Of a stretch of DNA of 64,000 nucleotides, positions 1-64,000 are shown in pieces. Made by a program: the position numbers and the translations under genes. Location of the stretch: NCBI GenBank assembly GCA_965279165.1, contig OZ257140.1, positions 166,244 through 230,243 on the forward strand. Direction: 5' to 3'. The notes beneath the pieces were generated by a model. It saw only the letters and a list, made by a program, of their open reading frames with translations. It did not search any database and was not told the origin of the DNA. This stretch comes from Bacteroidia bacterium. Its GTDB lineage: Bacteria > Bacteroidota > Bacteroidia > UKL13-3. Position 1 is the stretch's first letter; the number at the start of each line of letters is the position of its first letter.

Positions 1-1
1 G

Positions 2-1171
2 GATAAAAAACGCATTTTGGTTTATTATTTCGACAGCAAAAAAATGGTTGATGCTACCCTCGACTTCGATTATACAACCGAGTTCTTCCGATGGAATTCG
101 GCAGGAAATGCTTTATATTTTATTTCTGTTTTTGAAGGAACCAAAAATATTTATTATACCCGTGAAGTAGCCGCGAAAAGTGGTTTTAGTTTTACTGCTG
201 TTAAACCGCTTACCATGGGTGATCATGATTATTTGTCTTTTTCCTTGCAAACCGGTACTTCCGATAAATTTTTGATGGTAGGTGCAAAACAAAACCATGC
301 ATTACCAACAGAAGTTTTTGGTATTAATATGCAAGGCAAGGAAAGCCAACTAACATTTACCAACCAAGAATTATTAAAGAACATTCAATGGGGGAAAGAA
401 GAAAAGCGATGGGTAACAACAAGCGACAATAAAAAAATGCTAGTTTGGGTAACCTTACCCGTTGGATTTAATCCCGAAACTAAATACCCTACTTTATTGT
501 ATTGCCAGGGTGGGCCGCAAAGTCCGGTATCTCAGTTTTTTAGTTACCGATGGAATTTTCAGTTAATGGCAACCATGGGATATATCGTGGTTGCACCAAA
601 CAGGCGGGGATTACCAGGATTTGGAAGCGAATGGAACGACCAGATTGGTGGGGATTATGGTGGCCAGTGTATGCAGGATTTATTAAGCGCTATTGACGAC
701 ATGAGCAAAGAGTCATATGTCGACAAAAACAAACTTGCTGCAGTGGGTGCAAGCTTTGGAGGATACTCTGTTTATTGGCTTGCCGGAAACCACCAGAAAC
801 GATTTAAATCCTTTATTGCCCATTGTGGAATGTTTAATATGGAAAGTTGGTATGGAAGTACAGAGGAAATGTGGTTTGCCAACAACGACAACAAAGGGCC
901 ATACTGGCAGGTACCAACGCCAAAGAATTTTGAAGCCTCCCCTCACAAATTTGTGCAGAACTGGGATGCTCCTATTTTGGTAATTCACAATGAAAAAGAT
1001 TTCAGGGTTCCATTAAATCAAGGAATGGAAGCTTTTACAGCTGCTCAACTCAAAGGAGTAAAAAGTCGTTTCCTGTACTTTCCAGACGAAAACCATTGGG
1101 TTACCAAACCACAGAACAGTGTGCTATGGCAACGGGTATTCTTTTCCTGGTTAGATGAGACTTTGAAATAA
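2..1171 (+). CDS. S9 family serine peptidase (prolyl oligopeptidase/dipeptidyl-peptidase-like), 5'-partial
   Basis: The frame stays open back to the window edge. The ORF track begins at a TTG. The C-terminal catalytic domain shows GASFGGY (GxSxGG nucleophile elbow) with downstream Asp and His in alpha/beta-hydrolase arrangement. The N-terminal part looks like a beta-propeller. Confidence 0.8.
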   Translation, partial: DKKRILVYYFDSKKMVDATLDFDYTTEFFRWNSAGNALYFISVFEGTKNIYYTREVAAKSGFSFTAVKPLTMGDHDYLSFSLQTGTSDKFLMVGAKQNHALPTEVFGINMQGKESQLTFTNQELLKNIQWGKEEKRWVTTSDNKKMLVWVTLPVGFNPETKYPTLLYCQGGPQSPVSQFFSYRWNFQLMATMGYIVVAPNRRGLPGFGSEWNDQIGGDYGGQCMQDLLSAIDDMSKESYVDKNKLAAVGASFGGYSVYWLAGNHQKRFKSFIAHCGMFNMESWYGSTEEMWFANNDNKGPYWQVPTPKNFEASPHKFVQNWDAPILVIHNEKDFRVPLNQGMEAFTAAQLKGVKSRFLYFPDENHWVTKPQNSVLWQRVFFSWLDETLK

Positions 1172-1209
1172 GTATAATAATAAATCGTTACCCTTAAAAC
1201 ATAAAACAA

Positions 1210-4032
1210 ATGAAACAGTACAAATTATTTCTTATCTTATTGATTGGATGGTTTATCACCTTCCCTTCTTTTGCTCAAGAGTTACCCGAAGCTGAATTGC
1301 AACGAACCTTAGAGTTATTCCCTAACGTACGTACCGGAAAACTACCAAACGGATTAACGTATTATATCATGCAAAACAAGAAACCGGAGAATCGTATGGA
1401 ACTTCGACTTGCAGTTAATGCCGGCTCAACATCCGAGGATCACGAGCAAGAAGGGTTAGCTCATTTTGTTGAACATATGGCGTTTAATGGTACAGCACAT
1501 TTCAAGAAAAATGAGTTAGTTGATTATTTGGAATCGATAGGTACAAAATTTGGTCCTCACCTAAATGCCTATACCAGTTTTGATGAAACTGTTTATATGA
1601 TGCAGGTACCAACCGATTCGGCACAACAATTCAATAAATCATTTCAGATTTTAGAAGATTGGGCACACGGATTGAGCTTTGATTCTGTTGAAGTAAACAA
1701 GGAAAGAGGAGTTGTAATTGAAGAATGGCGTTTGGGACAAGGGGCTTTTGAACGCATGCGCAACGAATACTGGCCTGTATTATTCAAAGGTTCAAGATAC
1801 GAACAACGGTTACCCATTGGAAAAAAAGAAGTTCTGGAAAAGGCACCTGTAGCTAAATTAAAATCATTTTATAAAGACTGGTATCGACCTAATTTAATGG
1901 CCGTAATTGCGGTGGGTGATTTTAATGTGGATGAGGTAGAACAAAAAATTATAGCCCATTTTTCTAAGTTGGTTAATCCTGCAAAACCACGCCCATTAAC
2001 CAATTGGGTGATTGCCGAGTCGCCAACCGTAGAAATAGCGAAAGCAAAAGATAAGGAAGCTCCTTATACCATGATTCAAATTATATACAAACACCCAACG
2101 GAAGATGTAGTTACAGAAGCGGATTACAGAAAACAATTGATGTATCGGTTATACAACAACATGATTTCATCTCGTTTGGAAGAAATAATCAATAAACCGG
2201 ACGCTCCATTTAATTATGCAGCTTCTTATTATGGTGATTTTGTGCGGTATAAAAACGCCTATGCATCTTTTGCGATTGTGAAAGAAAATAGCATCATGAG
2301 AGGACTTACAGCCTTGGTTGATGAAAATGAAAAGGTGATAAAATTTGGTTTTTCACCCGGCGAATTGGAAAGACAAAAGAAACAGATGTTGCGCGATTTG
2401 GAGAGACAGCAAAACGAACAAGACAAAACAGAATCTAGTCGCATTATTCCAAAAATTGTTTCTTACTATCTCGAAAAACAACCTTTTATAGGTCCTGCGA
2501 AAGAACTCGAATTGTATAACAAATATATTGGCTCTATTCGAATCGATGAATTTAACCAATTGGCGAGAAAATGGATTTCAAAGGATGGTTCCAATTGTAC
2601 CGTGATCATTCAATCTCCGGCAAAACCGGGTATTAAAATCCCAACCGACGACGAAATAAGAGACATGATTTTAACCGTAGGTAAACGCGATATTAAACCA
2701 TATGACGATACAGAAAACAATACTCCTTTTATTGCCAAAATGCCCGTTCCCGGAAAAATAAATGCTGAAAAAAGAGACAAGGAAACCGGTGTGGTTGAAT
2801 ATACCCTTTCCAATGGTGCAACAGTGGCATTTAAACAAACTGAATTCAAAAATGATGAAGTTCAATTGCGTGCTTTAAGTTGGGGAGGTAGTTCACTTTA
2901 TCCATTAAGTGATGATGTAACTGCTTCGGAAGCATCCGGTATTATCAGTAATTCCGGACTAGGCACCTATACCAATGCAGATTTAGATAAATATTTGAAA
3001 GGTAAAATTGCCAATGTTCGTCCTTATATCAGTGAAACCTCCGAAGGCTTATACGGCAGTGCAAGTCCCCAGGATTTAGAAACCATGATGCAGATGATTT
3101 ACCTGTATTTTACTGCCCCACGTAAGGATACTTCAGGATATAAATCTTATATGGATCAGCAAAAAGCGTTTGTAGAGAACCGCTCGTTGGATCCTGAATC
3201 GGCTTACGATGATACCATCGAAGTTACCATGTCGAATTACCATCCTCGCAGAAGACCTTGGACACCGGCTTTATTAAAAGAGGTAAACCATAACAGGGCA
3301 TATGAAATCTTTAAAGACAGATTTTCGGATGCTTCGGGTTTCAACTTTATGTTTGTTGGAAATATTCAGGAAGATATATTTAAAAAATTATGTACCGATT
3401 ACCTCGCGGCATTGCCTTCAACTAATAAATCGGAAACTTGGCAGGATATTGGAATAACTACTCCAAAAGGAAAAATTAAGAAGACTGTAAAAAAAGGTAC
3501 AGAACCCAAAAGTACGGTAACCATGAAATTTACCGGCAATGCAACCTGGACTGCCAAAGAAAATATGGATATGAAAGTATTGCTCAAATTAATGAGCATT
3601 CGCTTACGTGAGGTATTAAGGGAAGAAAATAGTGGTACTTATGGGGTTAGTTGTTACGGAGGCCTTAATCGCATACCTAAACAGGATTTTGCGGTAACCA
3701 TTCAATTTGGATGTGCACCTGAAAACATCGACCGTCTCACAAAAGCCGCATTAAAAGTAATTGAAGAGGTACAAGCAACCGGTTGCGATGAAAAAAATCT
3801 GGTTAAAGTAAAAGAGACTTTCCGGCGTGAAAGAGAAGTGAACCTGAAAGAAAACAACTGGTGGATGAATACCATCAGCCAGCATTACGCGATGAAAGAC
3901 CCCTACCCTTCACAAAAAGAATTTGATGCCTATTTTGAAAATTTGAAGTCAGAAGATTTTACAGCCGCGGCGAAGAAATATTTTGATAAAGAAAATTACG
4001 CCTATTTCACTTGGGTTCCTGAAACCAACTAA
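1210..4032 (+). CDS. M16 family zinc peptidase (insulinase-like), secreted
   Basis: Signal peptide MKQYKLFLILLIGWFITFPSFAQ. Inverted zinc motif HFVEHMAFNGT (HxxEH). Two M16 halves, about 940 aa. Confidence 0.85.
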   Translation: MKQYKLFLILLIGWFITFPSFAQELPEAELQRTLELFPNVRTGKLPNGLTYYIMQNKKPENRMELRLAVNAGSTSEDHEQEGLAHFVEHMAFNGTAHFKKNELVDYLESIGTKFGPHLNAYTSFDETVYMMQVPTDSAQQFNKSFQILEDWAHGLSFDSVEVNKERGVVIEEWRLGQGAFERMRNEYWPVLFKGSRYEQRLPIGKKEVLEKAPVAKLKSFYKDWYRPNLMAVIAVGDFNVDEVEQKIIAHFSKLVNPAKPRPLTNWVIAESPTVEIAKAKDKEAPYTMIQIIYKHPTEDVVTEADYRKQLMYRLYNNMISSRLEEIINKPDAPFNYAASYYGDFVRYKNAYASFAIVKENSIMRGLTALVDENEKVIKFGFSPGELERQKKQMLRDLERQQNEQDKTESSRIIPKIVSYYLEKQPFIGPAKELELYNKYIGSIRIDEFNQLARKWISKDGSNCTVIIQSPAKPGIKIPTDDEIRDMILTVGKRDIKPYDDTENNTPFIAKMPVPGKINAEKRDKETGVVEYTLSNGATVAFKQTEFKNDEVQLRALSWGGSSLYPLSDDVTASEASGIISNSGLGTYTNADLDKYLKGKIANVRPYISETSEGLYGSASPQDLETMMQMIYLYFTAPRKDTSGYKSYMDQQKAFVENRSLDPESAYDDTIEVTMSNYHPRRRPWTPALLKEVNHNRAYEIFKDRFSDASGFNFMFVGNIQEDIFKKLCTDYLAALPSTNKSETWQDIGITTPKGKIKKTVKKGTEPKSTVTMKFTGNATWTAKENMDMKVLLKLMSIRLREVLREENSGTYGVSCYGGLNRIPKQDFAVTIQFGCAPENIDRLTKAALKVIEEVQATGCDEKNLVKVKETFRREREVNLKENNWWMNTISQHYAMKDPYPSQKEFDAYFENLKSEDFTAAAKKYFDKENYAYFTWVPETN

Positions 4033-4037
4033 TAACG

Positions 4038-5924
4038 TTGAAAAGATTTGTTTTGTTTGTGTTTTTCGTATGCGGAGGGATTTCCTTCCGCATACTGGCA
4101 CAAACCGACAGTCTTGCAATAGATGTAAAGCCTAGGGATGGCATAACCAATCTTAAGGCTATTACCAGCTGCCAACGACAAATAATTACCGCCGAACAAA
4201 TTCGTTTGAGTGGTTATACGCAAATAACCGATTTACTGCAACTGTTGGATGCCGCTACCTTTATTGATAATGGTAAAGCATATTGGAATATCCAATTAAA
4301 CGGAACATCAAACTACCAGAATCCTGGAATAATCCTGATGTTAAACGGTCAGAAGATTATGTACCAGGGTAATTTATCCTTGGCAATGCAACAACTCGGA
4401 ATTAGCATACAGGAAGTGGAAAGCATGCAAATCATCCATACTCCGGATATGTATTTGGGAGAGTACGCGGATAAAGGAATCATCCATATCCTTACCAAAA
4501 AGAAATTTGAAGGATTCTCCTACCGTGGCTTTTTAGGAACCGGAATAACCGGTAAAGACAAAGAACTTGATGGAACAGAACTAATCAACTACCATACATT
4601 TGGCTATGCCAAAAAGAATTTTACATCAAATTTTTCAATAGGCATTCAGCAATTAAATAATTCTAAACAAGATTATACCAGCAGATTTGACCTTGGATAC
4701 CAAAGTAAGAAGATGTTACAACAATTACAGGGAAATTTTGCTATATCGGATAGAAATATTTACAACAATAAGTTCAATTTAGGACGATACAATTTAGGTT
4801 ATATTAATCAGTATAAAACCGGAGTGAAGAGTTATCTAAGAGCAAATATTAACCTTCATTCTTCAGGTTATACATATCAATTAGGAAGATACCTTTCCGT
4901 TAATTCAAATGTTTTTTATCAGTTGAATCAACCTTACAAAAAAGACTTTATTCGCTTTCAAATAGGGTTTGCTCACGAATATTCTCATCAAGAAACCGAT
5001 TACTATTTACTTAATGGTGATTTTAAGTTTCAACTATTTAAACCATATTTATCTTTTAGCCATCCATTAACACGCAAATCCTGGATAAGTAGTGATGTAC
5101 AAATAATTACCAATCAAAAAAATATTGCCTATAAAACATCCTTAAGTTTGTACAAACGAATCAGTATTATTTCCAATTGGAGTTTGGTGGCTTCGTATGC
5201 AGAGAGGCTAAATGAAGAGGATTTGTCTACCGGATTTCGGTACCCAAGTATATATTATTTTAACTATTATACTTTGGAAATATTTCCAAGCAATGGGCCT
5301 AATTTTATCAACCCATATTACAAAAGCAACCAATTTACTTTTGATGCCAATTATGCCATGAATATTGGGAACAATTTTAAATTTTACCTTACCTCGGGCA
5401 TAAAATACTTGTTTAACCAACCGTATTATGAAAACGGAAGGATTATTTATGGCATCCAACAAGTTAGTTATGTATTGCCTAATTTTTACCACGATATGCA
5501 AACCTTCAATTGGGTAAATCGCTTCAACCTGCATTATGATGTATTGAGCAATATGTTTGTTGATTTTAACTATCTCTATACTTCCCAAATGAAAGGAGAT
5601 GAAATTTTCATGTCGACCATTCCGAAACATAAAACAACCTTTATTATCAATTATAAGCTGCCTAAACAATTCCATTTGTGGAACCGTTTCTTTTATCAAA
5701 GTGCTACTACTAACTGGAATGGCTACAATTACAACGATGGAAACATTACCTATCCTGCCACATATGCCTCGCAATTTCTTTGGGATTTGGGCTTTTCAAG
5801 AAGTTTTTGGGATAACGCGCTTCAAATCAACCTGACCGGTAGAAATATACTCGACAATGAAAATCCTTATGGCGATTTTGGGCATACGAGTATTATCCTT
5901 GGAATTGGCTTGGCCATTCGTTAA
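4038..5924 (+). CDS. Putative outer-membrane beta-barrel protein (TonB-dependent-receptor-like)
   Basis: Signal peptide. Plug-like N-terminal segment. Tyr/Asn/Gly-rich alternating strands with an aromatic-rich C-terminus. Lies 6 bp after the M16 gene, so it is probably co-transcribed. Confidence 0.5.
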   Translation: MKRFVLFVFFVCGGISFRILAQTDSLAIDVKPRDGITNLKAITSCQRQIITAEQIRLSGYTQITDLLQLLDAATFIDNGKAYWNIQLNGTSNYQNPGIILMLNGQKIMYQGNLSLAMQQLGISIQEVESMQIIHTPDMYLGEYADKGIIHILTKKKFEGFSYRGFLGTGITGKDKELDGTELINYHTFGYAKKNFTSNFSIGIQQLNNSKQDYTSRFDLGYQSKKMLQQLQGNFAISDRNIYNNKFNLGRYNLGYINQYKTGVKSYLRANINLHSSGYTYQLGRYLSVNSNVFYQLNQPYKKDFIRFQIGFAHEYSHQETDYYLLNGDFKFQLFKPYLSFSHPLTRKSWISSDVQIITNQKNIAYKTSLSLYKRISIISNWSLVASYAERLNEEDLSTGFRYPSIYYFNYYTLEIFPSNGPNFINPYYKSNQFTFDANYAMNIGNNFKFYLTSGIKYLFNQPYYENGRIIYGIQQVSYVLPNFYHDMQTFNWVNRFNLHYDVLSNMFVDFNYLYTSQMKGDEIFMSTIPKHKTTFIINYKLPKQFHLWNRFFYQSATTNWNGYNYNDGNITYPATYASQFLWDLGFSRSFWDNALQINLTGRNILDNENPYGDFGHTSIILGIGLAIR

Positions 5925-5964
5925 TAGGTTTGTTAGGCTGAGGCTAAAACGATAAATTCGCCGC

Positions 5965-7377
5965 GTGATTGTTCCATTGCACGATAAGATATTCTCTGAA
6001 ATAAGCGAAGTGGCTACCAAACAAAATGCGAAAGTATTTGTGGTTGGCGGATATGTGCGTGATATTTTCCTGAAACGCAATTCGAAAGATGTTGATTTGG
6101 TAGTTTTGGGTGATGGAATTGCCCTGGCAAAAGCGTTTGCCGAAAGCCGGAAAGAAAAAACAGATTTTGCGTTTTTTAAAAATTTCGGAACGGCAATGGT
6201 ACAAACCGGTGGCTGGGAGGTAGAATTTGTTGGTGCAAGAAAGGAATCCTATACACCCGATTCAAGAAAACCCTTTGTTGAACCCGGAACCTTGGTTGAT
6301 GACCAATTGCGAAGAGACTTTACCATCAATGCCCTTGCCATAAGTTTAAACAAAGAAAATTATGGTGAATTGATAGATCCATTTGATGGACTTGCAGATA
6401 TTGAACATAAAATTATTCAAACACCAACCGATCCGGATATTACTTTTTCCGACGATCCGTTGCGCATGATGCGCGCCATACGATTTGCAACCCAACTGCA
6501 TTTCGAAATTGAAACACATACTTTCGATTCCATTTGCAGAAACAAAGACCGTATCTCCATTATTTCAATGGAAAGGATCAGCGACGAATTGAATAAAATA
6601 CTGCTTTGTAAAAAACCATCCATCGGTTTAAACCTTTTGTTTGATGCCGGATTACTTGCATTGATTTTTCCGGAATTACATGCCATGCAGGGCGTTGAAA
6701 CACGCAATGGCAAAGCTCATAAGGATAATTTTTACCATACCCTGATGGTATTGGATAATTTATCAAAAGAGTCAAACGACTTATGGTTGCGATGGAGCGC
6801 CTTGCTGCATGATATTGCCAAACCGGTGACCAAAAAATATATTCTATCAGATGGCTGGACCTTTCACGGACATGAAGACAAAGGCTCGCGTATGGTAAAA
6901 GGAATATTCAGGCGTTTGAAATTGCCCTTAAACGAGAAAATGAAGTTTGTTGAGAAAATGGTTAGTCTTCACCACAGGCCAAAAGCGCTTGCAGAAGATG
7001 GCGTAACCGATTCCGCCATTCGTCGTTTGATTGTAGATGCCAACGAAGACTTAGATGCCTTATTTACTCTTTGCCGAGCTGATATGACAACCAAAAACAA
7101 CAGCAAACTAGAAAACTACCGTGAAAATTTACGCAATGTGCAGCAAATGGTTGCAGATGTAACGGAAAGAGACACGCTAAGAAACTGGCAACCGCCAATA
7201 GATGGTTCACATATCATGGAAACTTTTGGTATTGGTCCGGGCAAAGAAATCGGAATCATAAAAAGTGAAATAAGGGAATCTATACTGGAAGGCAAAATAA
7301 AAAACAACTTTGATGAAGCTTTTGCATTGATGTTAGAAATAGGAAATAAATTGGGATTGAAACAAATAAAAATATGA
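5965..7377 (+). CDS. tRNA nucleotidyltransferase / poly(A) polymerase family protein with HD domain (CCA-adding enzyme-like)
   Basis: GGYVRD...DVDLVV nucleotidyltransferase head motif, an RxxRF motif, and an HD domain (HDIAK, HH). Confidence 0.8.
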   Translation: MIVPLHDKIFSEISEVATKQNAKVFVVGGYVRDIFLKRNSKDVDLVVLGDGIALAKAFAESRKEKTDFAFFKNFGTAMVQTGGWEVEFVGARKESYTPDSRKPFVEPGTLVDDQLRRDFTINALAISLNKENYGELIDPFDGLADIEHKIIQTPTDPDITFSDDPLRMMRAIRFATQLHFEIETHTFDSICRNKDRISIISMERISDELNKILLCKKPSIGLNLLFDAGLLALIFPELHAMQGVETRNGKAHKDNFYHTLMVLDNLSKESNDLWLRWSALLHDIAKPVTKKYILSDGWTFHGHEDKGSRMVKGIFRRLKLPLNEKMKFVEKMVSLHHRPKALAEDGVTDSAIRRLIVDANEDLDALFTLCRADMTTKNNSKLENYRENLRNVQQMVADVTERDTLRNWQPPIDGSHIMETFGIGPGKEIGIIKSEIRESILEGKIKNNFDEAFALMLEIGNKLGLKQIKI

Positions 7378-8204
7378 AAAAAACGATAGCTATATTTCTC
7401 TTTCTTGGTATGCTGGCAGCCTCTTGCAGCAAGTCGTCAAACGACGATGCGTTTGTAGACCCATGCGGAGGAACTTCTCCCGGCGGTTTGGTTAGCCTTT
7501 TAATTACTCCGGAAGATGATATAAAAATGGGGGAACAAACCAGGGATTATATTGAAAGTGATTCGAGTGGCATGAAGGTGATGGACTCGATTCTGTATGT
7601 TGCGGCATACAGACATATTTACCGCATCAGGGATTCCATTCTTAATTCAGGAAAGGTTTACTATAAAAAAACATTTCCTTGGCGTATCCGATTGATCAAA
7701 GATGATTCTACATTAAATGCATTTTGTACTCCAGGTGGCTTTATTTATGTGTATACCGGCATCATTAAATACCTTGATAATGAAACGCAATTAGCAGGAG
7801 TTATGGGACATGAAATTGCCCATGCCGACAGAAGGCACAGTGCCAATCAAATGATTAAACAATATGGGGTGGCCGGTTTGCTGGGTATTTTAACCGGAGG
7901 AAATCCGGGTCAATTAACCACACTTGCAACCAATTTATTGTTGTTAAAATACAGCCGTGATCACGAAAGAGAAGCCGACGATTATTCGGTTAGATTTTTA
8001 TATCCTACCGTTTATGATCCAAGAGGTGCCAAATACTTTTTTGAAAAAATAGGAAGTAGTGGTGTGCCTGAATTTATCAGTACCCATCCGGATCCGGGTA
8101 ACAGGGTAACAGCAATTGAACAGAAATGGAATTGTTTGGGTGGAAGAACCGACGGACAAACTTTTGATGCTAGGTACCAGGATTTTAAGAATTCGCTTAA
8201 TTAG
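7374..8204 (+). CDS. M48 family metalloprotease, lipoprotein
   Basis: Signal peptide plus Cys (LAASCSKS). GHEIAHADRRH HExxH motif and a downstream Glu. Overlaps the upstream gene by 4 bp. Confidence 0.8.
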   Translation: MKKTIAIFLFLGMLAASCSKSSNDDAFVDPCGGTSPGGLVSLLITPEDDIKMGEQTRDYIESDSSGMKVMDSILYVAAYRHIYRIRDSILNSGKVYYKKTFPWRIRLIKDDSTLNAFCTPGGFIYVYTGIIKYLDNETQLAGVMGHEIAHADRRHSANQMIKQYGVAGLLGILTGGNPGQLTTLATNLLLLKYSRDHEREADDYSVRFLYPTVYDPRGAKYFFEKIGSSGVPEFISTHPDPGNRVTAIEQKWNCLGGRTDGQTFDARYQDFKNSLN

Positions 8205-8216
8205 AGGGGAAAGGGA

Positions 8217-11039
8217 TTAGAGTACAATATTTACAATTTTCCCTTTCACAAAAATCACCTTTTTGGGTGTTTTTCCTTCCAACCATTTAATTACTGTTTC
8301 ATCTTTTAAAACAGTTTCTTCGATTTCTTTTGCATCGGTTTGCAATGAAAATTCGATATTGGTTCGGTGTTTTCCGTTTATGGAAATTGGGTAGCTAAAC
8401 GTATCTTCAATTAAATATGCTGCATTAAATTCAGGGAATGTCGCATTCGCAATTGTATCAGCATTACCAAGCGACTTCCACAATTCTTCAGTGATATGCG
8501 GGGCATAGGAATGCAAACAAATAAGCAGGTTTTCTAAAACACTTTTCTTGCTGCATTTAAGTTCGGTTAACTCGTTTACACAAATCATAAAACTACTCAC
8601 TGAGGTATTAAACGAAAATCCTTCGATATCCTCTCCTACTTTTTTTATTAGTTTATGGAGCGCCTTTAATTCTTTCTTTTCTGCCGATGAATCTTTTACC
8701 AATAACTGTCCGTCTTGATCATAAAACAAGCGCCATAATTTTTTCAAGAACCGATGAACACCTTCAATTCCTTGTGTACTCCATGGCTTACTTTGTTCTA
8801 AAGGACCTAAAAACATTTCATACAAGCGCAAGGTATCCGCACCGTAATCTTCTACAATTTTATCCGGACTAACTACGTTGTGTTTTGACTTGGACATCTT
8901 TTCAACTTCGCTGCCACAGATATATTTCCCTTCTTCCAGTATAAATTCTGCAGTGTTATATTCCTCTCTCCATAATTTAAATGCGTCAATGTCGAGCTCA
9001 TCATTTCTTACCATGTTTACATCAACATGCAACGCTATGGTTTGAAAATCTTTGATTAATCCAACAGAAACAAATGTGTTTTTATCTTTTAAACGATACA
9101 CAAAATTACTCCTACCCTGTATCATTCCTTGGTTTATCAGCTTTTGTGCCGGTTCCTGCATGGGAATAAATCCTCGGTCAAAAAGAAATTTGGTCCAGAA
9201 TCTTACATACAATAAATGACCTGTTGCATGTTCGCTTCCACCCAGATATAAATCCACATTTTTCCAATATTCAATAGCTTCCTTCGATGCAAATTGATTG
9301 GGATTATGTGGATCCATATAGCGTAAAAAATACCACGACGAACCTGCCCAACCCGGCATGGTAGTAGTTTCCAATGGATAGCCGCTAATGTCTGTACATC
9401 CCTTTTCTTCGTTCCATTTCCATTTATCCGCTCTTGCCAAAGGTGGTTCACCATCCTCGGTGGGTAAAAATTTATTTACCTCCGGTAACACCAAAGGAAG
9501 GTTGTTTTCAGGAATACAATATGGCATTCCATTCTTAAAATACACCGGAATAGGTTCGCCCCAATACCTTTGTCTGCCAAAGATGGCATCGCGTAAACGA
9601 AAATTGGTTTTCCCTTTTCCTAATTGTTGTTTCTCTATATATTCAATTGCCTTTTTGATGGCATCTTTCACTTCGAGTCCATCCAAAAATCCGGAGTTTA
9701 TCAATACACCTTCTTTTGCATCATAGGACGATTCTTCAATTGAAACCGGTTCATTATCTGCGGGCTGAACCACTGCAACAACCGGCAATTCGAAGTAACG
9801 TGCGAAGGCAAAATCGCGAGAATCGTGTGCCGGTACTGCCATTACAGCCCCGGTTCCATAACCTGCCAGCACATAATCAGCAACCCAAATTGGAATTTCC
9901 TTGCCGGTAAAAGGATGGATGGCATAAGAGCCGGTAAACTCACCACTGATTCGTTTCACCTCTGTTTGTCTTTCACGTTCGCTGCGGTTTTTTACTTCAT
10001 CCACATAGCCAATTACATTATCCATGCAATCGGCAGCTGTTATGGCTTCAAGCATTTCGTGTTCGGGTGCAATAACCAGAAAAGTTGCTCCGTATATGGT
10101 ATCCGGACGGGTAGTAAACACTTCGATTTCTAGATTGGCATCCTGCACTTTAAAATTGATGCTTGCACCTTGCGATTTTCCAATCCAGTTGCGTTGCGAT
10201 TCTTTGATACTTTCTGTCCATTCAATGGTATCCAAATCCTTTAATAACCTTTCGGCATATGCCGTAATGCGCATGCTCCACTGGTTCATCAATTTTCGTT
10301 CAACCGGATAACCTCCTCGTTCACTGACTCCGTCTTTTACTTCATCGTTGCTTAAAACCGTACCTAGTTGCGGACACCAATTAACATAAGCTTCACTCAA
10401 ATAGGCCAGACGAAATCCAAGTAAAACTTTTTCTTTTTTGATGGCATCATAATTATTCCAATCAGAAGCTGAAAAGGGAGGAGAATCCAATTCAATACCC
10501 CCATTTAACGTGTGATCGTTAGAACCTTTATACCCGCTTTTAGAAAATATATCCACCAAAGTTTCGATTGATTCCGCTTTGTGTTTTTTATAATTAAACC
10601 AGGAATTAAACAGTTGAATAAATATCCATTGCGTCCATTTGTAATAAGATGGATCACTGGTTCTAACTTCTCTTGTCCAATCGTAACTGAAACCAATTTT
10701 ATCCAATTGATCTCTATATCTGGCAATATTGTTTTCGGTAGTTATAGCAGGATGCTGACCGGTTTGAATGGCATATTGTTCGGCCGGTAACCCGAACGAG
10801 TCATAGCCCATTGGATGCAGCACATTAAAACCTTTCAGTCGTTTATAACGGGCATAAATGTCGGAAGCTATATATCCTAATGGATGTCCAACATGTAAAC
10901 CTGCACCACTTGGATATGGAAACATATCTAACACATAGCATTTAGGCTTTGCAGTATTTTCAGAAACTTTGTATACCTGATTTGACCTCCAGTAATCTTG
11001 CCAGAATTGTTCTGTTTTTTTAAAATCGTACTCTTTCAT
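8217..11039 (-). CDS. leuS: Leucine--tRNA ligase
   Basis: HIGH-region [21 protein letters not shown] motif and CP1 editing domain. 940 aa. Confidence 0.95.
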
Positions 11040-11093
11040 CCCGTAAACATTGCAGATAAAGGTATATGCCTTTATAAATTAAGTTAGAAATAA

Positions 11094-11819
11094 TTAATTA
11101 CCGCCTCTGTTTCTGTTGTTGTTATTCCTAAAATTTCGGTTGCGGTTATTTCCACCGCCACCCCCGCCTCCATTGCGGTTACGGTTGTTATTGTTGTTAC
11201 TTCTAAAATTGCGGTTGTTGTTGTTTTGTCCCGGATTATTGTTTTGACGGTTACGCACCGGCAAAGCATTAAACTGAATATCGTTTGATTCGGTTGACAT
11301 TTTTATTTGTCCACCCGAAAGTTTTTCGAGATGAGCCAGAATTTCTTCATCGCTAAGCATTTCTTCATTCCAGCTTCTGCATGATTGTTTCATAAACGAA
11401 CCAATCAAATTGATAAATCCGGATTTCAACGGACCATCTTCCATCTTGGCAGCCGATTCAATCATCTTTTCTATATTCTTGCCATAGAAACGGAATTTTA
11501 TTTTTTGTTGCGGATATGGCATGGTATCCGGCTTGGTAGTTAATGTTTCGCGTGTTGGCTTGGTATACGGACTATCTACATCCAATTTAAAATCAGAGAT
11601 AATAAATAAATGGTCCCATAATTTATGCTTGTAATCTGCCACATCACGCAAATGCGGATTCAGATTTCCCATCAGGGTAATTAAGGCGAGAGCCAGTTTG
11701 TTGCGCTTTTCACGGTCTTGTTCGGCAATCGCATATTCTACCATTTTCTGGATATTGCGCCCGTATTCGGAGATATATAAAGGTCCTCTGTCTGTATTGT
11801 ATTGGGGTAATGACGTCAT
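11094..11819 (-). CDS. DUF4290-domain protein with Asn/Arg/Gly-rich low-complexity C-terminal tail
   Basis: The N-terminal about 180 aa match the DUF4290 family that is conserved in Bacteroidota. The C-terminal 60 aa are N/R/G repeats (NNNNRNRNGGGGGGGNNRNRNFRNNNNRNRGGN). Confidence 0.7.
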   Translation of the reverse strand: MTSLPQYNTDRGPLYISEYGRNIQKMVEYAIAEQDREKRNKLALALITLMGNLNPHLRDVADYKHKLWDHLFIISDFKLDVDSPYTKPTRETLTTKPDTMPYPQQKIKFRFYGKNIEKMIESAAKMEDGPLKSGFINLIGSFMKQSCRSWNEEMLSDEEILAHLEKLSGGQIKMSTESNDIQFNALPVRNRQNNNPGQNNNNRNFRSNNNNNRNRNGGGGGGGNNRNRNFRNNNNRNRGGN

Positions 11820-12024
11820 AGGTTCGCAAATTAGCTTTTTTTTCTGATTTATGATGCGATAAATAATTGTCAGAATGTTGTTAAAAATTTCTTAATTATT
11901 TCTTCGTTTAGACGCAATAAAACCAGCATTTTCAATGCATTTCATCCATTTGCATTTTATCTACATTTTAATGTGGAAGCATTCGATGAGAAATTCACAT
12001 TTTTTATCTATTTTAGCACCTGAA

Positions 12025-15000
12025 ATGAAATGCACTAAAATTAAGCACCTGATTGTAGGTGCATTAATGATTGGATTGGTTCAACAAACCAACGGGCAAA
12101 ATCTTATTGCCACAGGAACGAGTGTATATACAGTCGAAAAAATCGTAAGGGATTTTCTTTTTAACAGCAACAAAGATGTTACCATTAAGAATATCAAGTA
12201 TAAAGGTGGTTTTGGTGCTATAGGTGCTTACGATGCAATTGGTACTTCTTTTGGTACCACTACCGGAATGATATTATCAACCGGGTCTATTTATCGGGTA
12301 AACGGTCCTTATATAAATGATACTACTTCCACAGCTTGGACCCTTGTTCCTGACCAGGATGCCGAAGTTCTTGCAAATGGAGGAAATCCAATATCACCTC
12401 CCTTGCCACCGGATCCTCCTGCACCACCACTCACAACCGATCCTGCAGTAATTGAATTTGATGTTGCCACAGCAGGTAATGGATTGGTTTTTAATTTTCA
12501 GTTTGGTTCCGATGAATATGCAGACACTTTGTATACCGATACCACACAGGATATGCCGAGGGATATCTTTGGTATTATGATTCAAGGTAAAGGTGTTGGC
12601 GATGGGTATAATTATGTTAATTTCGGAACAGTTACAGAATATCCGGTTCCTCCACCAATTCCGCCACCGGATCCATTATTGCCTTTCGAAATACCAATTA
12701 ATTCATATAGTGTTAACAATGGACCAAAAAACCAAGGTCCTTGCCAACGTTGTGATATGTTTTATGAAAATTTCAGTAAAGGAGGTGCCTATAACTTTAC
12801 ATCCATGGCCGGATTTACCGGTGTATTCAGCAAAAGTGTAAACGTTATACCATGCGATACTTACCATGTAAAAATATTTATTGCAGATAGAAAAGATCAA
12901 TTAAAAGATTCTCATCTTTTCATCAATATCGATACCAAGAACCCTCCACTTTATGAGGTATTGGATAAGTACAAAATTGGTGTTGCTTCGTATCCTGTAG
13001 ATACCGTTGCTTTTGAAGGTTGTGACCATGCCGAAATTAGAGTTGAAAGATATACAAACATCGGAACACCCGGTAGTACTACACTTACTTATACAGGTAC
13101 TGCCATTCCGGGTGTAGATTACGAATCCCTGCCTTCTGTCGTAAATTTTGCTCCCAACCAGCGCGTTGCCGTTATTCCATTAATTGCTAAAAAAACCGCT
13201 TCCGGTAACCCCGATAGAACTGTTATTGTAAATAGTTCGAACGAAATCTGTGGTAAAATTAGGACTTATACTAAAAACTACTTCCTGCGTAAAGATTTAT
13301 TAAAAATCAACCTTGGTCCGGATACCAACCTTTGCGAAGGGGATAAGATGATATTAAACGCTACCAATACCCCACCGGCCGAATATTATGTTTGGAATGA
13401 TGCCAGTAGCGGACCGGTTAAATCTGTAACCACAACCGGCTTGTATAGTGTGCGTGCCAGAATCGGTACGTGTTTGCGGTCCGACACCGTAAGTGTTTAT
13501 TTTAAACCATTGGTTAAATTTACACTTGGTCCGGATTCTTCTATTTGTTTTAAAGACAGTTTAAAACTAGATCCTAAATTAAACTTAGCAGATACGGCTA
13601 TAAAATATAACTGGTACGATAATACCAACAAACCAACAAAAACAGTAGGATCGAGCGGTACATACTGGCTACGAGTAAGTAGGCTAGGCTGCCACAACTA
13701 TGATACCATGCAACTTACCGTTAAGCCACTTCCAATTGTGGATATCGGAAAAGATACCACCTTTTGTTATCTTGGTATACCCGGTTACACCATTGATGCA
13801 ACTACCGACCCTACCAATACCATTTTATGGAGTACCGGTTCTAATAACCTAAGTATTAAAGTTACCCAGTCAGGTACGTATACAGCCAAAGTTACCGGAA
13901 ATGGTTGTAACAATTATGATACAATTAAAGTTAACATGAACCAAACTCCTCCGGTAAACCTGAGGGATACCTTGCTTTGTGAAAATTATTTATTGAAACT
14001 CAGGGCTCCAAAAGGATTTGCTTATTTATGGAGCAATGGTTCTACGGATTCTGTTATATCAGTTTACAATTCGGGACAATACAGTGTAATTGCGATGAAT
14101 GGTAGCTGTATAGCATACGATACTTCCAATGTTTCTCGTAAGCCAAGTCCGAAAATTAATTTAGGAAACGACACTGCTCTTTGTAAAGGACAAGGCGTTT
14201 TATTGGATGCCACGTACAACGGAGATATAGTGACCACCTTATGGGGAGGTGCCGGTAATGGTTGTGGAAATGAAACCAAATGTCAAACCATATCATCCGG
14301 TAATTATTATGTAACCTTAACTTCGCAAACAAATGGCTGTATTGCAAAGGATACCTTCTTCTTTTACGCTAAACCATTGCCTGCTCCAAATTTAGGTATT
14401 GATACCGCAATTTGTTTTTATCAGTCGGCAACCATTGCTCCGAATTGTCCGTTTGATAGTTTATTCTGGTATGATGGTTTACCTGTGCCGGTGTCAACGG
14501 CATCTACCTTTACTTATACCAAACCTGGTACTTATTGGGTGAAAGTTTACCGCGATAATTGCTCGAATGTTGACTCGTTGAAAGTTAAATTATCCGTCAA
14601 CTCCCCTCCATTTACCTTGAATCATGATACCGGTTTCTGCAAAGGAAAGTCAGTAATATATGATGTAAGCTGCACCAATTGTACTTATTTGTGGAACGAC
14701 AACAGTATTTTACCGATGAAAACCTTTAAATCATCCGGAACGCATATTGTAACCATTGATAACCAATTGTGTAAACGGATTGATACGATTACAGTAGAAG
14801 CTGTTATTCCTGCCTCTGTATTCCCTAGCGACACCTTTGTATGTAACGGCAAGTCACTTTTATTGGTAAATCCTATTCCCGGAGCAAGTATTCATTGGTA
14901 CGACAACAGCATTTCCAATAGCAAAATTATTTTAAATCCCGGTAAGTATTGGTTAACCATTTCACAAAAAGGTTGCAAATACAACGATACCATTCAGGTA

Positions 15001-15513
15001 GAATATGTTGGCGGACCAGTAGTGGATTTAGGTCCGGATGTAGTAACCTGCTCTTCTGAAAAATTATTCTTAGATGTAACCAACCGTGGTAATACCATAT
15101 ATGAATGGTCGAATGGTGCCAATACTCCTATAATTAGAGTAGATAGCGGTGGCTTGTATAAAGTAAATGTAACCCGTTGCGGAATAACCGAATCGGCTCA
15201 AGTTGATATCGATTATCTTTCAAAGGAAATGCAGTTATTTATTCCAAATGCATTTACACCGGATGCCAATGGGTTGAACGATGTATTGGTTCCGGGAGGA
15301 AAAATCAAAGAGCCTACTACTTATCAGTTCAGCATTTATAACCAATGGGGACAAAAAGTATTTGAAAGCAACGACATCAGCAAAGGTTGGGATGGAACGC
15401 ACAACGGGGTTAAACAACCGGGTGGTGTTTATATCTGGACCATTGATGCCAATTCGGATTGTTATGCAGAGCCGTATTACCATGCAGCCGGTAATGTTAC
15501 TTTGTTAAAATAA
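12025..15513 (+). CDS. T9SS type-B sorting-domain (CHU_C / gliding-motility C-terminal domain) surface protein with 12 tandem Ig-like repeats
   Basis: Start chosen at the internal Met MKCTKIKHLIVGALMIGLVQQTNGQ, which gives a signal peptide. Pro-rich linkers (PPLPPDPPAPP). Twelve repeats of about 75-80 aa, each with LGPDTxxCxGxxxxLxA...YxWxxG...GxYxVxV...C...D. The C-terminus FIPNAFTPDANGLNDVLVP...WDG matches the type-B CTD. Confidence 0.8.
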   Translation: MKCTKIKHLIVGALMIGLVQQTNGQNLIATGTSVYTVEKIVRDFLFNSNKDVTIKNIKYKGGFGAIGAYDAIGTSFGTTTGMILSTGSIYRVNGPYINDTTSTAWTLVPDQDAEVLANGGNPISPPLPPDPPAPPLTTDPAVIEFDVATAGNGLVFNFQFGSDEYADTLYTDTTQDMPRDIFGIMIQGKGVGDGYNYVNFGTVTEYPVPPPIPPPDPLLPFEIPINSYSVNNGPKNQGPCQRCDMFYENFSKGGAYNFTSMAGFTGVFSKSVNVIPCDTYHVKIFIADRKDQLKDSHLFINIDTKNPPLYEVLDKYKIGVASYPVDTVAFEGCDHAEIRVERYTNIGTPGSTTLTYTGTAIPGVDYESLPSVVNFAPNQRVAVIPLIAKKTASGNPDRTVIVNSSNEICGKIRTYTKNYFLRKDLLKINLGPDTNLCEGDKMILNATNTPPAEYYVWNDASSGPVKSVTTTGLYSVRARIGTCLRSDTVSVYFKPLVKFTLGPDSSICFKDSLKLDPKLNLADTAIKYNWYDNTNKPTKTVGSSGTYWLRVSRLGCHNYDTMQLTVKPLPIVDIGKDTTFCYLGIPGYTIDATTDPTNTILWSTGSNNLSIKVTQSGTYTAKVTGNGCNNYDTIKVNMNQTPPVNLRDTLLCENYLLKLRAPKGFAYLWSNGSTDSVISVYNSGQYSVIAMNGSCIAYDTSNVSRKPSPKINLGNDTALCKGQGVLLDATYNGDIVTTLWGGAGNGCGNETKCQTISSGNYYVTLTSQTNGCIAKDTFFFYAKPLPAPNLGIDTAICFYQSATIAPNCPFDSLFWYDGLPVPVSTASTFTYTKPGTYWVKVYRDNCSNVDSLKVKLSVNSPPFTLNHDTGFCKGKSVIYDVSCTNCTYLWNDNSILPMKTFKSSGTHIVTIDNQLCKRIDTITVEAVIPASVFPSDTFVCNGKSLLLVNPIPGASIHWYDNSISNSKIILNPGKYWLTISQKGCKYNDTIQVEYVGGPVVDLGPDVVTCSSEKLFLDVTNRGNTIYEWSNGANTPIIRVDSGGLYKVNVTRCGITESAQVDIDYLSKEMQLFIPNAFTPDANGLNDVLVPGGKIKEPTTYQFSIYNQWGQKVFESNDISKGWDGTHNGVKQPGGVYIWTIDANSDCYAEPYYHAAGNVTLLK

Positions 15514-15682
15514 TCTTTTTGACCAAAATCTGATAATCAGAAAATAATTTTTGGCACGGTTATTCGTAATAATGGTATTAAAACCTCACGATTATGAAAA
15601 CCAAGGTAGTAAATTTAAACTTCATGCTTTTTAAAGCAGCTGCTTTAACCCTTTTAATAATAAGCGCATTTTTATTTTCCGC

Positions 15683-16843
15683 TTAATGCAGATGCAACAA
15701 TTCTTTTGCATACCGACGGGTTTCTAAATCGGTTTGTACAAGATCTTCCAATCCCGGCGATTGGATAAACGAAACTTTTTGCATGCAAGCAGCGTTAAGT
15801 TCAGCGATACCTAAAAACTTTATTTTATCCTGCAAGAAAGCTTCTACTGCTATTTCATTTGCTGCATTTAAGATGCATGCCAGGTTTCCTCCTCTATTCA
15901 TTGCCTCATAGGCCAAAGCCAGGTTATAGAACGTTTCGGTATCCGGCTCTTCAAAATCAAGTCGGGCCAAAGTTGCCAGATTCATTCTTTTTACACCACT
16001 TGAAATCCTATCAGGATAAAAAAATGCATAATGAATGGGTAATTTCATATCCGGCAATCCTAATTGTGCTTTTACACTTCCATCGTTAAATTCAACCAAA
16101 CTATGGATGATACTTTGGGGATGAACCACCACTTCAATTTGATTCGATTTCAAACCAAACAACCATTTGGCTTCGATAACTTCCAAGCCTTTGTTCATCA
16201 AGGTAGCTGAATCAATGGTAATTTTGGCACCCATTGTCCAATTGGGATGTTTTAATGCCTGTTCCTTCGTAATTTGCCTTAAATCGTCAATCTTTTTTCC
16301 TCGAAACGGACCACCTGAAGCAGTTAAAATAATCTTATCAATGGTATTAAAATCTTCCCCTACCAAACATTGAAAAATGGCTGAATGCTCTGAGTCGACC
16401 GGAATAATATTTACTTTGTATTCGTTGCAAAGTTTGGTTATCAATTCGCCTGCAACCACAAGGGTTTCTTTGTTTGCCAGTGCTATTTGTTTCTTTTGTT
16501 GAATTGCCCTGATGGTTGGTTTTAATCCACTATATCCAACCATAGCAGTTAAAACCATTTCTGCTGAAGTAATGTCCATTATATCCGTAATAGATTGTTC
16601 ACCGGAGAACACCTTAATATCCAGATCGGCAAGTGCAGTTTTAACTTCATCATACTTGGATTCATCTGCTATCACCACATGAGAAGGTATAAATTCGCGT
16701 GCTTGAGAAACCAATAAAGATGCATTGCTATTGGCGGTTAGCACTTCAATTTTAATTTTATCGGGATGACTCCGGGCAATGTCCAAAGCTTGGGTCCCTA
16801 TACTTCCTGTACTGCCCAGGATGGCAATTTTTTTTATATTCAT
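15683..16843 (-). CDS. dxr: 1-deoxy-D-xylulose-5-phosphate reductoisomerase
   Basis: N-terminus ILGSTGSIGTQALDI and a full-length Dxr profile. Confidence 0.92.
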   Translation of the reverse strand: MNIKKIAILGSTGSIGTQALDIARSHPDKIKIEVLTANSNASLLVSQAREFIPSHVVIADESKYDEVKTALADLDIKVFSGEQSITDIMDITSAEMVLTAMVGYSGLKPTIRAIQQKKQIALANKETLVVAGELITKLCNEYKVNIIPVDSEHSAIFQCLVGEDFNTIDKIILTASGGPFRGKKIDDLRQITKEQALKHPNWTMGAKITIDSATLMNKGLEVIEAKWLFGLKSNQIEVVVHPQSIIHSLVEFNDGSVKAQLGLPDMKLPIHYAFFYPDRISSGVKRMNLATLARLDFEEPDTETFYNLALAYEAMNRGGNLACILNAANEIAVEAFLQDKIKFLGIAELNAACMQKVSFIQSPGLEDLVQTDLETRRYAKELLHLH

Positions 16844-16871
16844 GCGCCAATATTCTTTGGCAAAATAAGGA

Positions 16872-16910
16872 GATTAAACCAAAACGGGCTGCAAAAATTG
16901 CAACCCGTTT
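16872..16910 (-). terminator. Rho-independent terminator downstream of recA
   Basis: Hairpin AACGGGCTGC-loop-GCAACCCGTT (9 of 10 pairs) followed on the minus strand by a T-rich tract. Confidence 0.5.
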
Positions 16911-16929
16911 CTATTCAATTAAAATAATT

Positions 16930-17982
16930 TTACTCACCTACTTCCACTTTTGCCTGATAGCCACCGCCAAAAGCACGGTCTTTAATTTTTGTTTCCAGTT
17001 CATCGGCCAGTTCCGGATTATCGGTTAGCAATTGCTTAACTGCATCCCTACCTTGACCTAGTTTGGTATCGTTATAACTAAACCACGATCCGCTTTTCTT
17101 GATGATATCCATTTCCACTCCAATATCCACTATCTCTCCTACTTTAGAAATACCAAGCCCATAAATAATATCAAATTCAACGGTTCGGAATGGAGGAGCC
17201 ATTTTATTTTTAGCTACCTTAACTTTGGTACGGTTACCAATAATATCGTTGCCATCTTTCAATTGGCCGATGCGGCGGATATCCAAACGAACCGAAGCAT
17301 AAAATTTCAAAGCATTACCTCCGGTAGTAGTTTCGGGGTTACCAAACATCACACCGATTTTATCGCGAAGCTGGTTAATGAAAATACAGATACAACCTGT
17401 TTTGTTGATCGTACCAGTAAGTTTACGCAATGCCTGACTCATTAAACGAGCCTGTAATCCCATTTTAGAATCGCCCATTTCTCCTTCAATTTCTGCCTTT
17501 GGAACCAATGCAGCAACCGAATCAATAACAATGATATCTATGGCTCCTGAACGGATTAATGCATCTGCAATTTCCAATGCTTGTTCCCCATCATCGGGTT
17601 GTGAAATCAATAAATTATCAATATCAATACCCAAACGTTCGGCATAGTTTTTATCGAAAGCATGTTCCGCATCAATAAAAGCTGCCATACCGCCCGTTTT
17701 TTGAACTTGGGCAATAGCATGTTGGGCAAGGGTCGTTTTACCTGAAGATTCAGGACCATAAATTTCAATCACCCTACCTTTTGGCAATCCACCAATACCA
17801 AGAGCCATATCCAAACCAATAGAACCTGTAGAAATTGCTTCTACTCCTTCAATGGTTTTATCGCTCATTTTCATTACGGTTCCCTTACCGTATTCTTTTT
17901 CCAGCTTATCAATCGTTAATTGTAATGCTTTCAGTTTTTCTTTGTTGTCGGTCATGTGTGTGTTGTTTATCTTTTTAGTCAT
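16930..17982 (-). CDS. recA: Recombinase RecA
   Basis: Walker [11 protein letters not shown]. Loops L1/L2 and the overall sequence are canonical RecA. Confidence 0.97.
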
Positions 17983-18091
17983 TCGAATTTCTTTATATCT
18001 ATTTAAAAGTAAAAGGGATGTGTATAACTATATTCCCGATTACACTACAAACTTAATCCGGTTGGTTCGCAATGTATCTGCGAAGTATGCA

Positions 18092-18122
18092 CAAAAAAAA
18101 AGGTTGCTTGTTGGCAACCTTT
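18092..18122 (-). terminator. Rho-independent terminator downstream of the DUF2911 gene
   Basis: AAGGTTGC-TTGT-TGGCAACCTT hairpin followed by 8-9 T on the minus strand. Confidence 0.6.
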
Positions 18123-18144
18123 TCTACTATCATTTGTAATCGAA

Positions 18145-18990
18145 CTATTTTTTCTTGGTATCACCGGCTTTCCAGTCAACCAATGCCTTCTCAACTTCTG
18201 CTTTAAAAAAGAAACCTTGGGGATTTTTATCTCCCAAAGTTTTTGCTTTGGTGGCAAACTCCAAAGCACCCTTGGTATCGCCTTTACCGGCTAAACACTG
18301 GGCTTTAATCCAATTGTTAAACCACTGATCAGATAAAGAAATGGATTGATTTACATAACCCAACGCTTTGTCATATTCTTTGCGATCGAGGTGATAACGT
18401 GCAGCGTTATTGTATACTTGCCATGTACTTCCAACTGCTTTATCAATAGCTTCTAATGCTTGTTTTTCTGTAGCGCATTCCACTGTAAACGAAATACGAA
18501 CTTTCTCCCACATCATATTAACCAAGCCTTTTTCGCCTGTAAAATCAGTAATGGTAAATGCCAATCTTTCGCTGAACATATTGGCAGCCGGCACTACATC
18601 AAAACGACATACATCGCTTTCTTGCTTGTATTGGTCGGTTGAAGCAGAAGCATCTTTATTGATTATAACGGTCCAGCTGGCCTTACCTGGAATCATAAAG
18701 ATAGAATAAGATCCTTTTGGAACATTTGCACCATTTACAACCACATCTTTTGAAAAGGTAATTTTGGTTGCTGAATTTGCACCTACTCTCCATAATTTAT
18801 CGTAAGGTACTAATTCGCCCCAGATGGTTCTGCCTTTAACTGCTGGACTACTATAGTCGATGGTAACTTCGGTATATCCGATTGTTTGCAATACCGATGC
18901 CTTCGGGCTTGGTTGTGGCAATTGTAATTGGGCGTTTGCCGTGAATAATCCGGCAACTAATGCCAAGGATAACAAGAATTGTTTTTTCAT
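18145..18990 (-). CDS. DUF2911 domain-containing protein (secreted, C-terminal TPR-like region)
   Basis: Signal peptide. N-terminal region matches the DUF2911 family signature (WRVGANSATKITFSKDV). Confidence 0.7.
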   Translation of the reverse strand: MKKQFLLSLALVAGLFTANAQLQLPQPSPKASVLQTIGYTEVTIDYSSPAVKGRTIWGELVPYDKLWRVGANSATKITFSKDVVVNGANVPKGSYSIFMIPGKASWTVIINKDASASTDQYKQESDVCRFDVVPAANMFSERLAFTITDFTGEKGLVNMMWEKVRISFTVECATEKQALEAIDKAVGSTWQVYNNAARYHLDRKEYDKALGYVNQSISLSDQWFNNWIKAQCLAGKGDTKGALEFATKAKTLGDKNPQGFFFKAEVEKALVDWKAGDTKKK

Positions 18991-19007
18991 ATGTATGTAT
19001 TTAAAAT

Positions 19008-19799
19008 TTATAAGTTTGGTGTTCGTCCTCCATCAACCGGTAAATTAATACCGGTTATATAAGCAGCAAATTCGCTTGCCAAAAATGCGGCAGCAAATGC
19101 CGTTTCTTCGGGTTGTGCAAATCGGCCTAACGGAATTTCATTGGTCATTTCCTGGCTTACTTCCTCGAGCGAGTGGTTTTGTTTACCGGCTTTGTTTTCA
19201 ATGATTTGTTTTAATCGGTCGGTAGCTGTAGCACCCGGAAGAATATTGTTTACGGTTATATTGTACTGTCCGAGTTCGTTTGCAAGTGTTTTAGCCCAAT
19301 TGGCAACAGCACCGCGAATGGTATTGCTAACTCCTAAGCCCTTTAGTGGCGCTTTTACAGAGGTTGAAATTATATTGATAATTCTTCCGTAACCGGAAGC
19401 CCGCATACCATCTACAACAGCCTGTACCAAAATTTGGTTGCATAATAGATGGTTGGTAAAAGCAGCGGTGTATTCTTCCAATTCTGCATCTATTGCTAAA
19501 CCTGCGGGAGGTCCACCGGTATTGTTCACTAAAACATGGTACACTTGATGGGCATTTGTTTTCTCCAACAACAATTCGCGCAATAACTCCGGCTTAGAAA
19601 AATCGGCAGCGATAAAGTCATGTTTCTGACCACTGGAGACATCTAGGTCTCGTACAACCCTTGCGAGTAAGTCTTCATTTCTGGCAACCATGGTAACATT
19701 GGCTCCCAGTGAAGCAAACAATTTAGAAATAGCAAATCCTATTCCTCTTGAAGCGCCGCAAACCAATGCGTTTTTACCGGTTAAATTTATCTGCATCAT
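19008..19799 (-). CDS. SDR family oxidoreductase (3-oxoacyl-ACP reductase-like)
   Basis: NAD(P)-binding motif GASRGIGFAI and the catalytic Tyr/Lys region. 263 aa. Confidence 0.8.
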   Translation of the reverse strand: MMQINLTGKNALVCGASRGIGFAISKLFASLGANVTMVARNEDLLARVVRDLDVSSGQKHDFIAADFSKPELLRELLLEKTNAHQVYHVLVNNTGGPPAGLAIDAELEEYTAAFTNHLLCNQILVQAVVDGMRASGYGRIINIISTSVKAPLKGLGVSNTIRGAVANWAKTLANELGQYNITVNNILPGATATDRLKQIIENKAGKQNHSLEEVSQEMTNEIPLGRFAQPEETAFAAAFLASEFAAYITGINLPVDGGRTPNL

Positions 19800-19808
19800 A
19801 ATATCCTG

Positions 19809-20204
19809 CTAAGTAAGTAAATTCCTGAACAGCATTTCGAGTTTTTCTTTTGCAATTATTTTTTGACCTGTTTCACCGGATGCAATTCTTCTGTTACCGG
19901 AAGTTGCCTCAAAAGTACAAACAACTTCATTTCCTGTTATTTGTTTAATTGTTGCAGTAAAAATCACCTCTTCATTAGGCAAGGCAGGCGAATGGTGGTT
20001 TACATGCAAAAAGGTACCGATTCCTTCTTCTTTTGCATCCTTCATTTCGAGAACAAATAAACGACAAGCCCATTCGGCATCTCTACCAAGTGCAAAAGTT
20101 GCATAAACCGGATGCACAGCACCCGAATCAAAGGTTGCCGTATCCAACATACCGATAATTTTGCGAAAAATTTTGGTGTCTCCGGGTTTAAAAACCTGTT
20201 TCAT
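19809..20204 (-). CDS. Hotdog-fold thioesterase family protein
   Basis: Start moved to the internal Met MKQVFKPGD to avoid overlapping ribBA. 4HBT-like hotdog fold pattern. Confidence 0.5.
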   Translation of the reverse strand: MKQVFKPGDTKIFRKIIGMLDTATFDSGAVHPVYATFALGRDAEWACRLFVLEMKDAKEEGIGTFLHVNHHSPALPNEEVIFTATIKQITGNEVVCTFEATSGNRRIASGETGQKIIAKEKLEMLFRNLLT

Positions 20205-20211
20205 ATTCTCT

Positions 20212-21414
20212 CTAAAAGTCGTGTCCAAGACGGCTACGCTTGGTTTCCATGTATTCCTGGTTATGCAAATTCGGTTCGGAAGTAATGGGAACATTTTCCA
20301 CTATTTCGAGTCCGTAGCCTATCAATCCGGCCCGTTTGGTTGGATTATTGGTCATTAACCGCATTTTATGAACCCCAATATCCCTAAGAATTTGTGCACC
20401 TACCCCATAATCTCTTTCATCAGCCTTGAATCCAAGTTTGATATTGGCATCTACTGTATCCAAGCCTTGTTCCTGTAATTTATAAGCACGTAATTTATTC
20501 AGTAAACCAATACCTCTTCCTTCCTGGTTAATATACAGGATAACGCCTTGGCCTACCGATTCAACCATTTCCATAGCTTTTTGCAATTGTTCGCCACAAT
20601 CACAGCGCATCGAATGGAAAATATCCCCTGTAACACAAGATGAGTGAACCCTTACCAATACAGGCTCGTCGGGTTGCCAATTCCCTTTTTTCAATACCAT
20701 ATGCACTTGTCCATTGTCTTTTTGTTCGTAGGCAAGCAGTTCAAAATTACCATAATGGGTAGGCATATCTACTGAAATAATACGTTTAATCAGCGACTCT
20801 TTTTGCAGGCGGTATTCTATCAAATCTTTGATGGTTATTAATTTCAGGTCGAATCGTTCGGCTACTTTAATTAAATCGGGCAAACGCGCCATGCTGCCAT
20901 CTTCGTTTAAAATTTCAACGATACAACCGGCAGGTTCAAATCCGGCCAAACGCGCCAGATCTATTGCTGCTTCGGTATGACCGGCACGTCTTAAAACGCC
21001 ATCTTTCTGTGCTTTTAGCGGAAATATATGTCCGGGTTTACCCAAATCATCTGGCACTGTTTCGGGATCGATCAATGCCTGAATTGTTTTTGCTCGGTCG
21101 TGTGCCGAAATTCCGGTACTGCATCCTTTTCCAAGCAGATCAACAGATACCGTAAAGGCCGTTTCGTGTAAGGCATTGTTATCTTTTACCATCAAGTTTA
21201 ATCCTAAGGCCAAGCAACGTTCTTCGGTTAATGGTGTACAAATTAATCCCCTGCCATGGGTCGCCATAAAATTAATTACTTCTGGTGTAATATTTCTGGC
21301 TGCTGTTAAGAAATCTCCTTCATTTTCGCGGTCTTCATCATCTACCACAATAATCAATTTCCCATCTTTGATATCTTGTATTGCTTCCTCTATGGAATGA
21401 AATGTAAAACTCAT
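20212..21414 (-). CDS. ribBA: Bifunctional 3,4-dihydroxy-2-butanone-4-phosphate synthase / GTP cyclohydrolase II
   Basis: RibB N-half ([10 protein letters not shown]) and RibA C-half (CxC zinc motif RCDCGEQL). Confidence 0.93.
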
Positions 21415-22616
21415 TTGTCTTTTCTTAAATCATTATAAAAAGATAACACCCGTTCGATCACTTTTGTGTTATCGTAAAAATCTTTTGCCAGTTTTTGAGC
21501 TGCCAGTTGCATACTTTGTAGTTTTTGCGGATTACGCAGTAACGATACAATTGCAGAGGCAAACTCCTCGGCATTTTGGGCCAACAACAAATGTTCCCCG
21601 TTATTGACCGCAATTCCTTGTGCGCCTAATGGAGTTGACACGATTGCTTTACCTAATGCCATTCCTTCCAATATTTTAACCCGTATGCCGCTACCGGCGA
21701 ACAAAGGTACAACCATTATCTGTTTCTGTTGCATAAACGAAACTGCATTTTCCACTTCCCCCACAATGGAAATGGATGATGATTTGTATCGATTGAAGGA
21801 ATCAGGCATACCACGTCCGGCAAGGTATAAATGTGCCAAAGGAAATGCCTCGGTAACTTTGCTCCAAACATCCTGTAAAAACCATTCCATTGCTTGTTGG
21901 TTGGGCTGCCATTCCATCGACCCCAAATGAAAAACAGAACCAGTTTCCAAGTTCGCATGGTTAGGAATTAAGCGCTCCATATCAATACCGAAAGGTGACA
22001 CAAAAACAGGACGGCTACATCCCTCCTTTTTAAATTGGGCAGCATCTTCTTCGGTTACAGTTGTTAAGGCATCAAATCGATTAAGGTATCCCAATTCTAC
22101 CTTTTTCATTCTGCGCGAAAGCAAATTCAAGTAGGTCCGTTTAAGAAACTGTTTGCTATTTTGGGCGAGTGTTTCCCAAATTCGGTACTCTACATTGTGT
22201 TCTCTTAATACGCAAATTGCTTTGGAATGGAGGCGCACCAAAGCTAAGTATGGGGCAACAAAAATCCCTTCAAAAACCACTACATCAAATTCTTTTTCGT
22301 TGAGTGTTTTTTGAATTAATTTTTCGAATGCAACCGAATAAAAGCGATCGATATTATAGGAGCTACCGGAAAATAAATTCAGAAATGCGGGCAAAACACG
22401 CACATCTGTTTGGATATCGCTTGTTCTCCAATCGGCAAGGGATTTAACTTCTTGAGGAAGTGTATCCATGTTTACATGATGTTTATTGGTATTTAGAGCG
22501 CAAACCGTTACATCAACCCCGGCATGATGATACCCTTTGGTGTAATTATAAAAACCAAGGGCTCCTCCATCTTTTAAAGGCCATGGTACACGGTGCATTA
22601 TTTGAAGAATTCGCAT
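21411..22616 (-). CDS. Glycosyltransferase family 4
   Basis: GT-B fold. The C-terminal domain carries an E(x7)E-like motif ([13 protein letters not shown]). 4-bp overlap with ribBA. Confidence 0.75.
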
Positions 22617-24025
22617 CAGGATATGGAAGAATTAGATTTACGAAATAGTTTTTTCCATGCAGATGGATCAAATAACCCGGAATCGTTAGCAGCCTGGTAA
22701 GTAAGGAAAATACCAATTGGCAACAATACCAAAATAGAAAGCCAGATTCCAAGTGCCGGTGATGCTGTGCCGGTTTTGGCCATTTTTTCGCCAACAATCG
22801 ATACAATATGAAATACGAGGTATAGAACCACTGAAATCACCACCGGCATACCAAATCCACCTTTGCGGATGATGGTTCCAAACGGTGCTCCGATAAAAAA
22901 CATGATCAGACAGGCAATGGATAAGGTAAATTTGCGGTGCCACTCGATTTCGTGTCGGATTAACAGTTTGTAATTGTTTTGGGTATCGCTCACCACAAAA
23001 TCTTGTGCTGATTTTAACACCCTTGCATTATTTAAAGCAGTGCTGATTACCTGTGCCTTGTTTCCTTGATAATGGTGGATGCTAAATGCCGAATCGAGTG
23101 GTTGGGCTTGCTTTTTGTCAAACGAACTATCCAGTGTTTTAAAGTAAGCGGTATAGTAATTATCTAAGGAAGTAAGACGCTTGTTATTTAAGGTTGAAAT
23201 CGAATCCATTTTATCTCTCAATTGAAAGATATTGAGCATTTGGAATCCATCCTTGAATAAGTTTTCGTCGGTACGGTTTAATTTAAAGGAGAACAAGTCG
23301 AACATGATTTGCTCCTTTCCAAACGAATACTTGGTATGGGGCATGGTTTTACCATAATTACTGAGTTTATCCATTTCCTCGTAACGGGAGCCATTAAAGA
23401 GGGTGAAAAATAGATAACGTTCGTCGGCACTCATATGCATCTCCCCTTTTTCGGCAGTCATCACAATGGGATGCAAGTTTGAATAGCGGTTATCGTAAAT
23501 CAAAATATCATACAACTCTCCGGTATTGCTGTTTTTGCTACCAATTCGCATGCTAATTCCCTCGATGCCATTGTAAAACACCCCTTCTTTAATCATGAGG
23601 GCAGGTTTTTGCTGGCGTATATCGTACAGCAAAGAAATATGCTTGAGCTTGGCCTTAGGGATGATGATATTGGAAACAAAAAAGGCAAATCCACTTAATA
23701 AGAACATAATAAGAAACATGGGACGAAAGATGCGCCAAATGGATACACCGGCTGATTTCACCGCAATGAGCTCATAGGATTCGCCCAGGTTGCCAAAGCT
23801 CATAATAGAGGCCAGTAATATAGATAAAGGCAACGCCAAAGGAATTATGCTGGCCGAAAAATAAAATATCAATTTAACAATTACGATCCAACCCAATCCT
23901 TTTCCTGCCAACTCATCGATATACAACCAGATAAATTGCATCACCAAAATAAACAATACAATAAAAAAGGTAGGCAGAAAGGACCTAAAGAATTGGAGGG
24001 TTATAAGATTATCAATTTTTTTCAA
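22616..24025 (-). CDS. LptF/LptG family lipopolysaccharide export permease
   Basis: YjgP/YjgQ topology with N-terminal TM helices, a periplasmic beta-jellyroll and C-terminal TM helices. Confidence 0.8.
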   Translation of the reverse strand: MKKIDNLITLQFFRSFLPTFFIVLFILVMQFIWLYIDELAGKGLGWIVIVKLIFYFSASIIPLALPLSILLASIMSFGNLGESYELIAVKSAGVSIWRIFRPMFLIMFLLSGFAFFVSNIIIPKAKLKHISLLYDIRQQKPALMIKEGVFYNGIEGISMRIGSKNSNTGELYDILIYDNRYSNLHPIVMTAEKGEMHMSADERYLFFTLFNGSRYEEMDKLSNYGKTMPHTKYSFGKEQIMFDLFSFKLNRTDENLFKDGFQMLNIFQLRDKMDSISTLNNKRLTSLDNYYTAYFKTLDSSFDKKQAQPLDSAFSIHHYQGNKAQVISTALNNARVLKSAQDFVVSDTQNNYKLLIRHEIEWHRKFTLSIACLIMFFIGAPFGTIIRKGGFGMPVVISVVLYLVFHIVSIVGEKMAKTGTASPALGIWLSILVLLPIGIFLTYQAANDSGLFDPSAWKKLFRKSNSSIS

Positions 24026-24043
24026 AAATCCGTTTGACTATTA

Positions 24044-24598
24044 TTGCGGGTGCAAAAATCACGAATTATACTGACAAAACAGCAACTCGATTTTGCATCG
24101 AAGGAAGAATTTCCATTAATCAAGAGGCAGGTTATGGAATCAATTTCCAATATGTTTCATGAATTGGGGCTTGCCTTAACTACCGAAATCGACCAATTGC
24201 CTATAGATTCACCCAAAATAACAAAGGGTGAAAACTATCTGCATATGCCTTATGTGGTATTGGATTATCCCAAAATTAGAGACAAACATTTCCCAATTGT
24301 ATTACGAACATTATTCTGGTGGGGGAATTATTACTCTTTAAACGTGATTTTAAAGAAGGATTTACTCGTAAATAAAGCAATAAAACTCGATGCAAAGATT
24401 TATCTGCAAAACGACGATAATCTATGGAATAACCAGGTTAAATCGGGCTATACTTATACCCAAACCATTGATCCGCATGCGATAAAGGGTGAATATATCC
24501 GCATTGCAAAAATCTTACCGATAACCAATCAATCTTTGGTAAAGGAAGGCTTAGATTGGTATAAACAAATTTTAGATCAGCTACTAAGAAAGGATTAA
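24044..24598 (+). CDS. Hypothetical protein
   Basis: ORF only. It starts 18 bp from the divergent lptFG start, so the true start may be further in. Confidence 0.4.
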   Translation: MRVQKSRIILTKQQLDFASKEEFPLIKRQVMESISNMFHELGLALTTEIDQLPIDSPKITKGENYLHMPYVVLDYPKIRDKHFPIVLRTLFWWGNYYSLNVILKKDLLVNKAIKLDAKIYLQNDDNLWNNQVKSGYTYTQTIDPHAIKGEYIRIAKILPITNQSLVKEGLDWYKQILDQLLRKD

Positions 24599-24978
24599 GC
24601 TCCTATATTCTTTTTCAACTCGTGTACCTGACTTTCCCATAATTTAGAAGTATTTACCTCATCGGCGGGTTCAACAAAATCGGTCACAACGAGAGCCACA
24701 TCATCGGTAAGCTCGTCTTGTATAATTTCGAGTTCAAAATATTCGTCGAGGGGGGTGTCTAACCAATGAAATTTAATTAAACGATTAGGTACTTTTTTTA
24801 ATACTTCAGCAATCTGTTCGTCTTTATCCCATTTAAATTTATAGGTATTGTTGTATAAATCTACATCATCCGCAAACCACTCTGATAAACCGGAAGGGCT
24901 GCTGATATAGTTATATAGCATGGCCGGCGAAGCTTTAATTTCAAATTCTAACCGTATCTTTTTCCTTTTTGTAGTCAT
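24595..24978 (-). CDS. SRPBCC (START/AHSA1-like) domain protein
   Basis: Size and pattern fit SRPBCC small-molecule-binding proteins. Start placed at the internal Met MTTKRKK. Confidence 0.4.
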   Translation of the reverse strand: MTTKRKKIRLEFEIKASPAMLYNYISSPSGLSEWFADDVDLYNNTYKFKWDKDEQIAEVLKKVPNRLIKFHWLDTPLDEYFELEIIQDELTDDVALVVTDFVEPADEVNTSKLWESQVHELKKNIGA

Positions 24979-25047
24979 TTTTCCAATTGCAGATAGTCTG
25001 CCTGTGGGCAAATATATGTTTTTATAGCTTTTTACAAATTAATAAAT

Positions 25048-25158
25048 GAATTATGAGTTATGAGATATAAGATATGAGATATAAGATATGAGTTATAAGA
25101 TATGAGTTATAAGATATGAGTTATAAGATGTGAGTTATGAGATATGAGTTATGAGTGG
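25048..25158. repeat. Tandem 12-mer repeat (TATGAGTTATAAGA / TATGAGATATAAGA), about 9 units, in a divergent promoter region
   Basis: Direct reading. The same family appears reverse-complemented at 57134-57200. Confidence 0.9.
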
Positions 25159-25275
25159 TGGGTAAACAACCTCTTTGTTCCGGATGATAAAGCAGGGAAA
25201 ATAAATTCAGGATAAGATTTCAACATTGATAGGGGTTCATTTTAAAAGGTTTTAATTCGCAGTAAACTATACCAA

Positions 25276-27735
25276 TTGACGGATTCACTTGCCATATTTG
25301 TTCATGTAATTTTGCCATTGCCATTGCCAAAATTATACACCTACCGTGTTCCGAAGGATATGGAGAACAAGGTTTCGCGTGGCAAGCGTGTGGTGGTTCA
25401 ATTTGGAAAGAAAAAATTATATGCAGGGATTGTGCGGGATATGCAGGACTCCCCTCCTTCCGGATATGAAGCAAAATATATTCTGGATGTATTGGATGAA
25501 TTTCCATTGGTATCGGATGAAATGCTGCATTTTTGGGACTGGATTAGCAGTTATTATATGTGTTCGGTAGGTGACGTAATGCAGGCCGCCTTACCGGCTG
25601 CTTTTAAGCCCGAAAGTGAAACATCGGTATCCTTGCATCCCGAATTTGATTTACAGGATACGGCAATATTAGGCGACCAAGAGTACTTAGTAGTGGAAGC
25701 CCTTACCAAGCAAGAAGTTTTGCGTATTGAAGAATTGATGGAGATAACGCAACTGAAAAATGTGTTTCCCATGTTAAAGTCGCTGTTTCAAAAAGGGGCA
25801 ATTTTAATGCAAGAAGACTTAAAGCAATTGTATAAACCTAAATTTATTACCTGTATTCGGTTAACAGAATCCTATAAAGAACCTGCTGAACAGGAGAAAT
25901 TATTTAGCTTGTTAGAGAAAAAAACAGCCCAGATAAATTTGCTGATGGCGTATTTGGTTTTGAAAAATGAGCAACTTCATGTCGAGAAAAACACTTTAAT
26001 ACAAAGAAGTCAGTCGACCGACAGTCCGTTAAAAACATTGGTAACCAAAGGGGTTTTTGAACTTTATTCACTTCAAGTAGATCGGTTGCAAACCGAAGAA
26101 ACCCCAACAGATACCTTCACCTTAAACGAAGGACAATTGCAAGCCGTGAACCAAATTAAGGAACAATTTACCAAACAGGAAGTTGTGTTGTTACATGGTA
26201 TAACATCCAGTGGCAAAACCCATATTTATGTTAAATTGATTGAAGAGCAGATTGCACTTGGCAAGCAAGTATTGTTTTTATTACCTGAGATTGCACTCAC
26301 TTCACAAATTATATTCCGATTACGGAAATATTTTGGAGATAATGCAATTGCCTTCCATTCCCGATTTTCACAAAATGAGCGGGTAGAATTGTGGCATAAG
26401 GTTAAATCCAACGAGGTAAAAGTTATTATCGGTGCACGTTCAGCTGTGTTTTTACCATTTGAAAATCTTGGGTTGGTAATAGTAGACGAAGAACATGAAA
26501 CTTCTTATAAACAACACGATCCATCTCCACGTTACCATGCACGAGATGCTGCCATTTATCTGGCATACCAACGAAAATGCAAAACATTGTTAGGCTCTGC
26601 CACGCCATCCTTCGAAAGCTATTATAATGCGATGCAAGGAAAATATGGTTTCATCCACCTCTCTCAACGTTATGGCGACATAGAACCTCCCCAAATCGAA
26701 ACAGCAAATATTGCAGAAGAAACCCGGGTTAAAACCATGTATGGGCATCTTACTTCTGTATTGCACGAACGAATTAAAACTGCATTGGACAAAAACGAAC
26801 AAGTTATCTTGTTTCAGAATCGTCGCGGATATGCGCCCATCTTAGAATGTTTGCAATGCCACCATGTGCCGAAATGTAAAAATTGCGATATCAGTTTAAC
26901 CTACCATAAATACAACGACTTATTAAAATGTCATTATTGCGGGTATTCGGTATTGCGGATGAAAAACTGTGTTGCCTGTGGTTCACACGACTTAAATTTA
27001 AAAGGAATTGGCACAGAAAAAATTGAAGATGAATTACAAATATTTTTCCCGGAAGCAAGGATAGCTCGTTTGGATTTGGATTCGGCAAAAGGGAAAAATG
27101 GTCATTTCGAAATCATTCGAGGTTTTGAATCTCATGAATCGGATATTTTAGTGGGTACGCAAATGTTGAGTAAAGGACTTGATTTTGGCAATGTATCGGT
27201 TGTCGGCATTATCAATGCCGATCAGATGTTGTATTACCCTGATTTCAGGGCATACGAAAGGGCATTTCAGTTACTTACCCAAGTGGGAGGACGAGCAGGC
27301 AGAAAGAACAAACAAGGCAAAGTAATTATACAAACTTCGGTACCAAACCACCATGTAATTCAAGAAGTGATTCAACATCGGTATGATGTTTTGTATACCA
27401 ATACCATCGAAGAAAGAAAGCAATTTTATTATCCTCCGTATTCGCGGCTTATTAAAATAATAATCAAACACAAAGACATGCAATTGGCACATCAGGCTGC
27501 ATTTGATGTGTACCAAGGAGTTTTTAAACGCATGGGCGAACACCTTGTTGGTCCGGAGGCACCAACCGTTTCGCGGATAAAAAATTATTATATCCAGGAG
27601 ATTTTGGTTAAAATAGATCGGGAAAGCAAATACTTGCTTGCTTCCAAACAATTTATTGCCGGATGCATTCGCACCACTTTACAAAACGAACGGTTTAAGA
27701 AAGCGTATATTTATATGGATGTGGATCCGGTGTAG
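25276..27735 (+). CDS. priA: Primosomal protein N' (replication restart helicase)
   Basis: N-terminal 3'-binding domain (PLPLPKLYTYRVP). Helicase motifs: Walker A GITSSGKT, DEEH. Cys-rich zinc-binding insert (CxxC x4). Confidence 0.93.
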   Translation: MTDSLAIFVHVILPLPLPKLYTYRVPKDMENKVSRGKRVVVQFGKKKLYAGIVRDMQDSPPSGYEAKYILDVLDEFPLVSDEMLHFWDWISSYYMCSVGDVMQAALPAAFKPESETSVSLHPEFDLQDTAILGDQEYLVVEALTKQEVLRIEELMEITQLKNVFPMLKSLFQKGAILMQEDLKQLYKPKFITCIRLTESYKEPAEQEKLFSLLEKKTAQINLLMAYLVLKNEQLHVEKNTLIQRSQSTDSPLKTLVTKGVFELYSLQVDRLQTEETPTDTFTLNEGQLQAVNQIKEQFTKQEVVLLHGITSSGKTHIYVKLIEEQIALGKQVLFLLPEIALTSQIIFRLRKYFGDNAIAFHSRFSQNERVELWHKVKSNEVKVIIGARSAVFLPFENLGLVIVDEEHETSYKQHDPSPRYHARDAAIYLAYQRKCKTLLGSATPSFESYYNAMQGKYGFIHLSQRYGDIEPPQIETANIAEETRVKTMYGHLTSVLHERIKTALDKNEQVILFQNRRGYAPILECLQCHHVPKCKNCDISLTYHKYNDLLKCHYCGYSVLRMKNCVACGSHDLNLKGIGTEKIEDELQIFFPEARIARLDLDSAKGKNGHFEIIRGFESHESDILVGTQMLSKGLDFGNVSVVGIINADQMLYYPDFRAYERAFQLLTQVGGRAGRKNKQGKVIIQTSVPNHHVIQEVIQHRYDVLYTNTIEERKQFYYPPYSRLIKIIIKHKDMQLAHQAAFDVYQGVFKRMGEHLVGPEAPTVSRIKNYYIQEILVKIDRESKYLLASKQFIAGCIRTTLQNERFKKAYIYMDVDPV

Positions 27736-28107
27736 TACTTAGAGTTTTAGTACTAAGTGTTTTAGTATTTAAGTTGTGAGGGGAGCTTTCGGTTTCTTAA
27801 TAATGCTAATTTCAAGAATGGTGTTGAGGTCGCAGAAAATTTTGTAAACTGATTTCCAATGGAGAGTACCAGCATATATTAAAAATCCCGTCAGGGATTA
27901 AATATCGGTAGATTAAAAAGCAAAAGGATCGAATCCCGTTAGGGATTCAACATGGTGACGCGATAAAAGTTGTGTCGCAGGAAATTACACGTAAATTATC
28001 AATCCTTTCAAATAATAATGACCAAATACCAATTAATTCTAATTTGTAAAAACAAGGATTTTTTATTGGCGCCACTTAGTACTTAAACACCCAGCACTAA
28101 AACACTA
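27733..28107. repeat. MITE-like intergenic element bounded by imperfect inverted repeats (GTTTTAGTACTAAGTG ... CACTTAGTACTTAAAC) with internal AATCCCGTYAGGGATT hairpins
   Basis: Termini at 27733-27773 and 28072-28107 are near reverse complements. There are two AATCCC-GTYA-GGGATT hairpins at about 27893-27915 and 27925-27947. No ORF. Confidence 0.35.
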
Positions 28108-28193
28108 TCTCACTCAAACCTCAAATGCTTCACACTTTTACCTGAATCCCTAAGTTCGCAGAGGGAGTCAATGCCAATGCTGCGGTGTTTTAG
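28108..28193 (+). repeat. Dispersed element copy A (CTCACTCAAACCTCAAATGCTT ... TCAATGCCAATGCTNNGGTGTTTTA) with a central hairpin
   Basis: Shares both ends (22-26 bp each) with copy B at 29969-30055. The central parts differ but both fold (TCCCT...AGGGA here). Confidence 0.8.
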
Positions 28194-28401
28194 TTCATCT
28201 TAAATTAAAAAATTGGTATTCAAAATTTCAATATCAATTGATATTTATCTTGAATTCGATAAGGTTACAAATAATTCATCATAACAACTAGTAATTTGCC
28301 TCTTAAGTTTTGATATCCAATTTAGCATTTTACCTAAACACACTTTAATAAACGCCTTAAAAAAACTATAAATTGTCTATATTTGAGAAACCAATACTAA
28401 T

Positions 28402-28641
28402 ATGACCACTACCATTCTCAAAAACGAAATAACAAAAGCGCTAAGTGACATTAACGACAAGTCATTTTTAGAAGGACTGTATACTATAATTAATGCACAT
28501 GCAGATAAGTTAGCATTTGAACTGAGTGACGAAAATTGGCGCGAAATTGAGGGCAGGAAACGAGATTACAAATCTGGAAAATTGAAAGGATTAACAATGG
28601 TAGATGTTCGCAAGAAGGTAATGAAAAAACTTGCTACATGA
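28402..28641 (+). CDS. Putative antitoxin (addiction-module component, ParE-partner family)
   Basis: 79 aa. Ends ...RKRDYKSGKLKGLTMVDVRKKV, typical of the small antitoxins paired with ParE/RelE toxins. 4-bp overlap with the downstream toxin gene. Confidence 0.6.
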   Translation: MTTTILKNEITKALSDINDKSFLEGLYTIINAHADKLAFELSDENWREIEGRKRDYKSGKLKGLTMVDVRKKVMKKLAT

Positions 28642-28940
28642 AATGTCGTGTCATTGTTCTTGAGCCTGCCGCGGAGGAGCTTGTTGATGCTGCAATGTAT
28701 TACGACTCGAAGCAGACCGGTTTGGGGATTGCATTATTAGAAGAATGGGATGAATCGCTTATTCAGATTCAACGATCACCAGAAGGATATCAAAAGAAAA
28801 AGAAGAATTTTCGCCAGGCTCGATTAAACCGATTTCCATATCTGATTATTTTTGAAATTGAAGGTTCGGATATTTTTATTAACTCTTTTATTGATGCTCG
28901 AAGACATCCAAATAAACGCTACGCAAAAAAGAAGAAATAA
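28638..28940 (+). CDS. Type II toxin-antitoxin system RelE/ParE family toxin
   Basis: 100 aa. Motif FPYLIIFEIEGSDIFINSFIDARRHP matches the ParE/RelE core. Confidence 0.7.
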   Translation: MKCRVIVLEPAAEELVDAAMYYDSKQTGLGIALLEEWDESLIQIQRSPEGYQKKKKNFRQARLNRFPYLIIFEIEGSDIFINSFIDARRHPNKRYAKKKK

Positions 28941-29089
28941 TCTTGGAATTAATATGGTTGCTGAATAACTTCAACACACAATAAGCAGCAAATTACGGTA
29001 CGATTCAAATACATCAAGATTCATCCATCATAGTTTTAGAAGGAGGTTTGTAACATTCAACTACATACAAATCCTCGTGTGAAAATTGA

Positions 29090-29722
29090 TTACTGTTTTA
29101 ACCATATTTCATTAGAATTGAATTTAACTTTTAATATTCCATACATAGGATTGTATAATAAAGAAGGAAGACTATCCTGTCCATCACCAAAAAGAGTTAG
29201 TCCATAGTACAATTTACCATTAATGCTAACACTATCATTGAAATCCAATGAATCACTAATTCCAGCCAAAATATAACCATCAAATAATAAATAATCATTC
29301 ACTTTAATATCTATTGCAGCAAAATAATTCCCATTCGAATAATACCCAACTGGTATATAAATTTTATATTCCAACATGTTTAATGAATGTTTAATATCTG
29401 CCTTAAAGGAATTTCTAATATTTTCATAATAATGTTCCGGTCCTTTACATTCGGGATAGATACCTGTTGTTTCGATATAATATTCATAGTATTTATACTT
29501 GTCTTTGCCAATTAATATTGCTGTATCTCCATTTGTACTAACATAAGTAAGCGTATCTTTTCCTAAAAAGGATATTAAACTTTTAGACTTCTCTGAAATA
29601 TTATAATAAGTAGGTGGAGAATAATAATCATCACAATCAACCTTAGATTCAGTAATACAAGAACTGGTATTAATCAATACAAATAAAGCCATAACAATCT
29701 GTTTGGTCAGTGGTGATTTCAT
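29090..29722 (-). CDS. Hypothetical lipoprotein
   Basis: Start chosen at MKSPLTKQIVMALFVLINTSSC (signal peptide plus lipobox Cys). Tyr/Asn-rich. No recognisable domain. Confidence 0.5.
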   Translation of the reverse strand: MKSPLTKQIVMALFVLINTSSCITESKVDCDDYYSPPTYYNISEKSKSLISFLGKDTLTYVSTNGDTAILIGKDKYKYYEYYIETTGIYPECKGPEHYYENIRNSFKADIKHSLNMLEYKIYIPVGYYSNGNYFAAIDIKVNDYLLFDGYILAGISDSLDFNDSVSINGKLYYGLTLFGDGQDSLPSLLYNPMYGILKVKFNSNEIWLKQ

Positions 29723-29890
29723 CACGTAATTTTTTGTAATTTTTAAAGTAAAGGTTTCAAACCATTTTTCAAAATCCTGGGTAATAATACCATTAAGTAT
29801 ACCTATCAAAATTAATTATTCTAGCAAATTTTTTATTTAAAAAAACAGATCCAAGAAAGAGACAATATCAATGATATTCATTTAACGAGT

Positions 29891-29968
29891 CACTTCAACA
29901 CATTAACACTTCAACACCTTAACACTTCAACACTCGTCCACCGTAGCATTTGCGAAGGTGGGCAACAC
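29891..29968. repeat. Tandem CACTTCAACAC 11-mers followed by a conserved 38-bp core (ACTCGTCCACCGTAGCATTTGCGAAGGTGGGCAACAC)
   Basis: The core reappears reverse-complemented at 57013-57050, next to GTGTTGAGGTGTTAAA tandem units. Confidence 0.85.
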
Positions 29969-30055
29969 CTCACTCAAACCTCAAATGCTTTACGCTCTCG
30001 CCGGAGTCGCGAAGCTCGCGAAGTGAATCAATGCCAATGCTAAGGTGTTTTAATA
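29969..30055 (+). repeat. Dispersed element copy B (same family as 28108-28193)
   Basis: Conserved ends CTCACTCAAACCTCAAATGCTTTAC and ATCAATGCCAATGCTAAGGTGTTTTA. Central TCGCGA-AGC-TCGCGA hairpin. It overlaps the last 20 codons of the minus-strand nucleoside phosphorylase gene. Confidence 0.8.
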
Positions 30056-30743
30056 CAAATTTTTCGGTTACCGTTTTATCGCTTTTCGAAGTCTTCACTC
30101 CTTCCGGAATCATCGGATTATCGCTTACCAATAACAATGCTCCTTTAGGAATTCCATTGACAAAACCAACGGTAAAAATGGTGGCTGTTTCCATGTCGAT
30201 AGCTAGTGCCCTTAATTTTTTCAGATAGGTTTTAAATTCTTCATCGTGTTCCCAAACCCTGCGATTAGTAGTATATACGGTACCAGTCCAATAATCGGTT
30301 TTATATTTTACGATGGTCGACGAAACAGCTTTTTGTAAACGAAACGATGGCAATGCCGGGACTTCCGGAACCATATAATCGTCGCTGGTACCTTCTCCTC
30401 TGATAGCTGCAATAGGCAATATCATGTCACCTAGTTTGGTTATTTTTTTCAGTCCGCCACATTTACCCAAAAACAAAACTGCCTCAGGAGTAATTGCCAA
30501 TAACAAATCCATGCAAGTGGCTGCCATGGCGCTTCCCATTCCAAAATTAATAATGGTAATACCTTCGTGGGTGGCAGTTTGCATTGGCTTGTCGCGCCCC
30601 ATTACAGGCACATTAAATTTGTTTGCGAAAAGTTCTACATATTGAATAAAATTGGTTAGTAAGATATATTTACCAAACGATTTCAAGGGTATTCCGGTGT
30701 ATCGAGGTAACCAGTCTTTTACAATTTCTTCTTTGCTTATCAT
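29970..30743 (-). CDS. Nucleoside phosphorylase superfamily protein (short AMP nucleosidase-like)
   Basis: PNP/UDP phosphorylase fold pattern (GMGSAMAAT, DMETA). The C-terminal 20 aa are encoded inside repeat copy B. Confidence 0.65.
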   Translation of the reverse strand: MISKEEIVKDWLPRYTGIPLKSFGKYILLTNFIQYVELFANKFNVPVMGRDKPMQTATHEGITIINFGMGSAMAATCMDLLLAITPEAVLFLGKCGGLKKITKLGDMILPIAAIRGEGTSDDYMVPEVPALPSFRLQKAVSSTIVKYKTDYWTGTVYTTNRRVWEHDEEFKTYLKKLRALAIDMETATIFTVGFVNGIPKGALLLVSDNPMIPEGVKTSKSDKTVTEKFVLKHLSIGIDSLRELRDSGESVKHLRFE

Positions 30744-30773
30744 AATCCCTAAGATACAAATTAGATTTCACAA

Positions 30774-30802
30774 ATAAAAAAAGCAGCCCTTAAGCTGCTC
30801 TT
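30774..30802 (-). terminator. Rho-independent terminator of T9SS paralogue 1
   Basis: AGCAGC-CCTTA-GCTGCT hairpin flanked by an A7 run, which gives T7 on the minus strand. Confidence 0.6.
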
Positions 30803-30822
30803 TCGTTTCTTTAGTTTTGACT

Positions 30823-32124
30823 TTATTCAATCACTATTTTTCGAATCACATGATCTTCCTCTAATTGTATATGGGCAAAATAAATTCCTTTATTTAATGC
30901 GGAAACAGGAATTTTAGTTTGGTTCTTGAAATTCTCATCCATGGTTAGAACCAATTTACCGGTGATATCCATTAATTGAATGGAAGAAATACGTTTCGTT
31001 TTGTCGGTTAATTCAATTTGCAAAATATCACAAACCGGATTAGGATAGATTTGTATGGAAGCATCTGCATGTAAGGATTCTTCAAGTCCATTAAACTCAT
31101 TAAATAGGATTCTTTTGTCGGGAATAATGCTCCATTCATTGTTGATAAATGGATATAAATATCCTAGTGCTGCTTCATCTCCGGCATCATATAAAATCAT
31201 TGTTTTATAAGTATATTTCCAGTTATCATTTAACCATTCCATGGTTTGAATTTCAGATAATTTATTGGCCAATGTGTAAGTATAAATTTCATTTGAAACC
31301 GGTTTAAATTCAACACTGGTTCCATTCACCACCGTTAACTCATAATGAATATGCTCGATAATATTGTTGTTCGAATCGTATGCAAATGTATCTGCAGAGG
31401 AAGGGGCAAATTCTCCCAAGTCCGAATCAAAATAAAGGTTATATCGATACATTAAATTATTGTTATAGTAGGTAAAATAAGTTTTGGTAATGGTATCCTT
31501 TGGAGCGTTTGGATCTGTGTTAATCCAGATTAATGCGATTAAATCTCCATTTACATCATAGCTGTATGTTCCAATTGTTGGATAAATATTTTGTTCAAAG
31601 TACATGGTATCGGCAATGCGTTTACCGTTTACATCGTAAGCTATAAAATATTTGAGGTAATCCTCATAATTATTGGATGTAACCGGTTTAGCCGATTTAT
31701 TGATAACTGCAACCGGACGGCCATTGGCATCGTAAGTAAATGCATAGGTATATTTATTTTTTACCGAAAATCCGGGATACGTATAGGCAACCTCTTCGTA
31801 CACCATATCGATATTATTCTGGTTGTTTAGGATAAAGCTATCGTTTTCCAATAGAAAATCCTTCCATTTGTTATCCGACCAATTTTCGATTCTTTTTTGT
31901 TTGAAATAGCCGGGTACCTGCGAACGAACAAAAGAGCTTTTATCTTGGTTAAGCCAATTTACTGCATTGGCAGGATCCGAAATTTGGGTGAGCATGTAGG
32001 GATTAGTTTGTTGCAGGTATTCTAATCCGGTTGGAGGTAATTCTGTAATAGAAGGAATAATTGATTTTTGGGCAAAGCCATTAATCGCACTTGCAATTAA
32101 TAAGCTGAATACTAATTTTTTCAT
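30823..32124 (-). CDS. T9SS type-A C-terminal-domain secreted protein with YD-like repeats (paralogue 1)
   Basis: Signal peptide. Repeated YDANGR / YDVNGK / YDSNNN motifs. C-terminal about 80 aa IQIYPNPVCDILQIEL...GIYFAHIQLEED...IVIE match the Por-secretion CTD. Confidence 0.75.
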   Translation of the reverse strand: MKKLVFSLLIASAINGFAQKSIIPSITELPPTGLEYLQQTNPYMLTQISDPANAVNWLNQDKSSFVRSQVPGYFKQKRIENWSDNKWKDFLLENDSFILNNQNNIDMVYEEVAYTYPGFSVKNKYTYAFTYDANGRPVAVINKSAKPVTSNNYEDYLKYFIAYDVNGKRIADTMYFEQNIYPTIGTYSYDVNGDLIALIWINTDPNAPKDTITKTYFTYYNNNLMYRYNLYFDSDLGEFAPSSADTFAYDSNNNIIEHIHYELTVVNGTSVEFKPVSNEIYTYTLANKLSEIQTMEWLNDNWKYTYKTMILYDAGDEAALGYLYPFINNEWSIIPDKRILFNEFNGLEESLHADASIQIYPNPVCDILQIELTDKTKRISSIQLMDITGKLVLTMDENFKNQTKIPVSALNKGIYFAHIQLEEDHVIRKIVIE

Positions 32125-32220
32125 GGTTGTTTAAGCGTTTAGTTAGCTTAATGACAAGATGAAAACTACTTAGGTTGCCTGTATTCTTAGAATAAACTTT
32201 AAAGGTAAAATGAGGTGATG

Positions 32221-32272
32221 ATTGGATGAATAAATGAGTAAATATGTAAATGAGTAAATGAGTAAATGTGGT
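32221..32272. repeat. Tandem 7-8-mer repeat (GTAAATGA/GTAAATAT), 5 units
   Basis: Direct reading. Lies in the promoter region of T9SS paralogue 1. Confidence 0.8.
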
Positions 32273-32537
32273 AACGTCGCGAAGCATGTCGATTGGTATT
32301 TTTACCACAGAGACACGAAGACACAGATTTCGAATTGTCAAATGACCACTGACTACTGACGATTCTTTTTAGCCACAGATTTCACAGATGACACAGATTT
32401 AAAAACCCCAGAGGGGTGACATTATTGTAGAAAAAAAATGTGTGTCGAAAACAGAAGCCTGTAAGGGTGACATTATTGTTTGATTTTTATGATCACAAAG
32501 TTCAGCGGTCAATTGGTTAATTCATCAATCTCCATTC

Positions 32538-32570
32538 AAAAAAAAAGCAGCCCGAAAGCTGCCTTTTTCC
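32538..32570 (-). terminator. Rho-independent terminator of T9SS paralogue 2
   Basis: A9 run, then GCAGCC-CGAAA-GCTGCC hairpin, then T-rich. Gives a T9 tail on the minus strand. Confidence 0.65.
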
Positions 32571-32588
32571 TACGTATAGATTGAACCC

Positions 32589-33893
32589 TTATTCTATTGC
32601 AATTTTACGGGTAAGGTATTGGTCTCCGTAAAACAGGCGAACAAAATAAATGCCTTTATTTAAATCCGTTGTAGGGATCGTAATTTCTGTCTTCGAATCC
32701 TGCATATTTATATGTAACACTTCAGCACCGCTTATATCCATGATTTGAACAGCAGTAACGCGAGTAGATTTGTCGGATGATTGGATATGCAACATATCGT
32801 TTGTCGGGTTTGGATACAATAGAAATAAATCGTCGGCTGCCAAAGCTTCTTTTACTCCGGTAAATTCATTAAACAAAATACGTTGGTTTGGCACCACACT
32901 CCACACATTATTTTCGAATGGATACACGTAACCAAGACTTGGTTCATCGCTGCTGTTATACAGAATATTTGATTTGCGCACATACTTCCACATATCATCT
33001 ATCCATTCTTGGGTTTGCATTTCGATTAATTTATTGGTAGTTGAATACGTGTAAAAGTCCTTGATATATGGCCTGAATTCAACACTTGTTCCATTGATAG
33101 AAAACAACACATATCGCGTAGTGGAGATAATACGGTTTTGAGCATCGTAAGTAAATGAATCGGCTGATTGGGGAGTATAGTCACCCAAGTCAGCATCATA
33201 ATACACATTATACGAAGCAGTCATATTATTACCGGCATACGTATAATAACTAATATTGGTGGTATCCTTTTCAGCAGCCGGATCGGTATCAATCCAAACA
33301 GATTGTATTAAATGGTTGTTGTTATCGTAGGTATATTTTGAAATATAGGGTGTGGTACTTTGTTCGTAATACATGGTATCGGAAATACGTTTGCCAGAGA
33401 TATCATAAGTAAGAAAATAAGTTACATAATCCACGTAATTTTCGGAGGTAACCGGACTGGCAGATTTCATTACAATTTTAATAGGTCGATTATTACTATC
33501 ATAGGTGAACTTATACCTATATTTATATTTACTGGCAAACCCTGGATAATTATATTCAATATTTTCAAATACCATATCAATTCGGTCCTGGTTATCGAGT
33601 ATGATACTATCATTTTGCACCACAAAATCTATCCATTCGGTAACATCCCAAGAAGAATTTCTTGTCTGTTTAAAATAACCGGGAACATGGGAACGAATAA
33701 AGGTGTTTTTCGATTGGTTTATCCAATTGCCGGCACTAACCGGGTCGGCATTTTGTGTGAGTATATAGGGATAAACGGAACGAAGATATAACCAACCGGA
33801 TTTAGGCTGGTCGACCACTTCCGGAATAATAGACTTTTGCGCATAGCCATAAATAGCGCATGCCATCATCATACCAAGTAATAATTTCTTCAT
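32589..33893 (-). CDS. T9SS type-A C-terminal-domain secreted protein with YD-like repeats (paralogue 2)
   Basis: Roughly 45-50% identical to 30823-32124 along the whole length. Same signal peptide and CTD architecture. Confidence 0.75.
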   Translation of the reverse strand: MKKLLLGMMMACAIYGYAQKSIIPEVVDQPKSGWLYLRSVYPYILTQNADPVSAGNWINQSKNTFIRSHVPGYFKQTRNSSWDVTEWIDFVVQNDSIILDNQDRIDMVFENIEYNYPGFASKYKYRYKFTYDSNNRPIKIVMKSASPVTSENYVDYVTYFLTYDISGKRISDTMYYEQSTTPYISKYTYDNNNHLIQSVWIDTDPAAEKDTTNISYYTYAGNNMTASYNVYYDADLGDYTPQSADSFTYDAQNRIISTTRYVLFSINGTSVEFRPYIKDFYTYSTTNKLIEMQTQEWIDDMWKYVRKSNILYNSSDEPSLGYVYPFENNVWSVVPNQRILFNEFTGVKEALAADDLFLLYPNPTNDMLHIQSSDKSTRVTAVQIMDISGAEVLHINMQDSKTEITIPTTDLNKGIYFVRLFYGDQYLTRKIAIE

Positions 33894-34027
33894 ATTGGTT
33901 AACGTTATATTTTTAAACTTAAGACAAAATTGTTAACGGGAAGGTTGCGTTTTTATTTCTTAAAATAATTGAACGGTGAAAAAAAGAGATTTGCGGATAT
34001 CTTTATTATAAGTGGAAAGAGAAGTGC

Positions 34028-34066
34028 AAAAAAAAACGCAACCCTTTCGAATTGCGTTTTCGTTTT
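34028..34066 (-). terminator. Rho-independent terminator of the atp operon
   Basis: AAACGCAA-CCCTTTCGAA-TTGCGTTT perfect 8-bp stem with an A9 run upstream, which gives a T9 tail on the minus strand. Confidence 0.7.
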
Positions 34067-34083
34067 AATTATTTTCAAGAAAA

Positions 34084-34956
34084 TTACCCGTTACTTAATG
34101 CAGCAGCACCACCAACGATTTCAGAAATCTCGGTTGTAATGGCAGCTTGGCGTGCGCGGTTATATTCCACTTTTAATGCTTTCAAGATATCGCCTGCATT
34201 GTCGGTTGCTTTGTCCATGGCCACCATACGGGCACCATGTTCTGAAGCAAATGAATCGAGCAAGGAACGGTAAATTTGTGTTTTTAAAATTTGGGGAATT
34301 AACGATTCTAGAATTTCTACATTATTCGGTTCAAATATATAGTCGTTCTTTTTGCCTGCAGTTTTTACAAAAGATGCAGGGTCGATAGGTAAAAACTGAT
34401 CGGCAGACAAAACTTGGGTAGCTGCATTTTTAAACTGGTTGTAAACCACTTCAATTGCATCGTATTTACCCGATTTAAATGCACCCAATAAATATTCTCC
34501 AATTGCAAATCCGGCATCTGCATTCAGGTGTTGAAATGTTTCGCGGAAATCATCAACCATCGTTGCGTTTGCACGTCCAAAAAATTCAAATGCTTTCTTA
34601 CCAACAGGTAAAATGGTAACATTTTTACCGGCGTACTTTTCTTGTACCAAACGTCCGGCTAATTTAACTACGTTGGCATTAAACGAGCCACATAAACCAC
34701 GATCAGAAGTAATCACAACAATCAATGCATTTTTTACTTCACGCTTATCAAAATAAACTTTTAAGGAATCAACATCCACCGATTCAGAAAGATTTCCAAG
34801 TACGGCATTTAGCTTTGCAGCATAAGGACGCATTTGTACAATGGCATTCTGAGCCTTTCTCAGCTTGGTAGCTGAAACCAACTTCATCGCCTTGGTAATT
34901 TGTTGCGTTGAAGTGATGGAAGTGATACGTATTCTTACTTCTTTTAAGTTTGCCAT
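34084..34956 (-). CDS. atpG: F0F1 ATP synthase subunit gamma
   Basis: N-terminus MANLKEVRIRITSITSTQQITKAMKLVSATKLRKAQ is canonical. Confidence 0.95.
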   Translation of the reverse strand: MANLKEVRIRITSITSTQQITKAMKLVSATKLRKAQNAIVQMRPYAAKLNAVLGNLSESVDVDSLKVYFDKREVKNALIVVITSDRGLCGSFNANVVKLAGRLVQEKYAGKNVTILPVGKKAFEFFGRANATMVDDFRETFQHLNADAGFAIGEYLLGAFKSGKYDAIEVVYNQFKNAATQVLSADQFLPIDPASFVKTAGKKNDYIFEPNNVEILESLIPQILKTQIYRSLLDSFASEHGARMVAMDKATDNAGDILKALKVEYNRARQAAITTEISEIVGGAAALSNG

Positions 34957-35024
34957 TGTTTAATCTTGCTGGTTAACCACTATTTAAAACGCAATACAAT
35001 TGCGCATGAACCGGTATTTCCTTA

Positions 35025-36599
35025 TTAATATTTTGAACTTAAATCTTTTGCTACTGCTTCTAAAACCCCGGTTATTTCGTCGTTAAAAATACCTTTCTTT
35101 AATTCGGCCAATACATTGCTGTGTTTGGCTTCTAATAATTGCAGGTAAGAACTTTCAAATTCTTTGATTTTATCGATTGGAACGCTATTTAACAAACCTT
35201 TGGTTCCAAGGTATATGATCGCAACTTGTTTTTCAACGGTTACCGGCGAATATTGTCCTTGCTTCAAAATTTCTACGTTACGTGCACCTTTAGATAATAC
35301 TGCTTTGGTAGCAGCATCTAAATCCGAACCAAATTTCGAGAAAGCTTCCAATTCGCGGTATTGTGCCTGGTCTAATTTTAACGTACCGGCAACCTTTTTC
35401 ATTGATTTAATCTGAGCGTTACCACCCACACGCGATACGGAAATACCTACGTTAATCGCAGGACGAACACCCGAGTTAAACAAGTTAGCTTCAAGGAATA
35501 TCTGCCCATCGGTAATCGAAATTACGTTTGTTGGAATATATGCCGAAACGTCGCCGGCTTGTGTTTCGATAATTGGTAAAGCTGTTAATGATCCGCCACC
35601 TTTCACCAAATGTTTAATGGATTCAGGAACATCGTTCATTGCTTTAGCGATTTCGTCGGTTGAGTTGATTTTAGCAGCCCTTTCTAATAAACGGCTATGT
35701 AGGTAAAACACATCACCAGGGTATGCCTCACGTCCCGGAGGACGACGCAATAACAAAGAAACTTCACGGTAAGCAACTGCTTGTTTCGACAAATCATCGT
35801 AAACAATTAAAGCCGGACGACCCGAATCGCGGAAAAATTCTCCGATAGCAGCACCCGCCATTGGCGCGTAAAACTGCATAGGAGCCGGATCCGATGCGGT
35901 AGCTGCAACGATGATTGAATAAGGCATTGCACCTTTTTCTTCTAACGTTTTTACTACTTGCGCAACAGTCGAAGCTTTTTGTCCGATTGCTACATAAATA
36001 CAATATACCGGTTTACCGGCATCGTAAAATTCTTTTTGGTTGATGATGGTATCGATACAAACCGCAGTTTTACCTGTTTGGCGATCGCCGATAACCAACT
36101 CGCGTTGTCCGCGACCGATTGGAATCATCGCATCAATTGATTTGATACCTGTTTGCAATGGCTCTTTTACCGGTTCACGGAAAATTACTCCCGGAGCTTT
36201 ACGTTCCAAAGGCATTTCGTATAATTCGCCGGTTAATGGACCTTTTCCGTCAATTGGTATACCCAATGTATTTACTACACGACCGGTCATCCCCTCACCT
36301 ACTTTAATAGATGCAATACGTCCGGTACGTTTTACTGTATCACCTTCTTCGATTCCACCTTGTGAACCCAACAATACCGCTCCCACGTTATCTTCTTCAA
36401 GGTTCATCACAATGGCTTCTGTACCATTGTTAAACTGAATCAACTCTCCTGATTGTACTTTGGTTAAGCCAAAAATACGGGCAATACCATCTCCAACTTG
36501 GAGCACAGTACCTACTTCTTCCAACTCAGCAGCCGATTTAAAATTGGTCAGTTGCTCTCTTATGATTGCGGAAACTTCATCAGGTCTAATCTCTACCAT
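35025..36599 (-). CDS. atpA: F0F1 ATP synthase subunit alpha
   Basis: Walker A GDRQTGKT. Full-length alpha subunit. Confidence 0.97.
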
Positions 36600-36606
36600 A
36601 ATTTAT

Positions 36607-37158
36607 TTATTTTGAAATGTACGTGTTTAATAATTCTTGTTTTGCTTTTACCAGACTTCCGGAAATACTGGCATCGTATAATTTATCTTCGGTATGGATA
36701 ATAATACCACCGATTAATTTTGGATCAACAACTGTGGTAACTTCAATTTGTTTACCGGTAAACTTTTCGATAAAAAGCTTGATTTCGTTGTTTGTTTTGG
36801 CATCCAAGGCAATTGCAGATCTTACTTCAGCAACGCCAATATTTTTTATCAATTGGTATTGGGCTATAAATGCTTCTGAGATAGCATTTAAATAATACTC
36901 TCTTTTCTTTTGGATAATAATATGAAAGAAACCCATGGTTTCCTTCATGAATGATTTTTCGAAAATGGCATTCAATACAGCAATTTTCTTATGTCCGTGA
37001 ATAATCGGACTTTTCAATAAGCTGGATAATGGCGGTGTTTTAGCCAGAATATCATGAAACTCTTTAATATCCCTAAATCCCTGATCGAGCATATTTTTCT
37101 CAACCAGAAGGTCTATCAGGGCTTTTGCGTATCGATTGGCTACTCTGTATTCCGACAT
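36607..37158 (-). CDS. atpH: F0F1 ATP synthase subunit delta
   Basis: OSCP/delta pattern (RYAKALIDL...). Position in the operon. Confidence 0.85.
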   Translation of the reverse strand: MSEYRVANRYAKALIDLLVEKNMLDQGFRDIKEFHDILAKTPPLSSLLKSPIIHGHKKIAVLNAIFEKSFMKETMGFFHIIIQKKREYYLNAISEAFIAQYQLIKNIGVAEVRSAIALDAKTNNEIKLFIEKFTGKQIEVTTVVDPKLIGGIIIHTEDKLYDASISGSLVKAKQELLNTYISK

Positions 37159-37159
37159 A

Positions 37160-37654
37160 TTAGTTTACGCTAATGGATTTCAAGTTTTCGTTCACAAATG
37201 CTTCTTGTTGGGTGCGATCTTCCATTTTAAGGCGAAGAATTTTTTCGGCCATATCCACCGATAGAATTGCTACTTGTTGTTTTAGCTCATTCATCGCATT
37301 GATTTTCGCTCTTTCGATTGCTTCATTTGCATTGGCAACAATTTTGCGCGACTCATCATCAGCCGATTTTTTAGCCTGAGAAATGATGGCATCCTTCATA
37401 TCGTTTGCCTCTTTCATCATGCGATCGCGTTCTTTGCGGGCTTCAACCAGTAATTTTTCGTTATCTGATTTCAACGCATCCATTTGTTTGCGTGCCTCAT
37501 CTGCTGCATTCAATGCATTGTTAATCGAGTCTTCGCGTTCTCTGATTGATTGAAGAATCGGTTTCCATGCAAATTTAGACAATAGATACAGCACGATACT
37601 GAACGTGATGGTCATCCAGAAGATTAAGCCTATACCGGGTTTAACTAACTCCAT
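37160..37654 (-). CDS. atpF: F0F1 ATP synthase subunit B
   Basis: Single N-terminal TM helix followed by a long charged coiled coil. Position in the operon. Confidence 0.85.
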   Translation of the reverse strand: MELVKPGIGLIFWMTITFSIVLYLLSKFAWKPILQSIREREDSINNALNAADEARKQMDALKSDNEKLLVEARKERDRMMKEANDMKDAIISQAKKSADDESRKIVANANEAIERAKINAMNELKQQVAILSVDMAEKILRLKMEDRTQQEAFVNENLKSISVN

Positions 37655-37768
37655 TTTTTTGTTATTGAACGATTAATAATTGTGTACAACAAATGCTGTA
37701 CTTTGGTTTTGATTAAAAATAATTACAGGAATACCGCAATTGGGCATTCCTGTAATTTTTTATATCGA

Positions 37769-38038
<270 letters not shown>

Positions 38039-38073
38039 TTAGTTGTTATAGATTGTTTGTATTGAATGTAAAA

Positions 38074-39276
38074 TTAATGATGCTCTTCGTGGTGGTGTTC
38101 TTCAACAGCTGCACCAAAGTATAAAGAAGATAATAAGGTAAATACATATGCTTGTAAGAATGCTACCAGCAATTCAAGAAAGCTCATAAAAGTTGTAAAT
38201 GCTACCGAAAATGCTGATACTCCAAGTCCAAGACCGGTATTCATGGCTCCAAAGATGAAGATCAAACTGAAGAATCCTAAAATGATGATATGACCTGCAG
38301 TGATATTAGCAAACAAACGAATCATCAATACAATTGGTTTATTGAATAACCCGATAATTTCGATAGGAATCATCAAAGGCAATAACCAACCCGGAACACC
38401 CGGAGGCATAAAAATATGCGACCAATATGCTTTGTTACCGTTAAATGCTGTGATGGCGAATGTAAATAATGCCAAAATCATGGTTACCGCAATATTTCCG
38501 GTTACATTGGCTCCACCCGGAAAGAATGGAATCAAACCAAATAGATTATTGATAAAAATGAAAAAGAATATGGTTAACAAATAAGGAAGGAACTTTTCGT
38601 ATTTCGGACCGATGGATGGTTTAGCAACTTCATCACGAAGAAATATGATGAGTGATTCAATCATATTATTAAAACCTTTAGGGGCTTTTTTATTTGTTTT
38701 ATAATGATTGGCAACTGAAATCATGATGAATAAAAGAAAGAAAACCGCCAAAAACATAGCAGCTACATTTTTGGTAATCGATAAATCATAAAACGAAGCA
38801 TGTTCGTTAACTGTTCCATCTTCATTCAAGGCAACCAATTTATTCTCTTCAATTTTATACCCCATGTATGCCGAATGGCCATGGTGAAAATTTGAAGAAG
38901 AGAAAATATGAACGCCATTATCGTCTTTTATTATCACCGGTAATGGAATAGAAATATGGTGATCGCCCAATGTCGCAATATGCCAATCGTGAGCATCAGC
39001 AATATGTTCCATGATGGTTTTACCTGCGTTGAACTTTTCCGGTTCCCCATGTTCGGCAGTAGCCTCATGGTTGTTAGGTTCTGCATGGTTCACTTCCGAA
39101 GTGGTTACTTCGTGTTCCGATTCTTGCACTTCTTTTTGTTCTCCTTCTAAAGTTTGGTGGCTGGTAGAAGAGTGCTCCTGGGCGTTAACGTATTTTAAAG
39201 TTGCATATCCAACATATAAAACAACAAGAAAAACGGGGATTAAATATCTGAAAATCTTTTTGTTAGTCTGCGCCAT
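38074..39276 (-). CDS. atpB: F0F1 ATP synthase subunit A with long N-terminal extension
   Basis: C-terminal half has the a-subunit TM helices with the conserved Arg (NITAGHIIIL). The N-terminal extension of about 170 aa is typical of Bacteroidota. His/Glu-rich C-terminus. Confidence 0.9.
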   Translation of the reverse strand: MAQTNKKIFRYLIPVFLVVLYVGYATLKYVNAQEHSSTSHQTLEGEQKEVQESEHEVTTSEVNHAEPNNHEATAEHGEPEKFNAGKTIMEHIADAHDWHIATLGDHHISIPLPVIIKDDNGVHIFSSSNFHHGHSAYMGYKIEENKLVALNEDGTVNEHASFYDLSITKNVAAMFLAVFFLLFIMISVANHYKTNKKAPKGFNNMIESLIIFLRDEVAKPSIGPKYEKFLPYLLTIFFFIFINNLFGLIPFFPGGANVTGNIAVTMILALFTFAITAFNGNKAYWSHIFMPPGVPGWLLPLMIPIEIIGLFNKPIVLMIRLFANITAGHIIILGFFSLIFIFGAMNTGLGLGVSAFSVAFTTFMSFLELLVAFLQAYVFTLLSSLYFGAAVEEHHHEEHH

Positions 39277-39284
39277 GAAGCGTT

Positions 39285-39698
39285 TTATTTTTTATAATCG
39301 GGGCGCAAGTTAACCACAAGGAAATAAATTTCAAAAGAAGTATAAAAGAAATACAGCAAAATATAAATTACAATGAGCGTGAAGTCGCGACTGTTGCTGA
39401 ACAACAAATATATCAACAATGGAAATAAAGAGAAAATAAAACGAATACCGATAGCGCCATAGGTTCGCGACATAAACGTTTTATTGTCTTTTTGCAGTCC
39501 GGATTGGGTAATTAAACCGGTTGCCAGCGACAACAAGAAAAAGTATAATAAGGCGGCCCAAGCCCAGGTAGATACTTGTATAGTATGGCTGAATTGAGAA
39601 ATCAACAACATTAATATAGCAATCGTTAAGGTAAAGGTTATTAGTTTTTTTAGAAAAAGGGCTGGATTCATGGACGGCAAAAGTAGCAAAATGTCCAT
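39285..39698 (-). CDS. Small 4-TM membrane protein upstream of atpB (possible AtpI/AtpZ-like)
   Basis: Four hydrophobic helices. Conserved operon position upstream of atpB. Confidence 0.5.
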   Translation of the reverse strand: MDILLLLPSMNPALFLKKLITFTLTIAILMLLISQFSHTIQVSTWAWAALLYFFLLSLATGLITQSGLQKDNKTFMSRTYGAIGIRFIFSLFPLLIYLLFSNSRDFTLIVIYILLYFFYTSFEIYFLVVNLRPDYKK

Positions 39699-39813
39699 TC
39701 GAATTGAAATCCTTTTTCAATTCACGTATAATTTGTGCATTAACTTATTAGGGTAATATGCAGTTAAAATGGGGACAATATGAAGTGAGTTATTTTGCTC
39801 AAACAAAAAAAAC

Positions 39814-40776
39814 ATGCAGACAATCAATCGGAAAAACTTTTTTAAAACGTTGGGAATCATGGGTATTGTAAGTATTTTACCGGATAAGTCAGAAGCCAAA
39901 TTTTTACAACCATTAAGCCTATTCGAACAAACTCTTCAGAAGAAAAGGGTTTTACGGGTTGCTCATTTAACGGATATACATGTTAAGTCGGAAAAGATTT
40001 CAGAATATGGAATGGCTTCAGCTTTAGAAACGGTAAATAATCTTTCCGACAAACCTGATTTTATCATAAACGGTGGCGATTCCATCATGAATGCTGCTTC
40101 ATTTAGCAAATTAAAAGTAAAGGAACAATGGCAAGCTTTTCACCGATTAATGCAAAACCATAATTCATTAGAGATTAGGCATTGCATTGGCAACCATGAT
40201 TTATATGGTTGGGCATTACCCGGTTCTGATTGCGAACATGGAAAACAATGGGCAATGGATGAATACAATTTACAAATGCCTCATTATTCTTTTCAACAAA
40301 ACGGGTGGAATTTTATCGTTTTGGACAGCATTCATCCGCGCAAGACATTTCCCGGTTACTTTGGTAAATTAGATGAATTTCAACTGCAATGGTTGAAACA
40401 AAAACTATTAGAAATACCGTCCGAACAACCTATTTGTATAGTTTCCCACATACCGATTCTTGCCATATGTACTTTTTTTGACGGAAGTTATGTAAACCAC
40501 AACCATTGGTTTGTACCCGACAATGCGTTGCACAATGATGCCATTGTATTACGAGATTTATTTAATACGCATAAAAATGTTAAGGCTTGTATAAGTGGAC
40601 ATATTCATCTAATTGACCATGTTAACTATCTTGGAACAGATTATTATTGCAATGGTGCTGTATCTGGAGCCTGGTGGAAAGGCAATCACCAACAGTTTGC
40701 ACCCTCGTTTAGTGTGATGAATTTCTATTCAGATGGGAGTTCAGACAGAGAAGTGCATTGTTACAACTGGAAATGA
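39814..40776 (+). CDS. Metallophosphoesterase (calcineurin-like), Tat/Sec-signal secreted
   Basis: Motifs DIH, GGDS, GNHD and GHIH of the metallophosphatase fold. N-terminal RKNFFKTLG Tat-like signal. Confidence 0.75.
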   Translation: MQTINRKNFFKTLGIMGIVSILPDKSEAKFLQPLSLFEQTLQKKRVLRVAHLTDIHVKSEKISEYGMASALETVNNLSDKPDFIINGGDSIMNAASFSKLKVKEQWQAFHRLMQNHNSLEIRHCIGNHDLYGWALPGSDCEHGKQWAMDEYNLQMPHYSFQQNGWNFIVLDSIHPRKTFPGYFGKLDEFQLQWLKQKLLEIPSEQPICIVSHIPILAICTFFDGSYVNHNHWFVPDNALHNDAIVLRDLFNTHKNVKACISGHIHLIDHVNYLGTDYYCNGAVSGAWWKGNHQQFAPSFSVMNFYSDGSSDREVHCYNWK

Positions 40777-40894
40777 AACACGTGATTATTAATTAATTAC
40801 CATACTTATTCAGATTTCTTTCCACAGTTATCGTTAAAATATGGCGTTTTTTTTCGGATAAAATAATATCTTTGCCGGCTTAGTTGGAATATCT

Positions 40895-41419
40895 GTGAAG
40901 CGAAAAGAGTATATTATTGAGTTTAACAAGGTAAGAAATGGCGACAATACCTATGTTTTTCAACTCCATAACGAATTTCTGGAGGCGATGGGTACCAATG
41001 AATACGGGAAAGTAGATGTTGTAGCAAACATTTTGGTGACCAAAACAGAGAATATGTATACTGTTAAGGCTAACTTTAGTGGAACTGCAGAGGTCGTTTG
41101 TGATATTTGTTTGGATGAATTTAGCTATCCGGTAAACGGAAACTATGGATTCATCATTAAACAAAGTGAAGTGGAAAAGTACGATGACGATGAAATTATC
41201 TATATTACACCGGTAACAATAGAATTTGACTTGTCGCAGTTTTTGTTTGATAGTTTTGTATTAAGCATTCCTTATAAAAAGACCTGTTCGCTGGTAAATA
41301 AGAAATGCAATGCAGAAGTGATGGCAAAACTAGATAAAATGAAACAAGATTTAGAAAAAGAAAACGGTCCGGATCCGCGCTGGGAAAAGCTAAGCGGGAT
41401 GAAAGACGATAGTAAATAA
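40895..41419 (+). CDS. YceD family protein (DUF177), 23S rRNA accumulation
   Basis: CDICLDEF...C zinc-ribbon-like motif and the conserved position in front of rpmF. Confidence 0.75.
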
Positions 41420-41442
41420 ACAACAATTATAAAAGAAGCAAT

Positions 41443-41628
41443 ATGCCTAATCCAAAACGAAAAATGTCTAATTCTCGCAGAGACAAGAGAAGGACCCATT
41501 ACAAAGGAACAGCACCTACATTATCTGTAGATTCTACATCCGGCGAAACCCATTTGAGACACCGTGTAACTGCGGATGGTTTCTACAAAGGAAAACATGT
41601 TTTTCCTGATATGAAAAAAGACGTATAA
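41443..41628 (+). CDS. rpmF: 50S ribosomal protein L32
   Basis: [21 protein letters not shown] start. Length 61 aa. Confidence 0.92.
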
Positions 41629-41653
41629 TTGTTTCTTATAATTAATCCAATAC

Positions 41654-42613
41654 ATGAGAATTGGTTTTGATATCATGGGGGGAGATTACGCCCCCAAAGA
41701 AGCAATAATAGGTGCTATTAACGCACTTGAATTCCTTACCAAAGGAGAGAAAATCGTAATGTTCGGCGACGAAGAGCAAGCCCGTTCGATGATTAAATCC
41801 AATGGTATAGATCCGGCAACTTTCGATTTTGTAAATACATCGGAGGTTATTGGAATGGGCGAACACCCAACCAAAGCCATTTCACAAAAAAAGGATTCGA
41901 GTATTGCCGTTGGTTTTACCCATTTGGCAGGTAAGAAAATTGACGCCTTTATCAGTGCCGGTAATACCGGCGCCATGCTGGTAGGTTCGATGTTTTCGGT
42001 TCGCGCCGTAGAAGGCGTAATTCGTCCGAGTATAACCACTATTATACCAAGGCCAAATGGCAAATTTGGTTTGTTGTTGGATGTTGGAGCAAATGCCGAT
42101 TGTAAACCGGACGTATTATACCAATTTGGTATTTTGGGTTCTTTGATGATGAAACATGTGTATGGAATTGCAGATCCACGTGTTGGTTTATTAAGCATTG
42201 GTGAAGAAAAAGAAAAGGGCAATCTAATTACTGTTTCTACCCATCAATTAATGGAAGAATCGGCTCCGTTTCATTTTATCGGAAACGTAGAAGGAAGAGA
42301 TTTTCTTTCCGACAAGGCTGATGTAATTGTTTGTGAAGGTTTCACAGGCAATATAGTATTAAAAACTTTCGAGTCTGTATATTATGTAATGAAGAAAAGA
42401 GGAATAAATGATACTTATTTCGACAGTCTGAATTACGAAAATTATGGCGGAACGCCTATTTTAGGGGTGAATGCTCCTGTAATAATCGGACATGGAATTT
42501 CGAATGCCAAGGCATTTAAAAATATGATCTTATCTGCACGAGATGTAGTTAATTCAAAATTGGTGGATATCATTCGTGAATCCTTTCATGATTTTGTTCC
42601 TCCGGTACAATAA
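41654..42613 (+). CDS. plsX: Phosphate acyltransferase PlsX
   Basis: Full-length PlsX pattern (GGDYAP, NVEGRD, CEGFTGN). Confidence 0.93.
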   Translation: MRIGFDIMGGDYAPKEAIIGAINALEFLTKGEKIVMFGDEEQARSMIKSNGIDPATFDFVNTSEVIGMGEHPTKAISQKKDSSIAVGFTHLAGKKIDAFISAGNTGAMLVGSMFSVRAVEGVIRPSITTIIPRPNGKFGLLLDVGANADCKPDVLYQFGILGSLMMKHVYGIADPRVGLLSIGEEKEKGNLITVSTHQLMEESAPFHFIGNVEGRDFLSDKADVIVCEGFTGNIVLKTFESVYYVMKKRGINDTYFDSLNYENYGGTPILGVNAPVIIGHGISNAKAFKNMILSARDVVNSKLVDIIRESFHDFVPPVQ

Positions 42614-42615
42614 CA

Positions 42616-43611
42616 ATGAATAAAATAACCGCTGCTATTACTTGTGTGAACGGATACGTTCCACCAGATGTTCTCTCCAACAAAGACCTCGAGAAGATGG
42701 TTAGTACCAACGACGAGTGGATAGTAACCAGAACAGGAATTAAAGAACGACGCATACAGCGTGCGCCGGGACAAGCAACTTCGGATATGGCTGTAGAAGC
42801 CGTAAATGGCTTGCTTCAAAAGCGCGGTATTACTGCCAATGATATCGATTTAATCATATTTGCAACGGTAACCGGCGATATGATATTCCCTTCAACAGCA
42901 TGTATTCTGGCTGATAAAATAGGCGCCAAAAATGCCTGGGGATTTGATTTGATGGCCGCTTGTTCAGGCTTTTTATTTTCCCTTGAAACCGCTGCTAAAT
43001 TTATTGAATCCGGAAAACACAAAAAGGTGTTGGTGGTGGGAGCCGATAAAATGTCGTCGATTATAGATTATACCGACCGCAATACCTGTATTATTTTTGG
43101 TGATGGTTGTGGTTGTGTTTTGATGGAACCAAACGAAGAAGGCAATGGATTAATCGATGCCGATTTGCATATTGATGGAGAAGGTCGTCATTATTTACAC
43201 CAAAAAGCAGGTGGATCCTTAAAACCACCTACCCACGAAACAGTAGATGCCCGCGAACATTTTGTTTATCAAGATGGAAAAACAGTTTTCAAATTTGCAG
43301 TTAAAGGCATGGCCGATGTTTCTGCAAATATCATGGAACGGAATAACCTTACTTCGGATGATGTAACTTGGTTGGTACCACATCAGGCTAATTTACGCAT
43401 CATTGATGCAACCGCAGAACGCATGGGACTATCCAAAGAAAAGGTAATGATTAATATCGACCATTTTGGAAATACAACCAATGGAACCTTGCCTTTGTTG
43501 TTATGGGAATGGGAAAAGAAACTTAAGAAAGGCGATAACTTGGTACTTTCGGCTTTTGGAGGTGGATTTACCTGGGGCGCCGTATATTTAAAATGGGCAT
43601 ATAACAGCTAA
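42616..43611 (+). CDS. fabH: 3-oxoacyl-ACP synthase III
   Basis: Active-site Cys in AACSGF. His/Asn region HQANLRII and GNTTNGTLPL. Confidence 0.93.
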   Translation: MNKITAAITCVNGYVPPDVLSNKDLEKMVSTNDEWIVTRTGIKERRIQRAPGQATSDMAVEAVNGLLQKRGITANDIDLIIFATVTGDMIFPSTACILADKIGAKNAWGFDLMAACSGFLFSLETAAKFIESGKHKKVLVVGADKMSSIIDYTDRNTCIIFGDGCGCVLMEPNEEGNGLIDADLHIDGEGRHYLHQKAGGSLKPPTHETVDAREHFVYQDGKTVFKFAVKGMADVSANIMERNNLTSDDVTWLVPHQANLRIIDATAERMGLSKEKVMINIDHFGNTTNGTLPLLLWEWEKKLKKGDNLVLSAFGGGFTWGAVYLKWAYNS

Positions 43612-43698
43612 AAATATTCAAATTTTCTTGTTTTAGGAGAATTTCGGCTTCGTTTTTACAAAATTTACATACTTTAGCATAAATATTCACTAAAAATC

Positions 43699-44193
43699 AT
43701 GGAATTAAAGGAAATAAAAGAACTTATTAAACTGGTTTCGGAAGCAGGAGTTTCTGAAGTTGATGTTGAAAAAGGCGATTTTAAATTATCTATCAAGAAA
43801 ACGGAAGAAAAAACCATGGTGGTGCATGCGAGTCCGCAAGTTATTGCACAACCACAGGCCAATCCTGTTCCTTATAACAACCAGGCAACACCTGCATCCA
43901 TGGAACGCTTGGAAGCACAAACAACGGTTACAGAAACGCCTTCCGGTGCAAATTTAATTACGATTAAATCGCCAATGATTGGTACTTATTATAAATCGGC
44001 ATCTCCGGATAAGCCTGCATTTATTCAGGTTGGAGATGAAATAAAACCGGGAAAAGTATTGTGTATTGTTGAAGCAATGAAGTTATTCAATGAGATTGAA
44101 TCCGAAGTATCGGGTAGAATTGTGAAAATTTTAATTGAAAATGCTTCGCCTGTAGAATACGATCAACCGTTATTTTTAGTAGAACCGGCTTAA
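43699..44193 (+). CDS. accB: Acetyl-CoA carboxylase biotin carboxyl carrier protein
   Basis: Biotinyl domain [10 protein letters not shown] and the Pro/Ala-rich linker. Confidence 0.9.
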
Positions 44194-44253
44194 TTGAATA
44201 GAAGAATCTCGAATTGGGATTTGTTTCTCTGTAAAAATAATTGACACATAACG

Positions 44254-45600
44254 ATGTTTAAAAAAATACTTATTGCCAATAGAGGAGAAATAGCACTTCG
44301 TGTTATCCGAACGGCCAAGGAAATGGGAATAAAAACCGTTGCCGTTTACTCAACAGCAGATAAAGAAAGTTTACATGTACGTTTTGCGGATGAGGCAGTT
44401 TGTATAGGACCTCCACCCTCGCCGCAATCCTATCTCAATATGGCTAATATTATTGCCGCTGCCGAAATTACCAATGCAGACGCCATTCATCCGGGTTATG
44501 GATTTTTAAGTGAGAATGCAAAATTCTCACAAGTTTGTCGCGACCATGGTATTAAATTTATTGGTGCGTCGCCGGAAATGATCAATGCGATGGGTGATAA
44601 AGCCAATGCAAAAGCTACAATGAAACGTTCTGGTGTTCCTGTAATTCCGGGCTCTGAAGGATTATTGGAAAGTGCGGAAGAAGGTATCCGCTTGGCAGAA
44701 GGTATCGGTTATCCGGTTATCATCAAAGCAACGGCAGGTGGTGGCGGACGTGGAATGCGCATCATATGGAATGCCGAAGAGTTTGAGAAACATTGGGATT
44801 CGGCCCGTCAGGAATCGAAAGCTGCTTTCGGTAATGATGGCATGTATATGGAAAAATATGTGGAAGAACCACGTCATATCGAAATACAGTTAGCCGGCGA
44901 CCAATACGGCAATGTTTGTCATTTGAGCGAACGTGATTGTTCGATACAACGGAGACATCAAAAACTGGTTGAAGAAGCTCCTTCCCCATTTGTAACTCCT
45001 GAATTACGCGACAAAATGGGAGCTGCAGCCATTGCAGGTGCCAAAGCAATTAATTATGAAGGATTGGGTACGATAGAATTTTTGGTAGACAAACACCGTA
45101 ATTTCTATTTCATGGAAATGAATACCCGTATTCAGGTAGAACATCCGGTAACCGAAGAAGTAATCAATTATGATTTGGTTAAAGAACAGATTTTAATTGC
45201 GGCAGGTGTTCCAATTAGCGGTAGAAATTATCTCCCGGTGAAACACGCCATCGAATGTCGTATCAATGCCGAAGATCCTTTCAACAATTTCAGACCAACC
45301 CCAGGCAGGATAGATTATTTACATAAGCCAGGTGGACACGGTGTTCGTGTGGATACACATATATACGCAGGATATACCATTCCTTCGAATTACGATTCGA
45401 TGATTGCCAAACTGATTGTGTGTGCCCAAACCCGTGAAGAAGCCATTATTAAGATGGACCGTGCCTTAAGCGAATTCATTATTGAAGGTCCGGGAATTAA
45501 AACCACCATTCCATTACAAATTAAATTAATGCAAAACGAAGATTTTAAAGCCGGGAATTTTACAACGGCGTTTATGAATACGTTTGATATTAATAAATAG
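44254..45600 (+). CDS. accC: Acetyl-CoA carboxylase biotin carboxylase subunit
   Basis: ATP-grasp motifs. Canonical start [20 protein letters not shown]. Confidence 0.95.
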
Positions 45601-45650
<50 letters not shown>

Positions 45651-45701
45651 TGGTGTGCATTGGTGGCTGTTAAAACATAATTTGTTATCTGGTAACTTTA
45701 T

Positions 45702-46604
45702 TTGCATTTGAATTCATCGAAAACGATACTGATTAATATAGTTGGACCTACGGCGGTTGGAAAAACTGCCCTTGCGATTCTTATAGCCAAACATTTTAAA
45801 ACAGAAATCATTTCTTCGGATTCGCGGCAGTTTTATAAAGAGGTTTCTATTGGAACTGCAAAACCAAGTATTGCGGAATTAGAAGCCATACCCCATCATT
45901 TTATTGATACTTTATCGGTAACTGAAACCTACAGTGCCGGAGATTTTGAACGGGATGCATTACACACTTTAGGTATTTTATTTAAGCAGCATCCGGTGGT
46001 GGTAATGGTAGGCGGTTCGGGATTATACATTAAAGCGGTAACAGAAGGTTTGGATGCCTTACCTGCTGCGAACGAAGACTTACGCATTGCATTACATGCC
46101 TTATTGGAGGAGAAAGGAATAAAAGCTCTTGCTGAAAGATTGTTGCTGGCTAATCCTACCCTTTATGAAAAGACACCCAAAGACAATCCGCAACGTTTGA
46201 TGCGGGCCATAGAAATTGCAGAAGGAGATGTCATTGAAAAGTCTAAAGCCAAACGTGATTTTACTACCATTTCCATCGGAATTAATTTACCAAGGGAGCA
46301 ATTGTATACTCGAATAGAAAGGCGTGTTGATGCCATGTTTGAGGCAGGATTGTTGGATGAGGTAAAAAGGATGGTACCATTTAAAACTAATTATGCGATG
46401 CAAACCGTTGGTTATAAAGAGTTGTTTGCACATCTTGATGGAGAATATGGTATCGAGAAAGCCAAAGAATTGATTAAACAGCACACCCGCAATTATGCCA
46501 AGCGGCAGTTAACTTGGTTTAAACGCGATGCGTCGATAAAATGGTTTGAACCATCACAAGAAGAAGAGATTATTCAATACCAGATCACACAAATTGGACT
46601 TTAA
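45702..46604 (+). CDS. miaA: tRNA dimethylallyltransferase
   Basis: P-loop GPTAVGKT. Full-length MiaA pattern. Confidence 0.9.
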   Translation: MHLNSSKTILINIVGPTAVGKTALAILIAKHFKTEIISSDSRQFYKEVSIGTAKPSIAELEAIPHHFIDTLSVTETYSAGDFERDALHTLGILFKQHPVVVMVGGSGLYIKAVTEGLDALPAANEDLRIALHALLEEKGIKALAERLLLANPTLYEKTPKDNPQRLMRAIEIAEGDVIEKSKAKRDFTTISIGINLPREQLYTRIERRVDAMFEAGLLDEVKRMVPFKTNYAMQTVGYKELFAHLDGEYGIEKAKELIKQHTRNYAKRQLTWFKRDASIKWFEPSQEEEIIQYQITQIGL

Positions 46605-46644
46605 CCCTTTTTCCAATTATCTTCGCACACTTTAAGAAAAATAC

Positions 46645-47406
46645 ATGCTCGAATTATTTAGTCAACCCGAAACCTGGTTATCGCTCATTACCCTAACCAT
46701 TATGGAAATTGTGTTGGGTATCGACAATGTTATTTTCATTTCGTTGGTGAGTAGCAAATTGCCAAAAAAAGACCAAAACAAAGCCCGTAAAATTGGATTG
46801 TTTTTGGCCTTATTCATTCGGATTATTTTACTTGCTTGTATTAGTTATATCGTAAATGAAATGACCAATCCAATTATGCACTTGGTTGGTCATCCAATAA
46901 GTTGGCGTGATATGATTTTATTATTGGGTGGTATTTTTCTTATCTATAAAAGCACCCTCGAAATTTATGAAGTATTAGAGGCGGAAGGCGAGCATAAAGG
47001 AAAAGATGCCGTTGCAGTATTTTGGAATATTGTGTTTCAGGTGATATTGATTGATATCGTTTTCTCCTTTGATTCGATTATTACTGCCGTTGGATTGGCT
47101 AAGGATTTACCGGTAATGATACTTGCGGTAGTTATTTCGATGTTCATTATGTTGTTCTTCTCTTCGATGATCAGCGATTTTATCAACAAACATCCAAGCA
47201 TCAAATTACTTGCGCTTGCATTTTTAGTGGTGATTGGAATCATGCTGGTAATTGCAGGATGGGATGCCAAGACAGCAGAAGAGGCTAACCTGAAGAGCTA
47301 TTTATATTTTGCTATGGCATTTTCGGTATTGATCGAATTACTAAATATGCGCATGCGAAAAGGCAAAAAGCAAAATCCGGTAAAACTGAAAGACATATAC
47401 AAATAA
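46645..47406 (+). CDS. TerC family integral membrane protein
   Basis: [11 protein letters not shown] and a repeated DxxxS-containing helix pair characteristic of TerC/Alx. Confidence 0.75.
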
Positions 47407-47428
47407 TATTCAGCGATTATCGCTACGC

Positions 47429-48136
47429 ATGAAAAAGGTAAATTTTACCGATTGGGGCTTGATCGATTATAAACAAGCCTGGGATAAACAGGAAGCTCTT
47501 TTTCAGGCAAAAACCAATTTAAAATTAGTTAACAGAAATCCGGAAACAATTCATCCCATATTACCTGTTAACGACCTTATTTTTTGCGAACATCCGCATG
47601 TATACACTTTGGGAAAAAGCGGTAAGAAAGAAAATTTACTGGTAAACGAACAACAACTCGAAGATTTAAATGCCACCTTCTACCCTATCAATCGTGGTGG
47701 CGATATCACTTACCATGGTCCTGGACAAATTGTAGGCTATCCAATTTTTGACCTGGAACAATTTTATACCGATATACACCGCTATTTAAGAACCCTTGAA
47801 GAAGCAATCATCCTAACCATTGCCGAATACGGAATAAAAGGAGAACGGTTAGAAGGTTATACAGGAGTTTGGCTGGATACACACGACGACACCAAAGCAC
47901 GTAAAATTTGTGCCATGGGAGTGCGATGCAGCCGTTGGGTAACCATGCATGGATTTGCTTTTAATGTGAATACCGATCTCTCCTATTTTAAACATATTGT
48001 ACCGTGTGGAATTGATGATAAAGCTGTGACTAGTATGCAGCACGAGTTAGGTAAAGAAATTTCTATGGAGGAAGTGAAACAGAAATTATTGGGGCATTTG
48101 ATGGAGTTGTTTGGAGGAGAATACCAATTGAAATAA
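47429..48136 (+). CDS. lipB: Lipoyl(octanoyl) transferase
   Basis: [12 protein letters not shown] motif and catalytic Cys/Lys region. Confidence 0.9.
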
Positions 48137-48153
48137 TATAAGTAAGATATTTG

Positions 48154-48440
48154 GATCTTGAGTTGCAAACTCAAGATAGCGGGGGCTTGGTTCTTGTGGT
48201 GTTTGGAGTTTAGTACGATTAGATTTTTTATAATAACGAGTTAAGTTTATCGGCAATAACACGTGTGTTGCTTAAACGAGGTACTTTGTTTTGTCCGCCT
48301 AGCTTACGAATTAATGGAGATAATCTAAGTTAGGTATTTGATCTTGAGTTGGAAACACAAGATAGCCGTGAGCTTACGAATTAATGGAGTATATTTATTA
48401 AAGTGATTTGATTGAAATTGAGTTACAAACACAAGATAGC
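48154..48440. repeat. Three copies of a hairpin-containing 27-bp repeat (GATCTTGAGTTGCAAACTCAAGATAGC and two variants) interleaved with AGCTTACGAATTAATGGAG x2
   Basis: Copies at 48154-48180 (perfect CTTGAGTT-GCAA-AACTCAAG hairpin), 48340-48366 and 48416-48440. Confidence 0.85.
48264..48304 (+). repeat. Left direct repeat of islet 2 (duplicate of GH3 gene 3' end)
   Basis: GTGTGTTGCTTAAACGAGGTACTTTGTTTTGTCCGCCTAGC. About 93% identical to 50147-50190. Its reverse complement encodes LGGQNKVPRLSNTR, matching the GH3 C-terminus. Confidence 0.85.
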
Positions 48441-48579
48441 ACAGGGCGGAGGTAAATAGCACATCACATTATATTTGATAATTTTCAGTTGTTTCATTAA
48501 AAATAAACAATAGTTTTACTTATCAGTTTTAACTTAATTTATCATAGTTTGTTCCTTAAAATAACTAATTATTTTTAAT

Positions 48580-49293
48580 ATGAAATTTATTAAAAGTTTA
48601 TTTAAACCAAAAAATATCTACTTCAGGATAAACATGGATATTATTGAGTTTCCTGAAGGCTGGACTCCTAAACTGGCAATACTTATTAGAAATTTGACCG
48701 AATTCGAAAAAAGAATTATTATTAATATACTCAGAATTTTACAAAGACACCTTGAACGACATTTTGTATTTTGGATGAAATTCGAATTTACAAGAATCAA
48801 GTTCAATAATGATCAATCCATTTTATTCAGAAGTTACTTTGAATTAATAATGATTGACTGGACGATAATAAGTTCTGAATTCACCAAAAGAGAAATTAGA
48901 TCTGAAGTGGGAAAATCGTTGTGGTGGATTCTATATTACTCATTTGATGGATATGACTCTATGTTATATTCTAAAAAAGTATTCAGGAACTATGAGGCAG
49001 CTTTTGAAGATAGAAGGCAACTTTATCCAGGAATATTAACGAAATTATTTAGTACTGAAAGTAGTCAAAATTTAAATTCATTAAAAATCCTTTATATTTT
49101 ATTAGTTGTGAATCCATTAGAAATTGACAAAGGTAACTTTGAAAACCAACCAAATGAACTTAAAGATCACCAAGATTTTAGTGAAATGGAAAATTGGTTC
49201 GAAAACAGATTGAATTTGTTAACTTTTGGACAAGTATTTGGAAAATCTTTAAATCACCTGAAGAGTGAAATAAATAAATTGCAATTTAAATAA
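48580..49293 (+). CDS. Hypothetical protein in AT-rich islet (237 aa)
   Basis: ORF in a segment of clearly lower GC than its surroundings. No recognisable domain. Contains RHLERH. Confidence 0.55.
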   Translation: MKFIKSLFKPKNIYFRINMDIIEFPEGWTPKLAILIRNLTEFEKRIIINILRILQRHLERHFVFWMKFEFTRIKFNNDQSILFRSYFELIMIDWTIISSEFTKREIRSEVGKSLWWILYYSFDGYDSMLYSKKVFRNYEAAFEDRRQLYPGILTKLFSTESSQNLNSLKILYILLVVNPLEIDKGNFENQPNELKDHQDFSEMENWFENRLNLLTFGQVFGKSLNHLKSEINKLQFK

Positions 49294-49388
49294 TAATGAA
49301 TCTGCTTTTCAATTAAGTTGTTCATTCAAGAAGGTTTGCCAATGATTTTTTTATTTGATAAATTCACAAAACAATTGAAATTCATATA

Positions 49389-49874
49389 ATGGGAAATTTT
49401 AAAGACTTAGAATCTGAGTTTATTGAACGGACATTGCGCCTTCTTTCACAGTATGAGGGTATAACTTACAAATACAAATTTGAAGAACAATTTAATCACA
49501 CTTTGCTTGTAAACTGTTTACTTGGATTAATTGTATTACCAAAAGAAAAGACTATTATTTATTTGCCAAATACAACCTGGAGTATGGAGTTGAAAACCAA
49601 AATGGGCATAGAAAATTCAACATTTAACAAAAATATCACTAATCTAAAAGATTTGATAATTGCATTACGACATACTGTTGCACACTTTGACATCACATTT
49701 GAATCAAAAAGTGATGAGTTTTTAATTGACTTTATAGTTTTTAAGGATAGAAAGAAAGGAAAAAACTATGTTGTCGCTTCCTTTGTACCATTAGAACTGA
49801 TTTGTTTTCTTCGATACTATGGTAATTGGTTAGTAAGTATAATTCGTGAACATCAAGGAAATATTAAATCTTAA
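49389..49874 (+). CDS. Hypothetical protein with HEPN-like Rx4H motif (161 aa)
   Basis: ALRHTVAHFD resembles the Rx4-6H motif of HEPN/Abi-type RNases. Small alpha-helical protein in the AT-rich islet. Confidence 0.5.
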   Translation: MGNFKDLESEFIERTLRLLSQYEGITYKYKFEEQFNHTLLVNCLLGLIVLPKEKTIIYLPNTTWSMELKTKMGIENSTFNKNITNLKDLIIALRHTVAHFDITFESKSDEFLIDFIVFKDRKKGKNYVVASFVPLELICFLRYYGNWLVSIIREHQGNIKS

Positions 49875-50106
49875 AATACAAATTGTTAAATAATTTAGTG
49901 AGATAAAGAAATACTTATATTTTTGTCACAAACTCATCTAGCTTAACGTAACTGTTTTTATTTCAGAGATTTTAAGACAGACTTCTATTTCGCCTATTGA
50001 TTGATAAAAGTCACTTTTTAACATCAAATTTTATCTAGGTATATATGTTGTTTAAATAACTAAAATTAATTTTAAGGTTGCGAGATAAAGTGTACATTAA
50101 ATACAT

Positions 50107-51603
50107 CTAATTTAAATAAGATTGGAGTTTATCTGCTATCGATCGTGTGTTGCTTAAACGCGGTACTTTGTTTTGTCCGCCGAGCTTTCCCTCCTGCTTC
50201 ATGTATTGAATAAATGTAGATTTCTGTAGTGACCTAATTTTTAATGGCTGTAGGATATTACCGGCAATTAAATCTTTGTAGTATATGTTTCGTTCTTGCA
50301 TTTTCACATCTACTTCCTTTGCGAATGAATGAATATCGTCGGGTTTGTTTTCAAATTCAACAAACCATTCGTGGTATGGTAAACCTCCCTCAGGTGGATT
50401 AACTTGTGGAGCAACAGTAAACTCTATAATATTGATTTTGTATTTATTTGCTACCGAAAGCAAGGCCTGTTCTACCTCTTCGCCGATTACATGTTCGCCG
50501 AATGCGGAAATAAAATGCTTGATTCGTCCGGTAACAACAATACGAGGCGGATTAAGCGAAACAAATTTAATGGTATCGCCAATACTGTAACCGAAGAGTC
50601 CGGCATTGGTATTCATGATAAGGGCATAATTACAATCCAGCTTTACTTCTCCAAGGTGTAACCGGGCAGGATTTGGGTTGAAATATTCTTCCGTAGGAAT
50701 GAATTCATAAAAGATGCCGTTGTTGGTCAACAGCAACAAACCCTTCTCTTCACGGGTATCCTGATAGGCAATAAATCCTTCGGAAGCCGGATAGGTTTCG
50801 AGGGTATCAATCCTGGTTCCTATGGCATTTTCGATCTTAGCCCGATAGGGTTCAAAATTTACCCCACCATACACAAAAAGTTTAAAGTTGGGAAAAACAT
50901 CCTTTATTTTCTTTCCAGTTAGTGAAGTTATTTTATCGAAATACATCTGCACCCAAGGCGGAATACCACTTATCAATGTCATGTTTTGGTGGATGGTTTC
51001 GTTTACCACCGCATCCACTTTTTCTTCCCAATCCTCGATACAATTTGTAGGAAACGAAGGCAACTGATTTCCTTTTAGGTAACCCGGCACATGGTGGTTT
51101 ACGATACCACTTAATCGTCCAACCGGAATACCATTTTTGGATTCCAATGCCGGACTACCGGATAAAAATATCAGTTTACCATTTAAAAAATCTGCTTTAC
51201 CGGTTTCGGCGATATATGCTAGCAAAGCGTTTCGAGCCGATTGAATATGAAACGGAATAGAATCCTTGGTGATAGGAATATATTTTACTCCGGAAGTAGT
51301 ACCTGAAGTCTTGCTCCAATAAGCCGGTTTGCCGGGCCAAAGGATATCCGCTTTGCCGGAAATTGCTTCATCGATATATGGTTTTAAATCTTCGTAATCA
51401 ATAACCGGGACTTGTTGTTTAAAATCATCATATGTTTTAATGGTTTGAAATGAATGATCGATTCCAAATTTTGTTTGAGAGGCAATGGCAACCAATTTAT
51501 GCATCCAATCCAATTGAAAGGAAACAGCTATGGCGCTTTGCCGTTTTACCTTGTTGGTTATAAAACGAGCAAATGGTATGGCCAGAATTGATTTTAAACC
51601 CAT
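50107..51603 (-). CDS. GH3 family (acyl-adenylate-forming, auxin-responsive-GH3-like) protein
   Basis: KTSGTTSG adenylation motif and overall GH3 architecture. Start at MGLKSIL. An alternative upstream Met lies at 51630. Confidence 0.8.
   Translation of the reverse strand: MGLKSILAIPFARFITNKVKRQSAIAVSFQLDWMHKLVAIASQTKFGIDHSFQTIKTYDDFKQQVPVIDYEDLKPYIDEAISGKADILWPGKPAYWSKTSGTTSGVKYIPITKDSIPFHIQSARNALLAYIAETGKADFLNGKLIFLSGSPALESKNGIPVGRLSGIVNHHVPGYLKGNQLPSFPTNCIEDWEEKVDAVVNETIHQNMTLISGIPPWVQMYFDKITSLTGKKIKDVFPNFKLFVYGGVNFEPYRAKIENAIGTRIDTLETYPASEGFIAYQDTREEKGLLLLTNNGIFYEFIPTEEYFNPNPARLHLGEVKLDCNYALIMNTNAGLFGYSIGDTIKFVSLNPPRIVVTGRIKHFISAFGEHVIGEEVEQALLSVANKYKINIIEFTVAPQVNPPEGGLPYHEWFVEFENKPDDIHSFAKEVDVKMQERNIYYKDLIAGNILQPLKIRSLQKSTFIQYMKQEGKLGGQNKVPRLSNTRSIADKLQSYLN
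50147..50190 (+). repeat. Right direct repeat of islet 2 (native 3' end of GH3 gene)
   Basis: CGTGTGTTGCTTAAACGCGGTACTTTGTTTTGTCCGCCGAGCTT overlaps the last 14 codons of the GH3 CDS. Confidence 0.85.
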
Positions 51604-51860
51604 AAAACAAAGGTGCAAATTGTGTATCAATATTTAACTATCGCTTTTTCGAAATAATTCAAATTTGATTGTTTGGGCTATTTTAGCTACTCAGGTTTAA
51701 GTACTAAATGTTCTGGTACTGTGTGTTTAGTTATCGTGTTGCATCAATTGCATTTACAAAGCATTATATGAGGGATATTTCGCCCTTTCAGGGCTTTGAA
51801 CTTCGGTTGTACTTTTTACATCCGGCTACACCGGATGTTTAGAAATGTCGCCCTAACAGG

Positions 51861-51905
51861 GCTGCATACGACTTGGTCTTTTATTACTGCCTAGAAAGTT
51901 TGGAT
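51861..51905 (+). repeat. Left direct repeat of islet 3
   Basis: GCTGCATACGACTTGGTCTTTTATTACTGC...CTAGAAAGTTTGGA. About 80% identical, with one indel, to 52848-52902. Confidence 0.7.
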
Positions 51906-52041
51906 ACAACGCCTTTAAGGGTTGCTAGGCGTCAACTTAAATACCTAACTATAAAATTAGTTTCCAAATATAGAAACTTTTATTACCTTTGTTTAAGACT
52001 ATGAATAAAATGTATGAATGAGATTCTTTGAAACGAGATTT

Positions 52042-52359
52042 ATGGAAGAAGCGAACGAGTTTATTTCGAAACTAGATAGAAAGTCAATTCGTAAGATTTT
52101 CTATAACATCGACCTTGCCGAACAAACCAATGATCCCAAATTGTTTAAAAAACTTCAAAACGATATCTGGGAACTTAGAACAAAATTTGGTGGACTACAG
52201 ATTCGGCTTTTAGCCTTCTGGGACAAGACAGACAATAAGAAAACACTGGTAATAGCGACACATGGCTTTGTGAAAAAGGTCGACAAAATTCCAGCTAATG
52301 AAATTGAAAGAGCAAGCAGACTTAGAGATAAATATTTTGAAAACAAACGTAAAGACTAA
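52042..52359 (+). CDS. Type II TA toxin, Gp49-like/HigB-RelE family
   Basis: IWELRTKFGGLQIRLLAFWDK...LVIATHGFVKK matches the phage Gp49-like RelE/HigB fold. Start chosen at MEEANEF. Confidence 0.65.
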   Translation: MEEANEFISKLDRKSIRKIFYNIDLAEQTNDPKLFKKLQNDIWELRTKFGGLQIRLLAFWDKTDNKKTLVIATHGFVKKVDKIPANEIERASRLRDKYFENKRKD

Positions 52360-52363
52360 TCAT

Positions 52364-52690
52364 ATGGCAACCAAAAAAATGAAGACTTATTCACTTGCCG
52401 AAATGAAAGACAAATTCATCGGTAAGGTTGGAACAACAGAACGTGACGATTATGAATACGAGCTTAGAATGGACGTTTTAGGAAAGATGATTAAAACTGC
52501 TAGACTAGAAAGACATTTGACACAAGAAGAACTTGGAAAATTAATTGGTGTTCAAAAAGCTCAAATATCCAAATTAGAAAGCAGTGCAAATAGCGCAACC
52601 ATTGATACAGTTATAAAAGTATTTAAAGCATTGAAAGCAGAAATCAACTTCAATGTCAAAATTGAAGACGACTATTTGACTCTTGCGTAA
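52364..52690 (+). CDS. HTH XRE-family antitoxin (HigA-like)
   Basis: HTH segment LTQEELGKLIGVQKAQISKLE. Lies immediately downstream of the toxin. Start chosen at MATKKMK. Confidence 0.65.
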   Translation: MATKKMKTYSLAEMKDKFIGKVGTTERDDYEYELRMDVLGKMIKTARLERHLTQEELGKLIGVQKAQISKLESSANSATIDTVIKVFKALKAEINFNVKIEDDYLTLA

Positions 52691-52847
52691 GAAAAGCCGA
52701 ACGCCTAACAGCAAGACAGCGCAATTTTTGCTATCTTTATGCAAAGCTACACTTTATGCAAAATGGAGCGAAAACAGCGGCTTGCAAAACGTTTAACATG
52801 GAATGTTATTCGTTTATATCGGATGCTTGCATTGGCGCCTTTACAGT

Positions 52848-52902
52848 GCTGTATACGACTTAGTCTTTTACTGCTGTTATATGGCAACCTAGAAGGTTTG
52901 GA
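52848..52902 (+). repeat. Right direct repeat of islet 3
   Basis: GCTGTATACGACTTAGTCTTTTACTGCTGTTATATGGCAACCTAGAAGGTTTGGA. Confidence 0.7.
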
Positions 52903-53155
52903 AAGGTCGACCTTTACGGTTAATAAAAGATATACGGTAAGCACCGCTTTACATCAAACGATCTATTTGTATACTTGAATAGCCGATGATAGCATGATTT
53001 CGTCTATATCTTACCATATCTTATTGAATATATTATGTAAATAGGATAAGTTCAATATTGATATGGATTATTACTATAAACTTCCATTCATAATTCCAGT
53101 CAAAAGATTTAACTATTTTTAAAATCATATTCTGTGACTATATTGATTTTTTTTC

Positions 53156-54724
53156 ATGGTAAACCTGACACATTATTTTAGGTCCTATTCCTACCGTTAC
53201 AGCAGCTTTGCATTTCTGCTTAGCATTGTGTTTATCTGGTGGCATGGATACCTGTTTAATACAGGCGACCAAGCCGAGCATTTACCACAGGTATATGCCA
53301 TGCTGGATCCAACCCTGTATCCAAATGATTTTTTTCTAAGTTTATACAACCAAACTTTTACGGTAAGGGAATATTGGGTTTGGTTGGTATATGGAGTAGC
53401 AATTGCTATTGGTGTAGAAACAGGTTGTTTTATGCTTTATTTGGTATGTGTGTATTTAACCATTTATGCCTGGATGTTGATTACCCGGCATATTACAGAA
53501 AATGCATTTGCTCCGTTTATTGTTCCGGTTTTACTTTTCTTTATATTCAATTCATTTACTGTTGGCGGAAACACCTTACTTGTAAATTCATTTGTTGGAA
53601 CGATACCGGCAGAGGCATTAGCTAGTTGGGCCATCTTATTCGGACTTAAAAATTCGCCTTATAAAAGTGCCATATTACTCGGAATTGCAGGACTATTTCA
53701 ACTGTTGGTTGGATTGCATGTTTTTATACTTATCAGTATTGTTCAATTAACTTTTGTAACCAATTCGAGATCCTTTTTTAAGTTCGTTAAACAATATTTG
53801 GTTTTCGGATTGGTTGTATCGCCAATGGCATTACCTATTTTCTACCGACAATTATTTGTACCGGTTTCAAGCGAAGACCTCTCCGTATTTTATCAAACCT
53901 TGTATTACCAGCGAGCACCTTGGCATTATATACCTTCTCTATTTTCAATTAAAGATTATCTGCGTTTAATTGGATTGGCTCTATTAGGATTAATTGCCAT
54001 ACGAAAACTGAGAAGCAATGCGCGTTTATATGAAATTAAAATAACAGGTATCGTTATTATCTTCGGTTGTTTATTGTATGAAATTGCATTGGAATGGTTA
54101 GGAATTTCATCCGTTGGAAAATGGCAATGGTTTAAAACTACCGTATGGCTAAATGCCTTGAGCTGTGTTTTAATTGGCGGTGCAATAGCACAATTTGCGG
54201 GATTAAAAGAGCAGGTAAGTCGGAAAGGTAGATTATGGAATATTGTATTTCTGGTTTCGGGAATGACAGGATTGTTATGGCTCACTCAAACAGAAATACT
54301 ATTACCGGAAAAAATAAGTAACCGTTATCAAATTGGAAATTATAAAAAAACCGACTTGCAAAAAATGCACGCTTGGATATCGGATAGCACATCAAAACAA
54401 AGTTGTTTTTTAATTCCACCGGATAACGAATCTTTTGGATGTGAAGCCAAACGCGCTACTCCGGTTAACTATAAGGCATTGGTACATGAAGCATTTTACT
54501 TTAAAGCTTGGAGGGAAGGCATGGAACGATATTATAAGGTCGATTTTGAAGCGGTTGGGAATAATCCTGTATTGCCAATAGCAGTTAGTAATTATTATGC
54601 CTATCCTATTAATTCAACAATGGATATTGAATATCAATTATGCAATCAAAAGTTGATGAAACATCAATGGAATAAACCCAATATTGTGCATCAGGAAGGA
54701 ATTTGGGTTTTGTTAAAGAAATAA
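53156..54724 (+). CDS. Polytopic integral membrane protein (about 12 TM helices, unknown function; possible glycosyltransferase-C-like)
   Basis: Many hydrophobic helices and a C-terminal soluble domain. The C-terminus QEGIWVLLKK* is copied in degenerate form inside the downstream repeat array. Confidence 0.5.
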   Translation: MVNLTHYFRSYSYRYSSFAFLLSIVFIWWHGYLFNTGDQAEHLPQVYAMLDPTLYPNDFFLSLYNQTFTVREYWVWLVYGVAIAIGVETGCFMLYLVCVYLTIYAWMLITRHITENAFAPFIVPVLLFFIFNSFTVGGNTLLVNSFVGTIPAEALASWAILFGLKNSPYKSAILLGIAGLFQLLVGLHVFILISIVQLTFVTNSRSFFKFVKQYLVFGLVVSPMALPIFYRQLFVPVSSEDLSVFYQTLYYQRAPWHYIPSLFSIKDYLRLIGLALLGLIAIRKLRSNARLYEIKITGIVIIFGCLLYEIALEWLGISSVGKWQWFKTTVWLNALSCVLIGGAIAQFAGLKEQVSRKGRLWNIVFLVSGMTGLLWLTQTEILLPEKISNRYQIGNYKKTDLQKMHAWISDSTSKQSCFLIPPDNESFGCEAKRATPVNYKALVHEAFYFKAWREGMERYYKVDFEAVGNNPVLPIAVSNYYAYPINSTMDIEYQLCNQKLMKHQWNKPNIVHQEGIWVLLKK

Positions 54725-55400
54725 TCACGAGCGTGACGCTCGCGAGAACGGAGCGTGACGCTGACTAATAATACGTGAGGCCTAAATTTATTTAATAATC
54801 ACGAGCGTGACGCTCGCGAGAACGGAGAGCGTGACGCTGACTAATAATACGTGAGGCCTAAATTTATTTAATAATCACGAGCGTGACGCTCGCGGGAACG
54901 AAGAAGGCGAATGGGTGTTGTTAAAGAAATAACCACGAGCGTGACGCTCGCGGGAACGGGGAAGGCGAATGGGTGTTATTTAGGAAGTAATCACGAGCGT
55001 GACGCTCGCGAGAACCGTCACATAGAAAGCACTATTATTCAAAACGAATCACGAGCGTGACGCTCGCGAGAACGGATTATCAATTATGCAAGCATGACTT
55101 GGTAAAGTATGCACTTGATGAAACTAAGGTGGTACATCGGGAAGGCAAATGGGTGTTGTTAAAGAAATAACCACGAGCGCGACGCTCGCGGGAACGGGGA
55201 AGGCGAATGGGTGTTATTTAGGAAGTAATCACGAGCGTGACGCTCGCGAGAACCGTCACATAGAAAGCACTATTATTCAAAACGAATCACGAGCGTGACG
55301 CTCGCGAGAACGGGTGTTTTAAAATTAATCTCGAACGTGACGCTTTCGGAGACGGTTGTAGATTAGACATTAATCACGAGCGTGACGTTCGCGGGAACGG
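54723..55400. repeat. Array of 11 copies of a 29-bp palindromic repeat AATCACGAGCGTGACGCTCGCGAGAACGG separated by 13-95-bp segments, several of them duplicated
   Basis: Repeat starts at 54723, 54797, 54873, 54931, 54989, 55047, 55169, 55227, 55285 and, more degenerate, 55327 and 55372. It contains the nested palindromes CGAGCG-TGA-CGCTCG and CTCGCGAG. Segments S1 and S2 are about the same, S4 equals S7, and S5 equals S8. S3, S4, S6 and S7 resemble the upstream gene's 3' end. Confidence 0.9.
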
Positions 55401-55478
55401 TTGAGCGTAAGGCTAGTTGCACAACTTTTGGCGGAAAACTTTGGACTGATCACTTTTCCTTATCTTTGCCCTTTTACT

Positions 55479-55781
55479 ATGGAAATCATTCATTTTACAG
55501 AAGCAGCACTTGTCGCAATCAATCAATTTAAACAAACATTACATGTACCTGAAGATCATTATTTACGCATTGGAATCAGACAGAAAAATGAAAGCAACAA
55601 AAGGTTGGTTATAGGCTTTGATGAAAAATCAGAAAAAGACCAATTGAAAACCGTGCAAGGTATTGAAATCATTTATTCGCCAGGAGAAGTCTTTTTCTTT
55701 GCAGGAATGGCGATTGATTATTCGGAGAAAGATAACCGTAAAGGATTTACATTCGTAGAACAAAAAAACATTGTTTCTTGA
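55479..55781 (+). CDS. HesB/IscA-like domain protein lacking the conserved Cys ligands
   Basis: Start at [11 protein letters not shown]. HesB-like pattern (LRIGIRQ...GFDE...IDY...GFTF) but none of the three Cys residues. 4-bp overlap with the downstream permease gene. Confidence 0.45.
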
Positions 55782-57010
55782 TTTTCAGAGATAAAATAGC
55801 ACTATCGTATCAGTCCATCAAAGGTAATAAACTCAGGGCAATCATAACTGCCTTGATTATATCCATTGGAATCATGGCATTGGTAGGAATACTTACGGCC
55901 ATTGATGGTATAAAATCATCCATCAACCAAAACTTTTCGGACATGGGGGCCAATACTTTTAATATCAAAAACAGAGGCAGTAATGTTCAGTTTGGAGTTA
56001 AAGGAAAAGCACCGAAGCGCTACCAAAAAATCACCCGATATGAGGCTTATGAATTTAAGGAATCGTATACGTATCCATCGGTAGTTTCATTATCCGTTAA
56101 CGCATCCTTTGCAAGCACCGCCACTTATCAATCACAGAAAACTGAACCCAATATTATGGTGATGGGCGGTGATGAAAATTACCTGAAAATAGCAGGATAT
56201 AATATTGAACTTGGCAGGCCATTTAACCGTCAGGATATTACTTCAGCTGCCAATGTTTGTTTGATTGGTAAAAGTGTTAGGGATAAATTATTTAAGAAGA
56301 AGATACCAATAGGAGAAAGCATTCAGGTTGGTAGTGCCAAATACCGTGTGGTTGGCACTTTGATGGAAAAAGGTTCATCCATGGGTTTTGGAGGCGACAG
56401 AATTATTATCGTTCCCATAGAAAATGCCAGGCAGGTTTTTGCAAGACCTAACATGAGTTTTGTAATAACAGCAGCTATTGATAACGTGGGTCAAATGGAT
56501 GTTGCCGTAGAAGAAGCCAGAGCGGTATTTCGAAATATTCGCAGGTTAACGGCTAACCGGGACGACAATTTTGAAATTGTAAAAGCAGATAATATCGCCG
56601 AAGATTTGATAGATAATTTAAAATATGTAACATGGGCCGCAACGATTATAGGTATCATTACCTTATTGGGTGCAGCAATTGGGCTAATGAATATCATGCT
56701 GGTATCAGTAACCGAACGTACCAGAGAAATAGGCATCCGGAAGGCAATTGGTGCAAATAATAAAACTGTACTTGCTCAGTTTTTATACGAGGCAATTATG
56801 ATTTGTGTTTTTGGCGGTATTGGAGGAATTATACTGGGAATAGTTATCGGTAATATTGTGTCGTTACTTTTAAATGGAGGATTTATCATTCCTTGGTTAT
56901 GGATTACAGGCGGTTTAATAATTTGTATACTCGTTGGATTGGTATCAGGAATTTACCCGGCATACAAGGCCTCGAGATTGGATCCGATTGAGGCACTGAG
57001 GTACGAGTGA
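55778..57010 (+). CDS. ABC transporter permease, FtsX/MacB-like
   Basis: N-terminal TM helix, MacB-type periplasmic domain and a C-terminal FtsX 3-TM bundle. No ATPase gene adjacent in the window. Confidence 0.8.
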
Positions 57011-57012
57011 GG

Positions 57013-57100
57013 AAGTGTTGCCCACCTTCGCAAATGCTACGGTGGACGAGTGTTGAGGTGTTGAAGTGTTGAGGTGTTAAAGTGTTGAGGTGTTAAAGTA
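57013..57100. repeat. Conserved 38-bp core (reverse complement of 29931-29968) plus GTGTTGAGGTGTTAAA tandem units
   Basis: GTGTTGCCCACCTTCGCAAATGCTACGGTGGACGAGTGTTGA followed by 4-5 tandem 8-mers. Begins at the stop codon of the FtsX gene. Confidence 0.85.
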
Positions 57101-57133
57101 CAGTGTGTTTAAGTGGGGGCTTCAAAACACCAA

Positions 57134-57200
57134 CTTATATCTTATATCTTATAACTTATATCTTATATCTTATAACTTATAACTTATATCTCATAACTCC
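57134..57200. repeat. Tandem 12-mer repeat (CTTATATCTTATAA-type), reverse complement of the 25048-25158 family
   Basis: Direct reading. It overlaps the stop codon of the minus-strand PhyH-like gene (…EEL* is encoded by GAGTTATGAG). Confidence 0.9.
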
Positions 57201-58054
57201 TCAAATCCCCATCCTAATCTTTTGTTGTATTCTTTCCAATACTCTTTGGCATCAAGGGTTGTACGTTGAGTAAAAGAAGGTTTCGGACCACGAAAAGATT
57301 CATTGCTGATGTCGTTCCACATGCCAACCATTGAAAAACGAATTTCATCTTTGGTTGCATTGTGTCCGCTTTGGTGAAAGAGATGGCCATCAAAAAACAA
57401 TACATCTCCTACCTTCATTTCAAGCACCACATTCTGGTATTTGTTAACCAGATCCTGATCGATAATAATTTGGGTTGCTCTACCGGGTATCTCATTCCAG
57501 GATTGTTTTGCAACACCCTCTTTATGTGAAGCAGGACAAACATGTATGGTTCCATTTTGGCTCGTTGTATCTCTTAAAACCGGGCACCATGTTTGTAAAT
57601 ATCGGGATTCGGGAATGGTGTAAAAAACTTCTTGATGCCAGCCATACGTTCTTCTTTCGTCGGCAGGAGGATCAATACGAACCCTGTTGGTCCAGCCATA
57701 TAAGGCAGCGTGCTCCGGTAAACCAAGTAGTTCCCTAGTTATGGCCTCAATCTTTTTATTGGATAAAAAACGCATAAAAGTACCAGAATAAGAAACGATA
57801 TCATAACCCTCTCCTACCAGATCTTTGCTGTAATTAAATACATCTAGAATCAGATGATCGAGTATTTTTAAATCAGCAGGATATTTCAACTCTGCTATTG
57901 TGTTAATCGGATGAGAAAGTTGGATTTTGTTTTTGTGTGCAATGGATTTAAAAACATCCAAAAAAAGATAGAACATTTCCCCCATATCCGATTCGGAGTA
58001 TACGTTTGGAATGATACAATAGCCATTCTCTTTAAAAATTTCGCGATTTCCCAT
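57191..58054 (-). CDS. Phytanoyl-CoA dioxygenase (PhyH) family Fe(II)/2-oxoglutarate oxygenase
   Basis: HxD...H pattern (HQEV..., HVCPASHK) and a size typical of PhyH-family proteins. Confidence 0.55.
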   Translation of the reverse strand: MGNREIFKENGYCIIPNVYSESDMGEMFYLFLDVFKSIAHKNKIQLSHPINTIAELKYPADLKILDHLILDVFNYSKDLVGEGYDIVSYSGTFMRFLSNKKIEAITRELLGLPEHAALYGWTNRVRIDPPADERRTYGWHQEVFYTIPESRYLQTWCPVLRDTTSQNGTIHVCPASHKEGVAKQSWNEIPGRATQIIIDQDLVNKYQNVVLEMKVGDVLFFDGHLFHQSGHNATKDEIRFSMVGMWNDISNESFRGPKPSFTQRTTLDAKEYWKEYNKRLGWGFEEL

Positions 58055-58205
58055 ATTGCAAATACAAGAACAAGGATATACAATTATATCACAATAAAAA
58101 ATGACACTTATGCAAACTACCCATTTTGCATTTTTAAGGATGATTCGAACGGAATAAGTTTGATTTGGTTAAACACTGACATTACCTTTCCCTTATATTT
58201 GGGCC

Positions 58206-59531
58206 ATGTGTATTTTGTTATATGTGCATCAAGCTACCATTTCAAATTGGTCGGTTATTCCTTTTGTTACGCTATTGCTATTACTATCGACAGGTAGTAT
58301 TATTTTCCCAAAATTCTGGCACGAATCCTATAAAATGGTATCCGTGTCGCTTGGATTGGTAGTGGCCTTCTGGTATATTTACTCGTTTAAGCAAACCGAT
58401 ATTGTAATCGAAACTTTTGCGGAATATGTTTCCTTTGTTGCCTTACTTTTTGCCTTGTATGTTGCAGCAGGTGGCATTTTTATATTTGCCGATTTCGAAT
58501 CCAATACAAGGAACAATATTTTATTTTTATTGATAGGAGCGGCACTTGCAAATCTAATCGGCACAACAGGAGCTTCCGTATTGTTAATCCGACCTTTTAT
58601 GAGAATGAACCGATATCGTTTACAGCCTTATCATATCGTATTCTTTATTTTCTTTGTTTCGAATATTGGTGGTTTATTAACTCCAATTGGTGATCCGCCA
58701 TTGTTTATTGGCTTCTTAAAGGGAATACCATTTTTCTATACCTTAATAAATTTATACCTTCCATGGATATTAACCCTTATTCTGTTGACTTTATTTTTGT
58801 ATTGGTTTGAAAGCAAGAATGTTGCATGGAATGAAATAGATATTTCGAAGCATTACAGCAATAAAATTATGGTGAAAGGTAAACGTAATTTTATATGGCT
58901 TGGTTTAGCCGTACTTACCGTTTTTATTGACCCGGGGATTATACCAAATTTACCGGCTTACAACTTAAATGGTCATAAAATCTCCTTTATTAGGGAAGGC
59001 CTTCAAATATTGATTGCATGTTTGTGTTTGTATACTGCCAATAAAAAAGCCTTACGCAGCAACCAATTTAAATATGAACCGATACGTGAAATTGCCTTTT
59101 TGTTTTTCGGGATATTTATGACGATGATACCTGCACTGCAGTTATTGCAACAATTGGGTAAGAATGGAATGATATTAAACCTCACGCAAACCTATTTTGC
59201 CAGTGGATTGGCCTCAGCATTTCTAGACAATGCTCCTGCCTATTTAAATTTCTTAACATTTAGTATGGGAGGACAAAATCTGCAAGTAAATCAGGTTAAT
59301 GATGTAGTTGCTTTTGCCGATGGTTCTTTTATGCCATACGTACTTGCTATCTCTATTTCCTCTGTATTTTGGGGTGCTGTAACGTATGTAGGCAATGGCC
59401 CAAATTTAATGGTAAAATCAATTGCTGAACATGCGGGAGTTAAAATGCCTTCCTTTTTTGGTTATATTTTCAGGTATAGTATTCCGATCTTACTACCGAT
59501 ACTGATACTTATTTGGTTGGTTTTCTTTTAA
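58206..59531 (+). CDS. ArsB/NhaD-superfamily ion transporter (putative Na+/H+ antiporter)
   Basis: About 12 TM helices with a two-repeat permease pattern. The true start may be the downstream Met MVSVSLG. Confidence 0.5.
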   Translation: MCILLYVHQATISNWSVIPFVTLLLLLSTGSIIFPKFWHESYKMVSVSLGLVVAFWYIYSFKQTDIVIETFAEYVSFVALLFALYVAAGGIFIFADFESNTRNNILFLLIGAALANLIGTTGASVLLIRPFMRMNRYRLQPYHIVFFIFFVSNIGGLLTPIGDPPLFIGFLKGIPFFYTLINLYLPWILTLILLTLFLYWFESKNVAWNEIDISKHYSNKIMVKGKRNFIWLGLAVLTVFIDPGIIPNLPAYNLNGHKISFIREGLQILIACLCLYTANKKALRSNQFKYEPIREIAFLFFGIFMTMIPALQLLQQLGKNGMILNLTQTYFASGLASAFLDNAPAYLNFLTFSMGGQNLQVNQVNDVVAFADGSFMPYVLAISISSVFWGAVTYVGNGPNLMVKSIAEHAGVKMPSFFGYIFRYSIPILLPILILIWLVFF

Positions 59532-59641
59532 CCATTCCAAATCGAGTACAATAGCAGACACGACGTTAAAGATTTTTTGTAAGTTTAATATGTAAAGACT
59601 ACTTATAAGTTGTTATGTATTCTAACTATTAATACCCTGCA

Positions 59642-60517
59642 TTACTGACAACCAAATTTTAATTTAGATTTCTCATTGGTTTGGTCTTCCGAGCTATTCC
59701 AAACTGCCTTTCTTACTGTAACAGTTACATCCACAAGAATGCTGGTTGGGTTGGTAATATTAAAATACTTACGAGGAATCATGGTGATTTTAAAACGACC
59801 ATCACTCATTTTTAACATGCGTAACATTGGGTTGTTTTGCACTTGTAAAAATTTACTCGGTTCAATTGTAGTCACAATTGCAGTAGCAGTATCTTTAACT
59901 GTAGCAACCATATGCATATAAACCTCACCATCATTCAGGTTTTGCATGGTAGTTTTGGTTTCGAGCGGATTATCATAAACAAGCGATGTAATTTGTGTTT
60001 CTAACATAATAGCAGGCACGGTATATAATAAACCCCTATCTAATTTTGGTGGTTCAACCGCTACATTAAAGTCTTCTGTTTTAACATCAGGATCGCCATA
60101 ACCGCCTCCATCTTTTGGTTTAACCAAGAAAGAAATATCACTTGCGTAAACCGTATTTGCATCGCAGTTGTAGAATACAGTTGGAACCATTTCATAATAC
60201 CAAACATTTGCTCCTTTGGTATCGTCCTTGGTCATTTTCAATCGTTCGTTAGAACTTTTCCATGGCTTGTCGCCTTCTCCATTTACCAGTGTATCAGCGC
60301 GTTCCGTCTCGGTAGGTTTCCAAGTCCAGATATAATATGGTCCAACGGGGTCGGCCTTCATGGCATCAGCAGTTGCCGCAGTAACTTTATTCAAATCACA
60401 ATACAAGCGAACGGTTTTTGTAACATCCGGATTTTCGGGTTCAATCCAAGCTGCCTGGGCTGAAACATGTTGGTTTACACCCAATATTACCGATAGAATT
60501 AGTATATACTTTTTCAT
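59642..60517 (-). CDS. Hypothetical secreted protein (PUL-associated)
   Basis: Signal peptide MKKYILILSVILGVNQHVSAQ. Lies downstream of the SusC/SusD pair. Confidence 0.55.
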   Translation of the reverse strand: MKKYILILSVILGVNQHVSAQAAWIEPENPDVTKTVRLYCDLNKVTAATADAMKADPVGPYYIWTWKPTETERADTLVNGEGDKPWKSSNERLKMTKDDTKGANVWYYEMVPTVFYNCDANTVYASDISFLVKPKDGGGYGDPDVKTEDFNVAVEPPKLDRGLLYTVPAIMLETQITSLVYDNPLETKTTMQNLNDGEVYMHMVATVKDTATAIVTTIEPSKFLQVQNNPMLRMLKMSDGRFKITMIPRKYFNITNPTSILVDVTVTVRKAVWNSSEDQTNEKSKLKFGCQ

Positions 60518-60520
60518 GAT

Positions 60521-61009
60521 TTATTGTTTGGCAAATTGAAGTTTAAAAGTCATAACGGAAGAGCCTGAACAGGAAGCTGATTCTTGGTATTCCAGGTATC
60601 CGCCGGGTGCCTGAATATTTGATCCAATCGGGATTACGGTACCTGAATTCAGAATAATCTTTGTTGGATAATTGTTATCATCATAACTCCATGTACCGGA
60701 ACTTCCAAAATAACTAACCATCACACCAGTTGTATCGGAAACAAAAGTTTGGTTGGTGGTATTGAAAGTAATATTTGGTTTTTGGGTTGCAGGACTCATA
60801 GAATAAAAGTCGGTTATATCAATACTCTCTTTGGTCAAAGAAAGTTCGTCGACTTGTGAGGCTTTTGACAATACCCACTTACCATTAAGAATGCTGTTAA
60901 AATTCTCGGCAGAGTATATTGGTGGACCAATCTCTTTGTCCTTATCGTATGGCTTTTCGCACCCGAATGCGAGTAAGCAAATAAAACCGGAGATAATATA
61001 TTTTTTCAT
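60521..61009 (-). CDS. Hypothetical lipoprotein (PUL-associated)
   Basis: Signal peptide plus lipobox (LLAFGCEK). 4 bp from the next gene. Confidence 0.55.
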   Translation of the reverse strand: MKKYIISGFICLLAFGCEKPYDKDKEIGPPIYSAENFNSILNGKWVLSKASQVDELSLTKESIDITDFYSMSPATQKPNITFNTTNQTFVSDTTGVMVSYFGSSGTWSYDDNNYPTKIILNSGTVIPIGSNIQAPGGYLEYQESASCSGSSVMTFKLQFAKQ

Positions 61010-61015
61010 ATCGTA

Positions 61016-62434
61016 TTAATTACAAACTGCTAAAGGATTATACACAAACAAACTGGAGGTGCCGCAGGAAGATGGAAACTGTAGCACCATGCCATTGCAA
61101 TTCCAAATAACACCACGTATGTATACCGGAGAACCGGAACCGGTGCGATTAACATCTGCTCCTATTCGTTTCAATTGATGAATACGGTCGCCTTCACAAA
61201 CCATTTCCCGACGTCGCTCATTACGAATATTCTCAAGCAAACTTGGGGTATTGATAGCCGCTAAAACAGGTGCCGGATTATAATAAGCCCTGTTTACAAT
61301 CTTTGTAATTTCGGTTGTAGCACCTGCATTATCACCTTGCATCGCAAGAATTTCAGCTTTCATCAGTACCAAATCTGTTAAGGTTAAATAGGGAGTTGCA
61401 AAGGTAGTTAAATTAAACTTGGTTGAAGCCGCAAGCTCATCAGGAGTCCCGGCATTAAATAAGGTAACCATTTTGGAACGTTTGTCGTTGGTATCTTTTA
61501 ACAAGTTATACATATCGGTTGAAAGGCCCATCAGGGGAATTCCTAAATCACTACGGTATGCTGCTTTAAATTCTCCGGAACGAGCGCTATTTTCATATGG
61601 ATTATCCCCTGCTACAAATCCGAATATAATTTCGCTTGCAATTTCATCCCGTTTAAAACGATTCAAACTATCGCTTAGGGTATAGGTTCCGTTATTGATA
61701 AGTTCATTTATTAAGGGAAGGGATAAAGCATATTGACCGCTTAAAAAGTAAACTTTTGCCAATAGTGCTTTAGATGCATTTTGACTTGCATAAACTCCAT
61801 TCGTTGGAGGTAGTTTAGAGATCGCGGTTGTTAAATCCGAAACAATCATCTCATATGTTTGCGCCACATTGGAACGAGGAATTGCTTCATTTTTGGCTCT
61901 TTTGCGAAGCATCACACCTAGGTGTGAATTGTCTGCAGTATAACCAGCCGGTTGGGCAAATAACTTAACCAATTCGAAATGACATAAGGCTCTTAGAAAA
62001 GCAGCCTCTCCTTCCATTCTTTGACGTTCAGCCGTACTTAAATCTGTAACATAATCATAGTACAAATCCATTGTATTAGCCCTGTATATGGTATAATAAG
62101 GCTGGCTAAACACACTGCCTACATAAGAATTAAATTGATCGATATTGTGTTTATAAATTGCCATTCTAAAAGGGTCGTTATTGGAAGGAGGCGTTACATC
62201 ATCGGCGAGTAAATCACCCGAAATTTGAAACATTCCATTCATCATATTGGCACAATTGTCGTAGCATGAATTTAACAAATTCTGCATGTCCTGTGGCGTT
62301 TTTATCGCATCTTCAGGTGAAAGTCCCAGACTTGGATTTTTCTCTGCTTCTACTTCGAGATTTTTTTCACAAGACGAAACCAGTGTAAATAGTACAACCA
62401 GAATCGGGATTAATTTTAATGTATTTATTTTCAT
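61016..62434 (-). CDS. RagB/SusD family nutrient-binding outer membrane lipoprotein
   Basis: Lipoprotein signal (LVSSCEKN). TPR-like SusD architecture. Position immediately after SusC. Confidence 0.85.
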   Translation of the reverse strand: MKINTLKLIPILVVLFTLVSSCEKNLEVEAEKNPSLGLSPEDAIKTPQDMQNLLNSCYDNCANMMNGMFQISGDLLADDVTPPSNNDPFRMAIYKHNIDQFNSYVGSVFSQPYYTIYRANTMDLYYDYVTDLSTAERQRMEGEAAFLRALCHFELVKLFAQPAGYTADNSHLGVMLRKRAKNEAIPRSNVAQTYEMIVSDLTTAISKLPPTNGVYASQNASKALLAKVYFLSGQYALSLPLINELINNGTYTLSDSLNRFKRDEIASEIIFGFVAGDNPYENSARSGEFKAAYRSDLGIPLMGLSTDMYNLLKDTNDKRSKMVTLFNAGTPDELAASTKFNLTTFATPYLTLTDLVLMKAEILAMQGDNAGATTEITKIVNRAYYNPAPVLAAINTPSLLENIRNERRREMVCEGDRIHQLKRIGADVNRTGSGSPVYIRGVIWNCNGMVLQFPSSCGTSSLFVYNPLAVCN

Positions 62435-62445
62435 ATTTCCTGTGA

Positions 62446-63999
62446 TTAAAATGAAATGCTGATTTGGAAATTATAGGTTCTTTCCTGAGGGGCGTTGAGA
62501 TAGTATACATTTTGCGCCTGCAGGTTTCGCGATTGATCGATATTACCTTCACCATCGCGAGCAATTTCAGGATCCAGTCCGGGATAATTGGTAAACACAA
62601 ACAAATTGGTTCCGATAAAGGCAAGTCTTGCTTTTGATATATGTGTTTTTTCGAGGAATTTCGTTGGAATATTATATCCTAGAGTGATGCTCCTTAAACG
62701 AACAAAACTTGCGTCATATAACCACATTGGCGTATTGTATTGCCATTCGTTTGGCAAACCATAGGTAGCAGGATCGAGCGTTAAACGTGGGAAAGTTGCA
62801 TCATCGCCCGGTTTTTGCCATCTGTCGGCAATTTCGGAACGCATATTCCAATAAGTAGTAACTCCCATTTGGCGCTTTGCTGATGCATCGTAAATACTTC
62901 CGCCGAGTTGAAAAGTAAATAAGACCCCTAAATCCCAGCTTTTCCATTGGAATGTATTGGTAATACCACCTGTTGCAAGAGGCAAAACTGAACCAACAGG
63001 AACGCGGTAATCAGGAGACCAAGTATATGTTTGGTTACCTTGTTTATCGAGGTAAACAGGTTTTCCATTTTCTTTATCGACATGGGAAAATCTTACGAGA
63101 TAAAATGTACCTACCGGTTTACCAACAACTGCACGGGTATCGTTGGTTCCACCGCTAACTGCATCTTCTGTATAATTTCCGGTACTGGTTAATTCATTAA
63201 AGTTTCGTGCAATATTAAAATCGGTTGTCCAACGGAAATTTTTATGGTCGATATTTCTTGTCTTGATGCTGAATTCAATTCCTTGGTTGGTTATTATACC
63301 GATATTGTCGTAATAAGTGGAGAATCCATTTGAGGGATCAATGGTTAATTCAGCAATTACATCAGCAGTACGTTTATGGTAATATTCCAAGCTACCACTT
63401 ACCCTGTCGTTAAACATTCCATAATCAAGACCGATATCAAATGTCCAGGTTGTTTCCCACTTCAAATCCTGGTTTTCGAGTTTGCTTGGGTATAAAATAG
63501 GTTGGTTGTTATAGGGTTTAGACGGGTCGTATTGAAAGTAGCCATTTTTAGCGTTGGGGTCAAAACCAGAGTTTCCTGATTTACCATAACTGGTGCGGAC
63601 TTTAAGAAACGTAATGGTTTTGTTTCCTTGTAAAAAATCTTCTTCACTGATAATCCAACCAATAGAAGCTGCCGGAAATAATCCGTATTTATTGTTATCT
63701 CCGAATTTAGAAGAGCCATCGTAACTAAAAGTTAATCCGGCGAAATATCGTCCGTTATAATTGTAATTCACCCTTCCGAAAAAACGTTCAAAAATCCATT
63801 CCTTTGGTATCGTATAACTTTTTACTGCCGTTGGGTTGTTCGGATCCTTTTCGTTGCTTGTAATAAATCCGGTTGTATTTAGTGCATCATTGATAATGCC
63901 TTCCTTGATATTTCGTTGGCGTTCATAGCCCCCCATAAAGGTGAAATGGTTTAATACATTTAAATCATATAGATAATTTATGGTAGCTGAATAGTTGCT
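62446..63999 (-). CDS. SusC/RagA family TonB-dependent receptor, C-terminal part (N-terminus beyond the window end)
   Basis: The frame stays open to the window end. Beta-barrel repeats and a terminal ...NFQISISF aromatic residue. Lies directly upstream of SusD. Confidence 0.85.
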   Translation of the reverse strand, partial: SNYSATINYLYDLNVLNHFTFMGGYERQRNIKEGIINDALNTTGFITSNEKDPNNPTAVKSYTIPKEWIFERFFGRVNYNYNGRYFAGLTFSYDGSSKFGDNNKYGLFPAASIGWIISEEDFLQGNKTITFLKVRTSYGKSGNSGFDPNAKNGYFQYDPSKPYNNQPILYPSKLENQDLKWETTWTFDIGLDYGMFNDRVSGSLEYYHKRTADVIAELTIDPSNGFSTYYDNIGIITNQGIEFSIKTRNIDHKNFRWTTDFNIARNFNELTSTGNYTEDAVSGGTNDTRAVVGKPVGTFYLVRFSHVDKENGKPVYLDKQGNQTYTWSPDYRVPVGSVLPLATGGITNTFQWKSWDLGVLFTFQLGGSIYDASAKRQMGVTTYWNMRSEIADRWQKPGDDATFPRLTLDPATYGLPNEWQYNTPMWLYDASFVRLRSITLGYNIPTKFLEKTHISKARLAFIGTNLFVFTNYPGLDPEIARDGEGNIDQSRNLQAQNVYYLNAPQERTYNFQISISF

Positions 64000-64000
64000 G

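Follow-up and report, generated by a model that had tools for sequence, protein, structure and literature searches.

The window analyzed here, a 64,000-nt stretch of DNA from a Bacteroidia bacterium, contains a short accessory islet between two convergent genes. The left neighbor is priA (25276–27735, + strand), which encodes the primosomal helicase and matches the Pfam models PriA_3primeBD, DEAD, Zn_ribbon_PriA and PriA_C; the right neighbor is amn (29970–30743, − strand), which encodes a short-form AMP nucleosidase of 257 aa that is matched over its full length by NCBIfam PRK07115 (E = 9e-126) and also by Pfam PNP_UDP_1. The islet lies at the amn 3′ end. [quoted passage not shown] A preliminary description had placed an accessory islet between priA and a phosphorylase-type gene; this was confirmed, and its positions for the repeats, the islet genes, an inverted repeat and two hairpins were all borne out.

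The candidate antitoxin (79 aa; 28402–28641, + strand) matches TIGR02574, ‘addiction module component’, with E = 9e-4, which is below the curated cut-off. Its stop codon overlaps the start of the toxin gene by 4 nt (ATGA), and it is kept beside the toxin in L081, L083, L084 and L086. The predicted ParE/RelE-family toxin (100 aa; 28638–28940, + strand) stays under the PF05016 cut-off (17 bits versus 23), whereas 4/4 members of the toxin family match this model with a best E value of 2.5e-9. A profile of the family matches ParE2 (PDB 8c26; E = 1.7e-4), and plasmid homologues of the toxin carry a RelE/ParE annotation. As judged from sequence, the toxin falls within this fold family and the pair is a putative ParE/RelE-type type II toxin–antitoxin module. 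It resembles ParDE/RelE modules in that a small upstream antitoxin overlaps a toxin of ~100 aa and in the family matches to PF05016 and ParE2, although the window toxin alone does not reach the Pfam threshold and the antitoxin match is weak. Bacteroidetes promoters follow the consensus TAnnTTTG. On the basis of this consensus, TATATTTG (28378–28385, + strand), a motif of the Bacteroidota −7 type, is a candidate promoter of the toxin–antitoxin operon; TATATTTGAGAAAC is the first block that is conserved between the window cassette and that of L081.

The remaining cargo gene (29090–29722, − strand, the same strand as amn) encodes a putative lipoprotein with a signal peptide and a cysteine. The ORF comprises 210 aa from its ATG, or 239 aa if started at the upstream TTG at 29809, and its N-terminus reads MKSPLTKQIVMALFVLINTSSC. 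Searches of Pfam, NCBIfam and PADLOC returned no match to it; two homologues were found, both weak, and its GC3 is 0.19. No integrase was detected among the three islet ORFs using Pfam and NCBIfam.

Translation of the repeats revealed that both are coding in origin. Copy B (− strand, within the ORF 29970–30743) is the functional last 28 codons plus the stop of amn, and the C-terminus that it encodes agrees with the family consensus across 73 relatives, which ends in ELRDSGESVKHLRFE and the stop. Copy A (− strand) comprises 27–28 codons plus a stop and was recognized by translation and by tblastn against Amn (E = 6e-11). In the amn frame it reads ELKHRSIGIDSLCELRDSGKSVKHLRFE and ends with a TGA at 28110–28112, which is the same stop as in copy B after nearly the same peptide; stop codons precede this translation, which has no upstream reading frame. 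Copy B is the true amn 3′ end; copy A, a second and orphaned version, lies 1.86 kb downstream and adjoins the spacer leading to the convergent priA. The preliminary description had overlooked the coding nature of copy B and the fact that copy A repeats it in frame.

The two copies differ at 18 nt, and the codon changes are synonymous in 11 cases and non-synonymous in 4 (of 28 codons), where 12±1.6 amino-acid changes would be expected at random (P < 2e-5). With pS = 0.73 and pN = 0.076 (pN/pS = 0.10), about 70% of the synonymous sites differ and the protein is nearly unchanged. The copies look like orthologous alleles of diverged lineages and unlike an in-place duplication. The differences in the centers of the copies are mainly synonymous, which points to constraint on the protein and not on RNA or DNA structure. 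The repeats had been regarded as a dispersed 90-bp element with identical termini, a variable center and hairpins under selection for structure, and none of this was upheld. The longest identical run (21 nt) does not exceed what shuffling of the 18 differences produces (P = 0.07), and neither copy folds better than its shuffles (z = +0.86, −0.41, +0.27 and +0.51) or has a match in Rfam. A 22-mer of the repeat occurs exactly twice in the window and is absent from the viral and metagenome collections. Of the earlier reading, the islet and its direct repeats as a recombination scar were retained, and most of the remaining interpretation was wrong.

A truly dispersed element does exist, and it lies beside copy B rather than within it (29887–29968, − strand). 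It begins directly after the amn stop and consists of a hairpin, CCACCTTCGCAAATGCTACGGTGG, followed by 2.7 GTGTTGAAGTGTTAAN units. Its second copy (57014–57097) comes after the stop of an FtsX-like gene; the two are 87% identical, and the first 46 nt of the islet copy are nearly identical to the other.

On the priA side, copy A is separated from the helicase gene by a 373-bp spacer (27736–28108) that folds strongly (z = −4.56). Its ends form an inverted repeat (27733–27759 and 28073–28099; 27 nt, 81% complementary), and this part of its earlier description as MITE-like was correct. A mobile origin found no support: target-site duplications are absent (flanks ccggtg/aaacac for the long arms and cttagag/acccagc for the arms first proposed), and neither the 64-kb window (of a 3.28-Mb genome) nor 110 loci contain a second copy. 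The arms are made of 15-nt tandem units of the GTGTTTTAGT type, forming two tracts of GTGTTTTAGTACTAA-type units that each follow the stop of one convergent gene, namely priA and the displaced amn end; such units are also found after other stop codons. The segment is most likely the resident priA–amn convergent spacer rather than a MITE. Within it, two AATCCCGTYAGGGATT hairpins (27884–27899 and 27932–27947) are found where 0.12 would be expected by chance. A terminator scan returned two terminator-like hairpins with T-tails on the − strand (27899→27884 and 27951→27928, together spanning 27884–27951), downstream of copy A. The AATCCC hairpins resemble terminators for the amn strand.

Gene content at the priA–amn junction differs between relatives. 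In L025, the two genes stand tail-to-tail with a 7-bp gap and a single amn tail, although this locus shares only ~80% (Amn) and 61% (PriA) protein identity with the window and is not a same-species empty site; in L004, a histidine kinase gene lies between them. The layout of the islet, in which a neighboring gene (→) is followed by an orphan 3′ end (←), the cargo (→) and the intact gene (←), recurs elsewhere. L081, from a related metagenome-assembled genome, carries a toxin–antitoxin pair of 65% identity flanked by START-domain and RF-1-domain genes, with a repeat of 173 nt and 86% identity whose codon changes are 15 synonymous versus 8 non-synonymous; L025, with its empty priA–amn junction, comes from the same assembly. 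L086, a metagenome contig, carries a ParE pair of 42% identity beside a DUF4159 gene, with a repeat of 33 nt and 94% identity. The fourth case is a second islet in the window itself (repeats 48220–48305 and 50102–50187), in which HEPN-nuclease cargo lies beside a GH3-family gene. Across these cases, which came from one toxin family and one window and are not an unbiased survey, the repeat copies are 78–94% identical with pN/pS of 0.10–0.19, and the orientation of the cargo is the same in all four. The cassettes share only the stretch from promoter to toxin stop and have no end sequences in common.

We consider it probable, at roughly 60%, that the islet was gained through recombination anchored in amn and an illegitimate join that moved one 3′ end away from the gene. 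The donor would have been DNA from a diverged relative, carrying the 3′ portion of amn followed by the lipoprotein gene and the ParE-type toxin–antitoxin operon. A homologous crossover inside amn would have provided the anchor and an illegitimate join in the final ~90 nt of the resident gene the other end, a process that would correspond to homology-facilitated illegitimate recombination. The incoming 3′ end would complete amn, and the resident 3′ end would persist as a non-functional remnant, along with its terminators and spacer. Because priA and amn are arranged tail-to-tail with almost no spacer, the redundant resident tail would be among the few harmless positions for such a join; that joins there damage nothing would also account for a scar that consists of a gene tail, varies in length and ends at the stop. 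The toxin–antitoxin pair probably contributes to retention of the islet, as repeat-to-repeat recombination that loses the islet would free the toxin. Precedents for the mechanism have been reported (PMC5361080, PMC2853133).

Some observations bear on the details of this proposal. Neither a donor nor a close empty-site strain was found, so we infer the crossover and the illegitimate junction rather than seeing them directly. A mosaic of amn relative to its relatives was not detectable, in a test that is without power at the ~75% DNA identity of those relatives. The element at 29887–29968 is shared with another copy in this genome, which would be odd if the flank were donor-derived with 70% synonymous difference; the donor model then needs either a later insertion or conversion of this repeat or the opposite polarity. 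The common orientation of the cargo in the four cases is not predicted by the recombination model.

The same topology could also be left by a decayed integrative element. NBU-type elements of Bacteroidota are integrase-mediated islands at the 3′ ends of genes or tRNAs, and the islet is like them in that AT-rich accessory genes lie between direct copies of a gene's 3′ end and the gene itself remains intact. A tyrosine or serine recombinase would have inserted a larger element at the amn 3′ end through an attP that mimicked the gene tail, as with islands at the 3′ ends of tRNAs or guaA; most of the element, including its integrase, would later have been deleted, leaving attL/attR-like repeats, the toxin–antitoxin pair and the lipoprotein gene. 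Homologues of the HEPN cargo do ride on integrase-plus-relaxase elements in Bacteroidota (L111–L116), but these sit at tRNA-Ser and not at the tail of a protein-coding gene. Unlike integrase islands, the four inserts (0.9–1.9 kb) are all free of recombinase genes, and a Bacteroidota tyrosine integrase used as the tblastn query gave no match in the window, L081 or L086. Related cassettes are found at four different target genes without common ends, the repeats vary in length (33, 86, 89 and 173 nt), and the identical core is not significant. We therefore regard this origin as unlikely, if still worth considering. Campbell-type integration, in which a small circle bearing the cargo and a fragment of the amn tail enters through a single RecA-dependent crossover within the ~89 nt of homology, appears more doubtful. 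It would give the same final structure and account for a xenologous repeat copy, both repeats becoming hybrids, and the implied selfish cycle of pop-out and re-entry resembles the virus-like cycle already proposed for repeat-flanked restriction–modification units (PMC2853133). Against it, the homologous stretches are short and have diverged (33 nt in L086; here 89 nt at 80% with a run of 21 nt), which makes a poor crossover substrate, no circular or tandem form was seen, and the 22-mer is missing from viral and metagenome contigs.

Tandem duplication of the amn tail in place, with cargo inserted in between and the spare copy decaying neutrally, is the simplest route to a direct repeat and finds some support in the few non-synonymous changes of the orphan copies (4/28 codons here). 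With one copy neutral, pN/pS should be ~0.5, and the observed values are 0.10 at this locus and 0.14 pooled over the four loci; the pooled value rejects ω = 0.5 (P = 9e-7) as well as ω = 1 (P = 1e-13), which leaves this route very improbable. We give scarcely any credence to the original proposal that the 90-bp units are a mobile or structured non-coding element kept for its hairpin and that the 370-bp segment is a MITE. It correctly recognized an islet flanked by direct repeats and a strongly folding segment with inverted-repeat ends, but just two copies of the unit occur in the window, both are in-frame amn tails with synonymous divergence and ordinary folding, and the inverted repeat is accounted for by the post-stop tracts of the two convergent genes.

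Nobusato et al. reportedly described insertion with long target duplication for restriction–modification units in 2000. Furuta et al. (2010) found such small selfish or defense units inserted without a mobility gene and flanked by direct repeats of more than 30 bp (46–423 bp), to which one sequence corresponds at the empty site; in some cases the repeat overlaps the 3′ end of a gene. Their criteria were an insert of <20 kb, a direct repeat of >30 bp and no mobility genes (PMC2853133). The islet agrees in size, in its 89-bp repeat and in its lack of mobility genes. Instead of a restriction–modification system, it carries a lipoprotein gene together with a toxin–antitoxin pair of the ParE type, and the second islet has a HEPN nuclease; it also differs in its Bacteroidota host and in its repeats, which are displaced alleles (pN/pS 0.14) and not a target duplication.

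The recombination proposed for the islet resembles the model that Kirchberger et al. (2017; PMC5361080) give for orphan 3′ fragments at Rhs, CDI and T6SS effector loci. In both, a homologous anchor in a conserved gene region is paired with an illegitimate join at the other end, and an incoming 3′ module takes over the gene while the former 3′ end is pushed downstream. Here, the anchors are housekeeping genes (amn, the RF-1-domain gene, GH3 and DUF4159), and what arrives is a synonymous copy of the tail with unrelated cargo in place of a new toxic C-terminus. Homology-facilitated illegitimate recombination itself is known from de Vries and Wackernagel (2002) and Prudhomme et al. (2002), as cited in PMC5361080; for the islet, its junction is one that we infer. 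Read in this way, the repeats are the scar left by the gain of a toxin–antitoxin and lipoprotein islet, a fairly ordinary route of gene gain that is cleanly documented at this locus.

Copy A, the left unit of the direct repeat that flanks the islet, is almost certainly an orphaned tail of amn. The islet lies between priA (25276-27735, plus strand; Pfam PriA domains) and amn (29970-30743, minus strand), which encodes a short-form AMP nucleosidase of 257 aa that is matched end to end by NCBIfam PRK07115 (E = 9e-126). A repeat search placed copy A at 28109-28197 and its partner, copy B, at 29969-30057; each unit is 89 nt long, and the two share 80% identity. Copy B comprises the final 28 codons of amn and its stop codon (…VLKHLSIGIDSLRELRDSGESVKHLRFE-stop), and copy A, translated in the strand and register of amn, reads ELKHRSIGIDSLCELRDSGKSVKHLRFE-stop, with stop codons immediately upstream of this reading; a tblastn comparison of Amn with the islet matched copy A at E = 6e-11. 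The 18 base differences between the copies are spread across 15 codons (11 synonymous, 4 not); for 18 random substitutions, 12±1.6 residue changes would be expected (P < 2e-5). Because the differences are mainly synonymous, the centres of copies A and B were maintained by selection on the protein, not on structure.

The preliminary description had taken the copies for a dispersed 90-bp element with shared 22-26-bp termini and hairpin centres under selection for structure, a reading that is very improbable: the units are the coding end of a gene and an allele of that end that has been displaced. On both strands, folding of the copies was no better than that of dinucleotide shuffles (z = +0.86, -0.41, +0.27 and +0.51), and the 21-base identical run that they share is not significant, since permuting the differences gives a run of this length 7% of the time. 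The repeat, mapped by its 22-mer CTCACTCAAACCTCAAATGCTT, occurs exactly twice in the window, and scans of viral and metagenome contigs gave zero matches. No tRNA genes or Rfam families were found in the window. What looks like conserved ends and variable hairpin centres, a tempting misreading, is coding sequence that diverges at synonymous sites.

The segment between priA and copy A, whose ends form an inverted repeat (27733-27759 and 28073-28099), contains two AATCCCGTYAGGGATT hairpins and folds strongly (z = -4.56). Its earlier designation as a MITE-like element is probably wrong: the segment lacks a target-site duplication, a second copy is absent from both the window and the retrieved loci, and each arm is built from consecutive 15-nt GTGTTTTAGTACTAA-type units, one tract following the priA stop codon and the other, in inverse orientation, the stop codon at the end of the orphan amn tail. 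On the simplest view, the segment would be a convergent intergenic spacer with the same kind of post-stop tract at both ends and not a transposable element. Related GTGTTGAR units follow the stop codons of functional amn and of an FtsX-like permease gene, where they form part of a dispersed element (29887-29968, minus strand, and 57014-57097, plus strand) that begins 1-4 nt past the stop codon and consists of a hairpin, CCACCTTCGCAAATGCTACGGTGG, and then tandem GTGTTGAR units. These two copies are 87% identical, with the first 46 nt nearly identical, and the element could be REP-like or terminator-like.

The features reported for this region are all present, namely the repeats, the inverted repeat, the hairpins, an overlapping small gene pair (28402-28641 and 28638-28940) and a minus-strand ORF of 210-239 aa with a signal peptide and Cys. 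The GC content of the islet is 31%, compared with 38% for the window. A scan of species-representative genomes with Amn yielded 80 loci (best protein identity 84%), all from Bacteroidota and mostly from freshwater MAGs, and a second amn tail was found within 6 kb in none of them. Two of the 80 have priA downstream of amn: in L025 the genes are tail to tail with a 7-bp gap, and in L004 a histidine kinase gene separates them. The islet is accessory, as had been proposed. The toxin belongs to the ParE/RelE family, with PF05016 matched by all four family members (best E = 2.5e-9) and the family profile matching the PDB entry ParE2 at E = 1.7e-4; the window toxin by itself scores under the Pfam cut-off. 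The family had zero matches in viral sequences, and its plasmid homologues, from cyanobacteria and Desulforapulum, are distant (31-36% identity). Gene context was uninformative for the lipoprotein homologues P0006 and P0007, and PADLOC gave no match for any cargo protein.

The same layout recurs at other loci. The closest toxin homologue (P0002, 65% identity) is found at L081 (9457-10500; CAYMRD010000005.1), in the same MAG as L025 but at a different site; the priA–amn junction of this MAG is empty. At L081, an 871-bp toxin–antitoxin cassette lies between a START-domain gene and an RF-1-domain (ArfB-like) gene and is bracketed by a direct repeat of 173 nt with 86% identity. On the right, the repeat forms the 3' end of the RF-1 gene; on the left, it is an orphan tail whose stop codon overlaps that of the convergent START gene, an overlap that resembles the original, tail-to-tail order of the two genes. 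Over 57 codons this orphan has kept frame and stop; 15 of the codons differ synonymously and 8 non-synonymously, against an expectation of 19.6±2 amino-acid changes. The metagenome contig L086 (3202-5508; Ga0194060_10002415) has a 42%-identical pair between the copies of a 33-nt repeat (94% identity) that corresponds to the final 10 codons and stop of a convergent DUF4159 gene. After the pair, L086 also carries a gene for a 172-aa membrane protein, whose paralogue of 171 aa (24% identity, BLASTP E = 4e-5) is encoded upstream of the orphan tail, as though the cassette had brought in a diverged version of its entire surroundings.

A whole-window repeat search revealed a second islet (48137-50187), in which an orphan GH3-family tail (48220-48305) directly follows the convergent lipB gene and repeats the real end (50102-50187) of an intact GH3-family gene (50107-51630) over 86 nt with 78% identity. 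The orphan reads KLGGQNKVPRLSNTRVIADKLNSLL-stop and the GH3 end …SIADKLQSYLN-stop (E = 4e-9); the cargo consists of a 237-aa ORF (48580-49293), which has no family assignment, and, at 49389-49874, a HEPN pEK499_p136 nuclease (Pfam E = 1e-26). The order is the same in all four cases, with the neighbouring gene pointing right, the orphan tail left, the cargo right and the intact gene left, and at the three toxin–antitoxin loci (amn, L081 and L086) the repeat ends at most 2 nt from the stop codon. No convincing flanking repeat was seen in the short contigs L083 and L084. Some 18 more distant toxin loci lack a flanking repeat, so the ParE family in general is not marked by such scars. In L092 (858-1844; Ga0100379_10065693), a GC-rich contig, a ParE pair sits amid three same-strand gene-fragment copies of ~100 nt reading …RHLLETDG.T.RFRHRL.QAYF…; repeated insertion may have built up this array, on a contig too short to interpret.

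Several further repeats were noted in the window. A hairpin unit of ~40 nt (…GATCTTGAGTTGSAAACWCAAGATAGC) occurs three times in 48141-48440, once after the lipB stop codon and twice just inside the second islet, and the junction motif of that islet, AGCTTACGAATTAATGGAG, is itself duplicated (48301-48342 and 48371-48412), which suggests either a local tandem duplication or two successive events. Eleven copies of a GC-rich hairpin repeat (AATCACGAGCGTGACGCTCGCGAGAACGG) lie between two genes at 54705-55401 with 42-122-nt spacing; this array is unlike a CRISPR array, because the intervening segments are themselves repeated (173-nt units, 99% identity). Tandem arrays of 7-8-nt or 14-nt units, such as ATGAGTTATAAGAT × 7.6 and CTTATAT × 8.9, occupy 25046-25152, 32226-32268, 45598-45642 and 57134-57195, and appear to be a general feature of the intergenic regions of this genome.

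Duplication in place followed by neutral decay of one copy predicts a pairwise pN/pS of ~0.5. Nei-Gojobori estimates were 0.10 for amn, 0.17 for the RF-1 gene, 0.19 for GH3 and 0 for DUF4159, and the pooled value for the four loci was 0.14, with pS = 0.52. The pooled counts reject both ω = 1 (P = 1e-13) and ω = 0.5 (P = 9e-7), and with the latter an in-place repeat with one neutrally decaying copy. Values well under 0.5 therefore indicate that the tails diverged mostly as working genes in different lineages, and one of the two tails presumably came in with the cargo. Which of them is resident can be argued from several sides. Copy A adjoins the spacer, and two terminator-like hairpins (27884-27951) come after it on the amn strand; both points favour it as the resident tail, whereas the ~80 nt right after the functional amn stop (29887-29968) recur elsewhere, favouring the opposite polarity or a later event. 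DNA identity to 73 relatives (53 against 56 of 87 nt) does not discriminate between the copies. The final 25 codons of amn have a GC3 of 0.56, which ranks within the top ~5% of background windows, but the value for copy A is likewise high (0.48). A sliding-window search for a mosaic in amn gave no signal because the relatives are too distant.

We consider one-sided homologous recombination, that is, homology-facilitated illegitimate recombination, to be the best fit, with a probability of roughly 0.6, where the crossover and the junction are those that we infer from the sequences. A conserved gene such as amn would anchor incoming donor DNA, the far end of which would join illegitimately within the recipient's copy of the gene tail, made dispensable by the intact tail that the donor supplies. 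Where convergent genes abut, a junction within the redundant tail would be one of few harmless positions, which would account for orphans of variable length with a fixed end at the stop codon. The toxin–antitoxin pair would then stabilise the islet by penalising deletion between the repeats. For T6SS and Rhs loci, the same recombination model has been used to explain orphan 3' modules (PMC5361080), and the outcome matches the "insertion with long target duplication" described by Kobayashi's group for restriction–modification units (PMC2853133). A single crossover within the repeat is improbable with homology so short and diverged. A site-specific element with a fixed attB is argued against by the related cassettes at four different genes, by repeat lengths of 33-173 nt and by the alignment of the window and L081 cassettes, in which homology extends only from the promoter (TATATTTGAGAAAC) to the toxin stop.

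The main rival, a decayed integrase-borne element, is unlikely, although HEPN homologues do ride on elements with an integrase and a relaxase. In L111-L116 (for example, L111 3432-7892), homologues of the HEPN nuclease (64% identity) lie directly downstream of a tyrosine integrase, together with a polyphosphate-nuclease-like gene and a relaxase, in an NBU-like mobilisable element carrying this type of cargo. These integrase-bearing elements, however, are located beside tRNA-Ser. No recombinase is present in any of the four inserts (0.9-1.9 kb), and a Bacteroidota tyrosine integrase probe found nothing in the window, L081 or L086. Somewhat less probable again is a dedicated, integrase-free movement of conflict-gene cassettes (toxin–antitoxin and others) aimed at convergent-gene tails in these Bacteroidota. 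Such a route might use the post-stop repeat elements (GTGTT tracts and hairpins at the islet edges) with a recombinase acting in trans, and the promoter side of the cassette would regularly end up next to an allele-like orphan tail. If true, the restriction–modification "long target duplication" would be one case of a general, mechanistically distinct pathway of cassette insertion.

The islet represents a kind of event that is already known, to which recurrence in four loci and the pN/pS evidence are added here. Integrase-free insertion with long flanking direct repeats, as described for restriction–modification systems, now also covers cargo of the ParE toxin–antitoxin and HEPN types in Bacteroidota, and the results suggest that at least some "long target duplications" represent alleles that one-sided homologous recombination has displaced. 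An imported allele can be told from a true target duplication in a simple way: the repeat is translated in the reading frame of the gene beside it, and pN/pS is computed. The presence of two scars in 64 kb hints that small accessory islets at convergent junctions could commonly arise in this way.

Follow-up and report, generated by a model that had tools for sequence, protein, structure and literature searches.

Integrase-less micro-islets with toxin–antitoxin or defence cargo in a Bacteroidia core region: foreign gene ends at two loci and an integron-type higBA cassette at a third

How do three small islets of toxin–antitoxin (TA) or defence genes come to stand between direct repeats in a core region where no recombinase is visible? 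This question is raised by the window analysed here, a 64,000-nucleotide stretch of contig OZ257140.1 from a Bacteroidia bacterium. A sequence-only reading had answered it with one family of small non-autonomous elements at gene 3′ ends. As that reading had it, direct repeats bound the islets: pair D1 brackets islet 1 (28109–28197 vs 29969–30057, 89 nt, 80%), pair D2 islet 2 (48227–48305 vs 50111–50187, 79 nt, 84%; in a looser match 48220–48305 vs 50102–50187) and pair D3 islet 3 (51820–51920 vs 52808–52919, about 100 nt with an 11-nt indel, 69–82%). The proposed cargo was likewise found in all three, namely a ParE-like toxin, a HEPN nuclease, and a Gp49/HigB toxin with an HTH antitoxin, respectively. 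The absence of a visible recombinase was also borne out: no integrase or transposase was detected in the 64 kb by Pfam searches of the roughly 55 larger ORFs taken as genes, three of which gave no family, and tblastn probes (a Bacteroidota integrase, a DDE transposase and IntI1) had no match. Islets 1 and 2 are indeed placed at a gene 3′ end, but islet 3 is not: it lies in divergent intergenic DNA upstream of both the GH3 start codon (51630) and a DUF6798 gene (53156). Our analysis supports the view of the islets as horizontally acquired, integrase-less micro-islets with TA or defence cargo between direct repeats, and the three are imports from other lineages into the core region. Foreign homologues are nearer to the cargo (HEPN up to 79%, HigB 86%) than the nearest relative is to the core GH3 gene (73%), which together with the low GC of islets 1 and 2 (0.31 and 0.27; islet 3 0.34; window 0.38) was counted in favour of import.

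Islets 1 and 2 and their flanks comprise the following features:

25276–27735, plus strand: priA (Pfam PriA_3primeBD, DEAD, PriA_C), the left core flank of islet 1
27733–28108, no strand: presumed original priA/AMP-nucleosidase intergenic DNA, outside the insert
28109–28197, minus strand: displaced pseudo 3′ end of the AMP nucleosidase gene, D1 copy (28 codons and stop, in frame)
28363–28941, plus strand: ParE-family TA module (antitoxin-like ORF 28402–28641, toxin 28638–28940, 4-nt overlap)
29090–29809, minus strand: 239-aa cargo ORF of islet 1
29880–29968, minus strand: hairpin CCACC..GGTGG and period-8 (GTGTTGAA)n repeat, directly past the working stop codon
29969–30057, minus strand: working 3′ end of the AMP nucleosidase gene (29970–30743), D1 copy
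47429–48186, plus strand: lipB (Pfam LplA-B_cat) with terminator hairpin (48141–48186)
48225–48305, minus strand: displaced pseudo 3′ end of the GH3-family gene, D2 copy (25 codons and stop)
48301–48445, plus strand: two 70-nt tandem units, each AGCTTACGAATTAATGGAG and a diverged copy of the lipB stop/terminator
48580–49293, plus strand: 237-aa ORF, upstream partner of the HEPN gene
49389–49874, plus strand: HEPN nuclease of the pEK499_p136 family (Pfam PF18736, E 1e-26)
50107–50187, minus strand: working 3′ end of the GH3-family gene (50107–51630), D2 copy

The inserts of these two islets are AT-rich and 1.8–1.9 kb long, and their insertion points lie 29 codons ahead of the stop of an AMP nucleosidase gene (NCBIfam PRK07115, full-length match 1–257) and 26 codons ahead of that of a GH3-family gene. 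The D1 and D2 repeats correspond to the final 28 and 25 codons of these genes together with the stop, and the second copies keep both frame and stop; before the stop, the D1 pseudo-copy reads ELKHRSIGIDSLCELRDSGKSVKHLRFE and the real end VLKHLSIGIDSLRELRDSGESVKHLRFE, and the D2 pseudo-copy KLGGQNKVPRLSNTRVIADKLNSLL and the real end KLGGQNKVPRLSNTRSIADKLQSYLN. In the cargo of islet 1, the 79-aa antitoxin-like and 100-aa ParE-like proteins gave weak ParE_toxin and TIGR02574 matches. The 239-aa ORF had no family match in Pfam, NCBIfam or PADLOC and no relative in a metagenome scan. For the 237-aa ORF of islet 2 the same three collections gave no family, and it showed no homology to the partners of HEPN relatives. 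Neither the duplicated end nor the lipB synteny occurred in any of 80 species-level GH3 loci, of which the nearest relative is 72–73% identical.

The two copies of each end differ almost only at synonymous sites (pS 0.70 and pN 0.07 for D1; pS 0.45 and pN 0.05 for D2). Pooled over five cases, D1, D2 and three external ones, pS is 0.486 and pN 0.046, a ratio of 0.095 where at least 0.5 is expected if one copy had been neutral since duplication (P = 4e-13). Each copy therefore evolved as a functional gene end in a lineage of its own, and the two were joined later. The anatomy, the foreign origin of one end and the recurrence of this arrangement elsewhere are demonstrated by our comparisons, and we regard the anatomical reading, with foreign gene ends at islets 1 and 2 and an integron-type cassette at islet 3, as highly probable.

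How the foreign ends arrived is a more tentative matter. We infer that the working D1 end came in together with the insert. In such an ‘insertion-duplication’, a donor segment consisting of the cargo and the donor version of the neighbouring core gene's 3′ end would have replaced the resident end from 29 (AMP nucleosidase) or 26 (GH3) codons before the stop, and beyond the cargo the resident original end would persist as a pseudo-copy, still in frame. As donor we envisage a related genome in which this locus already held the cargo; the repeat at 29880–29968, 88% identical to 56997–57092, points to a related donor. Integration may have proceeded by RecA-type homologous pairing within the gene as the anchor and a short-homology or illegitimate joint at the far end. 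Homology-anchored import with an illegitimate far joint is known as homology-facilitated illegitimate recombination, or additive integration, and would need no dedicated recombinase. Repeat length would then be set by how far the far joint lies from the stop codon, past which the two lineages no longer align. Since repeat-flanked inserts would readily be deleted by recombination between the repeats, a bias towards addiction modules, which resist loss, might be expected. The lack of an integrase or transposase, the lack of anything shared between the islets and the presence of the ParE-like module at different targets were counted for additive integration. Moreover, copies of the lipB stop/terminator region stand beside the far junction of islet 2 (48126–48188 vs 48313–48375, 83%), as would follow from a donor segment that covered the entire lipB–GH3 intergenic region of a syntenic relative; AGCTT is our guess for a far-junction microhomology there. 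Other observations are less comfortable. This far junction occurs twice, in 70-nt units that are 24% diverged, which is awkward for one recent event. The pseudo-copies are intact in four of the five cases, which requires very recent events or repeated refreshment and counts against additive integration. Furthermore, both D1 copies, taken with their downstream GTGTT motif, form closing AACACC...GGTGTT palindromes (for the working copy z is −3.8), a point against this account, which leaves them unexplained. The account as a whole, with additive integration for islets 1 and 2 and a stranded cassette for islet 3, is accordingly given here with somewhat less than even confidence.

The same pattern recurs in unrelated contigs at other genes, so its appearance in this window is no coincidence. 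In L082, a HEPN array follows mfd, and three copies of the mfd 3′ end and two other, non-coding repeat pairs (44 and 71 nt) set apart four small cassettes, one with a HEPN relative. The only close relative of the islet 1 ParE-like toxin (65%) is in L179 beside an arfB-like (RF-1-domain) gene, whose duplicated 173-nt 3′ end flanks an insert of 871 bp; the pseudo-copy is the original end here, because it directly adjoins the stop codon of the following core gene. Between islet 1 and this locus, DNA identity (67%, 28363–28941 vs L179 5718–6304) covers exactly the span of the TA module. One module thus occupies different target genes in the two genomes, and nothing beyond it is homologous, which argues against a site-specific element with fixed ends. 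Elsewhere, a duplicated 58-codon gene end flanks higBA (L154), the 5′ end of trmD is duplicated (L147), and 372-nt repeats enclose 6 kb of non-TA cargo (L061).

Islet 3 is a different kind of object from islets 1 and 2, an integron-type higBA cassette, with these parts:

51820–51923, plus strand: left repeat, non-coding, upstream of the GH3 start, GGGTTG at the cassette junction
51924–52797, plus strand: integron-type higBA gene cassette, delimited by boundary alignments, relatives and folding
52808–52919, plus strand: right repeat, non-coding, ending CGGTTAA

The 5′ boundary of the cassette, GCTAGGC|GCGTCAACTTAAA, corresponds to an R′ core with GTT changed to GCT. It is followed by higB (52018–52359), higA (about 52366–52690) and an R″ site GCCTAAC (52703–52709), and a degenerate attC-like hairpin closes the 3′ end with R′ GTTTAAC (52791–52797). 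All 80 related loci share a discrete module of about 760 bp (~51950–52713) inside these limits. Their matches run from ~51920/51960 to ~52710/52713, apart from some that stop early, most at a contig end; in 76 of the 78 loci whose left end is uncut by a contig edge the match starts at 51931–51961, and cassette-start alignments carry it back to ~51924. The arrays in which relatives stand are built of a 132-nt attC family, whose stem covaries (16 pairs, 11 of them compensatory). A covariance model found 88 sites, 87 on the cassette strand, and the sole minus-strand match coincides with a plus-strand site. Xer/IntI-like recombinases adjoin three of these arrays. The same higBA module is found on a Riemerella plasmid in the resistance-cassette array lnu(I)-higBA-blaOXA-tet(X), where GCACAAC...GTTGTGC sites flank it on both sides. 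The statistics of the islet 3 hairpin itself are weak (z −0.9; 9.5 bits and E 3.9 with a model from related attC sites), a point against the cassette reading. CALINs are clusters of attC sites lacking an integron integrase, and the earlier suggestion of such a link is apt for islet 3, which resembles a SALIN (single attC site lacking an integron integrase). An integron-type integrase would at some time have delivered the cassette, in the simplest case into the GTT of ...AAGGGTTG|TTTAAC..., between two copies of a ~120-nt repeat. It is now stranded, because no integrase is near, the 5′ core GTT is mutated to GCT and the attC is degenerate.

Other origins for the repeat-bounded islets have to be weighed against additive integration. 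Cis-mobilisable elements (CIMEs) are an established concept (PMC5704250, PMC6323972), and the islets could be decayed remnants or satellites of an integrase-bearing parent that targets gene 3′ ends, with the replacement end in attP, the repeats as attL and attR, and an integrase elsewhere that could still act in trans. The anatomy and the synonymous pattern expected from additive integration would equally result from site-specific 3′-end integration, in which the element supplies the working end and the original one is displaced. The repeats also contain exact blocks of 16–22 nt, some beside the gene-internal boundary; at that boundary itself exact runs measure 9 nt (D1) and 5 nt (D2). HEPN relatives occur in defence islands, in a conjugative transposon (L089) and in an integrative mobilisable element (L085–L088), where a Bacteroidota tyrosine integrase lies immediately upstream. 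However, the 64-kb window, L082 (12.5 kb) and L179 (12.3 kb) are all without an integrase. A separate site specificity would be required for each of at least six targets (AMP nucleosidase, GH3, mfd, the arfB-like gene, the L154 gene and the trmD 5′ end). Two of these hold the ParE-like module with nothing conserved outside it, and at the GH3 site none of the 80 loci has any element. The L179 insert is moreover very short, and the non-coding pairs of L082 behave alike. We consider such elements an unlikely source. Campbell-type circles, in which recombination between repeats excises the cargo with one repeat and a single crossover in a new host rebuilds the structure, would account for cargo that travels with a repeat of fixed extent, for divergence at synonymous sites only, for the missing recombinase and for the tandem accretion in L082 and in the 70-nt units, and recA lies in the window (16930–17982). 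Yet homology of just 78–173 nt at 80–89% is a poor RecA substrate, and the founding event at each new gene needs another mechanism, which makes circles distinctly less probable still. Long target-site duplications from staggered breaks 80–170 nt apart, diverged since, would place direct repeats immediately beside the inserts as observed, but a copy freed from selection should have gained non-synonymous changes; simple target-site duplication is rejected by the substitution pattern given above and is the least credible explanation of all.

Two further alternatives would treat all three islets alike. If all were integron-like cassettes of a dispersed CALIN, with attC-like repeats and an integron/Xer-type integrase elsewhere, islet 3 and the AAC...GTT closing stems that bracket both D1 copies would fit, as would the window's best attC-model match, which overlaps the pseudo-GH3 end (48231–48335, minus strand). 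Its E value of 0.14 is not significant, however, and the true cassette attC itself reaches only E 3.9; the D2 copies and the L082 mfd repeats are without palindromic structure (z ≥ 0), the AACACC/GGTGTT closure can arise from an abundant post-stop GTGTT motif, and in the window the cassette-boundary signatures occur at islet 3 only. This extension is very improbable. The originally proposed single family, mobilised by one recombinase through shared boundary motifs (GTTTAAGTAC, ATCGTGTGTTGC and CCCT-n-AGGG hairpins), is hardly credible. In its favour, all islets combine TA or defence cargo with direct repeats, and GTTTAAGTAC occurs exactly twice (28079, minus strand, and 51695, not 51698) where 0.10 is expected. 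But with one mismatch there are 6 copies against 5.2 expected, and the exact copies are both part of a period-15 stop-rich tandem motif outside the repeat-bounded inserts, at non-equivalent positions; such motifs are at chance level or in genome-wide post-stop tandem repeats, seen also away from the islets, e.g. at 57010. The family reading does not survive: the islet 1 and 2 repeats are two lineage versions of a host 3′ coding end, islet 3 is an integron-type cassette, and there is no common terminal sequence, a sensitive self-BLAST having found no similarity among the three islets in either interiors or ends. ATCGTGTKTTGC had one match (0.6 expected), inside the GH3 coding sequence. Period-15 stop-rich repeats at either end of 27733–28108 form an apparent 27-nt inverted repeat. 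The hairpins that had been taken as a common feature are two unrelated pairs, AATCCCGTYAGGGATT at 27884 and 27931, within that same intergenic DNA, and GCCCTnnnAGGGC at 51783 and 51850; the window holds 147 hairpins against 135 ± 15 by chance, and at 28157 a weak stem lies within the pseudo-coding copy.

Duplicated gene ends around small toxin or defence cassettes are a real architecture that recurs at many genes. The stretch in which we examined it is a core-gene region of a Bacteroidota chromosome (GC 0.38), with T9SS (type IX secretion) sorting domains, SusC/D, an ATP synthase operon, fatty-acid synthesis genes, priA, recA, lipB and miaA. The sequence-only reading had described three islets with direct repeats and toxin or defence-type cargo; three repeat pairs were indeed found, one per islet, and family matches gave the cargo as described. 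Its placement of every islet at the 3′ end of a gene is right for islet 1 (AMP nucleosidase gene) and islet 2 (GH3-family gene) and wrong for islet 3, which lies upstream of the GH3 start codon.

Direct repeats and cargo of the three islets
28109-28197 / 29969-30057: D1, direct repeats of islet 1, 89 nt, 80% identical; cargo, weak ParE-family pair and 239-aa ORF
48227-48305 / 50111-50187: D2, direct repeats of islet 2, 79 nt, 84% identical; cargo, 237-aa ORF and HEPN pEK499_p136 protein
51820-51920 / 52808-52919: D3, direct repeats of islet 3, ~100 nt with an indel, 69-82% identical; cargo, Gp49/HigB toxin and HTH antitoxin

Islets 1 and 2 are clearly AT-rich (GC 0.31 and 0.27), and their cargo consists only of TA genes, HEPN and ORFs without assigned function, with no genes for recombination or transfer. 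Islet 3 encodes a type II TA module (Gp49/HigB, E 1e-15; HTH_3). The islet 1 pair, whose genes overlap by 4 nt, has weak matches only (ParE_toxin, E 0.009; TIGR02574, E 9e-4), and relatives carry a ParE annotation. The absence of any visible recombinase from the 64 kb, also noted earlier, was borne out, as neither an integrase nor a transposase was found there. A tRNA/tmRNA scan and Rfam searches at the gathering threshold (whole window) and at E <= 1 (islet regions) returned nothing, and therefore the islets have no RNA-gene target. The closest relative of the window's GH3 protein is only 72-73% identical, which rules out comparison at the strain level. A metagenome scan with the 239-aa ORF of islet 1 gave no relatives, a plasmid search with islet 1 gave no match, and a literature search found nothing specific on this architecture around TA loci.

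In islets 1 and 2, one member of each repeat pair is the working 3′ end of the neighbouring minus-strand gene, and the other is a displaced copy of that end. The AMP nucleosidase (full-length match to NCBIfam PRK07115) ends in ...VLKHLSIGIDSLRELRDSGESVKHLRFE and stop, and its displaced end at 28109-28197 reads ELKHRSIGIDSLCELRDSGKSVKHLRFE and stop; the working GH3 end, KLGGQNKVPRLSNTRSIADKLQSYLN and stop, has its displaced copy at 48225-48305, reading KLGGQNKVPRLSNTRVIADKLNSLL and stop. The similarity ends a few bases beyond the stop codon on one side and breaks off abruptly 29 (AMP nucleosidase) or 26 (GH3) codons into the gene on the other. The two D1 copies differ at 18 nucleotides; 12 of these lie in third codon positions, and only 4 alter an amino acid. 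For D2 the numbers are 9, 7 and 1. When D1 and D2 were pooled with three external cases, pS was 0.486 and pN 0.046 (ratio 0.095), and 23 of 85 changes were non-synonymous, against ~66% expected if one copy had been neutral since duplication (P = 4e-13; P = 8e-25 if both had been neutral). Given this low pN relative to pS, both copies must have served as functional gene ends for nearly all of their divergence time, and therefore in different lineages. One of the two ends is thus of foreign origin; the copies were joined only recently, and the insert came with its own version of the neighbouring gene's end. The sequence evidence reveals more of the origin of the architecture than the first reading could see. 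The same substitution pattern rejects a long, transposon-style target-site duplication. A transposon or MITE was also discarded on the anatomy of the islets, which have no inverted repeats at their ends and are flanked by repeats of 79-113 nt that are 69-84% identical and diverged at synonymous sites, in contrast to a short, identical target-site duplication.

As to which copy is the native one, GC and GC3 of the two repeat copies do not discriminate. In L179, an external locus with a relative of the islet 1 toxin, the pseudo-copy abuts the next core gene with overlapping stop codons, which marks it as the end that the resident gene originally had. Next to the pseudo-GH3 end of islet 2 lies lipB's own terminator, and diverged copies of the lipB stop and terminator lie in the interior by the far junction (48313-48375, 83%, and ~48401-48445), suggesting that the insert covers the entire lipB-GH3 intergenic region of a donor. 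Read in this way, it is the working end that was imported in both window genes. Units of 70 nt, 24% diverged, duplicate the far junction of islet 2 and are poorly explained.

Similar arrangements were found in other genomes. The islet 1 toxin has a single close relative (65%), found in L179 (GCA_964392775.1), where the duplicated 173-nt end of an RF-1-domain gene flanks it (pS 0.46, pN 0.07) and DNA homology to the window is limited to the TA module (28363-28941). One higBA locus (L154) has a duplicated 58-codon gene end (pS 0.43, pN 0.03, one stop in the pseudo-copy), another (L147) a duplicated trmD 5′ end, and in L061 repeats of 372 nt enclose 6 kb of T9SS cargo. Relatives of the HEPN protein are up to 79% identical to it, and no core gene has a relative as close. 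They were found immediately 3′ of a tyrosine integrase within an integrative mobilisable element, as part of a conjugative transposon, next to restriction-modification and PIN genes, and also on phage-like contigs; the upstream partner differs each time. An array 3′ of mfd in L082 includes a HEPN pair; the mfd end is present there three times (a 123-nt repeat at 89%, pS 0.47, pN 0.02, plus a 38-nt partial copy); there are two more repeat pairs (71 nt at 90%, 44 nt at 80%), four small cassettes are separated, and the 12.5 kb contain no integrase. Over 4246-8042 of this locus the three mfd ends are interleaved with a 44-nt and a 71-nt hairpin, each present twice, and the array gives the impression that alternative alleles of a single variable locus were piled up one behind another. 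Such repeat pairs are sparse across 1.6 Mb of other Bacteroidota loci, and among 80 species-level GH3 loci, searched for empty sites and other cargo, 0/80 had a duplicated end or any element at the site and synteny was absent; these relatives are too distant.

Islet 3 was compared through its toxin. HigB was used to scan metagenomes, which gave at least 421 relatives (74-86% identity); 80 loci were kept for DNA comparison. Homology extends from ~51950 to ~52713 in 80/80 loci, save for matches that stop early, mostly at a contig end, and marks a discrete module within the cassette. In the related loci this module sits between attC sites in arrays: R″ GCAYAAC directly follows the higA stop, and R′ GTTRTGC directly precedes the conserved cassette start GCGTCAGCTTAAA. 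When eleven attC sites were aligned, they shared a long-range stem whose 16 pairs include 11 with compensatory changes. The covariance model of this 132-nt family built from the alignment found 88 sites across the 80 loci, in arrays with a spacing of ~1 kb; 87 are on the cassette strand, and the lone minus-strand match falls on a plus-strand site. Three of the arrays have Xer/IntI-like recombinases beside them.

Tyrosine recombinases beside the 132-nt attC arrays
L104 1620-2672, cassette strand: 223.3 bits with NF040815
L126 717-1856, cassette strand: 213.1 bits with NF040815
L156 2-691, cassette strand, truncated: 192.2 bits with NF040815

Only the enzyme of L104 reaches the 220-bit cut-off of NF040815 (XerA / integron integrase), and TIGR02249 (integron integrase) matched the three only in two stretches, as if they were without the IntI-specific insert. 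A Riemerella anatipestifer plasmid (NZ_CP073240.1, 8063-14826) carries this module in the same-strand array lnu(I)-higBA-blaOXA-tet(X)-estT, with GCACAAC...GTTGTGC attC sites on both sides of higBA, the junctions read; here a TA cassette stands inside a resistance cassette array of a Bacteroidota pathogen.

Islet 3 itself keeps the cassette start GCGTCAACTTAAA, which is unique in the window, and R″ GCCTAAC at 52703-52709 in its conserved context. Its 5′ junction R′, GCTAGGC, is the complement of its own R″ but for a change of GTT to GCT. A 95-nt attC-like hairpin ending in R′ GTTTAAC (52791-52797) is statistically weak: under an AAC/GTT constraint 22 of its first 30 nucleotides form long-range pairs, the free fold has z -0.9, and the model of the related attC sites gives 9.5 bits (E 3.9), a model that is excellent on the metagenome arrays and too family-specific to judge sites in the window. 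Two home-made attC detectors, based on arm complementarity and on constrained folding, were set aside as insensitive on positive controls or within the shuffled range. Removal of the cassette reconstructs ...AAGGGTTG/TTTAAC... (slash, junction), and the GTT held in GGGTTG/TTTAAC fits the GWT consensus reported for attG, that is, for insertion outside integrons. Because the boundary features are kept and a GTT-containing target is reconstructed, we read islet 3 as a stranded integron cassette similar to a SALIN, a single attC lacking an integron integrase. Like a SALIN, the higBA cassette bears a promoter, is bounded in the manner of a cassette (5′ R′, R″ after the stop, an attC-like hairpin ending in GTT) and has no integrase nearby, there being no tyrosine recombinase within 64 kb. 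Unlike a typical SALIN, however, its putative attC is degenerate, its 5′ core is GCT instead of GTT, and its host is a Bacteroidota chromosome. Moreover, direct repeats of ~100 nt abut both junctions, whereas the attG route makes none. These repeats show GGTT at the cassette junctions and two small terminal hairpins, not the attC fold, and no attC-model match; their origin may lie in a tandem repeat already in place or in attC sites that have degenerated.

The recurrent architecture proposed from the sequence is neither a single element family nor bounded by the motifs cited for it. The repeats vary in length according to how far away the stop codon lies, no islet has its ends in common with another, and no terminal motif is common to equivalent positions in all of them. 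GTTTAAGTAC, offered as a shared motif, has two exact copies against 0.10 expected, yet 6 against 5.2 at one mismatch; ATCGTGTKTTGC occurs at chance frequency and lies within GH3 coding sequence; the supposedly shared hairpins are two unrelated pairs in a window with chance hairpin density. Nor do the GTTTAAGTAC copies bound islets, as they lie outside the repeat-bounded inserts and belong to a period-15 member of the stop-codon-rich short-period tandem repeats, which come after stop codons at many window sites, for example at 57010, a site without an islet.

For islets 1 and 2 we tentatively favor import from a donor. The anatomy is well founded; the account as a whole, mechanism included, falls a little short of an even case. 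The inserts would derive from related donors with cargo at the same locus, entering by homologous pairing within the gene and a non-homologous or short-homology far joint, and TA cargo would be enriched as it resists deletion between the repeats. Homology-facilitated illegitimate recombination (HFIR), or additive integration, was reportedly described in natural transformation experiments by de Vries and Wackernagel in 2002. Islets 1 and 2 share with it a join through one homologous anchor, the core gene, a related and diverged donor, and the lack of both a recombinase and defined element ends; their working and displaced ends differ essentially at synonymous sites. Additive integration is known mainly from laboratory crosses and usually deletes recipient DNA. 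The islets differ from it in that the far joint lies inside the gene, so that the gene end is duplicated, and the joint offers candidate microhomology only (AGCTT at 48301-48305, islet 2). No donor, empty site or circle was observed. A Campbell-type circle, a close variant of donor import, we regard as improbable.

The main rival, which we consider unlikely, is that an integrase acting in trans integrated the islets site-specifically. The same anatomy would result, and cis-mobilisable elements (CIMEs) and att-flanked remnants are known from integrative elements that target the 3′ ends of protein-coding genes, for example in the ICESt1/ICESt3 family at fda (PMC5704250, PMC6323972). The islets resemble CIMEs in their direct repeats at a gene 3′ end, in the lack of internal recombination or transfer genes and in the tandem accretion of modules seen at mfd in L082. 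Exact-match blocks are present in the direct repeats. However, at 78-173 nt their repeats are far longer, with no more than 80-89% identity, and the many unrelated targets would require many specificities; within the loci and window searched nothing supportive was found, and no site examined had a cognate integrase-bearing element. That all three islets are integron-like is very improbable. Sedentary chromosomal integrons carry TA cassettes, such as higBA and parDE in the Vibrio superintegron, which are thought to stabilise arrays. TA modules are likewise over-represented here as small stand-alone cassettes between repeats, and they plausibly stabilise against deletion; integron ancestry, in contrast, is confined to islet 3, and gene ends rather than attC sites bound islets 1 and 2. 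Weak hints of wider integron ancestry are the palindromic closure of D1 and the window's best attC-model match (48231-48335, minus strand, 15.5 bits, E 0.14), which overlaps the displaced GH3 end at a striking location, with termini ACCTAAC ... GTTATTA, and is probably due to chance. The idea fails for D2 and the mfd repeats: of D1, D2 and mfd, tried as attC-like palindromes, only D1 folds (working copy, z -3.8). Donor import does not explain the D1 palindromes well. On the minus strand (28086-28189 and 29913-30049), each AMP-nucleosidase end and its downstream GTGTT motif close into an AACACC...GGTGTT stem, with stem extensions that differ and partly compensate (CCTTAGC/GTTAAGG against CCGCAGCA/TGCTGGG).

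If donor import is correct, the islets would show how small defence or addiction modules enter core regions without mobile-element genes, some core genes would be chimeras whose last 25-60 codons come from another lineage, and a duplicated gene end with pN far below pS would be a simple, searchable signature. If no dedicated recombinase is needed, integrase-based surveys would systematically miss such islets. Islet 3 links a chromosomal Bacteroidota TA locus to the integron cassette pool, which also carries lnu(I), blaOXA and tet(X) on the Riemerella plasmid. We also entertain, as a rather doubtful extension, that small TA and defence cassettes of Bacteroidota, and probably of other groups too, move together with a portable end of the neighbouring core gene that serves as integration site in the next host, recombinase-free or dependent only on factors in trans, leaving a duplicated end with synonymous-only differences as scar and building arrays, as at mfd, without an integron.

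Several repeats were noted apart from the islets. Short-period tandem repeats (25046-25155, 27733-27775, 29891-29934, 32226-32268, 45598-45642, 57050-57099 and 57134-57198) lie directly 3′ of stop codons or between genes; their units, such as TAGGCAG, GTGTTGAA and CTTATAT, have periods of 7, 8, 14-16 and 21, and as the periods are not divisible by three, every reading frame meets stops. Words similar to GTGTTTTAGT are enriched (15 against 6 expected). An 88%-identical repeat, hairpin GCCCACCTTCGCAAATGCTACGGTGG plus (GTGTTGAR)n, follows the stops of the unrelated AMP nucleosidase and MacB/FtsX permease genes (29891-29983 and 56997-57092), with similarity beginning ~14 nt inside both coding ends (...LRFE and ...LRYE before the stop); a viral-contig scan for the CCACC..GGTGG hairpin repeat found nothing. 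The 367 bp that separate the displaced AMP-nucleosidase end from the priA stop (27733-28099) have inverted 27-nt ends with 81% complementarity and contain the hairpin AATCCCGTYAGGGATT in two near-identical copies at a distance of 47 nt; they may represent a MITE-like insert or a convergent pair of post-stop motifs. Between a DUF6798 gene and a 126-aa ORF lies a tandem array of ~800 bp (54629-55414) with 58-76-nt units containing the palindrome CACGAGCGTGACGCTCGCGAG. Finally, 30776-32219 and 32540-33990 form a paralogous tandem pair of ~433 aa each with Por_Secre_tail (T9SS) domains, each with its own terminator and 64% identical at the DNA level over 1.46 kb.

What the first reader, a model, noticed from the sequence alone, without database searches (positions are those of the whole stretch)
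48137..50190. AT-rich two-gene islet inserted at the 3' end of a GH3 gene, bounded by 42-bp direct repeats and carrying a HEPN-like protein
The last 14 codons of the minus-strand GH3 gene (50147-50190) are duplicated at 48264-48304. Its reverse complement there still encodes LGGQNKVPRLSNTR. About 1.85 kb lies between the repeats, with clearly lower GC than the flanking core genes lipB and GH3. That segment holds a 237-aa protein of no recognisable family and a 161-aa protein with ALRHTVAHFD (Rx4H, HEPN/Abi-like). Duplication of a gene 3' end that restores the reading frame is the hallmark of site-specific integration, yet no integrase is present. Three hairpin repeats (CTTGAGTTGCAAACTCAAG) precede the insert. 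This is a candidate miniature defence or abortive-infection islet, or a novel toxin pair, mobilised in trans.
Basis: partly seen in the sequence, partly recalled or inferred. Interest (0 to 1): 0.75.

Follow-up and report, generated by a model that had tools for sequence, protein, structure and literature searches.

The report
Integrase-less HEPN islet at GH3 end
A 1.9-kb AT-rich piece of foreign DNA carrying a predicted HEPN RNase and a rare unknown protein sits at the 3' end of a GH3 gene and brought its own copy of that gene end; it is a real but fairly ordinary remnant of horizontal gene transfer.

Summary
The last 15 codons of GH3 occur twice (42/45 nt identical). The similarity runs on for 86 nt, and the displaced left copy still encodes a full alternative C-terminus with a stop codon. 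The DNA between the copies is 27% GC, against 38-39% in the flanks. The only syntenic relative found (L015) has lipB and GH3 270 bp apart with no genes between.

The 161-aa protein is a clear HEPN of Pfam family PF18736 (pEK499_p136), with an invariant Rx4H motif. The 237-aa protein belongs to a rare all-alpha family (21 representatives among 1.8 billion proteins) of unknown fold and function.

No integrase lies in the islet or in the 26 window ORFs I tested. The anatomy fits a single-crossover (Campbell-type) insertion that imported a replacement gene end. It now looks like a decayed, att-flanked element of the CIME kind.

The "toxin pair" idea is weak. The closest HEPN homologues have unrelated neighbours, and the 237-aa partner is not a nucleotidyltransferase. 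One lead remains: its closest homologue lies beside an AbiU2-type HEPN in another AT-rich islet.

Of the three "hairpins", only the first precedes the insert. The other two are degenerate copies inside it. Defence function and mobilisation in trans are untested.

The parts
47429..48136 (+). lipB (octanoyltransferase), left core-gene flank
   Evidence: Pfam LplA-B_cat E 4.8e-50. It is 75% identical to the L015 ortholog, in the same gene order.
48131..48180 (.). H1 unit: the sequence directly after the lipB stop codon, containing a perfect palindrome (48155-48177; 10-bp stem, 3-nt loop)
   Evidence: fold z -2.6 on + and -4.2 on -. It has no U-tract. No other copies occur in the 64-kb window apart from units 2 and 3.
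48228..48305 (-). Displaced GH3 3' end: 25 codons plus stop (KLGGQNKVPRLSNTRVIADKLNSLL*), no longer attached to a gene
   Evidence: Its differences from the working end fall 3:2:11 on codon positions 1:2:3 (chi-square p 0.010).
48261..48305 (.). Left copy of the direct-repeat core (att-like)
   Evidence: 42/45 nt identical to 50143-50187. No chance matches in shuffles.
48301..48370 (.). Unit 2: the 19-mer AGCTTACGAATTAATGGAG followed by a degenerate copy of the H unit (43/52 identical to H1)
48371..48445 (.). Unit 3: the same 19-mer (19/19) followed by a more degenerate H copy. It is preceded by CCGTG, which resembles the right end of the core.
   Evidence: The rest of the unit is only 38/56 identical to unit 2.
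48580..49293 (+). 237-aa protein of a rare all-alpha family with unknown function
49389..49874 (+). 161-aa HEPN protein of the pEK499_p136 family; predicted RNase with R94-x4-H99
49875..50106 (.). AT-rich non-coding tail of the insert, running up to the imported GH3 stop codon
   Evidence: Only ORFs of 29 aa or fewer. GC is about 24-27%.
50143..50187 (.). Right copy of the direct-repeat core, inside the working GH3 gene
50107..51630 (-). GH3-family gene. Its last 11 codons plus stop (50107-50142) differ from the displaced copy and were probably supplied by the insert.
   Evidence: Pfam GH3 N, M and C domains. NCBIfam OlsH-like at 392 bits, below the 620 cutoff. Tail translation.

Best explanation
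About 1.85 kb of foreign, AT-rich DNA (roughly 48306-50142) entered the convergent lipB/GH3 junction. It did so by a single-crossover (Campbell-type) recombination within the highly conserved last 15 codons of GH3.

The incoming DNA carried its own GH3 3' end (core plus an 11-codon tail and stop). GH3 therefore stayed intact, and the resident tail was pushed 1.9 kb away, where it survives as an orphan.

The element has no recombinase of its own. It is best read as a decayed att-flanked integrative element (CIME-like), or as an islet moved by a recombinase encoded elsewhere. The two units at its left end begin with an identical 19-mer but are otherwise diverged, and the second is preceded by a core-like remnant. 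This suggests two related elements accreted in tandem and were then mostly deleted.

The cargo is two independent genes. One is a stand-alone HEPN (pEK499_p136 family) that most likely acts as a dimeric metal-independent RNase in a conflict role (abortive-infection-like defence or addiction toxin). The other is a rare all-alpha protein of unknown role.

Shown here: the repeats, the composition, the empty site in a relative, HEPN membership and the absence of an integrase. Inferred: the recombination mechanism, which tail is native, RNase activity, and any defence role.
For: - Repeat and alternative C-terminus.
- Differences between the two gene ends are concentrated at third codon positions (3:2:11, p 0.010). 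This fits two ends that diverged mostly while both were coding, that is, in separate genomes.
- GC is 26.9% in the insert against 38-39% in the flanks.
- L015 keeps the order miaA-terC-lipB-GH3-DUF6798 gene, with a 270-bp lipB/GH3 spacer and no genes between.
- The 19-mer AGCTTACGAATTAATGGAG is identical in units 2 and 3 while the rest of those units is 38/56 identical.
- HEPN assignment.
- The HEPN family is linked to R-M and Pgl operons and to mobile elements in PMC3710099. It sits on 743 enterobacterial plasmids and in variable, defence-like neighbourhoods.
- No recombinase domain was found in 26 window ORFs.
- CIME definition: PMC5704250.
Against: - No full-length relative of the element with an integrase was found, and no circular form or attP.
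- Only one syntenic relative exists, and it is distant (GH3 68%, lipB 75% identity). 'Empty site' therefore cannot be told apart from ancient loss on that evidence alone.
- The left end of the insert (units 2 and 3) resembles the sequence just after lipB (43/52 identical). A classical attP arm does not predict this. It points instead to DNA copied from an occupied lipB-GH3 locus of a relative.
- At synonymous sites alone, the contrast between core and tail is not significant (3 of 15 codons against 4 of 7 conserved codons; my count).
- Among 80 GH3 loci from other species, only one (L023) has any duplication of the gene end. GH3 is therefore not a widely used att site.
- No PADLOC hit and no experimental data exist for this HEPN family.
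Confidence: 0.5

Rival explanations
1. No dedicated recombinase was involved. A fragment of the homologous but occupied lipB-GH3 locus of a related bacterium (lipB-proximal unit, cargo, GH3 end) circularised or invaded. It then integrated by RecA-type recombination within the roughly 45-86 bp of GH3-end homology, together with an illegitimate junction (AGCTT|ACGAATT). This duplicated the resident intergenic region instead of replacing it.
For: - The insert carries look-alikes of both flanks. A GH3 end lies at its right side, and lipB-proximal H units lie at its left (43/52 identical to the sequence after the lipB stop).
- The Gp49/HTH pair on the other side of GH3 is also bounded by about 170-nt imperfect repeats of local sequence. 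This hints at a general duplicative-insertion process at this locus.
- recA is present in the window.
- No integrase was found.
Against: - The 19-mer junction is exactly repeated in two otherwise diverged units. Reproducible junctions are not expected from illegitimate joining.
- Very short homology makes such events rare.
- A clean double crossover would be the usual outcome between relatives.
Confidence: 0.28
2. An in-situ tandem duplication of the whole convergent junction (GH3 end, spacer, hairpin, lipB end) happened first, as seen in Pedobacter sp. 22163. The cargo was inserted into the GH3-proximal copy later by an unrelated event, and the copies then drifted apart.
For: - L023 has a 160-nt tandem duplication (97% identical) of the GH3 3' end plus the downstream hairpin. 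It begins at the same GKLGG codon.
- The order of pieces in the window matches two such units.
Against: - The tails are only 20/33 identical while the cores are 42/45 (Fisher p 0.0006).
- The differences are biased to third codon positions, and the orphan copy keeps an intact reading frame and stop codon. Neither is expected for a non-coding copy drifting freely.
- This model leaves the entry of the cargo unexplained.
Confidence: 0.12
3. The two genes are a functional two-component module: a HEPN toxin or effector plus the 237-aa protein as antitoxin, sensor or regulator. That would make it a new HEPN-partner system.
For: - The closest homologue of the 237-aa protein (P0086, 43% identity) lies 41 nt downstream of an AbiU2-type HEPN gene. 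Both sit in an AT-rich two-gene islet (33-34% GC against 44-45% in the flanks) after dnaE in L088.
- So 2 of about 5 informative contexts of this rare family are adjacent to a HEPN gene.
Against: - The HEPN families and the gene order differ between the two cases.
- The closest pEK499_p136 homologues (L099 79%, L100 71%, L095, L001-L003) have unrelated neighbours.
- Other members of the 237-aa family (L086, L091) have no recognisable HEPN next to them.
- The two genes are 95 nt apart.
Confidence: 0.18
4. It is not an insertion. The genes are ancestral at this site and were lost in the L015 lineage.
For: Only one syntenic comparator is available, and it is distant.
Against: The duplicated gene end, the 11-point GC drop, and the rarity and patchy distribution of both cargo families.
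Confidence: 0.04

Closest known systems
CIMEs (cis-mobilizable elements): decayed ICE/IME remnants that keep attL and attR, for example at the 3' end of fda in Streptococcus thermophilus (definition in PMC5704250)
   Same: - Flanked by direct repeats that include the 3' end of a protein-coding target gene.
- The gene is restored by element-borne sequence.
- It has no integration or transfer genes.
- It shows signs of tandem accretion.
   Different: - No related full-length ICE or IME is known here.
- The host phylum is Bacteroidota.
- It is only 1.85 kb with two cargo genes.
- The left arm resembles the opposite flank of the target site.
- Mobilisation has not been shown.
pEK499_p136 family of HEPN domains (Pfam PF18736; Anantharaman et al. 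2013, PMC3710099)
   Same: A full-length match with the invariant Rx4H motif, and a small single-domain protein found on mobile or variable DNA.
   Different: The described associations (R-M, ART/Macro, NamA-like nuclease, Pgl) are absent here. On enterobacterial plasmids the gene is followed by a conserved 259-aa protein that is unrelated to the 237-aa protein here.
HEPN-MNT toxin-antitoxin modules (for example SO_3166/SO_3165, PDB 5yep, 7ae2)
   Different: The partner is not a nucleotidyltransferase. It is all-alpha with no MNT hit. The genes do not overlap, and the HEPN subfamily is different.
Defence or accessory 'hotspot' islets between conserved core genes
   Same: A small AT-rich accessory module between two conserved housekeeping genes. 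A second module (a HigB/Gp49-HTH pair) lies on the other side of the same gene, and both are absent from a syntenic relative.
   Different: Here an explicit duplication of a gene end marks the insertion, and no known defence system is recognised.

Membership tests
HEPN superfamily, pEK499_p136 family (PF18736) | Match to the family HMM above the curated threshold over the full domain | tested here: met
   E 1.1e-26, 93.8 bits against a cutoff of 26.6; residues 1-146 align to profile positions 1-143 of 152.
HEPN superfamily, pEK499_p136 family (PF18736) | Conserved Rx4-6H catalytic motif | tested here: met
   R94 and H99 (ALRHTVAH) are invariant across 19 and 28 homologues, including plasmid members.
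HEPN superfamily, pEK499_p136 family (PF18736) | HEPN alpha-helical bundle fold | tested here: met
HEPN superfamily, pEK499_p136 family (PF18736) | RNase activity | not testable with these tools
   This needs biochemistry. No member of the family has been characterised in the literature searched.
HEPN-MNT toxin-antitoxin system | Adjacent minimal nucleotidyltransferase (MNT) partner | tested here: not met
Site-specific integrative element or its remnant (CIME) | [quoted passage not shown] | tested here: met
   42/45-nt core plus a full alternative GH3 tail.
Site-specific integrative element or its remnant (CIME) | Absence of its own integration and transfer genes (this defines a CIME as opposed to an ICE or IME) | tested here: met
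   There are only two ORFs of 50 aa or more on the coding strand, and neither is a recombinase. None was found in 26 window ORFs.
Site-specific integrative element or its remnant (CIME) | Descent from, or recombination by, an element that has a cognate integrase and the same att core | tested here: inconclusive
   The core was not found in IMG/VR. Among 80 GH3 loci, only L023 has a duplicated end, and it has no integrase between the copies.
Site-specific integrative element or its remnant (CIME) | Excision or mobilisation | not testable with these tools
   This needs read-level or experimental data.
Integron cassette or attC array | Each cassette is bounded by attC sites, with intI/attI nearby | tested here: not met
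   The 23-nt palindromes lie only on the left side, and two of the three are degenerate. No integrase was found.
Known anti-phage defence systems (PADLOC-DB v2) | HMM match of the components | tested here: not met
   No PADLOC family hit for either protein at E up to 1. No PHROG hit either.

The most novel reading that the evidence does not exclude
The 237-aa all-alpha family may be a previously unrecognised partner (antitoxin, sensor or regulator) that pairs interchangeably with different HEPN nucleases. Here it sits with pEK499_p136, and in L088 with AbiU2. Together these would form tiny AT-rich two-gene islets that lodge at the 3' ends of essential genes and move without their own recombinase. 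For this one, a conserved 19-mer and hairpin next to a mimic of the gene end would serve as the recombination signal.
Probability: 0.12. Interest if true: 0.6.

Novelty: new member of a known kind. Interest (0 to 1): 0.3.

Why it matters
This is a clean, small example of how accessory conflict genes reach a core-gene junction in Bacteroidota while keeping the target gene intact. It adds a chromosomal Bacteroidota context to a HEPN family known mostly from enterobacterial plasmids. It also flags a rare, confidently folded protein family with no known relatives that sits next to HEPN genes twice. If that link, or an integrase-independent insertion route, were confirmed, it would be of moderate interest to people working on defence systems and mobile elements. 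As it stands it is an annotation-level finding.

Tried and rejected
- **Exact-protein contig look-up for the window's HEPN.** It is not on record, so the source genome and its close relatives could not be fetched.
- **Genome scan with GH3.** The best hit is only 71% identical, and only L015 is syntenic.
- **Metagenome scan with the 237-aa family.** The 5-sequence alignment returned one 1.3-kb contig.
- **IMG/VR scans.** Scans for the att core, the HEPN protein and the 237-aa family found nothing.
- **Phage collection.** No hit for either protein.
- **Plasmid collection.** No hit for the 237-aa protein.
- **Rfam on 47-54 kb.** No match.
- **tRNA search.** None in the window, so this is not a tRNA-targeting island.
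- **The afdb50 fold library.** It was unavailable.
- **Hairpin motif and 19-mer.** Both are absent from the rest of the window and from all fetched loci, so they are not a genome-wide REP-type repeat on this evidence.
- **A conserved partner for the HEPN.** I looked by profile and BLAST comparisons of neighbours and found none.
- **Flanking repeats around the L088 islet.** None found.
- **A sigma-70 promoter or intrinsic terminator reading of the hairpins.** Rejected: the counts are at shuffle level and there is no U-tract.
Full report
**1. What is there**

lipB (47429-48136, +) and a GH3-family gene (50107-51630, -) converge. Between them lie 1,970 bp.

The last 15 codons of GH3 occur twice. 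48261-48305 and 50143-50187 share 42/45 nt. A 37-mer spanning them has no chance matches in shuffles. The similarity extends to 86 nt at 78%.

Read on the minus strand, the left copy encodes KLGGQNKVPRLSNTRVIADKLNSLL*. The working gene ends KLGGQNKVPRLSNTRSIADKLQSYLN*. An entire alternative C-terminus with its stop codon is therefore stranded 1.9 kb from the gene.

The intervening DNA is 26.9% GC, against 38.6% (lipB), 39.2% (GH3) and 37.7% (window).

**2. Fine anatomy**

Directly after the lipB stop lies a roughly 50-nt unit with a perfect 10-bp-stem palindrome (H1, 48155-48177). It is followed by a spacer and then the orphan GH3 end.

Immediately right of the left core are two units, 48301-48370 and 48371-48445. 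Each starts with the identical 19-mer AGCTTACGAATTAATGGAG. Each then continues with a degenerate copy of the H unit. Unit 2 is 43/52 identical to H1. Units 2 and 3 are 38/56 identical outside the 19-mer. Unit 3 is preceded by CCGTG, which resembles the right end of the core.

Only H1 folds significantly better than shuffled sequence.

The two ORFs follow (48580-49293 and 49389-49874, both +). After them comes 232 nt of AT-rich non-coding DNA running up to the GH3 stop.

**3. Is it an insertion?**

A GH3 scan of one genome per species gave 80 loci. Only L015, a Bacteroidia MAG, keeps the gene order miaA-terC-lipB-GH3-DUF6798 gene. Identities there are lipB 75%, terC 83% and GH3 68%. In L015, lipB and GH3 are 270 bp apart, with hairpins but no genes between them.

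Together with the GC drop and the duplicated gene end, this supports an insertion. The comparator is distant and single, so the empty site is supportive rather than decisive.

**4. How did it get in?**

A 45-86-nt duplication is far too long for a transposase target duplication. It is the signature of a single-crossover (Campbell-type) insertion of DNA that carried a GH3 end.

The 16 differences between the two ends fall 3:2:11 on codon positions 1:2:3 (chi-square p 0.010). All three core differences are synonymous, and the orphan keeps an open frame and a stop codon. This fits two orthologous gene ends that diverged while both were coding, one native and one imported. It fits less well with an in-situ duplication that then drifted.

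Core and tail identity differ sharply (42/45 against 20/33, Fisher p 0.0006). Part of that contrast is simply protein-level constraint, because GGQNKVPRLSN is invariant across Bacteroidota GH3.

Two mechanistic variants remain.

- **(a) Site-specific integration by a recombinase encoded elsewhere or since lost, giving a CIME-like remnant (definition in PMC5704250).** The exactly repeated 19-mer in two otherwise diverged units favours this, as does the core-like remnant before unit 3. Both look like tandem accretion of two related elements followed by deletion.
- **(b) Recombinase-independent insertion of a fragment from an occupied lipB-GH3 locus of a relative.** This is favoured because the left end of the insert resembles the lipB-proximal flank, which a classical attP arm does not predict.

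No integrase, transposase or other recombinase domain occurs in the islet or in the 26 window ORFs I scanned. No tRNA gene is present. The core is absent from IMG/VR.

Among the 80 other GH3 loci, only Pedobacter sp. 22163 (L023) has a duplicated GH3 end. It is a 160-nt tandem repeat (97% identical) of the gene end plus hairpin, and it starts at the same GKLGG codon. That coincidence could mean the position is recombination-prone. It could equally be chance.

**5. The cargo**

The family was defined computationally and linked to R-M, ART/Macro, NamA-like nuclease and Pgl operons (PMC3710099). I found no experimental work on it. It has no PADLOC, PHROG or NCBIfam model hit and no phage hit. It does occur on 743 plasmids, where a conserved 259-aa gene follows it.

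In Bacteroidota and metagenome contigs its neighbours are all different. They include a Zn-ribbon protein with its own Rx4H, a PsbP-like protein, and a ThiF/JAB/MBL cluster. The 79%-identical homologue in L099 shares DNA similarity only across the ORF. It therefore behaves as a single-gene module in variable regions.

Its closest homologue (43% identity) lies 41 nt after an AbiU2-type HEPN gene, in another AT-rich two-gene islet downstream of dnaE (L088). Other members have no recognisable HEPN neighbour. This is a lead for a functional link with HEPN nucleases, not evidence of one.

**6. Comparison and verdict**

The thing works like, and most resembles, a decayed att-flanked integrative element (CIME) or a hotspot islet carrying a stand-alone HEPN conflict gene.

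- Membership of the HEPN family is established.
- Membership of HEPN-MNT TA systems, integron cassettes and known defence systems was tested and not met.
- Membership of 'site-specific element' is met for the repeats and for the absence of an integrase. It is untested for a cognate recombinase and for mobility.

It is a new member of a known kind and of modest interest. The functional and mobility claims go beyond the evidence.

Noticed in passing
window 51760-52930 (genes 52018-52359 and 52298/52365-52690): A Gp49/HigB-like toxin gene (Pfam Gp49, E 1e-15) and an HTH_3 antitoxin-like gene lie between the GH3 start and the DUF6798 gene. They are absent from the syntenic L015, where that gap is 138 nt. 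The pair is bounded by imperfect direct repeats of about 170 nt at 75% identity (best stretch 44 nt at 82%: 51846-51889 and 52833-52876). Only these two copies occur in the window. GH3 is therefore flanked on both sides by small two-gene accessory modules with duplicated flanks.
   Followed up: partly
L023 9417-9736 (Pedobacter sp. 22163): A perfect tandem duplication (160-nt unit, 97% identical) of the GH3 3' end plus its downstream 18-bp-stem hairpin. It begins at the same GKLGG codon as the repeat in the window, and nothing is inserted between the copies.
   Followed up: partly
L088 1030-2443 (JGI metagenome 3300034058): An AT-rich (33-34% GC against 44-45% in the flanks) two-gene islet directly after the 3' end of dnaE. 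It holds an AbiU2-type HEPN followed by the closest homologue (43%) of the window's 237-aa protein, then a PIN fragment. No flanking direct repeats were found.
   Followed up: partly
L097 4001-5293 and L098 4001-5283 (Klebsiella and Leclercia plasmids): On enterobacterial plasmids (743 records) the pEK499_p136 HEPN gene is followed 12 nt later by a conserved 259-aa hypothetical protein. Further downstream lie a gene of about 500-530 aa and a DUF4238 gene. This looks like a conserved, uncharacterised plasmid module.
   Followed up: no
L002 430-1431 and L003 6549-7262: Genes next to pEK499_p136 homologues carry their own Rx4H motifs (KRHLLAH with a weak RiboL-PSP HEPN hit; RNKLIH). HEPN genes therefore seem to cluster in these variable regions.
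   Followed up: no
L095 256-4980: One HEPN homologue lies at the end of a cluster of metallo-beta-lactamase, ThiF(E1) and JAB-domain genes, plus two unknown genes. The context resembles a ubiquitin-like or CBASS-accessory defence system.
   Followed up: no
L015 9500-9770: The empty lipB/GH3 spacer of the relative contains its own pair of repeated hairpins (GAATCGCGC(A/T)TTCGGAGATGCGCT) and a third hairpin. These are unrelated in sequence to the window's H units.
   Followed up: no
window 50147-50176: On the plus strand, the conserved GH3 core itself scores as a terminator-like hairpin followed by a T-run (GTGTTGCTTAAACGCGGTAC TTTGTTTTGT). It could stop transcripts that enter GH3 from the lipB or islet side. 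It is the only such site in 47.9-50.4 kb.
   Followed up: no

Follow-up and report, generated by a model that had tools for sequence, protein, structure and literature searches.

The locus discussed here lies in a 64-kb stretch of DNA (hereafter the window) and consists of an array of direct repeats (54723-55400) placed between the stop codon of a membrane-protein gene and the putative promoter of the next gene. The upstream gene (53156-54724, + strand), defined from the ORF list and its translation, encodes a 522-aa protein with a Pfam DUF6798 match (E = 8e-10); the protein has 80 homologs, the best non-self one being 48% identical. The TAA stop codon of this gene (54722-54724) overlaps the first bases of the first repeat, and its last 31 codons (54630-54722, + strand, EYQLC...IVHQEGIWVLLKK), referred to below as the live tail, are resembled by several of the segments that separate the repeats. 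Past the array, a putative Bacteroidetes-type promoter, TTTG-N17-TATCTTTG (55440-55468, + strand), named after the consensus of Bacteroides promoters, ends 10 nt upstream of the next ATG, and the syntenic locus L121 has a similar TATCTTCG equally far upstream. The gene that follows (55479-55781, + strand) encodes an IscA/ErpA-like Fe-S cluster biosynthesis protein and is in turn followed by a MacB/FtsX permease gene. Elsewhere in the window, a switch in GC skew and gene orientation at about 38-39 kb was considered as a replication origin and rejected (15 DnaA boxes found versus 24 expected); it reflects operon orientation.

The repeat is a 29-nt palindrome present in eleven direct copies within 54723-55400 and nowhere else in the window. 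Ten copies match the consensus AATCACGAGCGTGACGCTCGCGAGAACGG with at most 3 mismatches, all of them on the + strand and inside the array, while 100 shuffles yielded 0 chance matches; the eleventh, R10 (55327-55355), is degenerate, with 7 mismatches. An earlier note on this DNA had the count of eleven 29-bp copies right but implied a register for R10 that is 3 nt off, and its variable spacing of 13-95 bp measures 13 to 93 nt. The spacers S1 to S10 are 45, 47, 29, 29, 29, 93, 29, 29, 13 and 16 nt long, and the repeat copies are about 94% alike. Altogether, the array resolves into three tandem sub-arrays with periods of 76, 58 and about 43 nt (42-45).

The first sub-array, with the 76-nt period (96% matches), comprises R1 (54723-54751, 0 mismatches), S1 (54752-54796), R2 (54797-54825) and S2 (54826-54872). 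S1 and S2, already noted as near-identical, differ in fact only by a 2-nt indel, and both open with a truncated second hairpin (GAGCGTGACGCT). Then come R3 (54873-54901, 2 mismatches), S3 (54902-54930), R4 (54931-54959), S4 (54960-54988), R5 (54989-55017), S5 (55018-55046, 29 nt), R6 (55047-55075) and the long S6 (55076-55168), all on the + strand. R4 has an AACC...GGGAACGG variant in common with R7. The next stretch, R7-S7-R8-S8-R9 (55169-55313, + strand), forms together with the last 28 nt of S6 the second copy of a 173-nt block duplication, in which 54903-55075 and 55141-55313 match at 171 of 173 positions, and this is why S4 equals S7 and S5 equals S8. The duplication had been recognised before, with the narrower limits 54931-55075 and 55169-55313. 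Its offset of 238 nt is exactly S6+R7+S7+R8+S8+R9 (93 + 5x29), so that whole units were duplicated. Finally, S9 (13 nt, GTGTTTTAAAATT), R10, S10 (16 nt) and R11 (55372-55400) fill 55314-55400 (+ strand) as the sub-array of 42-45-nt period. No inverted-repeat pair was found in the array.

Four of the spacers, S3, S4, S6 and S7, repeat the end of the DUF6798 gene, over its last 9-31 codons. The longest, S6, spans 31 codons (DYQLCKHDLVKYALDETKVVHREGKWVLLKK and a stop) and is identical to the live tail at 66 of 93 nt, in frame and free of indels and stop codons up to its end. S3 reads EGEWVLLKK and a stop, and S4, like the identical S7, reads EGEWVLFRK and a stop; in all of them the final TAA overlaps the next repeat. 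Aligning the last 93 nt of the gene with the 1.4 kb downstream gave a best local score of 59, compared with a shuffle maximum of 28. The attribution of these four segments to the gene tail, proposed in the earlier note, was confirmed, with the correction that S3 is only the duplicated end of S6 (27/29) and not an independent copy. S9 is possibly a third tail fragment, shorter still. S1, S2, S5, S8 and S10 are not tail-derived, and a search for the origin of S1/S2 and S5/S8 returned only weak, chance-level matches, including 8 nt in common with a REP flank at the locus L123 and low-scoring, AT-rich matches to the DUF6798 gene; our best explanation leaves these segments unaccounted for.

What kind of element is the repeat? 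REPs of REP/RAYT systems are short (20-40 nt) imperfect palindromes able to form a stable hairpin, and the repeat is of this kind. On the minus strand it is predicted to fold into a 9-bp stem, including one G-U pair, with a 3-nt loop (-13.9 kcal/mol, z = -2.3). The subtype to which it belongs can be defined by a hairpin of 17-19 nt that has AATC in front of it and RRAAC behind it (GTTYY on the opposite strand). Among the matches listed, more than 120 loci contain the 19-nt hairpin core, which in low-GC Flavobacteriia is a dispersed intergenic element, and 153 hairpin copies in 70 low-GC loci of other genomes are enriched at 100 nt or less from ORF ends. In 13 Flavobacteriia loci a RAYT homolog lies within about 100 nt of the hairpin. 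The earlier note had suggested looking for the 29-mer in the whole genome and in related ones. The exact subtype flanks RAYT genes at three other loci, L022, L123 and L129, standing at the last of them on both sides of the gene and in both orientations. The outer motifs AATC...RRAAC recur in two REP classes whose hairpins differ and which each stand next to a RAYT paralog of their own; the second class (AATCGCGCATTGCAAATGCGCGAGAAC) is absent from the window. In most Flavobacteriia the boundary motif is CYAGCGGGG.

Two RAYT proteins, P0117 and P0135, are attributed to the window's genome. They score 100.4 and 95.0 bits against the NCBIfam model NF047646 'REP-associated tyrosine transposase' (cutoff 80 bits) and keep the HUH and YIHxNP motifs, with H59, H61 and Y141 invariant, and the nearest relative of P0117 examined (78% identity) carries the REP subtype of the array. 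It is from such relatives that the number of REP copies in the window's genome, and the likely presence of REPs beside its own RAYT genes, would be deduced; inside the window the REP is confined to one cluster. The motifs and length of these RAYTs fit TnpA-REP subclass 2.6, which has been described as 'flanked by atypical secondary structures' with 'copies elsewhere in the genome' (Quentin et al. 2018, PMC6006769), while RAYT group 5 has about 31 copies of the flanking 16-mer per replicon (Bertels et al. 2017, PMC5581495). The element falls outside the GTAG-tagged REP superfamily (Di Nocera 2013; Nunvar 2010), since the GT[AG]G 5' tetranucleotide is absent, and this absence fits the 'atypical' structures reported for subclass 2.6. 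The RAYT association favours a generic REP that underwent local tandem duplication. With a probability that we put at roughly 0.78, the array is a cluster of REP elements of a Bacteroidota-specific RAYT family (TnpA-REP subclass 2.6 / RAYT group 5) that grew by local tandem duplication.

Does the array belong to the gene or to the repeat? Neither array nor tail copies were present at any of seven homologous DUF6798 loci (7/7), including the syntenic L121, which keeps the Fe-S and MacB/FtsX genes and has no REPs. These control loci rule out the array as a property of the DUF6798 gene family, and the tail copies therefore belong with the REP and not with the gene. A metagenome scan with the 26-nt subtype returned only L123, a close relative of L022, and no second tail-containing array, and we found no other locus where a cluster of this REP family contains a gene tail.

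Arrays of this appearance invite comparison with several systems that shuffle or store sequence. A 29-nt, partly palindromic repeat and five of ten spacers of 29 nt, giving a regular 58-nt period, recall a CRISPR array, possibly a degenerate or orphan one with scrambled spacers, a reading to which we attach next to no credence. The spacers include duplicates (S1~S2, S4=S7, S5=S8) and vary in length between 13 and 93 nt, four or five of them derive from the adjacent gene at only ~70-86% identity, and Rfam has no match in the array. A PADLOC scan of the 52 window ORFs detected no Cas family, so no Cas protein is encoded in the 64 kb, and in other genomes the repeat stands beside RAYT transposase genes and is scattered as single copies. 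On these grounds we rule CRISPR out, in agreement with the earlier note, which saw no cas genes nearby and held the array not to be a canonical CRISPR. A diversity-generating retroelement (DGR) is ruled out as well, as the top Pfam families of the window ORFs include no reverse transcriptase and the differences between tail copies fall on all four bases (A accounts for 5/27 or 11/27, depending on which copy is taken as template). The same applies to an integron, given that the window has no integrase gene and the units, 42-122 nt long, contain no ORFs, and to a shufflon or another invertible switch, for which integrase, invertase and inverted repeats are all lacking in the window.

A related proposal, that the orphan tails are silent cassettes able to replace the last 10-31 residues of the membrane protein, would make the locus a programmed C-terminus switch. 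The tails do keep frame, stop codon and family-like residues, and a 14-nt identity between gene and S6 (TATCAATTATGCAA) could support a deletion fusing S6 to the gene. Nevertheless, such a deletion would be irreversible and one-way, all repeats are direct, and genes for a recombinase, an invertase or a reverse transcriptase are missing from the window. S3, S4 and S7 are only 29 nt long and have no homology upstream of the junction that a reversible exchange could use, the variants differ mainly by conservative changes in 9 residues, the mutations follow no adenine-specific pattern, and the cassettes are absent at the seven homologous gene loci. We consider switching very improbable, and the switchable C-terminus suggested in the earlier note found no support; its alternative of a recombination hot spot is a fair description. 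On our preferred reading the tail copies are non-functional fossils.

How could a REP cluster have come to hold pieces of a gene? We infer growth by recombination, as follows. One REP would have arrived directly against the DUF6798 stop codon, in this lineage alone, and the cluster would then have grown locally by tandem duplication via two routes, namely unequal recombination between near-identical REP copies and slipped-strand or illegitimate recombination between the G-rich 3' boundary of the REP, ..GAAC-GG(GGAAGG), and G-rich codons of the tail (ATG-G, CGG-GAA-GG, TGG-G). Because left breakpoints fell inside the gene, tail fragment, stop codon and REP would have been copied as a unit. The 238-nt whole-unit duplication and the 76-nt duplication would have come later, and the tail fossils would either have drifted or stem from an older allele. 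The earlier proposal that repeated recombination at a REP-like palindrome copied the gene tail is upheld, the palindrome being the REP of a Bacteroidota RAYT family. Consistent with the slippage route, every tail copy starts right after ..GAACGG, and in the source tail a GG, found at ~9% of positions, stands just 5' of each junction point. At two unrelated loci, too, a REP is followed by GGGGAAG, for which the background is 4e-5 per site and which matches CGGGAAGG of the tail. The junction microhomologies are short (2-7 nt), one of them needs a 1-nt adjustment in a G-run, and their significance is modest. Tandem growth that includes flanks is seen in other genomes too, with four direct REPs plus 17-26 nt of flank at a 55-nt period (L072), six units of REP doublets plus flank of about 115 nt (L073) and a 49-nt period at L022/L123. 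Indeed, tandem REP clusters that take in flanking DNA have already been described (Di Nocera et al. 2013).

The same junctions might be read as the work of the transposase. The RAYT would cut single-stranded DNA at the 3' boundary of the REP (..GAAC/GG) and at look-alikes in the tail (AAYGG) and re-join the ends during replication, so that units of tail fragment plus REP move and duplicate as IS200/IS605-like single-stranded circles, instead of through slippage or recombination by the host. The genome is credited with two intact RAYT genes, the outer motifs AATC...RRAAC retained in two REP classes have the pattern expected of enzyme-recognised boundaries, all junctions lie exactly at ..GAACGG with source sites resembling AAYGG, and the single orientation of the eleven copies is what a strand-specific process would leave. 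The present evidence does not distinguish enzyme-made from microhomology-mediated junctions, and unequal crossing-over between REPs is enough to account in full for both the 238-nt and the 76-nt duplication. We know of no demonstration that RAYT strand transfer moves flanking DNA. We regard copying by the RAYT as distinctly unlikely and prefer the growth by host recombination and slippage set out above.

The divergence of S6 sits uneasily with simple duplication. Along the length of S6, differences from the live tail number 1/16, 21/47 and 5/30 (Fisher p = 0.001), the identical positions coincide with the conserved positions of the protein family (Mann-Whitney p = 0.004), and the family-majority residues D1, A13 and V19 are kept in S6 and lost in the live tail. 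A heterogeneous divergence that tracks conservation is not predicted by plain duplication and neutral drift. The differences fall 9/4/13 on the three codon positions, a suggestive bias that is not significant (p = 0.096). Such protein-like divergence hints that S6 is a displaced older or foreign allele. Followed to its end, this would mean that the orphan tails, or at any rate S6, once served as functional C-termini of the gene, each displaced when the 3' end of a diverged allele, together with its REP, was recombined in from another strain. The route would be homology-facilitated illegitimate recombination, with homology in the gene body on one side and a join at or near the REP on the other, and the cluster would be the scar of successive tail swaps, a scheme that can be combined with slippage for the short units. 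In this respect, toxin-antitoxin modules have been inserted to either side of the neighbouring GH3 gene when compared with the gene order of L122, which argues that the region took up foreign DNA, and a paralog as donor of the tails is ruled out, only one DUF6798 protein having been found in the window's genome. Against this, no donor-like allele was found in the databases, where the best homolog is 48% identical and has a tail unlike S6, the conserved ends of S6 could also come from gene conversion together with the adjacent REPs, and, S3 being a recent copy of S6, there are only two or three independent tails. On balance, we hold 3'-end allele replacement to be unlikely. A broader proposition, to which we would give low odds, is that REP clusters act as landing pads that both mediate and record 3'-end exchange, RAYT cleavage or REP-anchored recombination having introduced the diverged tail+REP unit of another lineage in exchange for displaced, once-functional C-termini; the array would then preserve, in layers, the turnover of C-terminal alleles of a fast-evolving membrane protein.

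Whatever its origin, the cluster begins where the DUF6798 message ends, the first hairpin starting 4 nt after the TAA. On the plus (mRNA) strand the REP pairs over 6+2 bp, interrupted by an A-C mismatch, and lacks a U-tract, and no Rho-independent terminator-like site was found on this strand. Five terminator-like sites exist, all on the minus strand, where the A-rich Lys-Lys-stop codons read as a U-tract. A search of 53000-57000 against Rfam at E <= 1 gave only a chance sRNA match outside the array. By analogy with E. coli REPs, the post-stop hairpins probably act as a 3'-end mRNA stabiliser or a partial terminator, and stop-codon-proximal REPs have reportedly been connected with ribosome stalling.

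The assignment removes a false CRISPR-like lead and places the array in a poorly documented Bacteroidota REP/RAYT family, for which published accounts stop at 'atypical secondary structures' and which now has a concrete sequence definition. As the copied flank is coding, unit boundaries and junctions are legible to the nucleotide, making the growth of a REP cluster readable and the locus a convenient natural substrate for deciding whether RAYTs or host recombination expand such clusters. On the practical side, an array of this sort may be annotated by mistake as a CRISPR, and gene calls may come out too long or too short at their 3' ends. Were the displaced functional tails to prove true, REPs would take part in the exchange of gene ends, a finding of broader interest.

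How does the array compare with known systems? With subclass 2.6 / group 5 it shares an imperfect palindrome that is short and GC-rich within an AT-rich genome and lies outside genes, close to their 3' ends, with identical copies flanking, in relatives, a single-domain Y1 HUH transposase of about 177 aa (SHVH / WQ / YIHxNP motifs) and, to judge by those relatives, probably a moderate copy number. It departs from proteobacterial REPs in having the outer motifs AATC...RRAAC in place of a 5' GT[AG]G tag, and from the REP/RAYT norm in that its eleven copies are direct and not in inverted pairs and that the same 19-nt hairpin occurs across many genera instead of being species-specific. As in E. coli BIMEs and the clustered GTAG-1/GTAG-23 REPs (Di Nocera et al. 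2013), REPs and flanks are reiterated in tandem, in sub-arrays with distinct periods, and REP termini contribute to or abut stop codons. Unlike BIMEs, which alternate in orientation and have defined linker motifs, the array is uniform, with 11/11 copies on the + strand, so that it does not qualify as a BIME (the alternating REP form is present in another genome, at L073), and its reiterated 'linker' can be recognised as the 3' coding end of the gene upstream, with its stop codon. The position of stable hairpins just past a stop codon and between co-directional genes resembles that of E. coli REP325 in yjdMN (Harris et al. 2026 bioRxiv), but compared with E. coli 3'-UTR REPs the mRNA strand here has the A-C mismatch and lacks a U-tract, the better hairpin and the U-tract being antisense, as judged from the sequence alone. 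CRISPR arrays share the 29-nt direct repeats with dyad symmetry and the partly regular 58-nt period, and differ in having cas genes, none of which is in the window, and spacers that are not duplicated, self-derived and variable around a dispersed, transposase-associated element. Finally, displaced and diverged 3'-end copies directly downstream of a live gene are also known as the orphan C-terminal modules of rhs/cdiA and as duplicates of gene 3' ends (att remnants) where genomic islands have integrated. The former span hundreds of codons and come with immunity genes, and the latter are made by an integrase and separated by kilobases of island DNA, whereas the fragments of the present array, with no integrase in the window, measure 4-31 codons and have only 29-nt REPs between them.

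The array at 54723-55400 is a cluster of repetitive extragenic palindromes (REPs) that belongs to the subclass 2.6 / group 5 RAYT system of Bacteroidota and has undergone tandem expansion, carrying along the 3′ end of the gene next to it. A scan of the 64-kb window with the 29-mer AATCACGAGCGTGACGCTCGCGAGAACGG gave 10 matches at ≤3 mismatches, all on the + strand and within 54723-55400, whereas the rest of the window contained 0, with 0 expected by chance. Together with a degenerate copy at 55327-55355 (7 mismatches), these account for the eleven palindromic repeats (R1 to R11) counted in the earlier note. Mean identity among the REP copies is 93.6%, and the segments between them (S1 to S10) measure 45, 47, 29, 29, 29, 93, 29, 29, 13 and 16 nt. 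The near-identity of S1 and S2 proved correct, a 2-nt indel being their sole difference, and so did the reported block duplication, which extends over 173 nt (54903-55075, present again at 55141-55313 with 171/173 positions identical). It follows from this duplication that S4 equals S7, S5 equals S8 and S3 repeats the end of S6. Tandem Repeats Finder distinguished three sub-arrays, with periods of 76 (96% matches), 58 (67%) and 42-45 nt (75%).

What is the repeat? When its 19-nt core CACGAGCGTGACGCTCGCG was scanned against one genome per prokaryotic species, at least 120 loci were recovered. Among the matches listed, around half were single chance matches within genes of high-GC organisms, and the other half belonged to low-GC Flavobacteriia and other Bacteroidota (Flavobacterium, Maribacter, Arenibacter, Zobellia, Muricauda, Aquimarina, Eudoraea, Chryseobacterium, Halpernia and a Dyadobacter MAG). 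In the low-GC Bacteroidota the GC-rich hairpin is intergenic, usually in the form gg-CACGAGCGTGACGCTCGCG-CYAGCGGGG, and has loop variants nearby, often as inverted doublets. The hairpin at 54726-54744 is identical across many genera and at least two Bacteroidota orders (L006-L118, e.g. L016, L031, L044, L074), and its flanks vary by lineage, being CYAGCGGGG in most Flavobacteriia and AATC...RRAAC in the window. The window flanks (ATCACGAGCG...GCGAGAAC) were found at locus L022, as three direct copies adjoining a 175-aa ORF with the motif SHVHM; in metagenomes, the sole match to this 26-nt subtype was L123, the same locus of a close relative.

The L022 ORF matches Pfam Y1_Tnp, and in 13 other fetched Flavobacteriia loci a homolog (45-49% identity) lies within about 100 nt of the palindrome. 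In JGI and NCBI annotation, homologs of this protein go by 'REP element-mobilizing transposase RayT' or 'REP-associated tyrosine transposase'. Two of them, P0117 and P0135, are attributed to the window's genome; with 100.4 and 95.0 bits they pass the curated cutoff (80) of NCBIfam NF047646 (REP-associated tyrosine transposase) and retain the HUH histidines and the YIHxNP tyrosine. The 64-kb window itself contains no RAYT gene. The closest fetchable relative of P0117 (P0109, 78% identity) has the window REP subtype on both sides and in both orientations, and a second REP class, AATC-GCGCATTGCAAATGCGC-GAGAAC, which keeps the outer motifs of the window subtype but has a different hairpin, flanks the closest relative of P0135 (P0129, 84%). 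This second class is absent from the 64-kb window. The REP-like palindrome of the earlier note is thus a REP, the same subtype flanking RAYT genes in relatives. In metagenome ERZ19026152, two RAYT paralogs of one organism (L129:2690-3650 and L130:2880-3570) each have their own REP class, with AATC...RRAAC in common and unrelated hairpins (CACGAGCG-GAC-GCTCGCG and CGCGCATT-GCAA-ATGCGCG); orthologs of both RAYTs exist in the window's genome, but the window contains only the first REP class. At ~177 aa, and with (S/N)H[LIV]H, WQ and YIH[QN]NP as motifs, the proteins fit TnpA-REP subclass 2.6, which occurs mostly in Bacteroidetes, is described as 'flanked by atypical secondary structures' and corresponds to RAYT group 5 of Bertels et al. 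(Quentin et al. 2018, PMC6006769). For group 5, flanking 16-mers have ~31 genomic copies (Bertels et al. 2017, PMC5581495).

The earlier note was right that this is no canonical CRISPR array: the repeat is a REP, the segments are duplicated and partly tail-derived, and PADLOC models found no Cas protein among the 52 window ORFs, in agreement with the claim that cas genes are absent nearby. Rfam gave no match inside the array. The switchable C-terminus that had been suggested is not demonstrated; Pfam detected no integrase or reverse transcriptase in the window, where the neighbourhood is housekeeping (RecA, ATP synthase, LeuRS, T9SS-sorted proteins), and no inverted-repeat pairs were found. 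A DGR was also rejected, since differences between S6 and the gene's tail fall on all four bases, without an adenine signature. The 3′ part CGCGCCAGCGGGG common to flavobacterial REPs (3′ flank GCTCGCGCCAGCGGGG, e.g. L031, L036, L118) is a 13-mer that also forms the core of the type I-E CRISPR repeat in E. coli (GAGTTCCCCGCGCCAGCGGGGATAAACCG), probably a coincidence of two GC-rich palindromes.

The gene involved encodes a 522-aa DUF6798 membrane protein (53156-54724, + strand), and the first repeat begins within its TAA. REPs of the fetched loci are over-represented near ORF ends: 18% and 30% lie within 100 nt on the two sides, vs 6-7% for random positions. Only 1-2% come within 6 nt of a stop, and it is owing to this rarity that the flank of the window cluster is recognisable as coding sequence. 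S6 is identical to the gene's last 93 nt at 66/93 positions, with neither indel nor stop, and S3, S4 and S7 match its last 28-29 nt. Each copy is closed by an in-frame TAA that overlaps the following repeat, and independent tail lineages are 69-86% identical across the shared 29 nt. Aligned with the downstream 1.4 kb, the gene's last 93 nt scored 59, whereas shuffled tails reached 28 at most; the earlier description of S3, S4, S6 and S7 as degenerate gene-tail copies is confirmed. S1 (54752-54796), S5 (55018-55046) and S8 (55256-55284) are not tail-derived and match no other fetched sequence; S1 begins with a truncated second hairpin, and the start of S5, TCACATAG, resembles TTACATAG, the sequence after the last REP of L022/L123, where a convergent gene has its stop region.

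S6 does not look like a decaying copy of today's tail (54630-54722). Differences between the two are unevenly spread along the length (1/16, 21/47 and 5/30; Fisher p = 0.0012), number 9/4/13 at codon positions 1/2/3 (p = 0.096), and spare conserved DUF6798-family positions (mean entropy 1.99 at agreeing positions vs 2.61, Mann-Whitney p = 0.0037); at 3 positions S6, and not the live tail, keeps the family's majority residue. The window's genome has no DUF6798 paralog able to donate S6. On one reading, S6 would be an older or foreign functional allele displaced through recombination, which we consider unlikely and which would leave the REP classification unchanged. On the other, gene conversion with adjacent REPs would keep the copy ends alike while the variable middle of the live tail diverged.

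How did the array grow? The 238-nt offset of the 99% block is exactly S6+R7+S7+R8+S8+R9 (93 + 5×29), such as unequal crossing-over between REPs would produce, and the 76-nt sub-array probably reflects a recent duplication of REP+S1. Tail-bearing units would require a left breakpoint within the gene. Every tail copy starts directly after the REP boundary ..GAACGG, and in 3/3 junction classes the source tail has GG (in AATGG or TCGGG) just 5′ of the copy start, a property of only 8/91 S6 positions. GAAC-GGGGAAGG joins R4 and R7 to short tails, and this string also follows REPs at L022 (agaacacggggaag) and L130 (agaacatggggaagg), two loci unrelated to the window's; GGGGAAG has a background of 4e-5 per site. 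If the G-rich extension is native to some REPs, it would have 7 nt in common with the His-Arg-Glu-Gly codons of the tail (CGGGAAGG), and a single slippage between the two would give exactly the 58-nt unit. Because of the unit arithmetic and the junction microhomologies, both read from sequence, we favour growth by unequal crossing-over between REPs combined with events at short microhomologies, either hairpin-promoted slippage or illegitimate recombination. The same junctions would result if a RAYT cleaved and rejoined the DNA at the REP boundary and at look-alike sites.

In seven DUF6798-homolog loci, where the downstream gap ranges from overlap to 234 nt, neither a REP array nor a downstream copy of the gene's own tail was found (scores 16-24, within shuffles). 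One of them, L121, keeps the order DUF6798, Fe-S biosynthesis gene, MacB/FtsX, with downstream-gene DNA 76% identical, and its source metagenome also holds both closest RAYT relatives. The REP therefore reached this site after the lineages split. As far as sequence comparison goes, the tail copies go with the REP, not with the gene. Tandem reiteration of REP plus flank is in fact frequent in this family: 4-5 direct REPs with a copied 17-26 nt flank (L072:2640-2900, 55-nt period; Flavobacteriaceae MAG), six tandem doublets of alternating orientation with ~70 nt flank (L073:5800-6470, ~115-nt period; Pustulibacterium marinum), both near a RAYT gene, and the L022/L123 tandem (49-nt period). Clustered REPs reiterated along with stretches of neighbouring DNA have been described before (Di Nocera et al. 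2013). Between the very close relatives L022 (5090-5210) and L123 (4960-5090), the middle copy of the three-REP array differs in its loop (GTGAC vs AAGAT), which shows rapid turnover or conversion among REP loop variants at a fixed site.

The hairpin begins 4 nt past the DUF6798 stop codon, and Liang, Rudd and Deutscher reportedly showed in 2015 that terminating ribosomes stall where a REP lies within ~15 nt of the stop codon. REPs in E. coli 3′-UTRs are partial Rho-dependent terminators and protect the mRNA upstream of them against degradation (Harris et al. 2026, bioRxiv 10.64898/2026.03.23.713779). By analogy with these E. coli REPs, effects of the array on expression are likely. On the mRNA strand, an A-C mismatch weakens the stem and there is no U-tract; on the minus strand, a 9-bp stem is followed by UUAUUUCUUU, a U-rich run that is the reverse complement of the Lys-Lys-stop codons. 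Terminator-like scores were obtained for five copies, on the minus strand only (54725-54745, 54933-54953, 55049-55069, 55171-55191 and 55287-55307). With no gene transcribed in from the right, they would serve, if at all, as a block to antisense transcription. The element TTTG-N17-TATCTTTG at 55440-55468, upstream of the Fe-S gene ATG (55479), is a putative promoter of the Bacteroidetes type and has a counterpart in L121; the downstream operon is probably independent of read-through across the array.

The neighbourhood has acquired small mobile modules. Compared with the syntenic L122, where LplA, GH3 and DUF6798 are adjacent, extra accessory genes flank GH3 on both sides (48580-49874 and 52018-52978): on one, a 237-aa ORF of no assigned family and a HEPN (pEK499_p136) protein, in the stretch of lowest GC in the window (0.29); on the other, a Gp49/HigB-like toxin, an HTH antitoxin and a 79-aa ORF. 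Further away, within ~36000-40000, both the minimum of cumulative GC skew and a minus-to-plus flip in gene orientation fall near 38-39.8 kb, where the ATP synthase operon lies. Operon orientation appears to account for this; a replication origin was rejected, DnaA boxes being without enrichment (15 found vs 24 expected).

The locus adds a modest twist, gene-tail fossils of which one has coding-like divergence, and it supplies a useful sequence definition for a little-described REP family. The clusters at L072 and L073 are textbook-like, the latter resembling a BIME in its alternating orientation. Proteobacterial REPs of the GTAG superfamily carry a GT[AG]G tag, whereas the window element has none and thus falls outside that superfamily. 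Moreover, proteobacterial REPs are usually species-specific, whereas the CACGAGCGTGACGCTCGCG hairpin is common to many genera; such deep conservation suggests that the hairpin has either co-evolved tightly with the RAYT or spread horizontally as part of the REP/RAYT system (REPtron).
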